Counted from the first letter of the stretch, positions 1-64,000 are shown. The stretch is DNA of 64,000 nt from Anaeramoeba ignava BMAN (GCA_028826165.1 JAPDFW010000125.1:744001-808000), one strand, 5' to 3'. Numbers and translations are program-made. The notes: generated by a model not told the origin, from the letters alone.

Positions 1-586
1 AATCCAACTTTTCGAATCTAAATTCAAAGAATTTTTTGGATTTACAACATCAACAATAACACAAACAAAACTAAAACCGATTTTGTCATTAAAAACAGAA
101 GTGAATTTAATTCTTTATTTTCGTTTAAGAGATTTGCTTAACGAAAAATTTTTGCCTTCACCAATTCAAAAAAGTCAAAATTCATCACCAACATTAACAC
201 CAAATAAACAGTTAAAAAATTTAGCTTTTAGTCCACTTTCTAGTGTTGAAAAACGATCTTCACGAACTCATTCTTCTTATATTGTTGAAGTGATCAAGTC
301 AAAAAATCTACTTTCAACAACACGCAGGCAAAATCAAATTAAGTCCCGAATAGAAAAAATTCGGACAGTTCAAAAATCTTTTGTAAATAAATACCCAGAA
401 TATTCCGACTTTGTTGAGTCTTATATTAATGAACAAAATGAACTTTTTTCTTCTGTTTCTGAAAATCTTTCTCAACTTGATTCAACCAAACCTAAAATTA
501 CTCGTTCATTGCCTTCACGTAAAAGTTCTCGCAGAAAAACATTCACACTTGCAAGAAAGGAATTATTTTCAATTCTTGATAATTGA
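1..586 (+). CDS. Hypothetical basic/Ser-rich protein, 3' part (5' end outside window)
   Basis: Frame is open from position 2 to TGA at 584-586; coding-like composition; no recognisable domain. Confidence 0.55.
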   Translation, partial: IQLFESKFKEFFGFTTSTITQTKLKPILSLKTEVNLILYFRLRDLLNEKFLPSPIQKSQNSSPTLTPNKQLKNLAFSPLSSVEKRSSRTHSSYIVEVIKSKNLLSTTRRQNQIKSRIEKIRTVQKSFVNKYPEYSDFVESYINEQNELFSSVSENLSQLDSTKPKITRSLPSRKSSRRKTFTLARKELFSILDN

Positions 587-723
587 ATAATTTAAAGAAA
601 AAGAAAGAAAAAATTAAAAGGAATTATTTTGTAATAAATAAAAAGAAAGAAAAAATTACTAAAAAATATTAAAAATTATTAAAATTTTTATATTTAAAAA
701 GAATTAAAAAAATTTTTTTTTTC

Positions 724-951
724 ATTTTTTCTTTTGCACAAAGAGGCACATCTTTATATATTTTGTGTGAAGATGTTTAAGCGTTGTGCTAAACACTAAA
801 AATTCAAGCACCATCTTCGTAGGGTCTCTTAAATCCATTGACGATTATGATTTAAGGGTAGTGTGCTTGTATTTTTTGAAGGACCAGTCTGAAAGTTATT
901 TTTATATTATTTTTATAATATGAATTTGTGATAACTTTCCGTAAAACCTTC
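724..951 (+). ncRNA. Candidate structured ncRNA: three hairpins with an Sm-like site (snRNA/SL/snoRNA-like)
   Basis: Stems GCACAA736/TTGTGC789 + ACATCTT/AAGATGT; CAAGCAC805/GTGCTTG869 + CTCTTAAATC/GATTTAAGGG; GAAAGTTATT891/GATAACTTTC939. G-U pairs favour the + strand; ATTTTTTGA at 871-879; TTCATTTT initiator-like element at 721. Confidence 0.55.
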
Positions 952-954
952 GAA

Positions 955-1310
955 AATTTTTTTAAATGAATTTTTAAATAAATTTTAAATAAATTTTTAA
1001 ATAAATTTCTAAATAAATTTATAAATAAATTTTAAATAAATTAATAAATAAGTTTATAAATAAATTTATAAATAAATAAATAAATTTTTAAATAAATTTA
1101 TAAATAATTTTCTAAATAAATTTGTAAATAAATTTTTAAATAAATTGTAAATAAATTTTTAAATAAATTTGTAAATAAATTTCTAAATAATTTGTAAATA
1201 AATTTCTAAATGAATTTCTAAATAAATTTATAAATTAATTTTTAAATTAATTTTTAAATAACTTTTTAAATAAATTTGTAAATAATTTATTAAATAAATT
1301 TTTAAATGGA
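955..1310. repeat. AT-only minisatellite (TAAATAAATTT-type, 12-13 nt units)
   Basis: Degenerate tandem TAAATAAATTT(T/A/C/G)TA units, visible directly. Confidence 0.8.
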
Positions 1311-1429
1311 TTTGAAATGAATTGTTCTTTTATTCGATTGCTTTAAATTTGAATTAAATTTGAATTAAATTTGAATTGAAAAAAAAAAGTTCTCTTTTCT
1401 GTTCTTATTTTTTTTTAAATTGGTTTGAT

Positions 1430-2365
1430 TTATTTCTTCTCATCAAAAACATCAATTCCCCAAAGATCCAAAGGACGAATAAATCTAAAATGTTTATCCA
1501 AATCAGAAATAGCTTTAAACTGTTCATCACTAAGTTTAAGATTAAGAGCATTAAAATTATCAAGTAAATGATTTTTAGAACTGCTTCTTGGGATAACAAT
1601 AACACCACGAATCATGTTCCATTTCAAAACAATTTGAGCAGGAGAAACATTAAGATCTTGAGCCATTTGAAGAATAACAGGATCTTTTAAAAGAACTGGA
1701 TCTTCAGGACGTTTTAAATGGGCGGTTCCCAACGGACTATAAGCAGTAATATTGATACCCTTTGATTTGCAATAAGAAACCAATTCATTCTGTGCAAGAT
1801 AAGGATGGTTCTCAATTTGGTTCATTGCCGGCTTGATTTTTGCCTGGTCAAAAATTTCCTCAATATGTTTTTCAGTGAAATTGGAAACTCCAATTGATTT
1901 GACAAGTCCTTGATCCACAAGTGATTCCATTGCCTTCCAAGTTTCAATCAAAGGAATGTCAACGGTTTTGATTGTTTTGTTGTCTTCTTCCATCGGAGCA
2001 AGATCCTCTTTTTCATTCTTGAACCAGGCAAGTGGCCAGTGCATCAAATAAAGATCCAAATATTCACACTGGAGATCCTTTATTGATTTTTTGCATATTT
2101 CAATAACGTCTTTTGGATCGTGATAAATGTTCCATAATTTGGATGTGATCCATATCTCTTCCCGTTTGATTTTCCCGTTTTTGATTAATTCTTGAAGTGC
2201 ATCTCCTATTGCTTTTTCGTTTAAATATCCTCCTGCGCAATCAAAGTGTCTATATCCTATTTCAATTGCATCTTTAATGACTTCCCCAATTTTGTCAGGT
2301 TGATTGATTGTTCCAAGTCCCATAATTGGTATTTCTTTTCCTGAAGAAAGTTTAACTGTTGTCAT
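1430..2365 (-). CDS. Aldo-keto reductase (AKR1-like, NADPH-dependent)
   Basis: 311 aa; motifs GYRHFDCA, SKLWN, YLDLYLMHWP, IGVSNF, NQIENHPYL, AYSPLG; catalytic D/Y/K/H tetrad present. Confidence 0.95.
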   Translation of the reverse strand: MTTVKLSSGKEIPIMGLGTINQPDKIGEVIKDAIEIGYRHFDCAGGYLNEKAIGDALQELIKNGKIKREEIWITSKLWNIYHDPKDVIEICKKSIKDLQCEYLDLYLMHWPLAWFKNEKEDLAPMEEDNKTIKTVDIPLIETWKAMESLVDQGLVKSIGVSNFTEKHIEEIFDQAKIKPAMNQIENHPYLAQNELVSYCKSKGINITAYSPLGTAHLKRPEDPVLLKDPVILQMAQDLNVSPAQIVLKWNMIRGVIVIPRSSSKNHLLDNFNALNLKLSDEQFKAISDLDKHFRFIRPLDLWGIDVFDEKK

Positions 2366-2369
2366 TTTC

Positions 2370-3110
2370 TAAATTTATTTATTTGAATTTTGATTTAAAT
2401 TTATTTATGAATTTTGATTTGAATTTTGATTTGGATTTATTTATGAATTTATTTATGAATTTTGATTTGAATTTTGATTTAAATTTATATTAATTTATTT
2501 ATGAATTTTGATTTGAATTTTGATTTGGATTTATTTATTAATTTTGATTTGGATTTATTTATGAATTTTTATTTCAATTTTGATTTGAATTTATTTATAA
2601 ATTTTGTTTTGAATTTATTTATTAATTTATTGATAAATTTATTGATTAATTTTGATTTGAATTTATTTATTAATATTGATTTGAATTTATTTATTAATTT
2701 ATTTATGAATTTTGATTTGAATTTTGATTTGAATTTTGATTTGGATTTATTTATTAATTTTGATTTGGATTTATTTATGAATTTTTATTTCAATTTTGAT
2801 TTGAATTTTGATTTAAATTTATATTAATTTATTTATGAATTTTGATTTGAATTTTGATTTGGATTTTGATTTGGATTTTGATTTGGATTTTGATTTGGAT
2901 TTTGATTTGAATTTATTTATGAATTTTGTTTTGAATTTTGTTATGAATTTATTTATTAATTTTGATTTTAATTTATTTATTTCGATTTATATTTAAATTT
3001 TGATTTGAATTTATTTATGAATTTTGTTTTGAATTTTGTTATGAATTTATTTATTAATTTTGATTTGGATTTATTGTTTAATTTATATTTGAATTTTGAT
3101 TTGATTTATA
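2370..3110. repeat. Intergenic minisatellite (AATTTTGATTTG / AATTTATTTATG units)
   Basis: Degenerate tandem 12-mers; explains the spurious NFDL ORF at 2501. Confidence 0.85.
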
Positions 3111-3345
3111 AAAGAAAAAGGGAAAAAAGCAAAATTTTTTTTGATTTATTTTGTATTTTTAAGTTCTTAATTTAAATTACTTTTTATTTTTTTTTTTTGC
3201 TTTTCTTTTTTATAAATGTAATTGTTTGTAATCCAAATAAAAAATAAAAGAGAAAAATGAAAAAAAATGAAAAAAAATGAAAAAAAAAGAAAAATTTTAA
3301 AAAAGAAAAAAATTTTATTTTTCATTTTTTTTCTCTTTTTTTGCA

Positions 3346-4326
3346 ATGGAAAATCAATTAAAATATCGATCTATAAGTAAAACAATCCATAAAAAAATCC
3401 ACACAAAAAAAATAACGATTTAAAAACAACATTTACAAATAAAAAAAGCGTTAGAAAAAGTGGAAAATTTTCGAGAACTTCGATTTAACGAAAAAATCAA
3501 ACCAGGAATGATATACAGAAGCGCATCATTGGGAAATGCAAGCGAGAAAGATATAAAGGAATTAAAGCAACGAGTCAAGCTTATTATCGATCTTCGTAGA
3601 AGTGAAGAAATTGCAGTTGAACCAGGAGAACATAAAATTTATCAAGAATTTCCGTTTGAAGAAAAAAAAACGGAAGAAGAAAAAGAGGATCAAAATGAGA
3701 CATATTTTGATGTAGAGAAGAAATCAGCGATCCAAATGAGCATAATGACGGGGGACTTTTTTGAACGGGCTCTTAAAAAAGAGTCGCGAAAAGAAAAACT
3801 CAAAGTTGTCGGGATGAAGACATTTAATTTCCTTTCCTGTGGCGGCTGTTGCGGATTCTACAAAATGAACGTGAACGGGAAGATCTATCAGCTTGTGATG
3901 GGTGAGACAATTGGCACTTTTTATATCAAAGTTGTTGATTTTGCACAGTCCGAATTGAGACATGTTTTGATGCATTATACTCGAAAAGAGAACTATCCTA
4001 TCCTCGTCCATTGCTCATTGGGAAAGGACCGCACTGGTGTTATAGTTGCTTTGCTCTTGGCCATACTCGGCTTGTCTATTGACGTTATTGCTGAAGACTA
4101 CTCAAAAACCCGTCAACTTTTGTCAAAGGAAACTGTCGATATGATTAAAAAACATTGTGAAATTAAGAAAATTAATTTTGAGGATATTATTTCTTCTGAT
4201 GAATCTTTTATTCGAAATATGTTTAAACATATTGATGAGAAGTATAAAAGTTTGGATAATTATTTTGATACTATTGGAATTACTAAAAAATATCGAGATC
4301 AAATTCGGGAAATTTTATTAAATTAA
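3346..4326 (+). CDS. Tyrosine/dual-specificity phosphatase (Y_phosphatase3 / IphP-MptpB-like); exons 3346-3376, 3455-4326
   Basis: P-loop HCSLGKDRTG plus NFRE, YRSA, IDLR and EDYSKT motifs; ATG 3346 joins in frame through a GTAAAA...TTAG intron at 3377-3454. Confidence 0.88.
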
Positions 4327-4690
4327 AATTAAAATTCATTTATGAAATTAAAATTAAAATTCATTTATTAAATTAAAATTAAGATTCATTTATTAAATTA
4401 AAATTAAGATTCATTTATGAAATTAAAATTCAAATTCATTTATGAAATTAAAATTAAGATTCATTTATGAAATTAAAATTAAAATTAAATTAAAATTAAG
4501 ATTCATTTATGAAATTAAAATTAAAATTCATTTATGAAATTAAAATTAAAATTAAAATTAAATCAAAATTAAAATTAAAATTAAAATCAAAATCAAAATC
4601 AAAATCAAAATCAAAATCAAAATCAAAACTCAAAATTAAAATTAAAATTAAAATTAAAATTAAAATTAAAATTAAAATTAAAATTAAATG
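4327..4690. repeat. (AAATTA/AAATCA)n microsatellite with ATTCATTTATGA inserts
   Basis: Direct inspection. Confidence 0.85.
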
Positions 4691-4848
4691 AAAATTTTTT
4701 ATCCGATTTTTAATTTAATTCAAACAATACTTGATTTTTTTTTGAATTTAATTCAAAATCTGAAAGGAAAAAAAAGAGAAGAAAAAAAACTGTTTCTTTT
4801 TAAAAGTTAAAAAAAATTATTTAAAGAAAAAAAAAATGAAGTAAAACA

Positions 4849-7800
4849 TTAACTTGAAGAAAGAGGTTTAGCAATTTTTTCAAGAGATTGACCTTCAGAT
4901 TTAACACCAATAAAAAGTTCCAAAACGCCAGCAAAAACCATTAAAGAAGTAGCAAAAACATAACCCCAAAAAACTTTAATTCTTGATTTTGTTGAAACTA
5001 ATGCTCCAAATATAAAAGGTGAAATTATCCCTCCAAGTCCTGTTCCTGTGCTGTAAAAAAATGATATCGCTAATGCTCGTAATTCTAATGGAAATATTTC
5101 ACTAACAGTTAAATATGCACTACTTGCTCCTGCACTTGCTACAAAAAAAATTACTGCCCAACATAATGTCTTTTGATTTAAAATTAAAATTAAAATTCAT
5201 TTATTAAATTAAAATTAAAATTAAAATTAAAATTAAAATTAAAATTAAAATTAAAATTAAAATTAAAATTAAAATTAAAATTAAAATTAAAATTAAAAAT
5301 TAAAATTAAAATTAAAATTAAAATTAAAATTAAAATTAAAATTAAAATTAAAAATAAAATTAAAATCGGATAAAAATTAATATTAAAATTAAAATTTAAA
5401 ACTCAAATTAAAATTAAAATAAAAATTATTAAAATTAAAATTAAAATTAAAATTAAAATTAAAATTAAAATTAAAAATAAAATTAAAATTAAAAATTAAA
5501 ATAAAATTAAAATTAAAATTAAAATAAAAATTAAAATTAAAATTAAAATAAAATTAAAATTAAAATTAAAATTAAAAATTAAAATTAAAATTAAAAATTA
5601 AAATTAAAATTAAAATTAAAAATTAAAATTAAAATCGGATAAAAATTGAAATTAAAATTAAAATTAAAATTAAAATTAAAATTAAAATTAAAATTAAAAT
5701 TAAAATTAAAATTATTCAAAATTAAAATTAAAATTAAAATTAAAATTAAAATTAATATTAAAATTAAAATTAATATTAAAATTAAAATTAGAATTAAAAT
5801 TAAAAATTAAAATTAAAATTAATATTAAAATTAAAATTAAAATTAAAATTAAAATTAAAATTAAAATTTAATATTAAAAATCAAATTTAAAAATAAAATT
5901 AAAATTAAAATTAAATTTAAAAATAAAATTAAAATTAAAATCGGATAAAAAATTAAAATTAAAATTAAAATCGGATAAAAATTAAAAATAAAATTAAAAT
6001 TAAAATTAAAAATAAAATTAAAATTTAAATTAAAATTAAAAATAATATTAAAATTAAAATTAAAATTATTAAAATTAAAATTAAAATTAAAATTAAAATT
6101 AAAATTATAATTAAAAATAAAATTAAAATCGGATAAAAATTATTAAAATAAAATTAAAAATAATATTAAAATTAAAATTAAAATTAAAATCAATATTAAA
6201 ATTAATTTTGAAATTAAAATTAATACTTGAGTAATTGCATTAAGTTTATCTTCAAGAAAAAGAAAACTTGTAGCTAATAATAATAATCCTGATAAAATAT
6301 AAGTTCCAGAAATCATTGGAATTCGCCCAATTTTATCAAATAATTGTCCTCTTATTTTTTTTAAATTTTTGGTTAAATATAATTTTTCATTTATAAAATT
6401 CCAATTTAAATTAAGTTTCATTTCAATCAATATCTTGATTAATTACAATATAGTTGGTCCAAGAAAATTTCCAATACAAAAAAATATCAAATAAATTCCA
6501 ACTGAATCTGAATAAACATTATAAAATTTTTTCAAAACTAAAGCATATGTAAAAAATAATCCATTATAAAAAAAAGCTTGACCAATCATTAAACTAAGTC
6601 CTAAAATTGATTTTTTCTTATCAACTTTAAACATTCTTTTTGCTATTAATTTATATGAAGTTTTGAATCCTGGTGTTATTACAACAGGTTCTGCATCTTC
6701 TGGAATTGGAACTTCTGGTTTTTTTGCAAATACTTTTTTTTCAATTTCAGTAACAATTCTTTCTGCTTCTTCATTTCTTCCATGAATCATTAACCATCTT
6801 GGTGATTCTGGAAGTGTTCTTCTTAAACTGTTTGTTTTTTAAATGTTCAATATAAAAAGAAAATCCTTCAATAAAAATTGAAATTCTAATTCAAATTAAT
6901 GATATAAATTGATTGAATTAATACAAGTAAATTCCAATTCCCAGAACAAATCCTATTCCAAAAAAAATTCTCCATCCATAATTTGGTCCAATTAATGAAG
7001 TATTTAATAAAAGAAGTGATACAGATGCACCAAGAAGACCGCCTTATTTTTTGAATTTTGGATTTTGAATTTTTTGAATTTTTTGAATTTTCAATTTTAA
7101 AATAATTTACCTAACCAATATGATCCATTCTTGAATAGTTTTGAATTTTCGATTTTTTGTATTTTCAATTTAAATTTGATTTAGAATTTAAAATAAATTT
7201 CCTTACAACAAAAATATTAACTCTTCCACGAACAGCAGAAGGAATAAATTCATCAACAGTTGAATTAACAGAAGAATATTCACCTCCAATTCCAAATCCA
7301 ATAAACCAATTCCAAATCACAAATAATGGGAAATTTAACCCAAGAACAGCAGTGAATAAACTTGCAGTTGCATAAATAAAAGGTATTTTTGTAAATAATG
7401 CTCTTCTTCCATACTTATCAGACAAATACCCTAAAACTAAAGCTCCACATATTGCTCCACTAATATAAACTTATTAAATTATTTATAAAATTATTTATAA
7501 AATTATTTATAAAATTATTTATAAAATTATTATTAAAATTATTTATTAAAATTATTTATAAAATTATTATTAAAATTATTATTAAAATTATTATTAAAAT
7601 TATTATTAAAATTATTATTAAAATTATTATTAAAATTATTTATAAAATTATTATTGAATTTATTATTAAATTATTTATAAAATTATTATTAAATTTATTA
7701 TTAAATTTATTTATAAAATTATTTATAAAATTATTTATAAATTTATTTATAAAATTATTTATAAAATTATTTATAAAATTATTTATAAAATTAATTATAA

Positions 7801-8846
7801 AATTATTATTAAAATTAATTATAAAATTATTTATAAAATTATTATTAAAATTATTTATAAAATTATTTATAAAATTATTATTAAAAATTATTATTAAATT
7901 ATTATTGAAATTATTATTAAAATTATTATTAAAAATTATTTATAAAATTATTATTAAAATTATTATTAAAATTATTTATAAAATTATTTATAAAATTATT
8001 TATAAAATTATTATTAAAATTATTTATAAAATTATTATTAAAATTATTTATAAAATTATTTATAAAATTATTTATAAAATTATTTATAAAATTATTATTA
8101 AAATTATTTATAAAATTATTTATAAAATTATTTATAAAATTATTTATAAAATTATTATTAAAATTATTATTAAAATTATTATTAAAATTATTATTAAAAT
8201 TATTTATAAAATTATTATAAAAATTATTTATAAAATTATTATTAAAATTATTATTAAAATTATTTATAAAATTATTTATAAAATTATTTATAAAATTATT
8301 ATGGAAATAAATTGATTTTAAGATATTAACTTGTTCCAATTAAACCAATTTCAACATCACTAATTCCTAAAACATCACTTCTTGATAAAATTGTTCCAAT
8401 AACTGAAATTATTGTAACTTCCAGACCATCTAAAATCCAAGTCTAGAAAGAATTTAATATAAAAAAGAAAGAAATTATTGTTTAAAAAAAAGGGTTGAAT
8501 TGCATTCTAAAAAAAATTTTGTTACAATCTAAAAATTAAATGAATAAAAATAAATTGATAAATTGATAAATTGATAAATTGATAAATTGAATTAAATTCA
8601 AAAAGTTGAATTAAATATAAATTTCACCCCAAGAGCAACCATAACATGAACATGAAACCGAGAAAAAGGAAGACGATCAAGTCTTGCAGGAATCCAACTA
8701 CTAATTGTATTTTGATTAACTATTAAAGGTTCTTCTGCATTTTCATCATTATCAGTTCCTTCTGAAATCACTTCTGCTTCATTTTGATTTTCATTTTGAT
8801 TTTCTTTTTGATTTTCTTTTTGATTTTCTTCAGTGTTTTCATTCAT
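4849..8846 (-). CDS. MFS transporter (bacterial-like sugar/aromatic-acid porter), ~519 aa; exons 8846-8628, 8528-8526, 8442-8331, 7469-7207, 7129-7111, 7042-6925, 6827-6447, 6350-6227, 5169-4849
   Basis: All 8 introns are GT-AG and keep frame (1560 nt total). Spliced product has ARLDRLPFSRFH, LGITWILDGLEVT, SDKYGRR, GIGGEYSSVNSTVDEFIPSAVRGR, PESPRWL, FDKIGR, SEIFPLELRA. Confidence 0.9.
5170..6226. repeat. Intronic (AAATTA)n microsatellite with interspersed TCGGATA motifs
   Basis: Fills MFS intron 8; TCGGATA at about 5366, 5635, 5941, 5971, 6129. Confidence 0.85.
7470..8300. repeat. Intronic 12-mer minisatellite (AAAATTATTTAT/AAAATTATTATT)
   Basis: Fills MFS intron 3; source of the spurious KIIY/NNFI ORFs. 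Confidence 0.9.
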
Positions 8847-9199
8847 TTTTTTGTTTTAATATTTTTTTTTTATAAAAAAAAAGAAAAATGAAAAAATGAA
8901 AAATTGATCAAAATTTTTTTTTTCCGGCTTTTCTAAATAAAAAAAAATAAAATAAAAAAAATAAATTAAAAAATTTAATTAAAGATTAAATATCAAATGA
9001 CACTTTTATTTCCAAAATGAATTTTTTTTTTCAAATTTTCCTTTTGAATTTTTTTACAATTCAAAAACAAAAACAAAAACAAAAACAAAAACAAAAACAA
9101 ATCCAAAAAACAAAAACAAAAACAAAAACAAATCCAAAAAAAAAACAACAAACAAAACAAATGACTTATTTTTTTTGTCATTTGGATTAGAAAAAAAAA

Positions 9200-9751
9200 T
9201 CAATCATAATTTGACAATTTGTGTAACTGTTTAAATTTATGGTGATAAAACACAAAATGTTCAACAGGAAGTTGAAAAAGAGAAAAAATAAGGAAATTTT
9301 GTTTGTTTGTGATTCGAATATGTTTTGTTTTAAAACCAACTTGAATATAAGTTTTATCAAAAGCAAAATTCACAACTCTTTTTGCCAGATCAATTTTTAT
9401 TCCATTTTTAGATAAATAAAGAAACCCCCAATTTTTTTCAGGAAAATGAATTTGAATTTGATAAACAATTTCTTTTGTCAAATCATTTGGTTTTTTATAA
9501 CAATTTTCAGTTGAAAATTTTCTTTTTAAAAATTCTTTTGTTTGATCGAGTTGATCATTTTCAAAATCTTCTAAATCTGATGAATTAATACTAAAATCTT
9601 CAAAACTATCTGATGATTCTTGAAATATTAATTCGAAATTTTTTGTTTGTTTTGATTCTTCAATTTTTTCTTCATCTCTTTCAATTTCTGGTAAGAAATC
9701 ATTGGGAGAAACTTCAAAATCTGATGAAGAAAAACTACTTGAAAATAACAT
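9200..9751 (-). CDS. Hypothetical protein (acidic N-terminus, beta-rich C-terminus, possibly PH-like)
   Basis: 183-aa non-repetitive ORF with TTTCATTTT elements just upstream of the ATG. Confidence 0.65.
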   Translation of the reverse strand: MLFSSSFSSSDFEVSPNDFLPEIERDEEKIEESKQTKNFELIFQESSDSFEDFSINSSDLEDFENDQLDQTKEFLKRKFSTENCYKKPNDLTKEIVYQIQIHFPEKNWGFLYLSKNGIKIDLAKRVVNFAFDKTYIQVGFKTKHIRITNKQNFLIFSLFQLPVEHFVFYHHKFKQLHKLSNYD

Positions 9752-10034
9752 TGATCAATTAAAAAAAAAATGAAAAAAAAATGAAAAAAAAAAATTAAAA
9801 AAATAAAAATAAAAACAAAAGGAGAAAAATAAATAAATATTATTTTCTCCTTTTTAACTTCTCTAAAAATAAATAAAAAAAGAAAAAACCGATCAAATAA
9901 AAACTAAACTAACAAACAAAAATTAACAAACAAAAACAAAAATTAAAAATTTTATTTTTTTTTTTCACTTTTTTATTTTTTTTCTTGTTTCTTCTTTTTC
10001 TTTAATTTTTGAAAAGTTTTTTTTTCAACAAGAT

Positions 10035-11772
10035 ATGTCAAATCAATATAGAATTATTGTTTTAGGAGAAGGTGGTGTTGGAAAGAGTGCCGTTACTATT
10101 CAATTTTTGCAAAATCATTTTATAACTAAGTGAGCAAAATTTTTTATTCTTAATTGTCATTTTGAATAAAAAAAATTTTTCCAATTAAACTTTTCAATAA
10201 TAATTTTAACCCAAATTTTTAAATTAATTTTTTAACTTAAATTTCGAATAAAATTTTAACTTAAATTTTAACTTAAATTTCGAATTAAATTTTAACTTAA
10301 TTCCAACTCACAACTTCAAATTAAAATTAAAATTAAAATTCAAATTCAAATTCAAATTCAAATTCAAATTAAATATTAAAACTAAAATTAAAATTAAAAT
10401 TAAAATTCAAATTCAAATTCAAATTCAAATTAAAATTAAAATTAAAATTAAAATTCAAATTAAAATTCAAATTAAAATTTAAATTCAAATTCAAATTCAA
10501 ATTCAAATTAAAATCAAAATTAAAATTCAAATCAAATTCAAATTCAAATTAAATTTTAAAATTAAAATTTAAATTAAAATTAAAATTAAAATTCAAATTA
10601 AAATTCAAATTCAAATTCAAATTAAATATAAATTAAAATTCAAATCAAATTCAAATTCAAATTAAATTTTAAAATTAAAATTAAAATTAAAATTAAAATT
10701 AAAATTCAAATTAAAATTCAAATTCAAATTCAAATTCAAATTAAAATTCAAATTTAAATTCAAAATTAAAACTAAAATTTAAATTCATTTATAAAATTAA
10801 AATTCAAATTAAAATTAAAATTAAAATTCAAATTCAAATCAAAATTCAAATTAAAATTTAAATTCAAATCAAAATTCAAATTAAAATTCAAATTAAAATT
10901 TAAATTAAAATTCAAAATTAAAATCAAAATTAAAATTTAAATACAAATCAAATTCAAAATTCAAATTCAAATTCAAATTCAAATTCAAATTCAAATTCAA
11001 ATTCAAATTAAAATAGATATGAACCAACTCTTGAAGAGACATTCAGAAAGCAAATGGAAATTGATAGTGAGCAATGTATACTTGAAATTATTGATACTGC
11101 TGGACAAGAAGATTATTATTCAATGAGAGAAAGATATATTAAAACAGGAGAAGGTTTTCTCTTAGTTTATTCAATAATTTCAAAGACAACATTTGATAAA
11201 GTTAATCCTTTATTTGAATCAGTAATTTTCGAATTAAAAATTAAAATTAAATTAAAAATTAAAATTAAAATTCATTTAATAAAATTAAAATTAATATTAA
11301 AATTAAAATTAAAATTAAAATCAAAATTAATATTAATATTAAAATTAAAATTAAAATTCATTTATAAAATTAAAATTAAAATTAAAATTCATTTATTAAA
11401 TTATAAAATTAAATCAAAATTAAATTTAAAATTAAAATTAAATTTAAAATCATTTATAAAATTAAAATTAAAATTAAAATTAAATTTAAAATCAAAAATT
11501 AAAAGATTCAAAGAGTTAAAGAAAGTGATAAACCATCTGATACAGAATTAGTTATACCAGCAGTTTTAATTGGAAATAAATCAGATTTAAGTGATCAAAG
11601 AGCTGTTACAAAATCAGAAGGTGAAGAACTTGCAAAATCTTTTGGAATTCCATTCTTTGAAACTTCTGCTAAAACATCAACTAATATTAAAGAATGTTTT
11701 ACAACAGTTGTAAGAGAAATGAAAAAAATTCGCAAACCAAGTAAAAAAAAGCGATTTTGTTTCCTTTTATAA
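10035..11772 (+). CDS. ras: Ras-family small GTPase, 188 aa; exons 10035-10129, 11017-11221, 11506-11772
   Basis: [31 protein letters not shown]; C-terminal polybasic KKKRF + CaaX CFLL; two GT-AG introns keep frame. Confidence 0.93.
10310..11012. repeat. Intronic (AAATTC/AAATTA)n microsatellite
   Basis: Fills Ras intron 1. Confidence 0.85.
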
Positions 11773-12021
11773 ATTCTATTCTTTTTTCTTTCTTCTTCTT
11801 TTTTTTTTCTTTTCTTTTTTTTGCTTTTTTTTGTTGTTTTGTTTTGTTGTCTTTTTTTTTAAAAAAAAAGTACTATTTTCAAAAAAAAAAATTAATAAAA
11901 ATAATATTTGTTTTTCTTTTTGCAAAATTGCAAATTCAATTAAAAACAAAAAAAAATTTTTTTTTTACTTTTAGGGAAAAAATTTTTTTTGCTTTTTTAT
12001 TTTTTATTTTTTAATTATCTT

Positions 12022-14299
12022 TTAATTTTTATTTGATATAAAAAGTTTATGATAAAGTAAAAGTTGTTCTTCAATATTTTTTTTTGTAATAATGTGATGA
12101 TTTGCAATTGCATTTTCTAAAATAGATTCAACTTTAAAAACATCTTTTGGAAATGAAATTTGAAGTTGAGTTCGACACATATTTGGATTATGTTTTGAAT
12201 CTTGAAGTTTCCCTTTTTTTGCGAATAATTTCCGATCTTTCAGATCAAATCGTGAAACTGTTACTTCTGTTTCTTTTGAAGATTGGTTTTGAATTCCTTG
12301 AAATGCAATTCCAATTCCACTTTCAAAATGAGAACGAATGATGTAATTTTGATCAAAAAAAGATAAAGGAGTTGTGCAATGAGCAAAAGTGATTTGATTT
12401 AATTGTGGATTGATTTCTTGGAGATTAGCCATGAAAATTTTGGGTGATTCAGAAAGAAGATGAGAAAGAATCATTGAATATAAAGAAGGAAGATCACCTA
12501 ATTTGATTTAATTTAAAATTGATATTAAATTGAATTAAAATTGAATTAAAATTGAATTAAAATTGATTTAAAATTGATATAAAATTGAATTAAAATTGAT
12601 TTAAAATTGATTTAAAATTGAATTAAAATTGATTTAAAATTGATTTAAAATTGAATTAAAATTGATTAAAATTGATTTAAAATTGATTTAAAATTGAATT
12701 AAAATTGATTTAAAAAATAAAATTGATATAAATTTGATTTAAATTTGATTTAGATTTAAATTTTAATTGATTTAAAATTGAATTAAAATTGATTTAAAAT
12801 TGATTTAAAATTGAATTAAAATTGATTTAAAATTGATTTAAAATTGATTTAAAATTGATTTAAAATTGATTTAAAATTGATTTAAAATTGATTTAAAATT
12901 GATTTAAAATTGATTTAAAATTGATATAAAATTGAATTAAATTTGATATAAAATTGATTTAAAATTGATTTAAAATTGATTTAAAATTGATTTAAAATTG
13001 ATATAAAATTGATTTAAAATTGATTTAAAATTGATTTAAAATTGATTTAAAATTGATTTAAAATTGATTTAAAATTGAATTAAAATTGATATAAAATTGA
13101 TTTAAAATTGATTTAAATTTGATATAAAATTGATATAAAATTGATTTAAAATTGATATAAAATTGATTTAAAATTGATTTAAAATTGATATAAAATTTAT
13201 TTAAATTTGATATAAAATTGAATTAAAATTGATATAAAATTGATATAAAATTGATTTAATTTTGAATTAAAATTGATTTAATATTGATTTAAATTTGAAT
13301 TAAAATTGATTTAAAATTGAATTAAAATTGATATAAAATTGATTTAAAATTGAATTAAAATTGATTTAAAATTCAACCTTCACAAGATGCCATTATCCCC
13401 ATATCATTCATTTGAGATAAAGACAAACATCCAGTTGTTTTCAAAGCAAAAAGTAAATCAAAACATCGCAATGATAATGCCTGTAAACTATATTCAGAAA
13501 CAAGTTTACGAGTTGCTTCTGAAACAGCAACAGATTTTTTCAACTCCTCCAAACTATATTCATCCAATTTTTTTGGGTCAAAATGTGGATATTCTTGTTG
13601 AATAATTCTTCGTGAAATCAATTCATTTCGAGAATCTTTTTTTTGCTCCAAAACAAATTCTTTCTTGATTTTTTCCAACGGAATATAAATCAAATCAATT
13701 CCAAAAACTTTCTTCAAAATTTGTTGAGAGGGAATATGATCCAAATCACTATTAACTAACCAATCTGAAGGTTTTCCAAATAATCCTATTCTGACATTGG
13801 AAAGTGCTTTTTTGGTTTGAAAAATTGAGACAATATTTTTTAAATAAGAATATCCGAAATCAATCTCATTTAAAGGATCATTAAAATGAATAATTGAAAC
13901 ATTCCTTTGATCTCTTCTTAGTCTCGCTGAAACTTCAAGTGCTGCTGGAAGTGAATTCATTTTTGAATGCGAGACAATGAAAATTGGTTCATCCAAATCA
14001 AATTTATGTTTTTGAATTTGATCCAAAACTAAATGTTCAGTTCCGCCAGTTAAAAGATAAAAAGCATTTGGTTTTTTTGCTTTTAAATTTCCTTCTTCAA
14101 TCATTTGAGCTTGAATTTGATTTTTTTCAAGTCTTTTTTGTGTTGATTCTACTAATTTTTTAATTTCTTCTTCTTTCGCAAGTGAACTAAATAAAGGTTT
14201 AATTTTCATTTCAATTTGTTTTTTCTTTTTTAATAAAGGTGCAATTGGAATTTTATATGAACTAAGTGAATTAATTTGTTCTGCAATAAGAAAATCCAT
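12022..14299 (-). CDS. L-fucose/L-arabinose isomerase-related protein (FucI-like, bacterial type); exons 14299-13378, 12497-12022
   Basis: Motifs TGGTE, NSLPAALE, PSDWL, RCFDLL..TTGCLSLS.MND, spliced CEG|D, FMAN, FAHCT, HFESGIGIA, CRTQ, NHH; 880-nt GTTGAA...TAG intron. Confidence 0.82.
12500..13375. repeat. Intronic 11-mer minisatellite (AAAATTGATTT)
   Basis: Near-perfect tandem 11-mers fill the intron. Confidence 0.9.
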
Positions 14300-14410
14300 G
14301 AAAAATTTATTATTTTTTGAAAATGAAAAATTTATTATTTTTTGAAAATGAAAAATTTATTATTTTTTGAAAATGAAAAATGAAAAATGAAAAAAATGAA
14401 ATGAAAAATT

Positions 14411-16188
14411 TTAATTTTGATTTTTGGTTTGTTTTTTAAATTCTTGAAGTGCAAAATCTAATAAATTGGGTTTTATTGGGTTTAATTGGAAATAATCAAC
14501 TGATTTTTCAATTTCGTAAATGATTTCTTTTGTAAGTTGAATTTCTTTTTTGATTTGATTTGAATAAATCCAATATTCAAATATTTGAAAAGCTTCATCA
14601 CTTATTTCACTATAATCTGTGACTTTATTAGATTTATCATCAGTTACTAATAAAAACATCCCTCGATATAACTCACTTCTCATTATTAATATCAATTTGT
14701 GGAATTTAATTGATTTTCCGTTTCTTTCAATAATAAAATCCTTTGTTGTCTCATCTTCAAACAATCTTCTCATACTTTCGCTTAATTTTTCTTCTTTGAT
14801 AATTTCTTTAATTTCAGAATATAATTTTGTATTTATAATTCTGTTTGAATAAATCATTTCAAATATTTGATTTGATTCTTTAATTGATTTATTTGAAATA
14901 ATTTTTCGAAGTTTTTCAATTTGATTTTGATTTAATCTATTCTGAAGAATAAGTTGATGAGCTTCAATTACTTCTCCGTTTTTGGTTTTAAATGAAATAT
15001 CACAAAATTCTTTTCTTCTAAATAAATGGATCAAATCTTTCTCAAAATTGTTGAAATAAACTAAAAAAAGAAACGAATTGCTTGCTCCGCAATGAATATG
15101 GCACTTGAAAACATCCTCATCATATATAGAGAATCCAGGAATCTCAATTTGAAAGGGAATCAAATGATTCGAGGTTGAAGTATCAGCTAAGCGGCCAAAT
15201 TGAGTGTTTCCAAATCCAAACAATTTTCCATTTGAAGTTAAAATCAAATTATGTTCATAACCAACAGAAATTTCAAGAATATCATCGTGTTCAAAAAAGA
15301 ACGGAATTTCTGTAAATTCTTTAGTATTCTTGGTGTCTCCCAATCCGTTGTATTGCCAAAATCCACATGAATAAAGCTTTCGTTTTGAATATTTATTGGG
15401 AAATTCATCTTCAACTAGCATTACCGAATGAGAAGTTCCCATTTGAATATCAACTATTTTCCCTTTTGGAATATTTTGGATTTGTGTAAGTTTTTGATTG
15501 TCATTGATCTTGATGATTTTCCTAATCCAAGTTGACCAAAATAATTATATCCACAACAAAATAATTCTTGATTTGAATTTAAAAGAAAAACTGATAAAGA
15601 ACAATTTCCTGAAAATATTTTAGAAACATTTTTCATCATTAAAATTGGTTTTTCTGTTTTTTCAAGTGATATAGAATCAAAACCAAGTTGACAATATTCA
15701 TTTGAACCGATTCCATAAGAATTTTGATTTAAAGTTAATAAATAAATTGAATTAGCACCAGAAATAATATCTTGAATTACTCTATCATTTGTATCTTCAA
15801 TTAATGATGAAATATTGGTTAATCTATAAGGAAATCTTGAATTGATGAAATATCCTTTTGCAAATACATTTCCTTCAAAAGTGAGACTAGCTCCAATTCC
15901 TTCTCCATTAGATATCTTTTGAATATTTTTAATCTCAAGTGAATCTGTTAAATTTGAATTGTTTGTGTATTTTTTTGCTTTTCCATTTTCAAATAGTATA
16001 ATTGTTGTAAATCCTCTTGATGATATTTGTTTAATTTGATTTTCTTTTTCTTTTTCTTTTTCTTTTTCTTTTTTTGATTCATTTTCAAAATTGATTTCAA
16101 TTGGTTTTATTATTTTGTCTGCTGTAGCACAAACAAATGAAGGTAAATTATTAAAACCAAAAAAAAAAACTTTATTAATTTTCTTCAT
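14411..16188 (-). pseudogene. Divergent RCC1-BTB-BTB paralog split by a 1-nt frameshift (pseudogene or homopolymer sequencing error)
   Basis: ORFs 15454-16188 and 14411-15442 join if the T5 run at 15491-15495 is T6, which restores TIKKLTQIQNIPKGKIVDIQ. Confidence 0.75.
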
Positions 16189-16244
16189 TTTTCTTTTAAT
16201 TATTTTGAAAAGAAAGAAAAAAATGAAAAAATAATTTTTTAATT

Positions 16245-18014
16245 TTAATTTTGATTATTAAATTTGTTAATTAATAAATCAAATAAATTTGGATTTGTTT
16301 GATTTAATTGAAAATAATCAATTCCAATTTTAATTTCATCAATGATTTCTTGTGTAATTTTCATTCCATCTTTAATTTGATTTGAATAAATCCAATATTC
16401 AAATATTTGAAATGATTTATTACTTATTTCACTATAATCTTTAACTTTATTAGATTTATCTTCAGTTACAGATAAAAACATTCCTCGATATAATTCACTT
16501 CTCATTATTAATATTAATTTTGGAAATTTATATTGTTTTTCTTTTCTTTCAATAATAAAATCTTTTTCATTTTCATTTAAATAAATTCTTTTCATTGTTT
16601 CTTCTATTTTTTCATTTGAATTTATAATTTCTTTAATTTCAGAATATAATTTTGGATTTATTATTCTATTTGAATAAATCATTTCAAATATTTGATTTGA
16701 TTCTTTAATTGATTTATTTGAAATAATTTCTTGAAGTTTTTCAATTTGATTTTGATTTTGATTTAATCTATATTTCAATATTAATTTATGAGCTTCAATT
16801 ATTTCTCCATTTTCTGTTTTAAATGAAATATCACAAAATTCTTTTCTTCTAAATAGTTTTACCAAATCTTCTTCAAGATTGGAAAAAGGAGAAATAAAAG
16901 GAGAATAATAAAGAAATGAATTGTCATATCCACAAGAAATATGATAATTAGAAATATTTTCATTAAATCTTAATTTAGGAAGTTCACTTTGAAATGGAAT
17001 TGATTGTGTATTTGTATTTCCAGTTCCTAATTGACCATAAGAATTTGAACCAAATCCAATTAATTTATTATTGGAAGTTAAAATCAAAGTATGGAAACAA
17101 CCAACAGAAAATTCACGAATATTATCATAATTTTCAAATAAAGATGATTTGATTTCAGTAAATTCATAAGTATCTTCATCTTGACCAAGTCCATTAAAGA
17201 AATATCTTCCACATGAATAAAGTTTTCTTTTTGGATTTTGATTTTGATTTTCAATCAACATTACTGAATGAGAATATGCACATTGAATATCAATTATTTT
17301 ACCTTTTGGAATATTTTGGATTTTGGTTAATTTTTGGATTGTTTCTTCTTTTCTTGATTCTCCTAATCCAAGTTTACCATATTCATTCCATCCACATCCA
17401 AATAATTCTTGATTTGAATTTAAAAGAAAGGTTGATCGTGAATTATTTCCTGAAAATATTTTAGAAACATTTTTCATCATTAAAATTGGTTTTTCTGTTG
17501 TTTCAAGTGTTTCAGAATCAAAACCAAGTTGACCATAATAATTTGAACCAATTCCATAAGCATTTTGATTTGAAGTTAATAAGTAAATTGAACTATCTCC
17601 AGAAACAATATCTTGAATTATTCTATCATTTGTATCTTCAATTAATGATGAAATATTGATAAATTCATTTGGATTATCTGGATTAATATTATATCCTTTG
17701 GCAAATACATTTCCTTCTTTTGTTAAAATAGCTTCAACATCAACACCAACAGTTACTTTTTGAATATTTTCTTCAATTTGGATTTTTTTAGGATTTTGAT
17801 TTGAATCATTTTCATTTAAATATTCTATTGCTTTTCCATTTTTAAAAAGGAAAATTGTTGAAAAATCACCTGTTGAAATTTGTTTAATTTGTTTTTCATT
17901 TTCATTTTCATTTTCATTTTCAAATTTAAATTGAATTGGTTTTGTTATTGAATATGATTCATTTTTGAAAAGTTCTGGATATTGATTTTTACCAAAAAAT
18001 AAAATTTCATTCAT
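16245..18014 (-). CDS. RCC1-repeat / double BTB-POZ protein
   Basis: GxNxxGQLG RCC1 repeats; BTB1 FCDISF..AHKLIL; BTB2 KDFII..KLILIMRSELYRGMF..YWIYS. Confidence 0.92.
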   Translation of the reverse strand: MNEILFFGKNQYPELFKNESYSITKPIQFKFENENENENEKQIKQISTGDFSTIFLFKNGKAIEYLNENDSNQNPKKIQIEENIQKVTVGVDVEAILTKEGNVFAKGYNINPDNPNEFINISSLIEDTNDRIIQDIVSGDSSIYLLTSNQNAYGIGSNYYGQLGFDSETLETTEKPILMMKNVSKIFSGNNSRSTFLLNSNQELFGCGWNEYGKLGLGESRKEETIQKLTKIQNIPKGKIIDIQCAYSHSVMLIENQNQNPKRKLYSCGRYFFNGLGQDEDTYEFTEIKSSLFENYDNIREFSVGCFHTLILTSNNKLIGFGSNSYGQLGTGNTNTQSIPFQSELPKLRFNENISNYHISCGYDNSFLYYSPFISPFSNLEEDLVKLFRRKEFCDISFKTENGEIIEAHKLILKYRLNQNQNQIEKLQEIISNKSIKESNQIFEMIYSNRIINPKLYSEIKEIINSNEKIEETMKRIYLNENEKDFIIERKEKQYKFPKLILIMRSELYRGMFLSVTEDKSNKVKDYSEISNKSFQIFEYWIYSNQIKDGMKITQEIIDEIKIGIDYFQLNQTNPNLFDLLINKFNNQN

Positions 18015-18301
18015 TTTTAAAAAGAAAAAAATGAAAAAATAATTTTTGGAATTTTAATTTTAATTTTAATTTTAATTTTTAATTTTAATTTTAATTTTAA
18101 TTTTAATTTTGATTTTAATTTTGATTTTATTTTTGATTTTAATTTTAATTTTAATTTTAATTTTAATTTTAATTTTAATTTTAATTTTAATTTTAATTTT
18201 AATTTTAATTTTAATTTTAATTTTAATTTTAATTTTAATTTTAATTTTAATTTTAATTTTAATTTTGATTTTAATTTTTAATTTTAATTTTGATTTTAAT
18301 T

Positions 18302-20077
18302 TTAATTTTGATTATTAAATTTGTTAATTAATAAATCAAATAAATTTGGATTTGTTTGATTTAATTGAAAATAATCAATTCCAATTTCAATTTCTTCAAT
18401 TATTTCTTGTGTAATTTGGATATCATCTTTGATTTGATTTGAATAAATCCAATATTCAAATATTTGAAATGATTTATTACTTAATTCACTATAATCTGTA
18501 ACTTTATTAGATTTATCTTCTGTTACAGATAAAAACATTCCTCGATATAATTCACTTCTCATTATTAATATTAATTTTGGAAATTTATATTGTTTTTCTT
18601 TTCTTTCAATAATAAAATCTTTTTCATTTTCATTTAAATAAATTCTTTTCATTGTTTCTTCTATTTTTTCATTTGAATTTATAATTTCTTTAATTTCAGA
18701 ATATAATTTTGGATTTATTTTGGAATTATTTGAATAAATCATTTCAAATATTTGATTTGATTCTTTAATTGATTTATTTGAAATTATTTCTTGAAGTTTT
18801 TCAATTTGATTTTGATTTTGATTTAATCTATATTTCAATATTAATTTATGAGCTTCAATTATTTCTCCATTTTTGGTTTTAAATGAAATATCACAAAATT
18901 CTTTTCTTTCAAATAATTTTATCAAATCTTCTTCAAGATTGGAAAAAGGAGAAATAAAAGGAGAATAATAAAGAAATGAATTGTCATATCCACAAGAAAT
19001 ATGATAATTAGAAATATTTTCATTAAATCTTAATTTAGGAAGTTCAATTTGGATTGGAATTGATTGTGTATTTGTATCTCCAGTTCCTAATTCACCATGA
19101 GAATTATCTCCAAATCCAATTAATTTTGGTTTGGAAGTTAAAATCAAATTATGAAAACAACCAACAGAAAAATCAATAATATTATCATCATTTTCAAATA
19201 AAGATGATTTGATTTCAGTAAATTCATAAGTATCTTCATCTTGACCAAGCCCATTAAAAAAAGATCTTCCAGTTGAATAAAGTTTTCTTTTTGGATTTTG
19301 ATTTTGATTTTCATCTTCAATTAACATTATTGAATGAGAATATGCACATTGAATATCAATTATTTTACCTTTTGGAATATTTTGGATTTTGGTTAATTTT
19401 TGGATTTTTGTTTCTCTTTTTCTTGATTCTCCTAATCCAAGTTTACCATATTCATTCAATCCACATCCAAATAATTCTTGATTTGGATTTAAAAGAAAGG
19501 TTGATCGTGAATTATTTCCTGAAAATATTTTAGAAACATTTTTCATCATTAAAATTGGTTTTTCTGTTTTTGGAAGTGTTTTAGAATCAAAACCAAGTTG
19601 ACCATAATTATTTGAACCAATTCCATAAGCATTTTGATTTGAAGTTAATAAGTAAATTGAACTATCTCCAGAAATAATATCTTCAATTACTCTATCATTT
19701 GTATCTTCAATTAATGTTGAAATATTGATAAATTCATTTGGATTATCTGGATTAATATTATATCCTTTGGCAAATACATTTCCTTTTATTGTTAAAATAG
19801 CTTCATTTTCATCACCAACAGATACTTTTTGAATATTTTCTTCAATTTGGATTTTTTTAGGATTTTGTTTTGAATTTCTTGAATATTCTATTGCTTTTCC
19901 ATTTTTAAAAAGGAAAATTGTTGAATAATCTCCTGTTGAAATTTGTTTAATTTGTTTTTCATTTTCATTTTCATTTTCATTTTCAAATTTAAATTGAATT
20001 GGTTTTATTATTGAATATGGTTCATTTTTGAAAAGTTCTGGATATTCATTTTTACCAAAAAATATAATTTCATTCAT
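18302..20077 (-). CDS. RCC1-repeat / double BTB-POZ protein
   Basis: Same architecture; closest to the 16245 copy. Confidence 0.92.
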   Translation of the reverse strand: MNEIIFFGKNEYPELFKNEPYSIIKPIQFKFENENENENEKQIKQISTGDYSTIFLFKNGKAIEYSRNSKQNPKKIQIEENIQKVSVGDENEAILTIKGNVFAKGYNINPDNPNEFINISTLIEDTNDRVIEDIISGDSSIYLLTSNQNAYGIGSNNYGQLGFDSKTLPKTEKPILMMKNVSKIFSGNNSRSTFLLNPNQELFGCGLNEYGKLGLGESRKRETKIQKLTKIQNIPKGKIIDIQCAYSHSIMLIEDENQNQNPKRKLYSTGRSFFNGLGQDEDTYEFTEIKSSLFENDDNIIDFSVGCFHNLILTSKPKLIGFGDNSHGELGTGDTNTQSIPIQIELPKLRFNENISNYHISCGYDNSFLYYSPFISPFSNLEEDLIKLFERKEFCDISFKTKNGEIIEAHKLILKYRLNQNQNQIEKLQEIISNKSIKESNQIFEMIYSNNSKINPKLYSEIKEIINSNEKIEETMKRIYLNENEKDFIIERKEKQYKFPKLILIMRSELYRGMFLSVTEDKSNKVTDYSELSNKSFQIFEYWIYSNQIKDDIQITQEIIEEIEIGIDYFQLNQTNPNLFDLLINKFNNQN

Positions 20078-20365
20078 TTTTAAAAAGAAAAAAATGAAAA
20101 ATGAAAAATGAAAAATAATTTTAATTTTAATTTTTAATTTTGATTTTAATTTTAATTTTAATTTTAATTTTAATTTTAATTTTAATTTTAAATTTAATTT
20201 TGATTTTGATTTTAATTTTAATTTTAATTTTGATTTTAATTTTGATTTTAATTTTAATTTAATTTTAATTTTAATTTTAATTTTAATTTTAATTTTAATT
20301 TTAATTTTAATTTTAATTTTAATTTTAATTTTAATTTTAATTTTAATTTTAATTTTAATTTTTTA

Positions 20366-22138
20366 TTAATTTTGATTATTAAATTTGTTAATTAATAAAT
20401 CAAATAAATTTGGATTTGTTTGATTTAATTGAAAATAATCAATTCCAATTTCAATTTCATCAATGATTTCTTGTGTAATTTCAATTTCATCTTTAATTTG
20501 ATTTGAATAAATCCAATATTCAAATATTTGAAATGATTTATTACTTAATTCACTATAATCTGTAACTTTATTTGATTTATCTTCAGTTACAGATAAAAAC
20601 ATTCCTCGATATAATTCACTTCTCATTATTAATATTAATTTAGGAAATTTATATTGTTTTTCTTTTCTTTCGATTATAAAATCTTTTTCATTTTCATTTA
20701 AATAAATTCTTTTCATTGTTTCTTCAATTTTTTCATTGGAATTTATAATTTCTTTAATTTCACAATATAATTTTGGATTTATTATTATGTTTGAATAAAT
20801 CATTTCAAATATTTGATTTGATTCTTTAATTGATTTATTTGAAATAATTTCTTGAAGTTTTTCAATTTCAATTTGATTTTGATTTAATCTATATTTCAAT
20901 ATTAATTTATGAGCTTCAATTATTTCTCCATTTTCTGTTTTAAATGAAATATCACAAAATTCTTTTCTTTCAAATAATTTTATCAAATCTTCTTCAATAT
21001 TGGAAAAAGAAGAAGGAGAATAATAAAGAAATGAATTGTAATATCCACAAGAAATATGATAACTAGAAATATTTTCATTAAATCTTAATTTAGGAAGTTC
21101 ACTTTGAATTGGAGTTAAATTGTTTCCTCCTATATATTCAATTCCTAATTCACCATAAGAATTTGAGCCAAATCCAATCATTTTATTATTGGAAGTTAAA
21201 ATCAAATTATGGAAACAACCAACAGAAAATTCACGAATATTATCATCATTTTCAAATAAAGATGATTTCATTTCAGTAAATTCATAAGTATTTTGATCTT
21301 TTCCAAGTCCATTAAAAAAATATCTTCCACATGAATAAAGTTTTCTTTTTGTATTTTGATTTTCATCTTTAATCAACATTACTGAATGAGAATATCCACA
21401 TTGAATATCAATTATTTTGCCTTTTGGAATATTTTGGATTTGAGTTAATTTTTTGATTGTTTCTTGTTTTCTTGATTCTCCTAATCCAAGTTGAGCATAT
21501 TGATTATTACCACATCCAAATAATTCTTGATTTGAATTTAAAAGAAAAGCACAAGTTGAAGAAATTCCTGAAAATATTTTAGAAACATTTTTCATCATTA
21601 AAATTGGTTTTTCTGTTTTTGGAAGTGTTTTAGAATCAAAACCAAGTTGACCATAATTATTTGAACCAATTCCATAAGCATTTTGATTTGAAGTTAATAA
21701 GTAAATTGAACTATCTCCAGAAACAATATCTTGAATTATTCTATCATTTTTATCTTCAATTAATGATGAAATATTGATAAATTCTTTTGGATTATTTGGA
21801 TTAATATCTTTTCCTTTGGCAAATACATTTCCTTCTATTGTTAAAATAGCTTCATTTGAAAAACCAACAGATACTTTTTGAATATTTTCTTCAATTTGGA
21901 TTTTTTGAAGATGTGGATTTGAATCATTTTCTTTTGAATATTCTATTGCTTTTCCATTTTTGAAAAGGAAAATTGTTGAAAAATAACCTGATGAAATTTG
22001 TTTAATTTGCTTTTCATTTTCATTTTCATTTTCATTTTCATTTTCAAATTTAAATTGAATTGGTTTTGTTATTTTATCTGGTTCATTTTTGAAAAGTTTT
22101 GGATATTTATTTTCACCAAAAAATAAACAATCATTCAT
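20366..22138 (-). CDS. RCC1-repeat / double BTB-POZ protein
   Basis: Start set at MNDCLFF (22138) by paralog comparison. Confidence 0.92.
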   Translation of the reverse strand: MNDCLFFGENKYPKLFKNEPDKITKPIQFKFENENENENENEKQIKQISSGYFSTIFLFKNGKAIEYSKENDSNPHLQKIQIEENIQKVSVGFSNEAILTIEGNVFAKGKDINPNNPKEFINISSLIEDKNDRIIQDIVSGDSSIYLLTSNQNAYGIGSNNYGQLGFDSKTLPKTEKPILMMKNVSKIFSGISSTCAFLLNSNQELFGCGNNQYAQLGLGESRKQETIKKLTQIQNIPKGKIIDIQCGYSHSVMLIKDENQNTKRKLYSCGRYFFNGLGKDQNTYEFTEMKSSLFENDDNIREFSVGCFHNLILTSNNKMIGFGSNSYGELGIEYIGGNNLTPIQSELPKLRFNENISSYHISCGYYNSFLYYSPSSFSNIEEDLIKLFERKEFCDISFKTENGEIIEAHKLILKYRLNQNQIEIEKLQEIISNKSIKESNQIFEMIYSNIIINPKLYCEIKEIINSNEKIEETMKRIYLNENEKDFIIERKEKQYKFPKLILIMRSELYRGMFLSVTEDKSNKVTDYSELSNKSFQIFEYWIYSNQIKDEIEITQEIIDEIEIGIDYFQLNQTNPNLFDLLINKFNNQN

Positions 22139-22239
22139 TTTTGAAAAGAAAAAAAATGAAAAAAATGAAAAATGAAAAAATAAATTTTTAATTTTAATTT
22201 TAATTTTAATTTTAATTTTGATTTCATTAATGATTTCAT

Positions 22240-24060
22240 TTAAAAAATTGAACATTTTTCTTTTTTGTTTTTCAAATTTTGATTTTGATTTTGATTTTGA
22301 TTTTGATTTTTAAATTTATTAATTAATAAATCAAATAAATTTGGATTTTTTTGATTTAATTGGAAATAATCAATTCCAATTTTAATTTCATCAATGATTT
22401 CTTGTGTAATTTCAATTTCTTCTTTAATTTGATTTGAATAAATCCAATATTCAAATATTTGAAATGATTTATTACTTAATTCACTATAATCTGTAACTTT
22501 ATTAGAAGTATCATTTGTTACAGATAAAAACATTCCTCGATATAATTCACTTCTCATTATCAATATTAATTTTGGAAATTTATATTGTTTTTCTTTTCTT
22601 TCAATAATAAAATCTTTTTCATTTTCATTTTCATTTTCATTTAAATAAATTCTTTTCATTGTTTCTTCAATTTTTTCATTTAAATTTATAATTTCTTTAA
22701 TTTCAGAATATAATATTGGATTTATTATAGAATTGTTTGAATAAATCATTTCAAATATTTGATTTGATTCTTGAATTGATTTTTTTGAAATAATTTCTTG
22801 AAGTTTTTCAATTTGATTTTGATTTTGATTTAATCTATATTTCAATATTAATTTATGAGCTTCAATTATTTCTCCATTTTTGGTTTTAAATGAAATATCA
22901 CAAAATTCTTTTCTTTCAAATAATTTTATCAAATCTTCTTCAAGATTAGAAAAAGAAGGAGAAGAATAATAAATAAATGATCTTTGAAATCCACAAGAAA
23001 TATGATAATTAGAAATATTTTCATTAAATCTTAATTTAGGAAGTTCAATTTGAATTGGAATTGATTGTGTATTTGTATCTCCAGTTCCTAATTGACCAGA
23101 ATAATTATATCCAAATCCAATTAATTTCTTATTGGATGTTAAAATCAAATTATGAGCATTTCCAATAGAAAAATCAAGAATATTATCATCATTTTCAAAT
23201 AAAGATGATTTCATTTCAGTAAATTCATAAGTATTTTCATTTTTGCCAAGTCCATTATATAGATAATTTCCACATGAATAAAGTTTTCTTTTTGGATTTT
23301 CATTTTTATTTTCATTTTCAATCAACATTATTGAATGCATATTTCCACATTTAATATCAATTATTTTACCTTTTGGAATATTTTGGATTTGGGTTAATTT
23401 ATCGATTATCCTTTCTTTTCTTGATTCTCCTAATCCAAGTTGAGCATATTGATTATCTCCGCATCCAAACAATTCTTGGTTTGAATTTAAAACAAAAACA
23501 TGATTTGAAGAAATTCCTGAAAATATTTTAGAAACATTTTTCATCATTAAAATTGGTTTTTTTGTTTTTGGAAGTGTTTTAGAATCAAAACCAAGTTGAC
23601 CATCATAATTATCACCAATTCCATAAACATTTTGATTTGAAGTTAATAAGTAAATTGAATTAGCTCCAGAAACAACATCTTGAATTACTCTATCATTTGT
23701 ATCTTCAATTAATGATGAAATATTGATAAATTCATTTGGATTTTTTGGATTAATATCATTTCCTTTGGCAAATACATTTCCTTCTGTTGTTAAAATAGCT
23801 TCATTTGAAAAACCAACAGATACTTTTTGAATATTTTTGATTTGGATTTTTTCAGGATTTTGATTTGAATCATTTCTATTTAAATATTCTATTGCTTTTC
23901 CATTTTCAAAAAGGAAAAATGTTGAAAAAAAATCGGTTGAAATTTGTTTAATTTCATTTTCATTTTCAAATTTAAATTGAATTGGTTTTGTTATTTTTTC
24001 TGGTTTATTTTCGATAAGAATTGGATATTTATTTTCACCAAAAAATAAACAATCATTCAT
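22240..24060 (-). CDS. RCC1-repeat / double BTB-POZ protein with C-terminal polybasic-CaaX (KNKKEKCSIF)
   Basis: Start at MNDCLFF (24060); (NQ)n linker then CaaX. Confidence 0.92.
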   Translation of the reverse strand: MNDCLFFGENKYPILIENKPEKITKPIQFKFENENEIKQISTDFFSTFFLFENGKAIEYLNRNDSNQNPEKIQIKNIQKVSVGFSNEAILTTEGNVFAKGNDINPKNPNEFINISSLIEDTNDRVIQDVVSGANSIYLLTSNQNVYGIGDNYDGQLGFDSKTLPKTKKPILMMKNVSKIFSGISSNHVFVLNSNQELFGCGDNQYAQLGLGESRKERIIDKLTQIQNIPKGKIIDIKCGNMHSIMLIENENKNENPKRKLYSCGNYLYNGLGKNENTYEFTEMKSSLFENDDNILDFSIGNAHNLILTSNKKLIGFGYNYSGQLGTGDTNTQSIPIQIELPKLRFNENISNYHISCGFQRSFIYYSSPSFSNLEEDLIKLFERKEFCDISFKTKNGEIIEAHKLILKYRLNQNQNQIEKLQEIISKKSIQESNQIFEMIYSNNSIINPILYSEIKEIINLNEKIEETMKRIYLNENENENEKDFIIERKEKQYKFPKLILIMRSELYRGMFLSVTNDTSNKVTDYSELSNKSFQIFEYWIYSNQIKEEIEITQEIIDEIKIGIDYFQLNQKNPNLFDLLINKFKNQNQNQNQNQNLKNKKEKCSIF

Positions 24061-24162
24061 TTTTGAAAAAGAAAAAAATGAAAAAAATGAAAAATGAAAA
24101 AATAAATTTTTAATTTTTAATTTTAATTTTAATTTTAATTTTGATTTCATTAATGATTTCGT

Positions 24163-25995
24163 TTAAAAAATTGAACATTTTTCTTTTTTGTTTTTCAAAT
24201 TTTGATTTTGATTTTGATTTTGATTTTGATTTTTAAATTTATTAATTAATAAATCAAATAAATTTGGATTTGTTTGATTTAATTGAAAATAATCAATTCC
24301 AGTTTTAATTTCATTAATTATTTCTTGTGTAATTTGAATTTCATCTTTAATTTGATTTGAATAAATCCAATATTCAAATATTTGAAATGATTTATTACTT
24401 AATTCACTATAATCTGTAACTTTATTAGATTTATCATTTTTTACAGATAAAAACATTCCTCGATATAATTCACTTCTCATTATTAATATTAATTTTGGAA
24501 ATTTATATTGTTTTTCTTTTCTTTCGATTATAAAATCTTTTTCATTTTCATTTTCATTTTCATTTAAATAAATTCTTTTCATTGTTTCTTCAATTTTTTC
24601 ATTTGAATTTATAATTTCTTTAATTTCCAAATATAATTTTGGATTTATTATGGAATTGTTTGAATAAATCATTTCAAATATTTGATTTGATTCTTGAATT
24701 GATTTATTTGAAATAATTTCTTTAAGTTTTTCAATTTGATTTTGATTTTGATTTAATCTATATTTCAATATTAATTTATGAGCTTCAATTATTTCTCCAT
24801 TTTCTGTTTTAAATGAAATATCACAAAATTCTTTTCTTTCAAATAATTTTATCAAATCTTCTTCAAGATTGGAAAAAGAAAGAGAATAATAAATAAATGA
24901 ATTGAAATATCCACAATGGATATGATAATTGTAAATATTTTCATTAAATCTTAATTTAGGAAGTTCAATTTGAATAAGAATTTGCTTATTTCCTATATCT
25001 ACAGTTCCTAATTGGCCAAAAGAATTATTTCCAAATCCAATTAATTTTGATTTGGAAGTTAAAATCAAAGTATGAAAAGATCCAACAGAAAAATCAAGAA
25101 TATTATCATCATTTTCAAATAAAGATGATTTGATTTCAGTAAATTCATAAGTATCTTGATCTTTGTCAAGTCCATTATATCTCCAAAATCCACATGAATA
25201 AAGTTTTCTTTTTGGATTTTGATTTTGATTTTCATCTTCTTCAATCAACATTATTGAATGAGAATATCCAGATTGAATATCAATTATTTTACCTTTTGGA
25301 ATATTTTGGATTTTGGTTAATTTATCGATTATCCCTTCTTTTCTTGATTCTCCTAATCCAATTTGACTATATTCATTATATCCGCATCCAAATAATTCTT
25401 GATTTGAATTTAAAAGAAAAGTTGATTTTGAATAATTTCCTGAAAATATTTTAGAAACATTTTTCATCATTAAAATTGGTTTTTTTGTTTTATAAAATAA
25501 ATCAACACCAATTTGACCAAGTTCATTTGAACCAATTCCATAAACATTTTGATTTGAAGTTAATAAGTAAACTGAGCTCAAACCAGAAACAATATCTTGA
25601 ATTATTCTATCATTTGTATCTTCAATTAATGATGAAATATTGATAAATTTTTTTCGATTTTTTGGATTAATATCATATCCTTTTGCAAATACATTTCCTT
25701 CTGTTGTTAAAATAGCTTCATTTTGAGAACCAACAGTTACTTTTTGAATATTTTCAATTTGAATTTTTGAAGGTTTTTGATTTGGATCTTTTTTACTTAA
25801 ATATTCTATTGCTTTTCCATTTTTAAAAAGGAAAATTGTTGAAAAATCTCCTGTTGAAATTTGTTTAATTTGTTTTTCATTTTCATTTTCATTTTCATTT
25901 TCAAATTTAAATTGAATTGGTTTTTTTATTTCTTGTGGTTCATTTTTGAAAAGTTTTGGATTTTCATTTTTACCAAAAAATAAAATTTCATTCAT
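24163..25995 (-). CDS. RCC1-repeat / double BTB-POZ protein with C-terminal polybasic-CaaX (KNKKEKCSIF)
   Basis: 610 aa; same tail as the 22240 copy. Confidence 0.92.
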   Translation of the reverse strand: MNEILFFGKNENPKLFKNEPQEIKKPIQFKFENENENENEKQIKQISTGDFSTIFLFKNGKAIEYLSKKDPNQKPSKIQIENIQKVTVGSQNEAILTTEGNVFAKGYDINPKNRKKFINISSLIEDTNDRIIQDIVSGLSSVYLLTSNQNVYGIGSNELGQIGVDLFYKTKKPILMMKNVSKIFSGNYSKSTFLLNSNQELFGCGYNEYSQIGLGESRKEGIIDKLTKIQNIPKGKIIDIQSGYSHSIMLIEEDENQNQNPKRKLYSCGFWRYNGLDKDQDTYEFTEIKSSLFENDDNILDFSVGSFHTLILTSKSKLIGFGNNSFGQLGTVDIGNKQILIQIELPKLRFNENIYNYHIHCGYFNSFIYYSLSFSNLEEDLIKLFERKEFCDISFKTENGEIIEAHKLILKYRLNQNQNQIEKLKEIISNKSIQESNQIFEMIYSNNSIINPKLYLEIKEIINSNEKIEETMKRIYLNENENENEKDFIIERKEKQYKFPKLILIMRSELYRGMFLSVKNDKSNKVTDYSELSNKSFQIFEYWIYSNQIKDEIQITQEIINEIKTGIDYFQLNQTNPNLFDLLINKFKNQNQNQNQNQNLKNKKEKCSIF

Positions 25996-26134
25996 TTTTG
26001 AAAAGAAAAAAATGAAAAAAATGAATTTTTGATTTTAATTTTGAATTTAATTTTAATTTTAATTTTAATTTTGATTTTAATTTTAATTTTAATTTTGAAT
26101 TTGATTTTGATTTTGATTTTGATTTTAATTTTAA

Positions 26135-26250
26135 TTTTGATTTTGATTTTGATTTTTAAATTTGTTAATTAATAAATCAAATAAATTTGGATTTGTTTGA
26201 TTTAATTGAAAATAATCGATTTCAATCTGGAGTTAATCAATAATTTGTAA
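26135..26250 (-). pseudogene. Orphan 3'-end remnant of an RCC1-BTB gene
   Basis: Reads IID*LQIEIDYFQLNQTNPNLFDLLINKFKNQNQNQN* directly after the stop of the 26251 gene. Confidence 0.8.
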
Positions 26251-28119
26251 TTAAAAAATTAAACATTTTTCTTTTTTCTTTTTTGAATTTTGATTTTGAA
26301 TTTGAATTTGATTTTGATTTTGAATTTGAATTTGAATTTGAATTTGATTTTGGTTATTAAATTTGTTATTTAATAAATCAAATAAATTTGGATATGTTTG
26401 ATTTAATTGAAAATAATCAATTCCAATTTGAATTTCATTAATTATTTCTTGTGTAATTTGAATTTCTTCTTTGATTTGATTTGAATAAATCCAATATTCA
26501 AATATTTGAAATGATTTATTACTTAATTCACTATAATCTGTAACTTTATTAGAAGTATCATTTTTTACAGATAAAAACATTCCTCGATATAATTCACTTC
26601 TCATTATTAATATTAATTTTGGAAATTTATATTGTTTTTCTTTTCTTTCAATTATAAAATCTTTTTCATTTTCATTTTCATTTAAATAAATTCTTTTCAT
26701 TGTTTCTTCAATTTTTTCATTTAAATTTATAATTTCTTTAATTTCAGAATATAATTTTGGATTTATTATGGAATTGTTTGAATAAATCATTTCAAATATT
26801 TGATTTGATTCTTTAATTGATTTTTTTGAAATAATTTCTTTAAGTTTTTCATTTTGATTTTCGTTTTGATTTTGATTTAATCTATATTTCAATATTAATT
26901 TATGAGCTTCAATTATTTCTCCATTTTCTGTTTTAAATGAAATATCACAAAATTCTTTTCTTTCAAATAATTTTATCAAATCTTCTTCAAGATTGGAAAA
27001 AGAAGGAGAAGAATAATAAAGAAATGAATTGAAATATCCACAAGAAATATGATAATTGAAAATATCTTCATTAAATCTTAATTTAGGAAGTTCAATTTGA
27101 ATTGGAATTGATTTATTTCCTATATCTACAGTTCCTAATTCACCATAAAAATTATTTCCAAATCCAATTAATTTCTTATTGGATGTTAAAATCAAAGTAT
27201 GAGCATATCCAACAGAAAAATCACGAATATTATCGTTTTCAAATAAAGATGATTTGATTTCAGTAAATTCATAAGTATTTTCATCTTTCACAAGTCCATT
27301 ATATTGGGAAGCTCCACATGAATAAAGTTTTCTTTTTGGATTTTGATTTTGATTTTCATCTTCTTCAATCAACATTATTGAATGAAACCATCCACATTTA
27401 ATATCAATTATTTTACCTTTTGGAATATTTTGGATTTTGGTTAATTTATCGATTATCCTTTCTTTTCTTAATTCTCCTAATCCAAGTTGAACGTATTCGT
27501 TATTACCACATCCAAATAATTCTTGATTTGAATTTAAAAGGAAAACACAAGTTGAAGAATTTCCTGAAAATATTTTAGAAACATTTTTCATCATTAAAAT
27601 TGGTTTTTGTGTTTTTGAAAGTGTTTCAGAATCAAAACCAAGTTGACCATAATTATTTGAACCAATTCCATAAACATTATGATTTGAAGTTAATAAATAA
27701 ATTGAATTGTATCCAGAAGCAATATCTTGAATTATTCTATCATTTGTATCTTCAATTAATGATGAAATATTGATAAATTCTTTTGGATTTTTTGGATTAA
27801 TATCTTTTCCTTTGGCAAATACATTTCCTTCTATTGTTAAAATAGCTTCATTTGAAAAACCAACAGTTGCTTTTTGAATATTTTTAATTTGGATTTTTTG
27901 AAGATGTGGATTTGAATATTTTAAATATTCTATTGCTTTTCCATTTTTAAAAAGGAAAATTGTTGAAAAATAACCTGATGAAATTTGTTTAATTTGTTTT
28001 TCATTTTCATTTTCATTTTCATTTTCAAATTTAAATTGAATTGGTTTTGTTATTTTATCTGGTTCATTTTTGAAAAGTTTTGGATATTGATTTTCACCAA
28101 AAAATAAAATTTCATTCAT
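26251..28119 (-). CDS. RCC1-repeat / double BTB-POZ protein with C-terminal polybasic-CaaX (KKKKEKCLIF)
   Basis: Start at MNEILFF (28119). Confidence 0.92.
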   Translation of the reverse strand: MNEILFFGENQYPKLFKNEPDKITKPIQFKFENENENENEKQIKQISSGYFSTIFLFKNGKAIEYLKYSNPHLQKIQIKNIQKATVGFSNEAILTIEGNVFAKGKDINPKNPKEFINISSLIEDTNDRIIQDIASGYNSIYLLTSNHNVYGIGSNNYGQLGFDSETLSKTQKPILMMKNVSKIFSGNSSTCVFLLNSNQELFGCGNNEYVQLGLGELRKERIIDKLTKIQNIPKGKIIDIKCGWFHSIMLIEEDENQNQNPKRKLYSCGASQYNGLVKDENTYEFTEIKSSLFENDNIRDFSVGYAHTLILTSNKKLIGFGNNFYGELGTVDIGNKSIPIQIELPKLRFNEDIFNYHISCGYFNSFLYYSSPSFSNLEEDLIKLFERKEFCDISFKTENGEIIEAHKLILKYRLNQNQNENQNEKLKEIISKKSIKESNQIFEMIYSNNSIINPKLYSEIKEIINLNEKIEETMKRIYLNENENEKDFIIERKEKQYKFPKLILIMRSELYRGMFLSVKNDTSNKVTDYSELSNKSFQIFEYWIYSNQIKEEIQITQEIINEIQIGIDYFQLNQTYPNLFDLLNNKFNNQNQIQIQIQIQNQNQIQIQNQNSKKKKEKCLIF

Positions 28120-28248
28120 TTTTGAAAAGAAAAAAAATGGAAAAAATGAATTTAAAATCAAAATTTGTTCTTTTTTTTATTTGTATTTTGTTTTGGAAAT
28201 CAAAATCAAAAAATATTTGAATTTGGATTAAATGAATTAATTTTCATT

Positions 28249-29371
28249 TCAAATATTTTCATTATTTTTTTCTTTTTCCATTTGATCCAAAACTTCTTGA
28301 GGAATATCTTCTTGAGAATTATCAATATTTTCACTTTGCATTTGATTATCATTGAAACCATTTTGATTTAAGGATAAAAAAATATTTTTCATTTCTAATT
28401 GAGCATTTAATAGTAATTTCAAAGGAACAGATATTGTTTCATGTTTTTTGGAAGTGATTTCTAGTAATTCTTTTTTGCATTCATTATTTGATTCATTAAA
28501 AATTTTTTCTGATTCTTGTAAGTTATTTTCCGCCTAATTGAAAGAAAAAAAAATAACAAAGAAATGAATAGGGGTTTTTCGGTAAAAAATCGAGTTTGGA
28601 AAAAAATTGAGAATAATTATTGAGTTACTTCTGGCAATTTTGTAAGATTTTTTTCTTTTTTTTTGAGTAAATTTTGCAACGTTTTTTTATTTGTATCAAA
28701 TTGTAATAAATTAGAATTTCGAATTTTAATTTTTTGGTTCGTTTTATCCATTTCTTCAATTTGAGCATTAACTGTCTCCAATATTTTCTTGCTCTCCTTC
28801 TTTTAACAAAAGAAAATTTAAGTGTAAGTTTTATTTTTTTTAGTGAAATTCAAAGAAATAAATTGTACATCAAACTGTTTCATTGAATCAAATAAAGCTT
28901 GAAAATTTTGAAGTAAATTTGATTTAAGTGGATCATTTGGATCATTGCAATCTTCGTAAAATTCTTCAATCTGTATTTTTATAAGTCTAGAAGAGTCTTG
29001 AAAAGTTGTTGAATTTGAAAAAAACTTATTCAAAGAATTGTAACTTTTGACATTCAAAAAAATCAAAAATGGTAAGAATTAAATATTTTTTGTCTTGTTA
29101 ATTTTGTTTAATAAAGTTTTTTGGATTTGAAATGGTAATTCAATCCATGTTTAAAATACAGTCTCTTAATGTCCTTTTGTTGTTGTTGAAAATCCTTTTA
29201 AATTTGAATTGAATTTTTGAATTAAATTTTTTAATTTGAATTTTTTAAATTGTTAAAAAAAAATACAGCAAAAAGTTGATCAAAATCTTCATCTTTTGTT
29301 TTTTCTGCTTTTCCAATTGATTGAAGAAAATGTTGTTTGTGTTTCATAAATGAATTTTTGAATTTATTCAT
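28249..29371 (-). CDS. N-BAR domain protein (amphiphysin/BIN/Rvs-like), 5 exons
   Basis: Manual splicing with 4 GT-AG introns gives MNKFKNSFMKHKQHFLQSIGKAEKTKDEDFDQ..., IKIRNSNLLQFD, KLPE|AENNL..FNESNNECKKEL, matching N-BAR helices; stop TGA at 28251-28249. Confidence 0.75.
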
Positions 29372-29477
29372 TTATAAAATTAAAATTTAAAAAAAATAGG
29401 AAAAATGAAAAATGATTTTAATAAATTTATGAATAAAAATTTTTAAATCAAAAACAAAAAGATTATTTGATTATTTT

Positions 29478-32400
29478 TTAATCCAAAAATTTTTTGATCT
29501 CAGAAAGTGATAAAAGTTGAGGAGATCTTCCCCAATAATTAAAATCATTGAAAACTTCAATATCATTTTTTCTTGCAGGGAAAACAAAGTTTACAATTTG
29601 GTCGAGATCTTTATATGAAGATTTGAAGCGGGAATGATTGATAGAAATTGTTCCTTTTTTGTCGATCAAAAAAATTCTTTCTTCTGGAATTTTGACAGCA
29701 AGATATGAAATTCTATCAGTATCTTTGTTTCCAAAACCAGCATAGAATGAGTCTTGAGAAAATAGTTTAGCGATATTTTCAAGGCAAGGTATTTTAAATT
29801 CATGTGGTTTTCGATGTATTACTTCTCTTCTAAATGAAAAAAAGAGAGTATCTGGTGACATTATAACTGGACCTGCTGGTAATTTTTTTTCACTTTGTTG
29901 AACTGTTGATATATATGAGCGTGTTAAATGAGCTTGTCCGATAGATCTTGATGAAAGATATATTAGCTTTTAATTATTAATTTTTATATTAATTTTTAAA
30001 TCAATTATTAAATATTAAATCAATATTAAATCAATATTAAATCAATATTAAATCAATATTAAATCAATATTAAATATAAAATATTAAATCAATATTAAAT
30101 TTTTAAATTATTAAATTATTAAATTATTAAATTATTAAATTATTAAAAATATTAAATATTAAAATTATTAAATCAATATTAAATCAATATTAAATCATTA
30201 TTAAATCAATATTAAATATAAAATATTAAATATTAAATTATTAAATATTAAATTATTAAATCAATATTATATAAAATATTAAAATATTAAATTTTATATC
30301 AATATTTAAATCAATTATAAATTATTAAATATTAAATCAATATTAATAAATGAATATAAAAATATTAAATCAATTATAAAATATTAAATCAAATATAAAA
30401 TATTAAATCAATTATTAAATTATTAAATTTTTATATCAATATTAAATATTAAATTAATATTAAATCAATATTAAATTATTATTAAATTATTAAATTATTA
30501 TTAAATTAATTTTTAAATCAATATTAATTATTAAATATTAATTATTAAATTATTATATATTTATCTACTTTGTAATCATTCTTCCCAATATTAGTATATA
30601 ATGATGCAATTCCTTGATGTGCCCAATCATAATTTGAAACTAATGGCACAATTAAACCTAAAACATCCGATTTTGTAATTGTTCCATCAATATCACTAAT
30701 TACAATTTTATCATCATAATCCCAATAAAATATCTTCCCATTTACTTCATGCTTTTCTCCAATTACAAACCTAATATTATTTTCTCCCTTTTTCAATCCT
30801 AATTTTAATAATTCTTCTGATTTTGGATACAAACTTTTAATATAATTTATGTTTTTTGCATTTTCCAATTTTTCTTTTTGCTGAATTTGAATTTCTATAT
30901 TATTTTCATTATTTTTGATATTTTCATTATTTTTGATATTATTTTCATTATTTTTATTATTTTCATTGTTTTTCATATTTTCATTGTTTTTGATTTTTTC
31001 ATTGTTTTTGATTTTTTCATCATCCTTTTTTTTCGGTTTTGGATGAAACCAACGATCCCATCTTGATTGTTGATTTGTTAATTCATATTTCTCTAATGAT
31101 TGAGAAATATTTTTCCCAAAAACTAATACTGAAATAATATACTCAATTGCTTGTTCTGATGGATAAAATGCTCCATTAATTTTGAAAACTGCTTTTTTAT
31201 CAAAAATTATTTTTGGATTCTGTTCAAATTTTGATTGTGAAACCAAATGAAGTTGAAAAATTGATTGTATTTGTTCATATTTCATATTTGGCTTAATAAT
31301 ATTTTTACACAACGAAATTTGAATATTTTGTAAATTTGAATCTTCTATTGAGTATGAATGTGAAATTGAATGAATATTTTCAAGTGAGACATCAGAATTT
31401 GAATCTAAATTTGAATCCAAATCCAAATCCAAATCCGAATTCAAATCCAAATCTAAATCTAAATCTGAATATGATTTTGTGCTATTATTATTATTGTTAT
31501 TATTATTATTATCTTCCTTTTCTTCTGAAATCCTTTCTACATTAATAATTGGATTGATTTTGTTCTTATTTGAAACTTCTAAATATTTAATTTTAAACGA
31601 ATTTTCCCGATTTTCTACAATTTTTTCATTTTCTTTGGAAATTATAAAACTTGGTGTTTGAACCATTTTTGTTTTTTCTTTCTTTTTACTTCTAAATAAC
31701 CCAAAAACAGCACCAAATGAAGATTCAATTCCTTTTTTGACGGTTGTTGGTTTTGGATTTTTTTCTTCATTCGAATTTTTTGGATTGATTTCGTTTTTTT
31801 GATTTTGATTTTGAATTTGATTTTGATTTTGATTTTGATTTTGAATTTGATTTTGAATTTGATTTTGAATTTGATTTTGAATTTGATTTTGAATTTGAAT
31901 TTGATTTTGAATTTGATTTTGATTTTGATTTTGATTTTGATTTTGATTTTGATTTTGATTTTCATTTTGATTTTCATTTTGATTTTCATTTTGATTTTCA
32001 TTTTGATTTTCATTTTGATTTTCATTTTGAATTTGATTTTGATTTTGATTTTGAATTTGATTTTGATTTTCATTTTGATTTTCAGTTTCAGTTTCATTTT
32101 GATTTTGATTTTCATTTTGATTTTCAGTTTCAGTTTCAGTTTCGAAATCATTCTCAAGTTCGTTTTCAGTTTCAATTTCATTTTCAATTATTTTTGAAAC
32201 ATCATCATTAAGAATTTCACTTGAATCTTGAGAATTAAAATTTTGGGAAATGGAATCATCTTCATTATCAAGAGGAAGATCACCCCAATTCCAAATCCAT
32301 TGAGTTTGATTTTTTATATTTTCTTTTTGGAATGAATTAATTGATGGATCATCAGTAAAATCTGTGCTTGTTTCTCTTGAAAAGGAAGTTTCTGATTTTT

Positions 32401-32961
32401 CTGAAGAAAGCTCCATAAAATCCAAATCTTCCAATAAATTTCCTTCTAAAAAATTATTTTCATCAAATTCTATTTCTTGATTTTCAAAATTTTCGTTTGA
32501 ATTTGAAAAACCGTTTTTGGTTCGCTCTTCGTTTTGATCAGGAGTATTTTCAAGAAAAGGGATTGGTGAAGTTAGTAAAGTTTTTGGGATTTCGTTCTGG
32601 AAAAAAATAATTGAGTGATTTTTTGGATTAGTGATTTTTTAGTTGATTTTTTTTTGAGATGATGAGTTGATACTTGGTAAGATTCGTGCACAAAAAAAGC
32701 GACACCTTTAGCGCCAACTTTCATTTTCAAGTCACTAAGTTTATTATTCACATAAATTGAGACAATGTTGTTGCGAGGTTTCAGGATTTTTAATTGTCCA
32801 AAGCGAATGTGGAAAGGGGTTGATTTTATTGTGTTATTTTTTTGTTTAACTGCGATAATATCAATTGCACCAGATAAAGTGCTTGTATTTACTTCTGATA
32901 AGCCCAGTTTTGAAGAAATTGCGGAAAAATATTTGTTAGCTTTTTGGCCGATAAAAGACAT
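29478..32961 (-). CDS. PAH1: Lipin / phosphatidate phosphatase; exons 32961-32674, 32596-30569, 29966-29478
   Basis: N-LIP domain (TLSGAIDII..STPFHIRFG), catalytic DIDGT motif (SDIDGTITKSD), YLSSRSIGQA, FYAGFGNKDTD; introns keep frame. Confidence 0.93.
29970..30560. repeat. Intronic AT minisatellite (AAATCAATATT / AAATTATT)
   Basis: Fills lipin intron 2. Confidence 0.8.
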
Positions 32962-33019
32962 ATTTTTTTATAAATGAAAAATGAATTTAAAAAAAAATTA
33001 AAATGAAAAAAATTTGAAT

Positions 33020-34320
33020 TTAAAAAATAATGAAATCGGATAAATAAATTAAATAAAAAATAATTATAAAATTGTTTATAAATTTAATTTGAATTTAAAA
33101 AATAATGAAATCGGATAAATAAATTAAATAAAGATTAAATAAAAAATGATTATGAATTTAATTTGAATTTAATTTGAATTTAATTTTAATTTAAAAAAAT
33201 ATTGAAATCGGATAAAAAGATTAAATAAAAAATAATTAAAAATTGATTATGAATTTAATTTGAATTTAATTTTAATTTAAAAAATAATGAAATCGGATAA
33301 ATAAATTAAATAAAAAATAATTATAAAATTGATTTGAATTTAATTTGAATTTAATTTGAATTTAATTTGAATTTAAAAAATATTGAAATCGGATAAAAAG
33401 ATTAAATAAAAAATAAATAAAAGATGATTATAAATTTAATTTAAATTTAATTTGAATTTAATTTTAATTTAAAAAATAATGAAATTGGATAAATAAATTA
33501 AATAAAAAATAATTAAAAATTGATTATGAATTTAATTTAAATTTAATTTTAATTTAAAAAATATTGAAATCGGATAAAAAGATTAAATAAAAATTAATTA
33601 TGAATTTAATTTGAATTTAATTATGAATTTAATTTGAATTTAATTTGAATTTAAAAAATAATGAAATCGGATAAAAAGATTAAATAAAAATTAATTATGA
33701 ATTTAATATGAATTTAATTAAAATTTAATTTGAATTTAATTTGAATTTAAATTGAATTTGAATTGAATTTAAAAAATAATGAAATCGGATAAAAAGATTA
33801 AATAAAGATTAAATAAAGATTAAATAAAGATTAAATAAAGATTAAATAAAAGATGATTATAAATTTAATTTAAATTTAATTTGAATTTAATTTGAATTTA
33901 ATTTGAATTTAAAAAATATTGAAATCGGATAAAAAGATTAAATAAAAAATGTTTATAAATTTAAATTGAATTTGAATTGAATTTGATTTGAATTTAATTT
34001 GAATTTAAAAAATATTAAAATCGGATAAAAAGATTAAATAAAAAATAATTATAAATTTAATTTGAATTTAATTTGAATTTAATTTTAATTTAAAAAATAA
34101 TGAAATCGGATAAATAGATTAAATAAAAAATAATTAAAAATTGATTATAAATTTAATTTGAATTTAATTTTAATTTAAAAAATAATGAAATCGGATAAAT
34201 AAATTAAATAAAAAATAATTAAAAATTGTTTATAAATTTAATTTGAATTTAATTTGAATTTAAAAAATATTGAAATCGGATAAAAAGATTAAATAAAAAA
34301 TTAAATAAAAAATATTTAAA
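33020..34320. repeat. Tandem array of ~14 units (75-140 nt), each carrying GAAATCGGATAAA
   Basis: TCGGATA at about 33036, 33111, 33208, 33293, 33389, 33570, 33667, 33785, 33925, 34021, 34106, 34191, 34276, plus a TTGGATA variant near 33485. Confidence 0.88.
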
Positions 34321-34536
34321 AATTGTTGTGAATTTTTGTTTTGAATTCATTTTGAAATTAGTTGTTTTAGTTGATGTTTGAAATCAACTTTGAAAAGTCA
34401 AAAAGTCAAAAAGAAAAAAGAAATTTGACTGAAAATTTTGAAAAGAACTTAAAAGAGGGAAAAAAAGAAAAAAAAAAAAAGAAGAAGAAAAAAAAGAAGA
34501 AAAAATTTCTGTTATTCTGTTTGAAGAAAAAACTGG

Positions 34537-35268
34537 TTAACAGAAACCAACTTCTGTGCAAGCCCATTTAGCAGCATCATAATGAGAGACAACTTCTGAG
34601 CAACCGTAATCAAGAGCAGCTTCACAAACGGCAGCAAAAGGACCACAAAGAGCAGAAATAGCAGAAGAAGCAGCACCGCAACCCAATTCAAAAACCGTTT
34701 CAGCAGCATCAACACAAACATCGCATTCAATTCCGCCATTAAGACAAACAGTAGGAACATCAAAAACGGCAGGATCAATAGCTTTTTCTTCAAGGTTAAA
34801 GAAATTTGTCTTGTTTGCTCCAACATAATCAATTTGGACTGGAGCGTAAGTTGAAGCGTCATCGTAATAGATCCATTCAGAAGCATTTAAGTACCATCTG
34901 TCGCAAAGAACGAAGTCAATATCTTCTTGACCCGAATAAGTGAATCCGTTGAAATTTGGATAAGGAAGACTGCCGGACAAAGCCGTTATATTGCAGTAAA
35001 TTTTGTCAAGTGTTTCAACTACTAAATACTCTTTTTCTCCAACGTAATCCCGTAATAATGTCCATTCGTATTCTTCTGGTTCAAATTCTCTTCCTCGTAA
35101 TCTTTCTTTGTTTTGTTTTTGATCATATTCCCATACTATGTGTTGTCGGTGATGATCGTCATAGTGTTCAATTACTAAATCAGTTGCAAATTGTGTTGGG
35201 AAAGTTGGCAATGGTGGATCCATCGCAAAAACTGCTAAAACAAATAAGAAAGCTATTATGATTTTCAT
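34537..35268 (-). CDS. Secreted/lysosomal protein: ependymin-related domain + C-terminal saposin-like Cys-rich domain
   Basis: Signal peptide MKIIIAFLFVLAVFA; EPDR-like features (P..FP.QF, YD, CDRW, DPAVFDVPTVC); C-terminal CxxC...C-x5-C helical pattern; higher GC than neighbours. Confidence 0.7.
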   Translation of the reverse strand: MKIIIAFLFVLAVFAMDPPLPTFPTQFATDLVIEHYDDHHRQHIVWEYDQKQNKERLRGREFEPEEYEWTLLRDYVGEKEYLVVETLDKIYCNITALSGSLPYPNFNGFTYSGQEDIDFVLCDRWYLNASEWIYYDDASTYAPVQIDYVGANKTNFFNLEEKAIDPAVFDVPTVCLNGGIECDVCVDAAETVFELGCGAASSAISALCGPFAAVCEAALDYGCSEVVSHYDAAKWACTEVGFC

Positions 35269-35509
35269 TTGAAATTTGTTTTGTAAAAAAAAAAATGAAA
35301 ATTATTTTTATTATTTTATTTTTTTTTATTTTTTTTATTTTTTTTTGCTTTCTATTTTTCTATTTGCCCCCAATAACAAAAAATTTTAATTAAATTTTAT
35401 TTAATTTAATTTAATTTAATTTTATTTTTGATCATTTTTTTAATTAAAAAAAAAAAGAAAAAGAAGAAAAATAAAAAAATAAAATTAAATTAAATTTTTC
35501 TTCTTTTTC

Positions 35510-35536
35510 TTCTTTTCATTTTTTTTCTTTTTAAAA
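35510..35536 (+). promoter_or_regulatory. Initiator-like TTTCAYTTTT element (representative copy; precedes nearly all genes)
   Basis: TTTTCATTTT lies within ~15-70 nt upstream of the ATG, on the sense strand, for the RCC1-BTB genes, phosphatase, MFS, 9751 ORF, FucI-like, BAR, lipin, EPDR, F-box, ALG1 and TLDc genes (TTTCACTTT for Ras). Confidence 0.6.
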
Positions 35537-37312
35537 ATGAATGATTGTTTATTTTTTGGTTTAAATAGATATCCAATACTTATCAAAAATGAAGCAGATA
35601 AAATAAAAAAACCAATTCAATTTAAATTTGAAAATGAAAATGAAAATGAAAATGAAAAACAAATTAAACAAATTTCATCAAGTTATTTTGGAACAATTTT
35701 CCTTTTTAAAAATGGAAAAGCAATAGAATATTTAAGTGAAAATAATTCAAATCAAAATCCTTCAAAAATCCAAATTGAAGAAAATATTCAAAAAGTAACT
35801 GTTGATGAACAAAATGAAGCTATTTTAACAATAGAAGGAAATGTATTTGCCAAAGGAAAAGATATTAATCCAAAAAAACCAAAAGAATTTATCAATATTT
35901 CATCATTAATTGAAGATCCAAATGATAGAATAATTGAAGATATTGTTTCTGGGGCTAATTCAATTTACTTATTAACTTCAAATCAAAATGTTTATGGAAT
36001 TGGTTTAAACAGATCTGGTCAACTTGGTTTTGATTCTAAAACACTTCCAAAAACAGAAAAACCAATTTTAATGATGAAAAATGTTTCTAAAATATTTTCA
36101 GGAAATTCTTCAAAACATGTTTTTCTTTTAAATTCAAATCAAGAATTATTTGGATGTGGATGGAATAATTATGGTCAACTTGGATTAAGAGAATCAAGAA
36201 GAAAAGAAACAAAAATCAAAAAATTAACCAAAATCCAAAATATTCCAAAAGGTGAAATAATTGATATTCAATGTGGATGGTTTTATTCAATAATGTTGAT
36301 TGAAAATGAAGATGAAAATCCAAAAAGAAAACTTTATTCATGTGGATATTATCTATATAATGGACTTGGCAAAAATGAACATACTAATGAATTTACTGAA
36401 ATCAAATCATCTTTATTTGAAAATGATGATAATATTCTTGATTTTTCTGTTGGAAATTATCATACTTTGATTTTAACTTCCAAATCAAAATTAATAGTAT
36501 TTGGAGAAAATTATTATGGTCAATTAGGAAATGGAGATATAAATAATCAAACAATTCCAATTCAAATTGAACTTCCTAAATTAAGATTTAATGAAAATAT
36601 TTTCAATTATCATATTTATTGTGGAGATAACAAATCATTTATTTATTATTCTCCTCCTTCTTTTTCCAATCTTGAAGAAGATTTGATAAAATTATTTGAA
36701 AGAAAAGAATTTTGTGATATTTCATTTAAAACCAAAAATGGAGAAATAATTGAAGCTCATAAATTAATATTGAAATATAGATTAAATCAAAATCAAAATG
36801 AAATTGAAAAACTCCAAGAAATTATTTCAAAAAAATCAATTAAAGAATCAAATCAAATATTTGAAATGATTTATTCAAATAATTCTAAAATAAATCCAAA
36901 ATTATATCCTGAAATTAAAGAAATTATAAATTCAAATGAAAAAATAGAAGAAACAATTAAAAGAATTTATTTAAATGAAAATGAAAATGAAAAAGATTTT
37001 ATAATTGAAAGAAAAGAAAAGAAATATAAATTTCCCAAATTAATATTAATAATGAGAAGTGAATTATATCGAGGAATGTTTTTATCTGTAACTGAAGATA
37101 AATCAAATAAAGTTACAGATTATAGTGAATTAAGTAATAAATCATTTCAAATATTTGAATATTGGATTTATTCAAATCAAATTAAAGAAGAAATTCAAAT
37201 TACACAAGAAATAATTGATGAACTTCAAATAGGAATTGATTATTTTCAATTAAATCAAACAAATCCAAATTTATTTGATTTATTAATTAACAAATTTAAA
37301 AATCAAAATTAA
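35537..37312 (+). CDS. RCC1-repeat / double BTB-POZ protein
   Basis: 591 aa; family architecture. Confidence 0.92.
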   Translation: MNDCLFFGLNRYPILIKNEADKIKKPIQFKFENENENENEKQIKQISSSYFGTIFLFKNGKAIEYLSENNSNQNPSKIQIEENIQKVTVDEQNEAILTIEGNVFAKGKDINPKKPKEFINISSLIEDPNDRIIEDIVSGANSIYLLTSNQNVYGIGLNRSGQLGFDSKTLPKTEKPILMMKNVSKIFSGNSSKHVFLLNSNQELFGCGWNNYGQLGLRESRRKETKIKKLTKIQNIPKGEIIDIQCGWFYSIMLIENEDENPKRKLYSCGYYLYNGLGKNEHTNEFTEIKSSLFENDDNILDFSVGNYHTLILTSKSKLIVFGENYYGQLGNGDINNQTIPIQIELPKLRFNENIFNYHIYCGDNKSFIYYSPPSFSNLEEDLIKLFERKEFCDISFKTKNGEIIEAHKLILKYRLNQNQNEIEKLQEIISKKSIKESNQIFEMIYSNNSKINPKLYPEIKEIINSNEKIEETIKRIYLNENENEKDFIIERKEKKYKFPKLILIMRSELYRGMFLSVTEDKSNKVTDYSELSNKSFQIFEYWIYSNQIKEEIQITQEIIDELQIGIDYFQLNQTNPNLFDLLINKFKNQN

Positions 37313-37720
37313 AATTCAAATTAAAATTAAAATAAAAATTAAAATTAAAATTTAAAATCAAAATTAAAATTAAAATTAAAATCAAAAATAAAAATCAAAA
37401 TTAAAATTTAAATTAAAATCAAAATTCAAATTTAAAATTAAAATTAAAAATAAAATTAAAATCAAAATTAAATATTAAAATTAAAATTAAAATTAAAATT
37501 AAAATTAAAATTAAAATTAAAATTAAAATTAAAATTAAAATCAAAATTAAAATTAAAATTAAAATTAAAATTAAAATTAAAATTAAAAATTAAAATTAAA
37601 ATTAAAATTAAATCAAAATTAAAAATTAAAATTAAAATTAAAATTAAAATCAAAATTAAAATTAAAATTAAAATCAAAATTAAAATTAAAATTAAAATTA
37701 TAATTAAAATTAAAAATCCA
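37313..37720. repeat. (AAAATT)n intergenic spacer, representative of most RCC1-BTB spacers
   Basis: The same hexamer tract, on the sense strand, separates almost all tandem copies; ~25-440 nt long. Confidence 0.85.
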
Positions 37721-37753
37721 AAAATTTTTTTTTCATTTTTTTTCTTTTCAAAA

Positions 37754-39535
37754 ATGAATGATTGTTTATTTTTTGGTTTAAATCAAGATCCAATTCTTAT
37801 CAAAAATGAACCACAAAAAATAACAAAACCAATTCAATTTAAATTTGAAAATGAAAATGAAAATGAAAATGAAAATGAAAAACAAATTAAACAAATTTCA
37901 TCAGGTTATTTCGGAACAATTTTCCTTTTCGAAAATGGAAAAGCAATAGAATATTTAAATAAAAAAGATTCAAATCAAAATCCTTCAAAAATCCAAATTG
38001 AAGAAAATATTCAAAAAGTAACTGTTGGTTATCAAAATGAATCTATTTTAACAAAAGAAGGAAATGTATTTGCCAAAGGATATGATATTAATCCAAAAAA
38101 ACCAAAAGAATTTATCAATATTTCATCATTAATTGAAGATACAAATGATAGAATAATTCAAGATATTGTTTCTGGATCTAATTCAATTTACTTATTAACT
38201 TCAAATCAAAATGCTTACGGAATTGGTTTGAATCAATCTGGTGAACTTGGTTTTGATTCTAAAACACTTAAAAAAGTACAAAAACCAATTTTAATGATGA
38301 AAAATGTTTCTAAAATATTTTCAGGAGCTGATTCAAGTTTTGTTTTTCTTTTGAATTCAAATCAAGAATTATTTGGATGTGGATTGAATACTCATGATCA
38401 AATTGGATTAGGAGAATCAAGAAAAAAAGAAGAAAGTATCCAAAAATTAACCAAAATCCAAAATATTCCAAAAGGCAAAATAATTGATATTCAATGTGGA
38501 TTTTATCATTCAATAATGTTGATTGAAAATGAAAATCAAAATCCAAAAAGAAAACTTTATTCATGCGGGAGTAATGCATATAATGGACTTGGCAAAGAAG
38601 ATCAAACTGCAAAAGAATTTACTGAAATCAAATCATCTTTATTTGAAAATGATAATATTCTTGAAATTTCTGTTGGATTTACTCATAATTTGATTTTAAC
38701 TTCCAAATCAAAATTAATTGGATTTGGAAATAACAATTATGGTGAATTAGGAACTGGAGATACAAAAACACAATCAATTCCAATTCAAATTGAACTTCCT
38801 AAATTAAGATTCAATGAAAATATTTCCAATTATCATATTTCTTGTGGATCTTTCAATTCATTTATTTATTATTCTCCTCTTTCTTTTTCCAATCTTGAAG
38901 AAGATTTGATAAAATTATTTGGAAGAAAAGAATTTTGTGATATTTCATTTAAAATCAAAAATGGAGAAATAATTGAAGCTCATAAATTAATATTGAAATA
39001 TAGATTAAATGAAAATGAAAATGAAATTGAAAAACTTCAAGAAATTATTTCAAATAAATCAATTAAAGAATCAAATCAAATATTTGAAATGATTTATTCA
39101 AATAATTCCAAAATAAATCCAAAATTATATTCTGAAATTAAAGAAATTATAAATTCAAATGAAAAAATTGAAGAAACAATGAAAAGAATTTATTTAAATG
39201 AAAATGAAAATGAAAAAGATTTTATTATTGAAAGAAAAGAAAAGAAATATAAATTTCCTAAATTAATATTAATAATGAGAAGTGAATTATATCGAGGAAT
39301 GTTTTTATCTGTAACTGAAGATAAATCTAATAAAGTTACAGATTATAGTGAATTAAGTAATAAATCATTTCAAATATTTGAATATTGGATTTATTCAAAT
39401 CAAATTAAAGATGAAATTCAAATTACACAAGAAATAATTAATGAAATTCAAACAGGAATTGATTATTTTCAATTAAATCAAACAAATCCAAATTTATTTG
39501 ATTTATTAATTAACAAATTTAATAATCGAAATTAA
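37754..39535 (+). CDS. RCC1-repeat / double BTB-POZ protein
   Basis: 593 aa; family architecture. Confidence 0.92.
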   Translation: MNDCLFFGLNQDPILIKNEPQKITKPIQFKFENENENENENEKQIKQISSGYFGTIFLFENGKAIEYLNKKDSNQNPSKIQIEENIQKVTVGYQNESILTKEGNVFAKGYDINPKKPKEFINISSLIEDTNDRIIQDIVSGSNSIYLLTSNQNAYGIGLNQSGELGFDSKTLKKVQKPILMMKNVSKIFSGADSSFVFLLNSNQELFGCGLNTHDQIGLGESRKKEESIQKLTKIQNIPKGKIIDIQCGFYHSIMLIENENQNPKRKLYSCGSNAYNGLGKEDQTAKEFTEIKSSLFENDNILEISVGFTHNLILTSKSKLIGFGNNNYGELGTGDTKTQSIPIQIELPKLRFNENISNYHISCGSFNSFIYYSPLSFSNLEEDLIKLFGRKEFCDISFKIKNGEIIEAHKLILKYRLNENENEIEKLQEIISNKSIKESNQIFEMIYSNNSKINPKLYSEIKEIINSNEKIEETMKRIYLNENENEKDFIIERKEKKYKFPKLILIMRSELYRGMFLSVTEDKSNKVTDYSELSNKSFQIFEYWIYSNQIKDEIQITQEIINEIQTGIDYFQLNQTNPNLFDLLINKFNNRN

Positions 39536-39856
39536 AATCAAAATCAAAATCAAAATTAAAATTAAAATTAAAATTAAAATCAAAATTAAAATTAAAATTA
39601 AAATTAAAATTAAAATTAAAATTAAAATTAAAATTAAAATTGAAAATCAAAATTAAAATTAAAATTAAAATTAAAATTAAAATTAAAATTAAAATTAAAA
39701 TCAAAATCAAAATTAAAATTAAAATTAAAATTAAAATCAAAATTAAAATTAAAATTAAAATTAAAATTAAAATTAAAATTAAAATTAAAATCAAATTAAA
39801 ATTAAAAATTTCATTTTTTCATTTTTTTCATTTTTTCATTTTTTTTCTTTTCAAAA

Positions 39857-41626
39857 ATGAATGATTGTTTATTTTTTGGTTTAAATCAAAATCCAATTCT
39901 TATCAAAAATGAACCAACTGAAATAACAAAACCAATTCAATTTAAATTTGAAAATGAAAATGAAAATGAAAATGAAAATGAAAATGAAAAACAAATTAAA
40001 CAAATTTCATCAGGTTATTTTGCAACAATTTTCCTTTTTAAAAATGGAAAAGCAATAGAATACCTAAAAGATTCAAATCAAAATCCTTCAAAAATCCAAA
40101 TTGAAAATATTCAAAAAGTAACTGTTGGTGATGAAAATGAAGCTATTTTAACAATAGAAGGAAATGTATTTGCCAAAGGATATGATATTAATCCAAAAAA
40201 ACCAAAAGAATTTATCAATATTTCATCATTAATTGAAAATACAAACGATAGAATAATTGAAGATATTGTTTCTGGATCTGATTCAATTTACTTATTAACT
40301 TCAAATCATAATGTTTATGGAATTGGTTTAAACAGATCTGGTCAACTTGGTTTTGATTCTGAAACACTTAAAAAAACAAAAAAACCAATTTTAATGATGA
40401 AAAATGTTTCTAAAATATTTTCAGGAAATTCTTCAAAGCATGTTTTTCTTTTGAATTCAAATCAAGAATTATTTGGATGTGGTGATAATCAACAAAGTCA
40501 ACTTGGATTAGGAAAGCCATTAATATATATAATCCCAAAATTAACCAAAATCCAAAATATTTCAAAAGGCAAAATAATTGATATTCAATGTGGATTTTAT
40601 CATTCAATAATGTTGATTGAAGATGAAAATCAAAATCCAAAAAGAAAACTTTATTCATGCGGATTTGTTAAATCTAATGGACTTGGCAAAAATCAAAATA
40701 CTTATGAATTTACTGAAATCAAATCATCTTTATTTAAAAATGATAATATTCTTGATTTTTCTGTTGGAAATTTTCATAATTTGATTTTAACAAAAAAAGG
40801 CAAATTGGTAGTATTTGGAAGTAATGAACATGGACAATTAGGAACTGAAGAAAGATATACTTCATATAAACCAATTCAAATTGAACTTCCTGAATTAAGA
40901 TTTAATGAAAATATTTTCAATTATCACATTTCTTGTGGATATAATAATTCATTTCTTTATTATTCTCTTTCTTCTTTTTCCAATCTTGAAGAAGATTTGA
41001 TAAAATTATTTAGAAGAAAAGAATTTTGTAATATTTCATTTAAAACTGAAAATGGAGAAATAATTGAAGCTCATAAATTAATATTGAAATATAGATTAAA
41101 TCAAAACGAAAATCAAATTGAAAAACTTCAAGAAATTATTTCAAATAAATCAATTAAAGAATCAAATCAAATATTTGAAATGATTTATTCAAATAATTCC
41201 ATAATAAATCCAAAATTATATTCTGAAATTAAAGAAATTATAAATTCAAATGAAAAAATTGAAGAAACAATGAAAAGAATTTATTTAAATGAAAATGAAA
41301 ATGAAAAAGATTTTATAATTGAAAGAAAAGAAAAGAAATATAAATTTCCCAAATTAATATTAATAATGAGAAGTGAATTATATCGAGGAATGTTTTTATC
41401 TGTAACTGAAGATAAATCAAATAAAGTTACAGATTATAGTGAATTAAGTAATAAATCATTTCAAATATTTGAATATTGGATTTATTCAAATCAAATTAAA
41501 GATGAAATTCAAATTACACAAGAAATTATTAATGAAATTAAAACAAAAATTGATTATTTTCAATTAAATCAAACAAATCCAAATTTATTTGATTTATTAA
41601 TTAACAAATTTAAAAATCAAAATTAA
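39857..41626 (+). CDS. RCC1-repeat / double BTB-POZ protein
   Basis: 589 aa; family architecture. Confidence 0.92.
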   Translation: MNDCLFFGLNQNPILIKNEPTEITKPIQFKFENENENENENENEKQIKQISSGYFATIFLFKNGKAIEYLKDSNQNPSKIQIENIQKVTVGDENEAILTIEGNVFAKGYDINPKKPKEFINISSLIENTNDRIIEDIVSGSDSIYLLTSNHNVYGIGLNRSGQLGFDSETLKKTKKPILMMKNVSKIFSGNSSKHVFLLNSNQELFGCGDNQQSQLGLGKPLIYIIPKLTKIQNISKGKIIDIQCGFYHSIMLIEDENQNPKRKLYSCGFVKSNGLGKNQNTYEFTEIKSSLFKNDNILDFSVGNFHNLILTKKGKLVVFGSNEHGQLGTEERYTSYKPIQIELPELRFNENIFNYHISCGYNNSFLYYSLSSFSNLEEDLIKLFRRKEFCNISFKTENGEIIEAHKLILKYRLNQNENQIEKLQEIISNKSIKESNQIFEMIYSNNSIINPKLYSEIKEIINSNEKIEETMKRIYLNENENEKDFIIERKEKKYKFPKLILIMRSELYRGMFLSVTEDKSNKVTDYSELSNKSFQIFEYWIYSNQIKDEIQITQEIINEIKTKIDYFQLNQTNPNLFDLLINKFKNQN

Positions 41627-41872
41627 AATTAAAATCAAAATTAAAATTAAAATTAAAATTAAAATCAAAATCAAAATCAAAATTAAAATAAAAATCAAAA
41701 TTAAAATTAAAAATTAAAATTAAAATCAAAATTAAAATTAAAAATTAAAATTAAAATTAAAATCAAAATCTTTTATTTTTTAATTGAAAAACGTTTTATT
41801 AATTCAAAATAAAAAAAATTTTTTCCAAAACAGAAATTTCATTTTTTTTTTGCAAACATTTTTAAAATAATT

Positions 41873-43578
41873 ATGGGAAATACACAAGAAAAAAAACAAA
41901 TAAATAAAGGAAATCAAAATTCCAATTCAAATCCAAATGAAAAAGAGAAAGAGAAAGAAAAAGAAATTGAAGAAGAAATTGAAGAAGAAAAAAGAGCAGA
42001 ATTTGATGGTTTTTTCCAAAAGGAAAATGAAGAAGAATTTTCAATGTTTTATGACATACCTGATGATTTAGTTATTTATATTTGTAGATTTTTGGATCAA
42101 AACCAATTAATTTTACTAGCTCAATCATGCAAAAAATTTGAAGAATTAGCATTTGAACCGTATTTTTTTAATTATTAATATTTTTTATAAATATTTTTAA
42201 ATTGAATTTATTTATAAATTTATTTTTTTTAGATGTTTATGGAATGATCGATCAATTTCACTTTATCAAACTGTAAATCGGTTTACAATTGTTAGATTAA
42301 CTCGAACAGTTGAACATTTACAAGGAATTCGGTAAAAAATTTTTCAATTAAATTTTTCAATTAAATTTTTCAATTAAATTTTTCAATTAAATTTTTCAAT
42401 TAAATTTTTCAATTAAATTTTTCAATTAAATTTTAAATTGGATTTTTTAAAGAATGAAACACTGCAGAATCCAAAACCTTCCATCCTTCTTCGACGAAAT
42501 GAAAAAGAGATGTGGAGACTTAAAAACATTAGAACTTCACTCATGCTTTGTTGAAAACCCCTCCAAAGAAGAAACAAAACTAGGATCAATTGCACAACTT
42601 TCATCCTCATTAAAAAACTTACCTCAATTAACAGAATTATCACTTCCAAGTTCGAGATTAGGGACAATTCCCCCAGAAATATACAAGCTAAAACAACTAC
42701 AAAAACTGAATTTAGTTGCGAATCAATTCAACAGCAATCCATTTACATCCAAAATTTCAAATCTTGATTCGCTAAAGGAATTACGACTTGATATGAATGA
42801 TATTTCAATAATTGAACCCAATATTTTCAAGCTCAAACACATGGAAGTATTATCGTTTTCTTTTAATTCAATTTCTGCACTTCCATCTGAAATAGGGAAT
42901 TTAACGGAATTGAGGAATCTTCGCTTGTCAAATAATTCAATATCATTTTTGCCAAACACAATGAAATCACTTTTGAGTTTAAAAACAATTGAAATTGGAT
43001 CAAACAGACTTGGTTCCTTCCCAGACGTGCTTCTGGAATGCCAAGACTTGGAAAGGATTGAGCTATTTAATAATCAAATAAGAACAATTCCAAACGAAAT
43101 CAACAAGCTTTCCAATCTCAAAGTTTTGAAGTTGAATTCCAATCAAATTCAAGAAATCCCCTCAAATTTATTCAAATTAGAACATCTTGAATTTTTGGAT
43201 TTGCGATTGAATCAAATTAGTTCAATTCCGATTGAAATTTCAAATGCAAAATCACTACATCATTTGATTATTTTTGGGAATAAATTAACAAGTCTTCCTC
43301 ATACTATTTGCTTTCTTCATCTCCAGCAACTTTCTGTTCAAGGAAATCAAATACTTTCTCTTCCTTCTGAATTTGGTGATACTCAATTTGCTTTAACAAA
43401 CAGTTTGACTCATCTTGATTTAAGTTCAAATTCTCTAACAGAAATTTCCGAATCTATTATCAATATGAAAAATCTTCTTTATCTTGATTTGACAAAAAAT
43501 TCTGGGAATTCTTCTTTGGCTTATACTCTACGTTCTTATTTTAAGGATTGGCCAAATCTTACTTATAAACTGGATTAA
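41873..43578 (+). CDS. F-box / leucine-rich-repeat protein with a putative N-myristoylation site; exons 41873-42159, 42233-42331, 42453-43578
   Basis: MGNTQEK start; F-box DIPDDLVIYICRFLD..LILLAQSCKKFEELA; about 13 LxxLxLxxN repeats; two GT-AG introns keep frame. Confidence 0.87.
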
Positions 43579-43755
43579 AAAAAAAATCAGACAAATTATT
43601 GTTTTTTTTTTTTTTGGAATGAAAAAAAAATAAATAAAATTATTCTTCCAAATTTAATTTTAATTTTAATTTTAATTTTAATTTTAATTTTAATTTTAAT
43701 TTTAATTTTAATTTTAATTTTAATTTTGATTTTAATTTTAATTTTAATTTCAAAT

Positions 43756-45606
43756 TTAATTTTGATTATTAAATTTGTTAATTAATAAATCAAATAAATT
43801 TGGATTTGTTTGATTTAATTGAAAATAATCAATTCCTGTTTCTAGTTCATTAATTATTTCTTGTGTAATTTGAATTTCTTCTTTAATTTGATTTGAATAA
43901 ATCCAATATTCAAATATTTGAAATGATTTATTACTTAATTCACTATAATCTGTAACTTTATTTGATTTATCTTCAGTTACAGATAAAAACATTCCTCGAT
44001 ATAATTCACTTCTCATTATTAATATTAATTTTGGAAATTTATATTGTTTTTCTTTTCTTTCAATAATAAAATCTTTTTCATTTTCATTTTCATTTTCATT
44101 TAAATAAATTCTTTTAATTGTTTCTTCAATTTTTTCATTGGAATTTATAATTTCTTTAATTTCAGAATATAATTTTAGATTTATTATTCTGTTTGAATAA
44201 ATCATTTCAAATATTTGATTTGATTCTTTAATTGATTTATTTGAAATAATTTCTTGAAGTTTTTCAATTTCAATTTGATTTTGATTTAATCTATATTTTA
44301 ATATTAATTTATGAGCTTTGATTATTTCTCCATTTTTGGTTTTAAATGAAATATCACAAAATTCTTTTCTTTCAAATAATTTTATCAAATCTTCTTCAAG
44401 ATTAGAAAAAGAAAAAGGAGAATAATAAAGAAATGAATTGTAATATCCACAAGAAATATGATAATTGGAAATATCTTCATTAAATCTTAATTTAGGAAGT
44501 TCAATTTGAATTGGAATTAATTGTTCATTTGTATTTCCATTTCCTAATTCACCATAAAAATTACCTCCAAATTCTATCATCTTTTCATTATAAGTTAAAA
44601 TCAAATTATGAAATATCCCACAAGAAATTTCTCGAATATAATTATCATCATTTTCAAATAAAGATGATTTGATTTCAGTAAATTCATAAGTATGTTTATA
44701 TTTGCCAAGTCCATTAAATCGATAATTTCCACATGAATAAAGTTTTCTTTTTGGATTTTCATTTTGATTTTGATTTTCAATTAACATTATTGAATGAACA
44801 TATCCACATTGAATATCAATTATTTCACCTTTTGGAATATTTTGGATTTGGGTTAATTTTTGTGTTTTGGTTTCTTTTCTTGATTCTCCTAATCCAAGTT
44901 GACCTTGTTCATTATCACCACATCCAAATAATTCTTGATTTGAATTTAAAAGAAAAACATGAGTTGAAGAATTTCCTGAAAATATTTTAGAAACATTTTT
45001 CATCATTAAAATTGGTTTTTCTGTTCTTTTAAGTGTTTCAGAATCAAAACCAAGTTGACCATATTTATTTGAACCAATTCCATAAGCATTTTGATTTGAA
45101 GTTAATAAGTAAATTGAATTTGCTCCAGAAACAATACATTGAATTATTCTATCATTTGTATCTTCAATTAATGATGAAATATTGATAAATTCATTTGGAT
45201 TATTTGGATTAATATCGTTTCCTTTGGCAAATACATTTCCTTCTTTTGTTAAAATAGCTTCATTCTCGAAACCAACAGTTACTTTTTGAATATTTTCTTC
45301 AATTTGTATTTTTTCAGGATTTTGATTTGAATTATTTTTATTTAAATATTCTATTGCTTTTCCATTTTTAAAAAGGAAAATTGTTGAATAATAACTTGTT
45401 GAAATTTGTTTAATTTGTTTTTCATTTTCAATTTCATTTTCATTTTCATTTTCAATTTCATTTTCATTTTCATTTTCATTTTCATTTTCATTTTCATTTT
45501 CATTTTCATTTTCAAATTTAAATTGAATCGGTTTTGTTATTTTAATTGGCTTATTTTTGAAAAGGATTGGATTTTGATTTGAACCAAAAAATAAACAATC
45601 ATTCAT
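43756..45606 (-). CDS. RCC1-repeat / double BTB-POZ protein (expanded EN repeat)
   Basis: 616 aa; family architecture. Confidence 0.92.
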   Translation of the reverse strand: MNDCLFFGSNQNPILFKNKPIKITKPIQFKFENENENENENENENENENEIENENENEIENEKQIKQISTSYYSTIFLFKNGKAIEYLNKNNSNQNPEKIQIEENIQKVTVGFENEAILTKEGNVFAKGNDINPNNPNEFINISSLIEDTNDRIIQCIVSGANSIYLLTSNQNAYGIGSNKYGQLGFDSETLKRTEKPILMMKNVSKIFSGNSSTHVFLLNSNQELFGCGDNEQGQLGLGESRKETKTQKLTQIQNIPKGEIIDIQCGYVHSIMLIENQNQNENPKRKLYSCGNYRFNGLGKYKHTYEFTEIKSSLFENDDNYIREISCGIFHNLILTYNEKMIEFGGNFYGELGNGNTNEQLIPIQIELPKLRFNEDISNYHISCGYYNSFLYYSPFSFSNLEEDLIKLFERKEFCDISFKTKNGEIIKAHKLILKYRLNQNQIEIEKLQEIISNKSIKESNQIFEMIYSNRIINLKLYSEIKEIINSNEKIEETIKRIYLNENENENEKDFIIERKEKQYKFPKLILIMRSELYRGMFLSVTEDKSNKVTDYSELSNKSFQIFEYWIYSNQIKEEIQITQEIINELETGIDYFQLNQTNPNLFDLLINKFNNQN

Positions 45607-45839
45607 TTTTGAAATGAAAAAAATGAAAAATGAAAAAAATGATTTTGGAATTTTAATTTCAAATTTAATTTTGATTTTTAATTTTAATTTTAATTTTGAT
45701 TTTGATTTTGATTTGGATTTTAATTTAATTTTAATTTTGATTTTGATTTTAATTTTAATTTTGATTTGAATTTTAATTTTTAATTTTAATTTTGATTTTG
45801 ATTTTGATTTTGATTTTGATTTTGATTTTGATTTTGATT

Positions 45840-47600
45840 TTAATTTTGATTTTGATTTTTAAATTTGTTAATTAATAAATCAAATAAATTTGGATTTGTT
45901 TGATTTAATTGAAAATAATCAATTCCAATTTTAATTTCATCAATAATTTCTTGTGTAATTTGGATATCATCTTTGATTTGATTTAAATAAATCCAATATT
46001 CAAATATTTGAAATGATTTATTACTTAATTCACTATAATCTGTAACTTTATTAGAAGTATCTTCAGTTACAGATAAAAACATTCCTCGATATAATTCACT
46101 TCTCATTATTAATATTAATTTGGGAAATTTATATTTCTTTTCTTTTCTTTCAATAATAAAATCTTTTTCATTTTCATTTTCATTTAAATAAATTCTTTTC
46201 ATTGTTTCTTCAATTTTTTCATTTGAATTTATAATTTCTTTAATTTCAGGATATAATTTTGGATTTATTATTCTGTTTGAATAAATCATTTCAAATATTT
46301 GATTTGATTCTTTAATTGATTTATTTGAAATAATTTCTTTAAGTTTTTCAATTTGATTTTCATTTTGATTTAATCTATATTTCAATATTAATTTATGAGC
46401 TTTAATTATTTCTCCATTTTTGGTTTTAAATGAAATATTACAAAATTCTTTTCTTTCAAATAATTTTATCAAATCTTCTTCAAGATTGGAAAAAGAAGGA
46501 AGAGAATAATAAATAAATGAATTGTGATTCCCACAATAAATATGATAATTAGAAATATTTTCATTAAATCTTAATTTAGGAAGTTCAATTTGGATTGGAA
46601 TTTCTTGAAAAAAATATATATCTTCAGTTCCTAATTCACCAGAATAATTACTTCCAAATACTATTAATTTTGATTTGGAAGTTAAAATCAAATTATGAAA
46701 ATTTCCAACAGAAAAATCAAGAATATTATCATTTTTAAATAAAGATGATTTGATTTCAGTAAATTCATAAGTATCTTCTTCATATTTGCCAAGTCCATTA
46801 GATTGGTAGTTTCCACATGAATAAAATTTTCTTTTTGGATTTTGATTTTCATCTTCATCTTCAATCAACATTATTGAATGATAAATTCCACATTGAATAT
46901 CAATTATTTTGCCTTTTGGAATATTTTGGATTTGTGTTAATTTTTGGATTTTTGATTCTTTTAATTTTCCTAATCCAAGTTGACCATATAAATTATTTCC
47001 GCATCCAAATAATTCTTGATTTGAATTTAAAAGAAAAACATGCTTTGAAGAATTTCCTGAAAATATTTTAGAAACATTTTTCATCATTAAAATTGGTTTT
47101 TTTGTTTTTTTAAGTGTTTTGGAATCAAAACCAAGTTGACTATATTCATTTGAACCAATTCCATAAGCATTTTGATTTGAAGTTAATAAGTAAATTGAAT
47201 TATTTCCAGAAACAATATCTTGAATTATTCTATCATTTGTATCTTCAATTAATGATGAAATATTGATAAATTTATTTGGATTATTTGAATTAATATCATA
47301 TCCTTTGGCAAATACATTTCCTTCTATTGTTAAAATAGCTTCATTTCCATCACCAACAGTTACTTTTTGAATATTTTCTTCAATTTGGATTTTTTTAGAA
47401 TTTTGATTTGAATATTCTATTGCTTTTCCATTTTTAAAAAGGAAAATTGTTACAAAATAACCTGATGAAATTTGTTTAATTTGTTTTTCATTTTCATTTT
47501 CATTTTCAAATTTAAATTGAATTGGTTTTGTTATTATTTCTGTTTCATTTTTGAAAAGTTTTGGATAATGATTTAAACCAAAAAATAAACAATCATTCAT
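45840..47600 (-). CDS. RCC1-repeat / double BTB-POZ protein
   Basis: 586 aa; family architecture. Confidence 0.92.
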   Translation of the reverse strand: MNDCLFFGLNHYPKLFKNETEIITKPIQFKFENENENEKQIKQISSGYFVTIFLFKNGKAIEYSNQNSKKIQIEENIQKVTVGDGNEAILTIEGNVFAKGYDINSNNPNKFINISSLIEDTNDRIIQDIVSGNNSIYLLTSNQNAYGIGSNEYSQLGFDSKTLKKTKKPILMMKNVSKIFSGNSSKHVFLLNSNQELFGCGNNLYGQLGLGKLKESKIQKLTQIQNIPKGKIIDIQCGIYHSIMLIEDEDENQNPKRKFYSCGNYQSNGLGKYEEDTYEFTEIKSSLFKNDNILDFSVGNFHNLILTSKSKLIVFGSNYSGELGTEDIYFFQEIPIQIELPKLRFNENISNYHIYCGNHNSFIYYSLPSFSNLEEDLIKLFERKEFCNISFKTKNGEIIKAHKLILKYRLNQNENQIEKLKEIISNKSIKESNQIFEMIYSNRIINPKLYPEIKEIINSNEKIEETMKRIYLNENENEKDFIIERKEKKYKFPKLILIMRSELYRGMFLSVTEDTSNKVTDYSELSNKSFQIFEYWIYLNQIKDDIQITQEIIDEIKIGIDYFQLNQTNPNLFDLLINKFKNQNQN

Positions 47601-47986
47601 TTTTGAAATGAAAAAAAATGAAAAAATGAAAAAAATGAAAAATGAAATTTTTAATTTTAATTTGATTTTGATTTTAATTTTAATTTTAATTTTAAATTTT
47701 GATTTTAATTTTGATTTTAATTTTAATTTTAATTTTAATTTTAATTTTAATTTTAATTTTTAATTTTAATTTTAATTTTGATTTTAATTTTAATTTAAAT
47801 TTAATTTTAATTTTAATTTTAAATTTTAATTTTAATTTTGATTTTAATTTTAATTTTTAATTTTAATTTTAAATTTTAATTTTAATTTTAATTTGAATTT
47901 TAATTTGAATTTTAATTTTGATTTTAATTTTGATTTTGATTTTAATTATTAAATTTTAATTTTAATTTTAATTTTAAATTTTAATT

Positions 47987-49750
47987 TTAAATTTTGTTAA
48001 TTAATAAATCAAATAAATTTGGATTTGTTTCATTTAATTGAAAATAATCAATTCCAATTTGAATTTCATTAATAATTTCTTGTGTAATTTGAATTCCTTT
48101 TTTAATTTGATTTGAATAAATCCAATATTCAAATATTTCAAATGATTTATTACTTAATTCACTATAATCTGTAACTTTATTTGATTTATCTTCAGTTACA
48201 GATAAAAACATTCCTCGATATAATTCACTTCTCATTATTAATATTAATTTGGGAAATTTATATTGTTTTTCTTTTCTTTCAATTATAAAATCTTTTTCAT
48301 TTTCATTTTCATTTAAATAAATTCTTTTAATTGTTTCTTCAATTTTTTCATTGGAATTTATAATTTCTTTAATTTCAGAATATAATTTTGGATTTATTAT
48401 TCTGTTTGAATAAATCATTTCAAATATTTGATTTGATTCTTTAATTGATTTTTTTGAAATAATTTCTTTAAGTTTTTCAATTTGATTTTGATTTTGATTT
48501 AATCTATATTTCAATATTAATTTATGAGCTTTGATTATTTCTCCATTTTCTGTTTTAAATGAAATATCACAAAATTCTTTTCTTTCAAATAATTTTATCA
48601 AATCTTCTTCAAGATTGGAAAAAGAAAGAGAAGAATAATAAAGAAATGAATTGTAATATCCACAAGAAATATGATAATTGGAAATATCTTTATTAAATCT
48701 TAATTTAGGAAGTTCAATTTGAATTGGAATTAATTGTTCATTTGTATTTCCATTTCCTAATTCACCATAAAAATTACCTCCAAATACTATCATCTTTTCA
48801 TTGGAAGTTAAAATCAAAGTATGAAATATCCCACAAGAAATTTCTCGAATATAATTATCATCATTTTCAAATAAAGATGATTTGATTTCAGTAAATTCAT
48901 AAGTATGTTTATATTTGTCAAGTCCATTAAATCGATAATTTCCACATGAATAAAGTTTTCTTTTTGGATTTTGATTTTGATTTTGATTTTCAATCAACAT
49001 TACTGAATGAACATATCCACATTGAATATCAATTATTTCACCTTTTGGAATATTTTGGATTTGAGTTAATTTTTGGATTTTTCTTTCTTCTTTTCTTGAT
49101 TCTCCTAATCCAAGTTGACCTTGTTCATTATCACCACATCCAAATAATTCTTGATTTGAATTTAAAAGAAAAACATGATTTGAAACAATTCCTGAAAATA
49201 TTTTAGAAGCATTTTTCATCATTAAAATTGGTTTTTCTGTTTTTTTAAGTGTTTGAAAATCATAACCAAGTTGACCATCTTGATTTGAACCAATTCCGTA
49301 AACATTTTGATTTGAAGTTAATAAGTAAATTGAATTTCTTCCAGAAACAATATCTTCAATTATTCTATCGTTTGTATCTTCAATTAATGATGAAATATTG
49401 ATAAATTCATTTGAATTTTCTGGATTAATATTTCTTCCTTTGGCAAATACATTTCCTTCTATTGTTAAAATAGCTTCATTTTGCCAACCAACAGTTACTT
49501 TTTGAATATTTTCTTTAATTTGAATTTTTGAAGGATTTTTATTTGAATCTTTTGAATATTCTATTGCTTTTCCATTTTTAAAAAGGAAAATTGTTGAATA
49601 ATAACTTGATGAAATTTGTTTAATTTGTTTTTCATTTTCATTTTCATTTTCATTTTCAAATTTAAATTGAATTGGTTTTGTTATCTTAGTTGGTTTATTT
49701 TTGAAAAGGATTGGATTTTGATTTGAACCAAAAAATAAACAATCATTCAT
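47987..49750 (-). CDS. RCC1-repeat / double BTB-POZ protein
   Basis: 587 aa; family architecture. Confidence 0.92.
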   Translation of the reverse strand: MNDCLFFGSNQNPILFKNKPTKITKPIQFKFENENENENEKQIKQISSSYYSTIFLFKNGKAIEYSKDSNKNPSKIQIKENIQKVTVGWQNEAILTIEGNVFAKGRNINPENSNEFINISSLIEDTNDRIIEDIVSGRNSIYLLTSNQNVYGIGSNQDGQLGYDFQTLKKTEKPILMMKNASKIFSGIVSNHVFLLNSNQELFGCGDNEQGQLGLGESRKEERKIQKLTQIQNIPKGEIIDIQCGYVHSVMLIENQNQNQNPKRKLYSCGNYRFNGLDKYKHTYEFTEIKSSLFENDDNYIREISCGIFHTLILTSNEKMIVFGGNFYGELGNGNTNEQLIPIQIELPKLRFNKDISNYHISCGYYNSFLYYSSLSFSNLEEDLIKLFERKEFCDISFKTENGEIIKAHKLILKYRLNQNQNQIEKLKEIISKKSIKESNQIFEMIYSNRIINPKLYSEIKEIINSNEKIEETIKRIYLNENENEKDFIIERKEKQYKFPKLILIMRSELYRGMFLSVTEDKSNKVTDYSELSNKSFEIFEYWIYSNQIKKGIQITQEIINEIQIGIDYFQLNETNPNLFDLLINKI

Positions 49751-49824
49751 TTTTGAAATGAAAAAAAATGAAAAATGAAAAATGAAAAATAAAAAAAAAT
49801 TTAATTTTAATTTTAATTTTAATT

Positions 49825-51627
49825 TTAATTTTGATTTTGATTATTAAATTTGTTAATTAATAAATCAAATAAATTTGGATTTGTTTGATTTAATTGAAAA
49901 TAATCAATTCCAATTTGAATTTCATCAATGATTTCTTGTGTAATTTGGATATCATCTTTGATTTGATTTAAATAAATCCAATATTCAAATATTTGAAATG
50001 ATTTATTACTTAATTCACTATAATCTGTAACTTTATTTGATTTATCTTCAGTTACAGATAAAAACATTCCTCGATATAATTCACTTCTCATTATTAATAT
50101 TAATTTTGGAAATTTATATTTCTTTTCTTTTCTTTCAATTATAAAATCATTTTCATTTTCATTTTCATTTAAATAAATTCTTTTCATTGTTTCTTCTATT
50201 TTTTCATTTGAATTTATAATTTCTTTAATTTCATAATATAATTTTGGATTTATTTTAGAATTGTTTGAATAAATCATTTCAAATATTTGATTTGATTCTT
50301 TAATTGATTTTTTTGAAATAATTTCTTGAAGTTTTTCAATTTGATTTTCATTTTGATCTAATCTATATTTCAATATTAATTTATGAGCTTTGATTATTTC
50401 TCCATTTTTGGTTTTAAATGAAATATCACAAAATTCTTTTCTTTCAAATAATTTTATCAAATCTTCTTCAAGATTGGAAAAAGAAGGATGAGAATAATAA
50501 AGAAAAGATCTCCGATATCCACAAAGAACATGATAATTGGAAATATCTTCATTAAATCTTAATTTAGGAAGTTCAATTTGAATTGGAATTAATTGTTCAT
50601 TTGTATTTCCATTTCCTAATTCACCATAAAAATTACCTCCAAATACTATCATCTTTTCATTGGAAGTTAAAATCAAAGTATGAAATATCCCACAAGAAAT
50701 TTCTCGAATATAATCATCTTCTTCAAATAAAGATGATTTGATTTCAGTAAATTCATTAATATGTTTATATTTGCCAAGTCCATTAAATCGATAATTTCCA
50801 CATGAATAAAGTTTTCTTTTTAGATTTTGATTTTGATTTTCATTTTCAATTAACATTATTGAATGAACATATCCACATTGAATATCAATTATTTCACCTT
50901 TTGGAATATTTTGGATTTGGGTTAATTTTTGGATTTTTATTTCTCCTTTTCTTGATTCTCCTAATCCAAGTTGACCTTGTTCATTATCACCACATCCAAA
51001 TAATTCTTGATTTGAATTTAAAAGAAAAACATGAATTGAAACAATTCCTGAAAATATTTTAGAAACATTTTTCATCATTAAAATTGGTTTTTCTGTTTTT
51101 GGAAGTGTTTCAGAATCAAATCCAAGTTGACCATCTTGATTTGAACCAATTCCATAAGCATTTTGATTTGAAGTTAATAAGTAAATTGAATTTCTTCCAG
51201 AAACAATATCTTGAATTATTCTATCATTTGTATCTTCAATTAATGATGAAATATTGATAAATTCATTTGGATTATTTGGATTAATATCTTTTCCTTTGGC
51301 AAATACATTTCCTTCTTTTGTTAAAATAGCTTCATTCTGCCAACCAACAGTTACTTTTTGAATATTTTCAATTTGAATTTTTGAAGGATTTTGATTTGAA
51401 TTATTTTTACTTAAATATTCTATTGCTTTTCCATTTTTAAAAAGGAAAATTGTTGAATAATAACTTGTTGAAATTTGTTTAATTTGTTTTTCATTTTCAT
51501 TTTCATTTTCATTTTCATTTTCATTTTCATTTTCAAATTTAAATTGAATCGGTTTTGTTATTTTAGTTGGCTTATTTTTGAAAAGGATTGGATTTTGATT
51601 TGAACCAAAAAATAAACAATCATTCAT
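49825..51627 (-). CDS. RCC1-repeat / double BTB-POZ protein
   Basis: 600 aa; family architecture. Confidence 0.92.
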   Translation of the reverse strand: MNDCLFFGSNQNPILFKNKPTKITKPIQFKFENENENENENENENEKQIKQISTSYYSTIFLFKNGKAIEYLSKNNSNQNPSKIQIENIQKVTVGWQNEAILTKEGNVFAKGKDINPNNPNEFINISSLIEDTNDRIIQDIVSGRNSIYLLTSNQNAYGIGSNQDGQLGFDSETLPKTEKPILMMKNVSKIFSGIVSIHVFLLNSNQELFGCGDNEQGQLGLGESRKGEIKIQKLTQIQNIPKGEIIDIQCGYVHSIMLIENENQNQNLKRKLYSCGNYRFNGLGKYKHINEFTEIKSSLFEEDDYIREISCGIFHTLILTSNEKMIVFGGNFYGELGNGNTNEQLIPIQIELPKLRFNEDISNYHVLCGYRRSFLYYSHPSFSNLEEDLIKLFERKEFCDISFKTKNGEIIKAHKLILKYRLDQNENQIEKLQEIISKKSIKESNQIFEMIYSNNSKINPKLYYEIKEIINSNEKIEETMKRIYLNENENENDFIIERKEKKYKFPKLILIMRSELYRGMFLSVTEDKSNKVTDYSELSNKSFQIFEYWIYLNQIKDDIQITQEIIDEIQIGIDYFQLNQTNPNLFDLLINKFNNQNQN

Positions 51628-51914
51628 TTTTGAAATGAAAAAAATGAAAAATGAAAAAATGAAAAATGAAATTTTTAATTTTAATTTTGATTTTAATTTA
51701 AATTTAATTTTGATTTTAATTTAAATTTAATTTTGATTTTAATTTTAATTTTAATTTTAATTTTAATTTTAATTTTATTTTTGATTTTAATTTTTGATTT
51801 TAATTTTAATTTTAAATTTTGATTTTAATTTTAATTTTAATTTTGATTTTGATTTTAATTTTAATTTTGATTTTAATTTTAATTTTAATTTTAATTTTAA
51901 TTTTAATTTTGATT

Positions 51915-53687
51915 TTAATTTTGGTTATTAAATTTGTTAATTAATAAATCAAATAAATTTGGATTTGTTTGATTTAATTGAAAATAATCAATTCCTATTT
52001 TAATTTCATCAATTATTTGTTGTGTAATTTCAATTCCTTCTTTAATTTGATTTGAATAAATCCAATATTCAAATATTTGAAATGATTTATTACTTAATTC
52101 ACTATAATCTGTAACTTTATTAGAAGTATCTTCTGTTACAGATAAAAACATTCCTCGATATAATTCACTTCTCATTATTAATATTAATTTTGGAAATTTA
52201 TATTTCTTTTCTTTTCTTTCAATTATAAAATCTTTTTCATTTTCATTTAAATAAATTCTTTTCATTGTTTCTTCTATTTTTTCATTGGAATTTATAATTT
52301 CTTTAATTTCTAAATATAATTTTGGATTTATTTTGGAATTGTTTGAATAAATCATTTCAAATATTTGATTTGATTCTTTAATTGATTTTTTTGAAATAAT
52401 TTCTTTAAGTTTTTCAATTTGATTTTCATTTTGATCTAATCTATATTTCAATATTAATTTATGAGCTTTGATTATTTCTCCATTTTTGGTTTTAAATGAA
52501 ATATCACAAAATTCTTTTCTTTCAAATAATTTTATCAAATCTTCTTCAAGATTGGAAAAAGAAGGATGAGAATAATAAAGAAAAGATCTCCGATATCCAC
52601 AAAGAACATGATAATTAGAAATATCTTCATTAAATCTTAATTTAGGAAGTTCAATTTGAATTGGAATTGATTGTTCATTTGTATATCCAGTTCCTAATTG
52701 ACCGAAATTATTATTTCCAAATCCTATTAATTTCTCTTTGGAAGTTAAAATCAAAGTATGAATATTTCCAACAGAAAAATCAAGAATATTATCATCATTT
52801 TCAAATAAAGATGATTTGATTTCAGTAAATTCATTAGTATGTTTATATTTGTCAAGTCCATTAAATCGATAATTTCCACATGAATAAAGTTTTCTTTTTG
52901 GATTTTGATTTTGATTTTCAATAAACATTATTGAATGAGAAGTTCCACATTGAATATCAATTATTTCACCTTTTGGAATATTTTGTATTTTGGTTAATTT
53001 TTGGATTTTTGTTTCTTGTTTTCTTGATTCTCCTAATCCAAGTTGAGCATATTCATTATATCCGCATCCAAATAATTCTTGATTTGAATTTAAAAGAAAA
53101 ACATGCTTTGAATCAATTCCTGAAAATATTTTAGAAACATTTTTCATAATTAAAATTGGCTTTTCTGTTTCATTAAGTGTTTTAGAATATAAACCAAGTT
53201 GACCAAGTTCATTTGAACCAATTCCATAAACATTTTGATTTGAAGTTAATAAGTAAATTGAATTTTCTCCAGAAACAATATCTTGAATTATTCTATCATT
53301 TGTATCTTCAATTAATGATGAAATATTGATAAATTCATTTGGATTATCTGGATCAATATCTTTTCCTTTGGCAAATACATTTCCTTCTTTTGTTAAAATA
53401 GCTTCGTTTTGATAACCAACAGTTACTTTTTGAATATTTTCTTCAATTTGGATTTTTGAAGGATTTTGATTTGAATCTTTTAGGTATTCTATTGCTTTTC
53501 CATTTTTAAAAAGGAAAATTGTTGAAAAAAAACTTGATGAAATTTGTTTAATTTGTTTTTCATTTTCATTTTCATTTTCATTTTCATTTTCAAATTTAAA
53601 TTGAATTGGTTTTTTTATTATTATATTTGTTTCATTTTTGATAAGAATTGGGTATTTATTATAACCAAAAAATAAAATTTCATTCAT
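51915..53687 (-). CDS. RCC1-repeat / double BTB-POZ protein
   Basis: 590 aa; family architecture. Confidence 0.92.
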   Translation of the reverse strand: MNEILFFGYNKYPILIKNETNIIIKKPIQFKFENENENENENEKQIKQISSSFFSTIFLFKNGKAIEYLKDSNQNPSKIQIEENIQKVTVGYQNEAILTKEGNVFAKGKDIDPDNPNEFINISSLIEDTNDRIIQDIVSGENSIYLLTSNQNVYGIGSNELGQLGLYSKTLNETEKPILIMKNVSKIFSGIDSKHVFLLNSNQELFGCGYNEYAQLGLGESRKQETKIQKLTKIQNIPKGEIIDIQCGTSHSIMFIENQNQNPKRKLYSCGNYRFNGLDKYKHTNEFTEIKSSLFENDDNILDFSVGNIHTLILTSKEKLIGFGNNNFGQLGTGYTNEQSIPIQIELPKLRFNEDISNYHVLCGYRRSFLYYSHPSFSNLEEDLIKLFERKEFCDISFKTKNGEIIKAHKLILKYRLDQNENQIEKLKEIISKKSIKESNQIFEMIYSNNSKINPKLYLEIKEIINSNEKIEETMKRIYLNENEKDFIIERKEKKYKFPKLILIMRSELYRGMFLSVTEDTSNKVTDYSELSNKSFQIFEYWIYSNQIKEGIEITQQIIDEIKIGIDYFQLNQTNPNLFDLLINKFNNQN

Positions 53688-53817
53688 TTTTGAAAAGAAA
53701 AAAATGAAAAATGAAAAATGAAAAAAAAATTTGATTTTAATTTTTAATTTTAATTTTAATTTTAATTTTAATTTTAATTTTTGATTTTAATTTTAATTTT
53801 AAATTTTAATTTTGATT

Positions 53818-55551
53818 TTAATTATTAAATTTGTTAATTAATAAATCAAATAAATTTGGATTTGTTTGATTTAATTGAAAATAATCAATTCCAATTTTAA
53901 TTTCATCAATAATTTCTTGTGTAATTTGGATATCATCCTTAATTTGATTTGAATAAATCCAATATTCAAATATTTGAAATGATTTATTACTTAATTCACT
54001 ATAATCTGTAACTTTATTAGATTTATCTTCAGTTACAGATAAAAACATTCCTCGATATAATTCACTTCTCATTATTAATATTAATTTAGGAAATTTATAT
54101 TGTTTTTCTTTTCTTTCAATAATAAAATCTTTTTCATTTTCATTTAAATAAATTCTTTTCATTGTTTCTTCTATTTTTTCATTTGAATTTATAATTTCTT
54201 TAATTTCTGAATATAATTTTGGATTTATTATTCTTTTTGAATAAATCATTTCAAATATTTGATTTGATTCTTTAATTGATTTATTTGAAATAATTTCTTT
54301 AAGTTTTTCAATTTCATTTTGATTTTGATTTTGATTTAATCTATATTTCAATATTAATTTATGAGCTTTGATTATTTCTCCATTTTCTGTTTTAAATGAA
54401 ATATTACAAAATTCTTTTCTTTTAAATAATTTTATCAAATCTTCTTCAAGATTGGAAAAAGAAAGAGGAGAATAATAAAAAAATGATTTGGAATTCCCAC
54501 AAGAAATATGATAATTTGAAATATTTTCATTAAATCTTAATTTAGGAAGTTCAATTTGAATTGGAATTGTTTGATATTCTGTATCTCCAGTTCCTAATTC
54601 ACCATAAAAATTACTGCTAAATCCAATCAATTTCCCTTTGGAAGTTAAAATCAAAGTATGGCCATTTCCAACAGAAATTTCAAGAATATTATCATCATTT
54701 TCAAATAAAGATGATTTGATTTCAGTAAATTCATTAGTATGTTTATTTTTGTCAAGTCCATTGAATTGATAATCGCCACATGAATAAAGTTTTCTTTTTG
54801 GATTTTGATTTTGATTTTCATCTTCAATCAACATTATTGAATGATTAAATCCGCATTGAATATCAATTATTTCACCTTTTGGAATATTTTGGATTTTGGT
54901 TAATTTTTGGATTTTTATTTCTCCTTTTCTTGATTCTCCTAATCCAAGTTGACTATATTCATTATCACCACATCCAAATAGTTCTTGATTTGAATCTAAA
55001 AGAAAAACATGATTTGAAGAATTTCCTGAAAATATTTTAGAAACATTTTTCATCATTAAAATTGGTTTTTTTGTTTCATTAAGTGTTTTAGAATCAAAAC
55101 CAAGTTGACCAAAAAAATTATCACCAATTCCATAAGCATTTTGATTTGAAGTTAATAAGTAAATTGAATCAGCAGAACAAACAATATCTTCAATTATTCT
55201 ATCATTTTTATCTTCAATTAATGATGAAATATTGATAAATTCTTTTGGGTTAATATCATAACCTTTGGCAAATACATTTCCTTCTATTGTTAAAATAGCT
55301 TCATTTTCATAACCAACAGTTACTTTTTGGATATTTTCTTCAATTTGGATTTTTGAAGGATTTTGATTTGAATATTCTATTGCTTTTCCATTTTTAAAAA
55401 GGAAAATTGTTGAAAAACTTGATGAAATTTGTTTAATTTGTTTTTCATTTTCATTTTCAAATTTAAATTGAATTGGTTTTGTTATTTTATCTGGTTCATT
55501 TTTGATAAGAATTGGGTTTCGATTTAAACCAAAAAATAAACAATCATTCAT
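53818..55551 (-). CDS. RCC1-repeat / double BTB-POZ protein
   Basis: 577 aa; family architecture. Confidence 0.92.
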   Translation of the reverse strand: MNDCLFFGLNRNPILIKNEPDKITKPIQFKFENENEKQIKQISSSFSTIFLFKNGKAIEYSNQNPSKIQIEENIQKVTVGYENEAILTIEGNVFAKGYDINPKEFINISSLIEDKNDRIIEDIVCSADSIYLLTSNQNAYGIGDNFFGQLGFDSKTLNETKKPILMMKNVSKIFSGNSSNHVFLLDSNQELFGCGDNEYSQLGLGESRKGEIKIQKLTKIQNIPKGEIIDIQCGFNHSIMLIEDENQNQNPKRKLYSCGDYQFNGLDKNKHTNEFTEIKSSLFENDDNILEISVGNGHTLILTSKGKLIGFSSNFYGELGTGDTEYQTIPIQIELPKLRFNENISNYHISCGNSKSFFYYSPLSFSNLEEDLIKLFKRKEFCNISFKTENGEIIKAHKLILKYRLNQNQNQNEIEKLKEIISNKSIKESNQIFEMIYSKRIINPKLYSEIKEIINSNEKIEETMKRIYLNENEKDFIIERKEKQYKFPKLILIMRSELYRGMFLSVTEDKSNKVTDYSELSNKSFQIFEYWIYSNQIKDDIQITQEIIDEIKIGIDYFQLNQTNPNLFDLLINKFNN

Positions 55552-55627
55552 TTTTAAAAATGAAAAAAAATGAAAAAATGAAAAAAAAATTTTTTTTTTA
55601 ATTTTAATTTTAATTTTGATTTTAATT

Positions 55628-57442
55628 TTAATTTTGATTTTGATTATTAAATTTGTTAATTAATAAATCAAATAAATTTGGATTTGTTTGATTTAATTGA
55701 AAATAATCAATTCCTGTTTGAATTTCATCAATTATTTCTTGTGTAATTTGAATTCCTCCTTTAATTTGATTTGAATAAATCCAATATTCAAATATTTGAA
55801 ATGATTTATTACTTAATTCACTATAATCTGTAACTTTATTTGATTTATCTTTTGTTACAGATAAAAACATTCCTCGATATAATTCACTTCTCATTATTAA
55901 TATTAATTTAGGAAATTTATATTTCTTTTCTTTTCTTTCAATAATAAAATCTTTTTCATTTTCATTTAAATAAATTCTTTTCATTGTTTCTTCAATTTTT
56001 TCATTTGAATTTATAATTTCTTTAATTTCAGGATATAATTTTGGATTTATTATTCTGTTTGAATAAATCATTTCAAATATTTGATTTGATTCTTTAATTG
56101 ATTTATTTGAAATGATTTCTTGAAGTTTTTCAATTTGATTTTGATTTTCATTTTCATCTTTTAATCTATATTTCAATATTAATTTATGAGCTTTGATTAT
56201 TTCTCCATTTTTGGTTTTAAATGAAATATCACAAAATTCTTTTCTTTCAAATAATTTTATCAAATCTTCTTCAAGATTGGAAAAAGAAGGAAGAGAATAA
56301 TAAAGAAATGATTTATTAAATCCACAATAAACATGATAATTGGAAATATTTTCATTAAATCTTAATTTAGGAAGTTTAATTTGAATAGGAATTCTTTGAT
56401 CTTTTGTATCTCCAGTTCCTAATTGGCCATAATTGTTATTTCCAAATCCAATTAATTTTGAATTAGAAGTTAAAATCAAATTATGAAAACATCCAACAGA
56501 AAAATCAAGAATATTATCATCATTTTCAAATAAAGATGATTTGATTTCAGTAAATTCATAGTCATTTTTAAGTATTTTGCCAAGTCCATTATATAGATAA
56601 TCTCCACATGAATAAAGTTTTCTTTTTGGATTTTGATTTTCATTTTCATTTTCAATCAACATTATTGAAAAAGTAAATCCACATTGAATATCAATTATTT
56701 TACCTTTTGGAATATTTTGGATTTTGGTTAATTTTTGGATTTTTCTTTCTTCTTTCTTTGATTTTCCTAATCCAAGTTGACCTTGTTCATTATCACCACA
56801 TCCAAATAATTCTTGATTTGAATTTAAAAGAAAAACATGATTTGAAGAATTTCCTGAAAATATTTTAGAAACATTTTTCATCATTAAAATTGGTTTTTCT
56901 GTTTTTGGAAGTGTTTTAGAATCAAAACCAAGTTGAACATCTTGATTTGAACCAATTCCATAAGCATTTTGATTTGAAGTTAATAAGTAAATTGAACTAT
57001 ATCCAGAAACAATATCTTGAATTATTCTATCATTTGTATCTTTAATTAATGATGAAATATTGATAAATTCATTTGGATTTTTTGGATCAATATTTTCTCC
57101 TTTAGCAAATACATTTCCTTCTATTGTTAAAATAGCTTCATTTTTATAACCAACAGTTACTTTTTGAATATTTTCTTCAATTTGGATTTTTTCAGGATTT
57201 TGTTTTAAATATTCTTCATTTAAATATTCTATTGCTTTTCCATTTTTAAAAAGGAAAATTATTGAAAATCTGCTTGATGAAATTTGTTTAATTTGTTTTT
57301 CATTTTCATTTTCATTTTCATTTTCATTTTCATTTTCATTTTCATTTTCAAATTTAATTTGAATTGGTTTTGTTATTTTTTGTGGTTTATTTTTGATAAG
57401 AATTGGATTTGAATTTAAACCAAAAAATAAAATTTCATTCAT
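55628..57442 (-). CDS. RCC1-repeat / double BTB-POZ protein
   Basis: 604 aa; family architecture. Confidence 0.92.
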   Translation of the reverse strand: MNEILFFGLNSNPILIKNKPQKITKPIQIKFENENENENENENENENEKQIKQISSSRFSIIFLFKNGKAIEYLNEEYLKQNPEKIQIEENIQKVTVGYKNEAILTIEGNVFAKGENIDPKNPNEFINISSLIKDTNDRIIQDIVSGYSSIYLLTSNQNAYGIGSNQDVQLGFDSKTLPKTEKPILMMKNVSKIFSGNSSNHVFLLNSNQELFGCGDNEQGQLGLGKSKKEERKIQKLTKIQNIPKGKIIDIQCGFTFSIMLIENENENQNPKRKLYSCGDYLYNGLGKILKNDYEFTEIKSSLFENDDNILDFSVGCFHNLILTSNSKLIGFGNNNYGQLGTGDTKDQRIPIQIKLPKLRFNENISNYHVYCGFNKSFLYYSLPSFSNLEEDLIKLFERKEFCDISFKTKNGEIIKAHKLILKYRLKDENENQNQIEKLQEIISNKSIKESNQIFEMIYSNRIINPKLYPEIKEIINSNEKIEETMKRIYLNENEKDFIIERKEKKYKFPKLILIMRSELYRGMFLSVTKDKSNKVTDYSELSNKSFQIFEYWIYSNQIKGGIQITQEIIDEIQTGIDYFQLNQTNPNLFDLLINKFNNQNQN

Positions 57443-57492
57443 TTTTGAAAAGTAAAAAAAATGAAAAAATAAAAATTTTTGGATTGTTTTGC

Positions 57493-59094
57493 TTAATCAA
57501 CTTTTTCAACAAAAACTTTTCTTGCAATTGAATTCCAAGAATCAGACCATTTAATTTTTTCTTTATTACGAATATTTTGGCGAATAGAATCCAATTTTTG
57601 AGTATTATTTGGGAAATCCTTAAGCAAAAGAAACAAAGAATCAGCCAGTTGATCAGCAGAATTAAAAATCAATCCAGTGACGTCATTTTGAACTAATTCA
57701 TTCAAACAATTAAAATCAACAGCACAAACAGGTAAATTACAACCAAACATATCAACAACTTTAATCGGAAGATCAAATCCGCTTGAAGATTCGTGAAGAG
57801 AAACACCAACATCTCCTGATCCTAAAAGCAACGGATAATCTTTTGCTTCAAGCCAAACAGTTGAAAATCCAATTTTTTGCATTTTCTTTTTTTGACAGTT
57901 TTTTTGGAATTCTTCTTTTAATGGTCCTTTTCCTGTTACTGTTATTAATACATTTGGAAATGTTTCGCTCATTTTTTCTTTTATTATTTTTTCTTCTAAT
58001 TTTTCTGCTGCTTCTACTAACATTTCAAAATTATCATCTTTTGTCCAACTTGTTGAACTTATTACTAAAGCTGGTCTTGTTTTTTTTAATATTGGTTTTT
58101 CTTCCACTAACTTTTTTTTTTTTCCAATTTTTAATTTTATTTATAATTTTATAAATGAATTTTGATTTTAATTTTGATTTTGATTTTATAAATGAATTTT
58201 GATTTTAATTTTAATTTTGATTTTGATTTGAATTTTGATTTTGATTTTAATTTTAATTTTAATTTTAATTTTAATTTTAATTTTAATTTTGATTTTATAA
58301 ATGAATTTTAATTTTATAAATGAATTATAATTTTAATTTTGATTTTAATTTTATAAATGAATTTTAATCTATAAATTAATTTTATAAACCTCAGTAAACA
58401 AATTCTCTCCAGTATTTGGAATTAAACATTTATTTAAAGGAACCAAATCAGATTTAATTCTTTGAAACAACTCATGCTTTTCATCAATAGAAGTTTCATG
58501 AAAAAACTCTTTTGGTTTATCATAAAGAACAATAGCATTATTAATTTTCCAATTTTTTTTAAGTTCCTTTTGCATAGCTTTAGTAACACAAAAATGAGCA
58601 TAAGCTCCTCTTGAAAATAAATACTCAACCCATTTGGCAATTTTGACTAAAAAATTCTTTTTGCTAAAATGAAGAGCCAAAATCGAATATCCAAAATTAT
58701 GCCAATCAATAATATACTTAGTTTTTCTAATCCAACAAAAAATTCTTGCGACAATCATAGTTGGAATTGTTGGTGGATTTTGAATAAATAAAAAATCAGG
58801 TTTCTTCACTTTGAAAAATAGCATGTAAAACAACTGCAAAATTTGGAACAGCACTTTTGGAATCATATAAAGTAAAAATAACTTCCGCGACATTGCTGGA
58901 AATTGCCGGATTTTGTGACACTTGATTTTCTTGTTTGAATCAATTTCTTCAAGTGGTTTATGCTTCATATACCCAATTATGTCAACGTGATTTATTTTCT
59001 CAGTCTTTGCTAATGATAATGCGTGGTATTGCATTCGTGGTGAAATGAGAATTTCTCCTAATACTAAAATGCAAACGTTTTTCTTTTTGCTCAT
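57493..59094 (-). CDS. ALG1: Chitobiosyldiphosphodolichol beta-1,4-mannosyltransferase; exons 59094-58390, 58110-57493
   Basis: SPRMQYHALSLA, QNPPTIP, IDWHNFGYS, SSTSWT.DDNF, TGKGPLK, SLHESSSGFDLPIKVVDMFG; GTTTAT...AAG intron in phase 0. Confidence 0.93.
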
Positions 59095-59149
59095 TTTAAA
59101 AATAAAAAAGGAAAAAAATGAAAAAAAAATAAAAAATGAAAAAAAATAA

Positions 59150-59760
59150 AATAATAAAATATTTTGATTAATTTATTTCAAAATTTAAATAAAGAATATT
59201 AAATAAATAAATTTGAATTAAATTCTATTTTATGTATTTCATTAATTTTTCTTTATTCTAAAATTGTATTAAATAATTGGGAATAATTTAATAAAAATAA
59301 AAATATTTTGATTAATTTATTTCAAAATTTAAATAAAGAATATTAAATAAATAAATTTGAATTCAATTCTATTTTATGTATTTTATTGATTTTTCTTTAT
59401 TTAAAATTGTATTAAATAATTGGGAAATAATTTAATAAAAATAATAAAATATTTTGAGTAATTTATTTCAAAATTTAAATCAAGATTATTAAATAAATTA
59501 ATTTAAAATTAATTTTATTTTTATATATTTTATTAATTTTTCTTTATTTAAAATTGTATTAAATAATTCCCAATAATTTAATAAAAATAATAAAATATTT
59601 TGATTAATTTATTTCAAAATTTAAATAAAGAATATTAAATAAATAAATTTAAAATTAATTCTATTTTATGTATTTCATTAATATTTCTTTATTTAAAATT
59701 GTATTAAATAATTCCCAATAATTTAATAAAAATAATAAAATATTTTGATTAAATTTAATA
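59150..59760. repeat. ~146-bp tandem satellite (4+ copies) with an internal quasi-palindrome
   Basis: AAAATATTTTGATTAATTT recurs near 59157, 59301, 59447, 59593, 59738; related copies at about 61715-61990. Confidence 0.85.
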
Positions 59761-60252
59761 AAAAAATAAAAATTGAATTTTAATATTATTTAATTTAAAC
59801 TTAATTTGAATTCAATTCTATTTTATGTGTTTTATTAATTTTCTTTATTATATTAATATTTTTGATTATTTATTATTCCAATTTTAATTATAATAAAATA
59901 TATTGAAATTGAAATTTTAAATTGAAAAATTATTAAAATAATTTAATAAAAATATAAATTGAATTTTAATAATTTTTAATAATAAATTATAATTAATTTT
60001 TATTAATTTATATAATTAAAAAAAATTTAAATTTAATTATTATTAATTTATATTTTCAATTTTTATTTTTGTTTATTATCTTCAAAAAACAATTTTTCAT
60101 TTTCTTTTCCAAATTTTTAATCATATTTTTAAATTAATTTAAAATTATTTTAAATTAGATTTGTTTTTTATTTATTAATTTGAAGAATTTAATTTGATTG
60201 AAAATAAATTAAAATAAAATTAGATTTTGGAAAGTAAATGAAAAAATATTTC

Positions 60253-61662
60253 TTAAATGAAATAAGTCTCAAGTTCATCAACAACCCATAAATTAAAAGA
60301 ACCAGCCAAATAACTTTTAGCTTCATTTGTTTCATAAGTAATTCCATTAGGCAGATTATAGCTATCTCCAAAATTTGAATAACCTTGTTGTAAATTAGAA
60401 TTGATTTGAAAATCACACCCATAACCAAAAACTGGACCATAACTTAAATCAGAATAAATTGCACGACCCTGTTGTTTATATGGAAACTTTTCAGATTTTC
60501 TATTATTCTTATCATTTCTTATTGAAAAAATAAATGCATTTGGATCATTAATGTTTCCTTTATTTCCATTAAATCCAACTTCAGTAAATCCTCCAAAAAT
60601 AAAATTATCTTTTGTTTTGATAATAACTAATGTTTTTCCTTTATTATCAACTGCTTCATGCCATTTATATGATGAAAATCCATCTCTTTTTGCTGAAAAT
60701 CCTTTTTTCATTTTGGAAAAGAATTCATCATCATTTATCCATTCTTTTAATTTGTTAATATGTTCTTTTTCTTGAATAATTTCAGAATTAAAATGAAATC
60801 TTGGTTTGAAAATTAATGAATTTTCTTTTTCAATAAATTCTTTTAATTCTTTTTCATTTTTTTGTAACAATAAAAAATATGTCAATTTTTTGAATATTTG
60901 ATTTGGAATTAAATCTTTTTTCAATGTATCTTCAACTTCTTTATTGGAGAAATCAATAAATCTGATTTTATTAATAACATTAGAAATTTGATCTTGTATT
61001 TTTTCTTTTTCATTTTCTTCATTTTCTTGATTAATATTTAATTTATGTTTTCCCCATTTTATTATTGATTGGAAAAGTTCAAATTCATTTATTAAAATAT
61101 AATCATTTGATAATATTGAATTTAAATGATTTTCTTCAAGTTCAAGAAAAAATGGAGTTTGGATAAATTCTTCAAAATTATCAAAAATAAATTGATAACA
61201 AAAATCTATTAATTGATTAAAGTTAATTGCTTCAGATAATTTAAGAATATCAACAGTAGTTTCAAATTGTAACTTGTTTTTGATAAAATTTAAAGAAATT
61301 TCAATTAATTCATCAATTAAATATTTTGATGAAAAAATTAAAATTTGAATTGCATTTTCTAAATTAATTTCAATTTTTCCTGAATAAAGATAATTCAAAA
61401 TTGAAGATAGAATTGAACTTGAAACATCCTTTAAAATTAATTTATTTTCTTGATATTCTTTCATTTTAGAATTAAAAAGAGATTTAAAATACTGACTTCT
61501 TGAAGAAAGAATTGATTTATGAGTTTTAAATGAAGTTTTATCTTGTTCACAAATTATTTCAAAATCAAAATAACTTTCTTTTTGATTTTCATTTTGATTT
61601 TGATTTTGAAATAAATTTTTTAAATCATTTGAAAGTTTTTCTAAATTTGAATAATTTTCCAT
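60253..61662 (-). CDS. BTB-BACK-TLDc domain protein
   Basis: BTB (DFEII..FKTHKSILSSRSQYFKSLF..YLYSG), BACK (ELFQSIIKW..IRF), TLDc (KRDGF..WH..VDNKGKTLVIIKT..IFGGFT..YGPVFG..VDELETY). Confidence 0.9.
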   Translation of the reverse strand: MENYSNLEKLSNDLKNLFQNQNQNENQKESYFDFEIICEQDKTSFKTHKSILSSRSQYFKSLFNSKMKEYQENKLILKDVSSSILSSILNYLYSGKIEINLENAIQILIFSSKYLIDELIEISLNFIKNKLQFETTVDILKLSEAINFNQLIDFCYQFIFDNFEEFIQTPFFLELEENHLNSILSNDYILINEFELFQSIIKWGKHKLNINQENEENEKEKIQDQISNVINKIRFIDFSNKEVEDTLKKDLIPNQIFKKLTYFLLLQKNEKELKEFIEKENSLIFKPRFHFNSEIIQEKEHINKLKEWINDDEFFSKMKKGFSAKRDGFSSYKWHEAVDNKGKTLVIIKTKDNFIFGGFTEVGFNGNKGNINDPNAFIFSIRNDKNNRKSEKFPYKQQGRAIYSDLSYGPVFGYGCDFQINSNLQQGYSNFGDSYNLPNGITYETNEAKSYLAGSFNLWVVDELETYFI

Positions 61663-61849
61663 TTTATTAAAAATTTTGAAAAGAAAAAAATGAAAAAAAA
61701 AATGAAAAAAGAAATAAAGAATATTAAATATTTACATTTAAAATTGATTTTATTTTATATATTTCATTAATATTTCTTTATTCAAAATCATATAAAATAA
61801 TTCCCAATAATTTAATAAAATTAATAAAATATTTTGATTAATTTATTTC

Positions 61850-62484
61850 AAAATTTAAATAAAGAATATTAAATATTTACATTTAAAATTAATTCTATTT
61901 TATATATTTTATTAATATTTCTTTATTTAAAATTGTATTAAATTATTCCCAATAATTTAATACAATTAATAAAATATTTTGATTAATTTAATAAAAATAA
62001 ATATTGAATTTTAATATTATTTAATTTAAATTTAATTTGAATTCAATTCTATTTTATGTATTTTATTAATTTTCTTTATTAAATTAATATTTTTGATTAT
62101 TTATTAATTCAATTTTAATTATAATAAAATATATTGAAATTGAAATTTTAAATTGAAAAATTATTAAAATAATTTAATAAAAATATAAATTGAATTTTAA
62201 TAATATTTAATAATAAATTATAATTAATTTTTTATTAATTTATATAATTAAAAAAAATTTAAATTTAATTATTATTAATTTATATTTTCAATTTTTATTT
62301 TTGTTTATCATCTTCAAAAAACAATTTTTCATTTTCTTTTCCAAATTTTTAATCATATTTTTAAATTAATTTAAAATTATTTTAAATTAGATTTGTTTTT
62401 TATTTATTAATTTGAAGAATTTAATTTGATTGAAAATAAATTAAAATAAAATTAGATTTTGGAAAGTAAATGAAAAAATATTTC
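61850..62484. repeat. Near-identical duplicate of the 3' flank at ~59620-60252
   Basis: Non-coding sequence downstream of both TLDc genes aligns at an offset of about 2232 nt. Confidence 0.85.
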
Positions 62485-64000
62485 TTAAATGAAATAAGTT
62501 TCAAGTTCATCAACAACCCATGAACTAAAAGAACCAGCTAAATAACTTTGAGCTTCATTTGTATTATAAGTAATTCCATTAGGCAAATTATAACTATAAC
62601 CAAAATTTGAATAACCAGGTTGTAAATTAGAATCTAAGCCAAAATCACAATTTCCTCCTTCATTTCCACCAAATCTTGGACCCCAACTTGAAAAATATTC
62701 AATTCCACTCCCTTTTTTATATGTAAATTTCGCAGGTATTCTATCCCCTTTATCATTTCTTAATGAAAAAATAAATGCATTTGAATCCGAAATATAATTG
62801 TTTGGAGTTCCTTTCCATCCAACTTCAGTGAATCCTCCAAAAATAAAATTATCTTTTGTTTTGATAATAACTAATGCTTTTCCTTTATTATCAACTGCTT
62901 TATGCCAATTTTGAGAATCAAATCCATCTCTTTTTGCTGAAAATCCTTTTTTCATTTTAGAAAAAAAATCATTATCATTTATCCATTCTTGTAATTTCTT
63001 AACATATTCAATATCTTTAATAATTTCTGAAAATTGAGGAAAATTTTTTCTGATTTCTTCTAATTTTTTCTCAAGTTCCAAATCTTTTTGATATTGATCT
63101 CGATATTTATCAAAAATAGGTTTCATATCTTCAACTTCTTTCTTCCATTTCTCTTCAATTTCTTTGTTTTTCTCTTCAACTTCTTTCTTCCATTTCTCTT
63201 CAATTTCTTTCTCTTTGTTTTCAATTTCTTTGTTTTTATCTTCAATTTCAATTTTCATTTGTTGATTTTCTTTTTGATTATCTTGAATAACTTTGTTTTG
63301 AATATCAACTAAAATAGATTTGGGAAAAAAATCAAATTGTTTTAATTTATCAAAATCTTGTTTTGAAATTGAATCTTTATCAAATAATGAAAAAAAAGAA
63401 TGAAATAATCTTTTCTTTGCATTCATTTTGTGTTCATATTTCTTTAATTTTAATCTTTGATTTCTTTTTTCAATCCAATTATTTAAAAATTGAAAAAAAT
63501 CAAATTGAAAAATTTCTTTTTTTTCTTGTTTAAATTGAATAAATTTGATAATTTCTTCTTTAGTTAAATTGAATAAATTTTCATTATTCTGAATTTGGGA
63601 AAAATTTTGATTTATTAATTCAAAACATTTTATTTCAATTTCATTTGAATTTAAATTTCGATTTTGGAATAAAAATTGGAAAAAATTTGAATAATTAATT
63701 GAATTTGAAATTTTTTTTTGAATAATTTCTTTCAATAAATTTAATTTAAAATAAATTGAAATTTCCAATAATTGGAGAAGATTTTCTTGATTCTCAAAAG
63801 AAATATTTCCATAATAAATATAACTCAAAATTGATTCCATTTCTTTTTTATTAAATTGATTTAAAAAAATAGAAAGAGATTCTTGCCTTAATAATTCATT
63901 AAAAAAAGGAGATCTTGAAGATAAAATTGATTTATGAACTTTAATTTCAAAAGGATTTGATTTATTCTCAACAAAAATTGAAAAATCTTTAAATGAATTT
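62485..64000 (-). CDS. BTB - coiled-coil - TLDc protein (5' end outside window)
   Basis: Frame continues to the window edge (KDFSIFV..IKVHKSILSSRSPFF); KEIEEKWKKEVEE repeats; C-terminal TLDc. Confidence 0.88.
   Translation of the reverse strand, partial: NSFKDFSIFVENKSNPFEIKVHKSILSSRSPFFNELLRQESLSIFLNQFNKKEMESILSYIYYGNISFENQENLLQLLEISIYFKLNLLKEIIQKKISNSINYSNFFQFLFQNRNLNSNEIEIKCFELINQNFSQIQNNENLFNLTKEEIIKFIQFKQEKKEIFQFDFFQFLNNWIEKRNQRLKLKKYEHKMNAKKRLFHSFFSLFDKDSISKQDFDKLKQFDFFPKSILVDIQNKVIQDNQKENQQMKIEIEDKNKEIENKEKEIEEKWKKEVEEKNKEIEEKWKKEVEDMKPIFDKYRDQYQKDLELEKKLEEIRKNFPQFSEIIKDIEYVKKLQEWINDNDFFSKMKKGFSAKRDGFDSQNWHKAVDNKGKALVIIKTKDNFIFGGFTEVGWKGTPNNYISDSNAFIFSLRNDKGDRIPAKFTYKKGSGIEYFSSWGPRFGGNEGGNCDFGLDSNLQPGYSNFGYSYNLPNGITYNTNEAQSYLAGSFSSWVVDELETYFI

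Follow-up and report, generated by a model that had tools for sequence, protein, structure and literature searches.

A genome-wide family of RCC1-propeller/double-BTB genes with a hypervariable propeller face in Anaeramoeba ignava: a putative library of cullin-3 substrate receptors

Introduction

The locus studied here raises the question of why one genome of Anaeramoeba ignava should hold so many nearly identical genes whose products differ at the same few loop positions, and what those products might bind. A preliminary description of this 64-kb window (the whole stretch of DNA analysed, on contig C115), made from the sequence alone, had proposed an antibody-like repertoire of 17 ubiquitin-ligase adaptors, each composed of an RCC1-type propeller and two BTB domains, with a constant scaffold and a hypervariable binding face. 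A literature search returned no paper on expanded RCC1-BTB families. The main text of the genome paper has no mention of BTB, RCC1 or ubiquitin, and its Supplementary Data 5C contains matching PANTHER labels among lateral-transfer candidates, mainly of A. flamelloides.

Results

A tblastn search of the window with one copy as query recovered 16 full-length intact copies within 16245-57442, all of them intronless and each encoding a seven-bladed RCC1-like propeller and two BTB domains. With one divergent, split copy, which is either frameshifted or intron-containing, these make up the 17 members originally proposed, and the coordinates agree with those first given. The copy at 35537-37312 was used as the reference for residue numbering, fold modelling and complex prediction. 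The features of the locus are as follows.

14411-16188, minus strand: divergent member, 61% identical to the reference copy and split between two ORFs that differ in frame (N-terminal part 15454-16188, C-terminal part 14411-15442)
16245-18014, minus strand: intact RCC1-propeller/BTB/BTB gene, 589 aa (Pfam and alignment)
18302-20077, minus strand: intact family gene, 591 aa (alignment)
20366-22138, minus strand: intact family gene, 590 aa, start set at the conserved Met (alignment)
22240-24060, minus strand: intact family gene, 606 aa, Lys-rich C-terminal extension with CaaX-type box CSIF at the end
24163-25995, minus strand: intact family gene, 610 aa, CaaX-type end CSIF
26155-26247, minus strand: 31-residue C-terminal remnant of a family gene (tblastn)
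26251-28119, minus strand: intact family gene, 622 aa, CaaX-type end CLIF
35537-37312, plus strand: intact family gene, 591 aa, the reference copy (Pfam, alignment and model)
35537-36652, plus strand: propeller of the reference copy, residues 1-372, seven blades
36659-36946, plus strand: BTB domain 1 of the reference copy, about residues 375-470
36974-37261, plus strand: BTB domain 2 of the reference copy, about residues 480-575
37313-37753, plus strand: typical inter-copy spacer
37754-39535, plus strand: intact family gene, 593 aa (alignment)
39857-41626, plus strand: intact family gene, 589 aa (alignment)
43756-45606, minus strand: intact family gene, 616 aa (alignment)
45840-47600, minus strand: intact family gene, 586 aa (alignment)
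47987-49750, minus strand: intact family gene, 587 aa (alignment)
49825-51627, minus strand: intact family gene, 600 aa (alignment)
51915-53687, minus strand: intact family gene, 590 aa (alignment)
53818-55551, minus strand: intact family gene, 577 aa (alignment)
55628-57442, minus strand: intact family gene, 604 aa (Pfam and alignment)

In the spacer at 37313-37753, an (AAAAT)n-type microsatellite precedes a T-rich leader that is conserved and contains TCATTTT as a repeated unit; this leader stops about 10 nt upstream of the ATG, and the inter-copy spacer is part of the duplicated unit. A Lys-rich CaaX-type box was found at the C-terminus of 11 of 121 family members. A Ras-family gene fragment is also present in the window.

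In all copies tested, Pfam detected the RCC1-like domain (PF25390, PF00415 and PF13540, above or near cut-offs) and two PF00651 (BTB) stretches per protein, while neither ankyrin repeats nor a BACK/3-box match was returned by Pfam in these copies. The AlphaFold2 model of the reference copy (mean pLDDT 88.2) has 27 strands, of which the N-terminal ones at 4-9 and 22-28 complete propeller blade 7, and places helices at 534-590 after the BTB2 core. Foldseek aligned the model to HERC2 RLD2, RCC1 and RPGR with target-normalised TM-scores of 0.77-0.81 and to UVR8 with scores of 0.68-0.77 (E-values 1e-27 to 1e-21 for HERC2, RCC1, RPGR and UVR8). The family proteins have no signal peptide, and so only targets exposed to the cytosol would be within their reach.

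The motifs and variants quoted in the preliminary description (SNYY, SNNY, DNYD, LNRS and others) were present in the 16-copy alignment. At least five different residues occurred in 33 columns of this alignment, 32 of which lay in the propeller, and the variable positions of every blade corresponded to x in the GxxH motif of the A-B loop and in the GxNxxG motif of the C-D loop. Judged by the strands of the AlphaFold2 model, the hypervariable sites fell in the A-B loops and at the starts of the C-D loops of all seven blades, with 26 hypervariable residues in the reference copy (9, 11, 12, 50, 91, 92, 108, 140, 141, 159, 171, 193, 209, 211, 225, 248, 249, 271, 273, 307, 308, 324, 326, 337, 364 and 365). 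Strand topology and the UVR8 alignment, rather than measured distances, place these loops on a single predicted face of the propeller. In the alignment to UVR8, the hypervariable A-B positions coincide with W and R of its GWRHT motifs and the C-D positions with x in its GWG/GxxGQLG motifs. These UVR8 residues form its dimer and partner interface, and RCC1 binds Ran through the corresponding face.

The division into a constant scaffold and a hypervariable face was borne out in the window and again in 108 paralogues on other contigs, where the same positions carried 10-17 different residues (2.5-3.5 bits) against a median entropy of 0.23 bits at other propeller sites and 0 in the BTB half. On average, pairs of copies differed at 84% of the hypervariable sites (26 in number), as opposed to 16% of the remaining propeller sites and 7% of those in the BTB half. 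The combination of hypervariable residues was unique in 108 of 109 copies, and nearly every copy differs at about 26-40 positions of one propeller face. Since the same two loops are involved in each of the seven blades, and since the pattern was replicated on independent copies, it does not reflect chance.

Tyr, Asn, Asp, Glu and Ser are abundant at the hypervariable sites, and Ile and Leu are scarce there. Relative to the AT-driven mutational equilibrium, Ile occurs at 0.12 and Leu at 0.23 times the expected level, while Asp and Glu are raised 4.8-fold, Trp 6-fold and Tyr 1.5-fold; this composition is far from mutational equilibrium and strongly non-neutral, which rules out that the variable sites are merely unconstrained. 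Normalised excess mutual information stood at 0.01 for sites in different loops and at 0.07-0.12 for sites of one loop. Each loop showed 44-59 different dipeptides in the 109 copies, and even adjacent variable residues were hardly associated, so that a small set of ancient loop cassettes shuffled by conversion could likewise be discarded as the source of the diversity.

Recombination among the copies is pervasive (PHI p at most 0.0005) and, at this strength, inflates tree-based selection tests, in which omega at hypervariable sites chosen from out-of-window paralogues was 5.3-5.8, as compared with 0.5 in the propeller scaffold and 0.25 in the BTB half (codon models, gene-wide silent rate; likelihood-ratio test against omega = 1 at the hypervariable sites, 233-281). 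Comparison of M1a with M2a (LRT 252.8) assigned 8.6% of sites to omega 4.5, with a posterior above 0.95 at 26 sites, 25 of them in the propeller. Codon models accounting for composition gave an omega of 0.34 overall. Silent diversity, however, is itself up 3-7 fold at codons adjoining the hypervariable ones, and for this reason omega at the hypervariable sites fell to 1.1-1.7 once the silent rate was allowed to vary locally. Thus the elevated dN/dS anticipated in the preliminary description was found at 4.5-5.8 against gene-wide silent change, but was far more modest against silent change at or adjoining the variable codons. Diversifying selection may be what drives the hypervariable sites, and given the local rise in silent change a narrow mutational hot spot may contribute. 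Nei-Gojobori sliding windows gave dN/dS values of 1.1-2.4 across the propeller; being inflated by AT bias, these were not accepted as absolute values.

In the BTB half omega was 0.14-0.27, while silent divergence there matched or exceeded that in the propeller scaffold. Both this half and the open reading frames are under purifying selection, and conversion alone was thereby ruled out as the cause of constancy in the BTB half.

Two 30-base markers gave 1,264 and 1,152 matches in the 42.8-Mb genome and 0 in controls, which puts the family at about 1,150-1,260 copies; the figure of 17, while right for the window, is thus too low for the repertoire as a whole. Among copies sampled on other contigs, 27 were broken and 29 intact, and an internal TAA was present in 12 of the 74 best genome matches. 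In the window 16 of 17 copies are intact, whereas about 9.7 nonsense hits per lineage would be expected without constraint (probability of no stop 6e-5), and it follows that the reading frames have been maintained. All 30 relatives with both domains that were looked up, down to 33% identity, came from A. ignava, the only species in which the family has been seen among them. The EukProt transcriptome was the source of none of the approximately 200 family protein clusters examined, and was the source for cullin-3 and for two divergent family members. A search with the constant tail for transcriptome-derived family proteins returned genome-annotation fragments only, as did the cluster look-ups.

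The genome contains a single cullin-3 orthologue (contig C58), which matched solved cullin-3 at 4e-127 as against 2e-107 for cullin-4. The gene is multi-exon; its largest exon was used in the searches and the annotated protein (P0271, 736 aa) in complex prediction. The predicted complex of the reference copy with cullin-3 gave an ipSAE of 0.73 against 0.38 for the best control, a result that shows likeness rather than binding and may reflect the predictor's familiarity with BTB-cullin-3 complexes that have already been solved. Of 78 solved complexes 51 reached the ipSAE mark used, as did 2 of 108 mismatched pairs. The runs agreed in at least 79% of contacts, with a partner pLDDT of at least 87. 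The predicted interface pairs BTB2 residues 509-529 and 565-571, the latter within the helices that follow the BTB2 core, with cullin-3 residues 42-59 and 110-121; of the two BTB domains, only BTB2 is predicted to touch cullin-3. The cullin-3 adaptor role put forward in the preliminary description thus gains support in silico only, in the form of a predicted docking of BTB2 on the cullin-3 N-terminal domain.

Discussion

The anatomy, fold and copy number established above, together with the position of the variation and the recombination among copies, form the basis of the reading that we favour, with a probability of roughly 0.6: the family is a cytosolic library of binders, in which a hypervariable propeller face is joined to a double-BTB tail acting on cullin-3. 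Docking via BTB2 would make each protein a putative receptor that brings substrates to a cullin-3 RING ligase. The putative binding surface is the face on which the A-B (GxxH) and C-D (GxNxxG) loops lie, and if it does bind ligands, the family would amount to a germline-encoded library of binders sharing one effector. Of the term 'antibody-like', only the constant/variable layout can be retained, as nothing indicates somatic diversification and the diversity seen is that of separate germline genes.

The evolutionary account that accompanies the binder library is for the most part documented by our results. The family grows as a unit that comprises one gene and its microsatellite spacer is duplicated in tandem, and recombination or gene conversion between copies holds the scaffold near-identical, silent sites included. 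There is birth and death of copies, with many now broken, and the amino acid at each hypervariable codon is replaced very fast and almost independently of the other sites.

A special case of the binder library, which is speculative and does not contradict it, is non-self recognition, as put forward in the preliminary description. Here the variable face would bind proteins that originate from viruses, transposons, sulfate-reducing symbionts or bacterial prey, and these proteins would be marked for destruction by the cullin-3 ligase. The constant/variable layout, the Tyr/Asn/Asp/Ser-rich variable residues and the unique combination in nearly every copy are all consistent with such a role, as are birth-and-death turnover and restriction to A. 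ignava. In addition, the RCC1-like domains of the interferon-induced HERC5 and HERC6 have been under positive selection in a host-pathogen context (PMC4021598, PMC6002735, PMC7775381), and A. ignava harbours intracellular symbionts (PMC11550330). However, the clusters examined included no transcriptome-derived core-family protein, the lack of a signal peptide confines the proteins to cytosol-exposed targets, and our results do not separate non-self from self targets. We therefore hold non-self recognition only tentatively, as a possibility clearly short of even odds. An intracellular, germline-encoded repertoire of immune type seems unlikely; it would comprise more than 600 intact cullin-3 receptors, with loop codons diversified by a mechanism acting on a few nucleotides, which would be targeted mutation or short-patch repair, and with gene conversion holding the remainder of each gene uniform.

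We also considered that the array might be chiefly a genomic phenomenon, in which unequal crossing-over amplifies the genes, conversion keeps the scaffold uniform, unconstrained loops change at narrow mutational hot spots, and many or most copies add little to fitness. Half of the sampled copies are broken, recombination is pervasive, microsatellite spacers favour unequal exchange, silent diversity is raised beside the variable codons so that omega is low against local silent change, and transcriptome support was absent among the family clusters examined. Yet intact frames are far too common for neutral decay, the BTB half is constrained despite a silent divergence at least as high as that of the propeller scaffold, and the residues at the variable sites have a strongly non-neutral composition, all of which makes this account distinctly unlikely.

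Little credence can be given to the proposal that the propellers are matched to self partners, fitting the host's own expanded families, such as its hundreds of small GTPases and trafficking regulators, and act either as regulators of GEF type or as adaptors whose targets are self, not foreign, proteins. The genome paper does report large Rab, TBC and HOPS/CORVET gene expansions, and RCC1-type propellers are classical GTPase regulators (RCC1-Ran, 1i2m, is among the fold matches). The Lys-rich CaaX-type ends of some members resemble those of small GTPases and would place these members on membranes, and the Ras-family fragment in the window may be counted on the same side. Nevertheless, some 1,200 copies with near-independent variation at each site go far beyond any plausible set of co-evolving host partners, and one-to-one co-evolution predicts conserved orthologous pairs, not saturated variable sites. 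Least credible of all is that the BTB domains serve self-assembly only, giving multivalent scaffolds whose propellers sequester or tether ligands with no ubiquitin-ligase role, for although many BTB proteins do not use cullin-3, no BACK/3-box was found by Pfam and cullin-3 contact is predicted for BTB2 alone, the predicted interface with cullin-3 passes a controlled test, and IBTK and RCBTB1, which among named architectures come closest, are reported to be substrate adaptors of cullin-3.

If the binder-library reading is true, about 5% of the genome would encode several hundred to more than 1,000 different binders on one ubiquitin ligase, which would rank among the largest repertoires for recognition that are known from any single-celled eukaryote and would place the RCC1 propeller in a role that this fold was not known to have. 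Discrimination of self from non-self inside free-living, symbiont-bearing protists would become directly testable. Were the immune-type repertoire real, it would provide a eukaryotic, genome-level counterpart of diversity-generating systems directed against viruses, prey or symbionts. For gene-family evolution, the locus offers a natural system in which a uniform scaffold is combined with saturation of chosen positions, and in which silent diversity rises in a sharply local way beside the variable codons. Protein engineers could take the scaffold as a ready-made natural template for binders based on a propeller.

Many family members carry the PANTHER label 'BTK-binding protein-related' in the source annotation. 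The order of domains, an RCC1-like propeller and then BTB domains (two in IBTK), is that of IBTK and RCBTB1-2. In contrast, IBTK has N-terminal ankyrin repeats, of which Pfam finds none in the A. ignava family, and IBTK and RCBTB are single-copy conserved genes, whereas the present family is confined to one species, numbers about 1,200 copies and varies extremely on one face. The resemblance to IBTK is one of architecture only, and the name is that of the source annotation.

Thomas in 2006 (in Genome Research) and Gingerich in 2007 reportedly described, in nematodes and grasses, expanded families of MATH-BTB and F-box adaptors. These families resemble the present one in lineage-specific tandem expansion, a constant cullin-docking domain, a variable recognition domain and birth-and-death turnover. 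Positive selection in those families is reportedly concentrated at the substrate-binding surface, to be compared with an omega in A. ignava of 4.5-5.8 on the gene-wide and 1.1-1.7 on the local silent rate. Unlike the MATH-BTB families, that of A. ignava uses an RCC1-like propeller rather than MATH for recognition, has a copy number one order of magnitude higher, a scaffold homogenised to near identity in DNA, and variable positions that are saturated and nearly independent.

HERC5 and HERC6 also join an RCC1-like propeller to a ubiquitin-type ligase function, but these are HECT ligases with few paralogues, for which selection was inferred between species, whereas the A. ignava proteins are BTB adaptors with more than 1,000 paralogues in one genome. 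UVR8 and RCC1 (4d9s, 1i2m, 1a12) have the same fold as the A. ignava propeller, yet are conserved single genes with fixed partners, and no photoreceptor or exchange-factor activity is implied for the A. ignava family. With antibodies, lamprey VLRs and plant NLRs the family shares a constant framework, variation at a defined binding surface and variable residues rich in Tyr, Ser, Asn and Asp; it differs from them in that its proteins are intracellular, with a ubiquitin ligase as the would-be effector, and in that each variant is a separate gene of the germline.

Organisation of the array

The window (20% G+C; bases 744001-808000 of contig C115, in an assembly of 42.8 Mb and 147 contigs) encodes proteins with matches almost exclusively to annotated Anaeramoeba ignava proteins. 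Pfam identified an RCC1-like domain in each family protein, together with two BTB stretches. The 17 copies counted in the preliminary description were found as 16 intact genes and one divergent, split copy, the array being broken up by unrelated genes: one for a homologue of lipin, one for a protein with leucine-rich repeats, and a small ORF with no hit in Pfam.

Features of the array and its surroundings
11054-11551, plus strand: Ras-family ORF; match begins at profile position 41
14411-57442, both strands: family array; 16 intact intronless genes of 577-622 codons
Within the array: divergent family copy, 61% identity, split over two frames
Within the array: family remnant of 31 residues
22240-22300, 24163-24220 and 26251-26310, minus strand: Lys-rich C-terminal extensions of three copies, ending CSIF or CLIF, a CaaX-type prenylation box
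30545-32434, minus strand: large exon of the lipin homologue; Lipin_mid and LNS2 domains and a long acidic Glu/Asn-rich repeat region; interrupts the array
42454-43578, plus strand: leucine-rich-repeat protein gene (374 aa) inside the array, with a plus-strand block on one side and a minus-strand block on the other
57493-59094, minus strand: glycosyltransferase split over two ORFs
60253-61662 and 62485-63840, both minus strand: two neighbouring TLDc-domain genes adjoining the array

Unlike the intronless family genes, the Ras-family ORF and the split glycosyltransferase are probably genes with introns. The gene at 60253-61662 has a BTB-BACK-TLDc architecture, placing a second, different type of BTB protein beside the array. 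Spacers between copies (for example 37313-37753 and 18015-18301) consist of an (AAAAT)n-type microsatellite and then a conserved, T-rich leader containing TCATTTT repeats, which ends about 10 nt before each family ATG; the duplicated unit is thus the gene plus its spacer. The TCATTTT unit resembles the TCA-type initiator element of parabasalids. Lys-rich CaaX-type ends were present in 11 of 121 family proteins genome-wide, and a subset of the family may, on the strength of this motif, be anchored in membranes.

Family size and distribution

A genome-wide copy count, proposed in the preliminary description, was carried out with 30-base markers from BTB2 (up to 3 mismatches) and from the propeller, which gave 1,264 and 1,152 matches, respectively, and none for reversed-pattern controls. 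The family makes up about 5% of the genome, with arrays on most contigs. In 20 loci sampled from contigs C1, C2, C7, C10, C11, C13 and C15, 29 copies were intact, 27 split or truncated and 8 ran off the locus. An internal TAA occurred in 12 of the 74 best genome matches, and part of the breaks could be assembly errors. About half of the copies sampled outside the window were thus split or truncated, whereas 16 of 17 inside it were intact, and the arrays may be of unequal age or unequally well assembled.

Each of the 30 relatives examined that had both domains came from A. ignava, at identities down to 33%, and the next matches were long bacterial RCC1-repeat proteins aligned to the propeller only. 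Four family members from other contigs (P0122, P0124, P0126 and P0130; 838-1,096 aa), annotated as 'aardvark', have an N-terminal armadillo-repeat region fused to propeller-BTB-BTB. Given the distance between the two Anaeramoeba species, whose cullin-3 proteins share 50-52% identity, the family, at a silent divergence near 0.1, has expanded recently or is continually homogenised.

No EukProt transcriptome was listed as source for the 120 best full-length family proteins and 89 constant-tail fragments, a weak negative on transcription since near-identical paralogues assemble poorly from short reads. It was listed for cullin-3 and for two divergent family members (36-40% identity).

Hypervariable sites on a constant scaffold

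In the alignment of the 16 window copies the strands and the BTB half were almost unvarying, and variation was concentrated at the x residues of the GxNxxG and GxxH motifs of every blade. The sites were defined independently, from 108 paralogues on other contigs, among which 26 propeller positions had an entropy of 2.5-3.5 bits and 10-17 residue types, against a median of 0.23 bits at other propeller sites and 0 in the BTB half. The layout of constant scaffold and variable motifs in the preliminary description therefore held in both sets. Copies differed at 84% of the 26 sites, 16% of other propeller sites and 7% of BTB sites, and 108 of 109 copies had a unique combination. Descent from ancient loop cassettes is unlikely, as the sites are nearly independent (normalised excess mutual information is 0.01 for sites in different loops and 0.07-0.12 for sites in one loop), with 44-59 different dipeptides per loop among 109 copies.

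The AlphaFold2 model of the reference copy (35537-37312, plus strand, 591 aa; mean pLDDT 88.2, pTM 0.69) has seven four-stranded blades, the seventh completed by N-terminal strands 4-9 and 22-28. Foldseek matched it to HERC2 RLDs, RCC1, RPGR and UVR8, the TM-scores (normalised by target) being about 0.7-0.8. Hypervariable positions lie between strands A and B (50; 91/92; 140/141; 191-193; 248/249; 307/308; 364/365) and directly after strand C (9/11/12; 108; 159/160; 209/211/212; 271/273; 324/326). The A-B and C-D loops of a four-stranded antiparallel blade emerge on the same side, and because the sites occupy these loops the model places them on one propeller face, by strand topology rather than by measured distances. 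In sequence alignment, W and R of the UVR8 GWRHT motifs correspond to 248/249 and 307/308, and its GWG-type motif positions to 209/211/212 and 324/326; these residues form the dimer and partner interface of UVR8.

Selection, recombination and local silent change

In Nei-Gojobori windows, dN/dS ranged over 1.1-2.4 for the propeller and 0.12-0.5 for the BTB half, values inflated by AT bias, with silent divergence near 0.1 throughout. With IQ-TREE (GY+F3X4) dN/dS was 0.34 overall, 0.46-0.48 in the propeller and 0.14 in the BTB half. MG94 codon models, with site classes taken from the out-of-window paralogues, separated the sites.

MG94 omega by site class
26 hypervariable sites: 5.3-5.8
Other propeller sites: 0.5
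BTB half: 0.25

For the hypervariable class, testing against omega = 1 gave a likelihood-ratio statistic of 233-281. Comparison of M1a with M2a (LRT 252.8) assigned omega 4.5 to 8.6% of sites; of the 26 with posterior above 0.95, 25 lay in the propeller and 20 in the independently defined set. Residue 450 (window about 36884-36886), which lies between BTB1 and BTB2 and is S, P, L, C or Y among copies, was the only one outside the propeller. Recombination screening, also proposed earlier, gave a PHI statistic of 0.600, where permutations gave 0.679 +/- 0.008 (p <= 0.0005), and along the gene the closest copy to a given copy switched; recombination is thus pervasive, and omega values call for caution. 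Reading frames are clearly maintained, since about 9.7 nonsense changes per lineage would be expected without constraint.

When the silent rate at hypervariable codons was freed it rose 4-6 fold (LRT 19.9) and omega there dropped to 1.1-1.2; a tree-free pairwise fit put the silent multiplier at 5.7 and omega at 1.7, or omega at 12 under the gene-wide silent rate. In invariant-amino-acid columns, silent diversity was 0.126 at up to two codons from a hypervariable site versus 0.034-0.038 elsewhere (p = 0.007, amino-acid-stratified permutation). In 24 independent copies it was 0.26 at the adjacent codon versus 0.02-0.06 elsewhere, and 0.38 versus 0.06-0.13 at four-fold codons alone. This local rise is genuine and very narrow. 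It possibly reflects multinucleotide mutations that ride along with amino-acid changes under selection, a hot spot of mutation spanning a few nucleotides, or conversion with short-patch repair that spares mismatched loop codons. Pure neutrality of the hypervariable sites is unlikely, as their residue composition is far from the genome's mutational equilibrium (Ile 0.12x, Leu 0.23x and Val 0.3x; Asp and Glu 4.8x, Trp 6x, Arg 2.5x and Tyr 1.5x). The site-wise dN/dS excess foreseen in the preliminary description thus stood under a gene-wide silent rate (4.5-5.8) and shrank to 1.1-1.7 against local silent change. Diversifying selection at these sites is likely, though not cleanly separated from local mutational input.

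Predicted link to cullin-3

At least eight cullin loci are present in the genome (among them L001, L002, L005 and L006 on contigs C64, C71, C109 and C74, and L007/L008 on C57), classed against solved structures as one cullin-3, four cullin-4-like, one cullin-1/2-like and a tandem cullin-1-like pair. A single cullin-3 was found, versus at least four cullin-4-like paralogues and the tandem pair. The multi-exon cullin-3 gene matched solved cullin-3 at 4e-127 versus 2e-107 for cullin-4. Residues 1-385 of its annotated 736-residue protein, paired with family tail 372-591, gave an ipSAE of 0.73 versus 0.38 for the best control, passing a mark attained by 51 of the 78 solved complexes and by 2 of the 108 mismatched pairs. 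Runs shared at least 79% of contacts, with partner pLDDT at least 87, and the predicted contacts join BTB2 509-529 and 565-571 to cullin-3 42-59 and 110-121. The cullin-3 pairing suggested in the preliminary description thus scored well, as likeness rather than proof of binding because BTB-cullin-3 complexes are already solved.

Comparison with known systems

The main text of the genome paper (PMC11550330) makes no mention of BTB, RCC1 or ubiquitin; its Supplementary Data 5C holds matching PANTHER labels among lateral-transfer candidates, chiefly in A. flamelloides. The best-supported reading, to which we give a probability of about 0.6, is that the family is a set of cullin-3 receptors whose binding face is hypervariable; a role of the propellers in non-self recognition would be speculative. 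MATH-BTB proteins are cullin adaptors that have expanded and whose recognition surface varies. The RCC1-like domains of HERC5/6 are positively selected (PMC4021598, PMC6002735, PMC7775381). With these examples the kind of system is already known, and what is new in A. ignava is the recognition fold, the scale, the uniformity of the scaffold at the DNA level, and variable sites that are saturated and nearly independent of one another.
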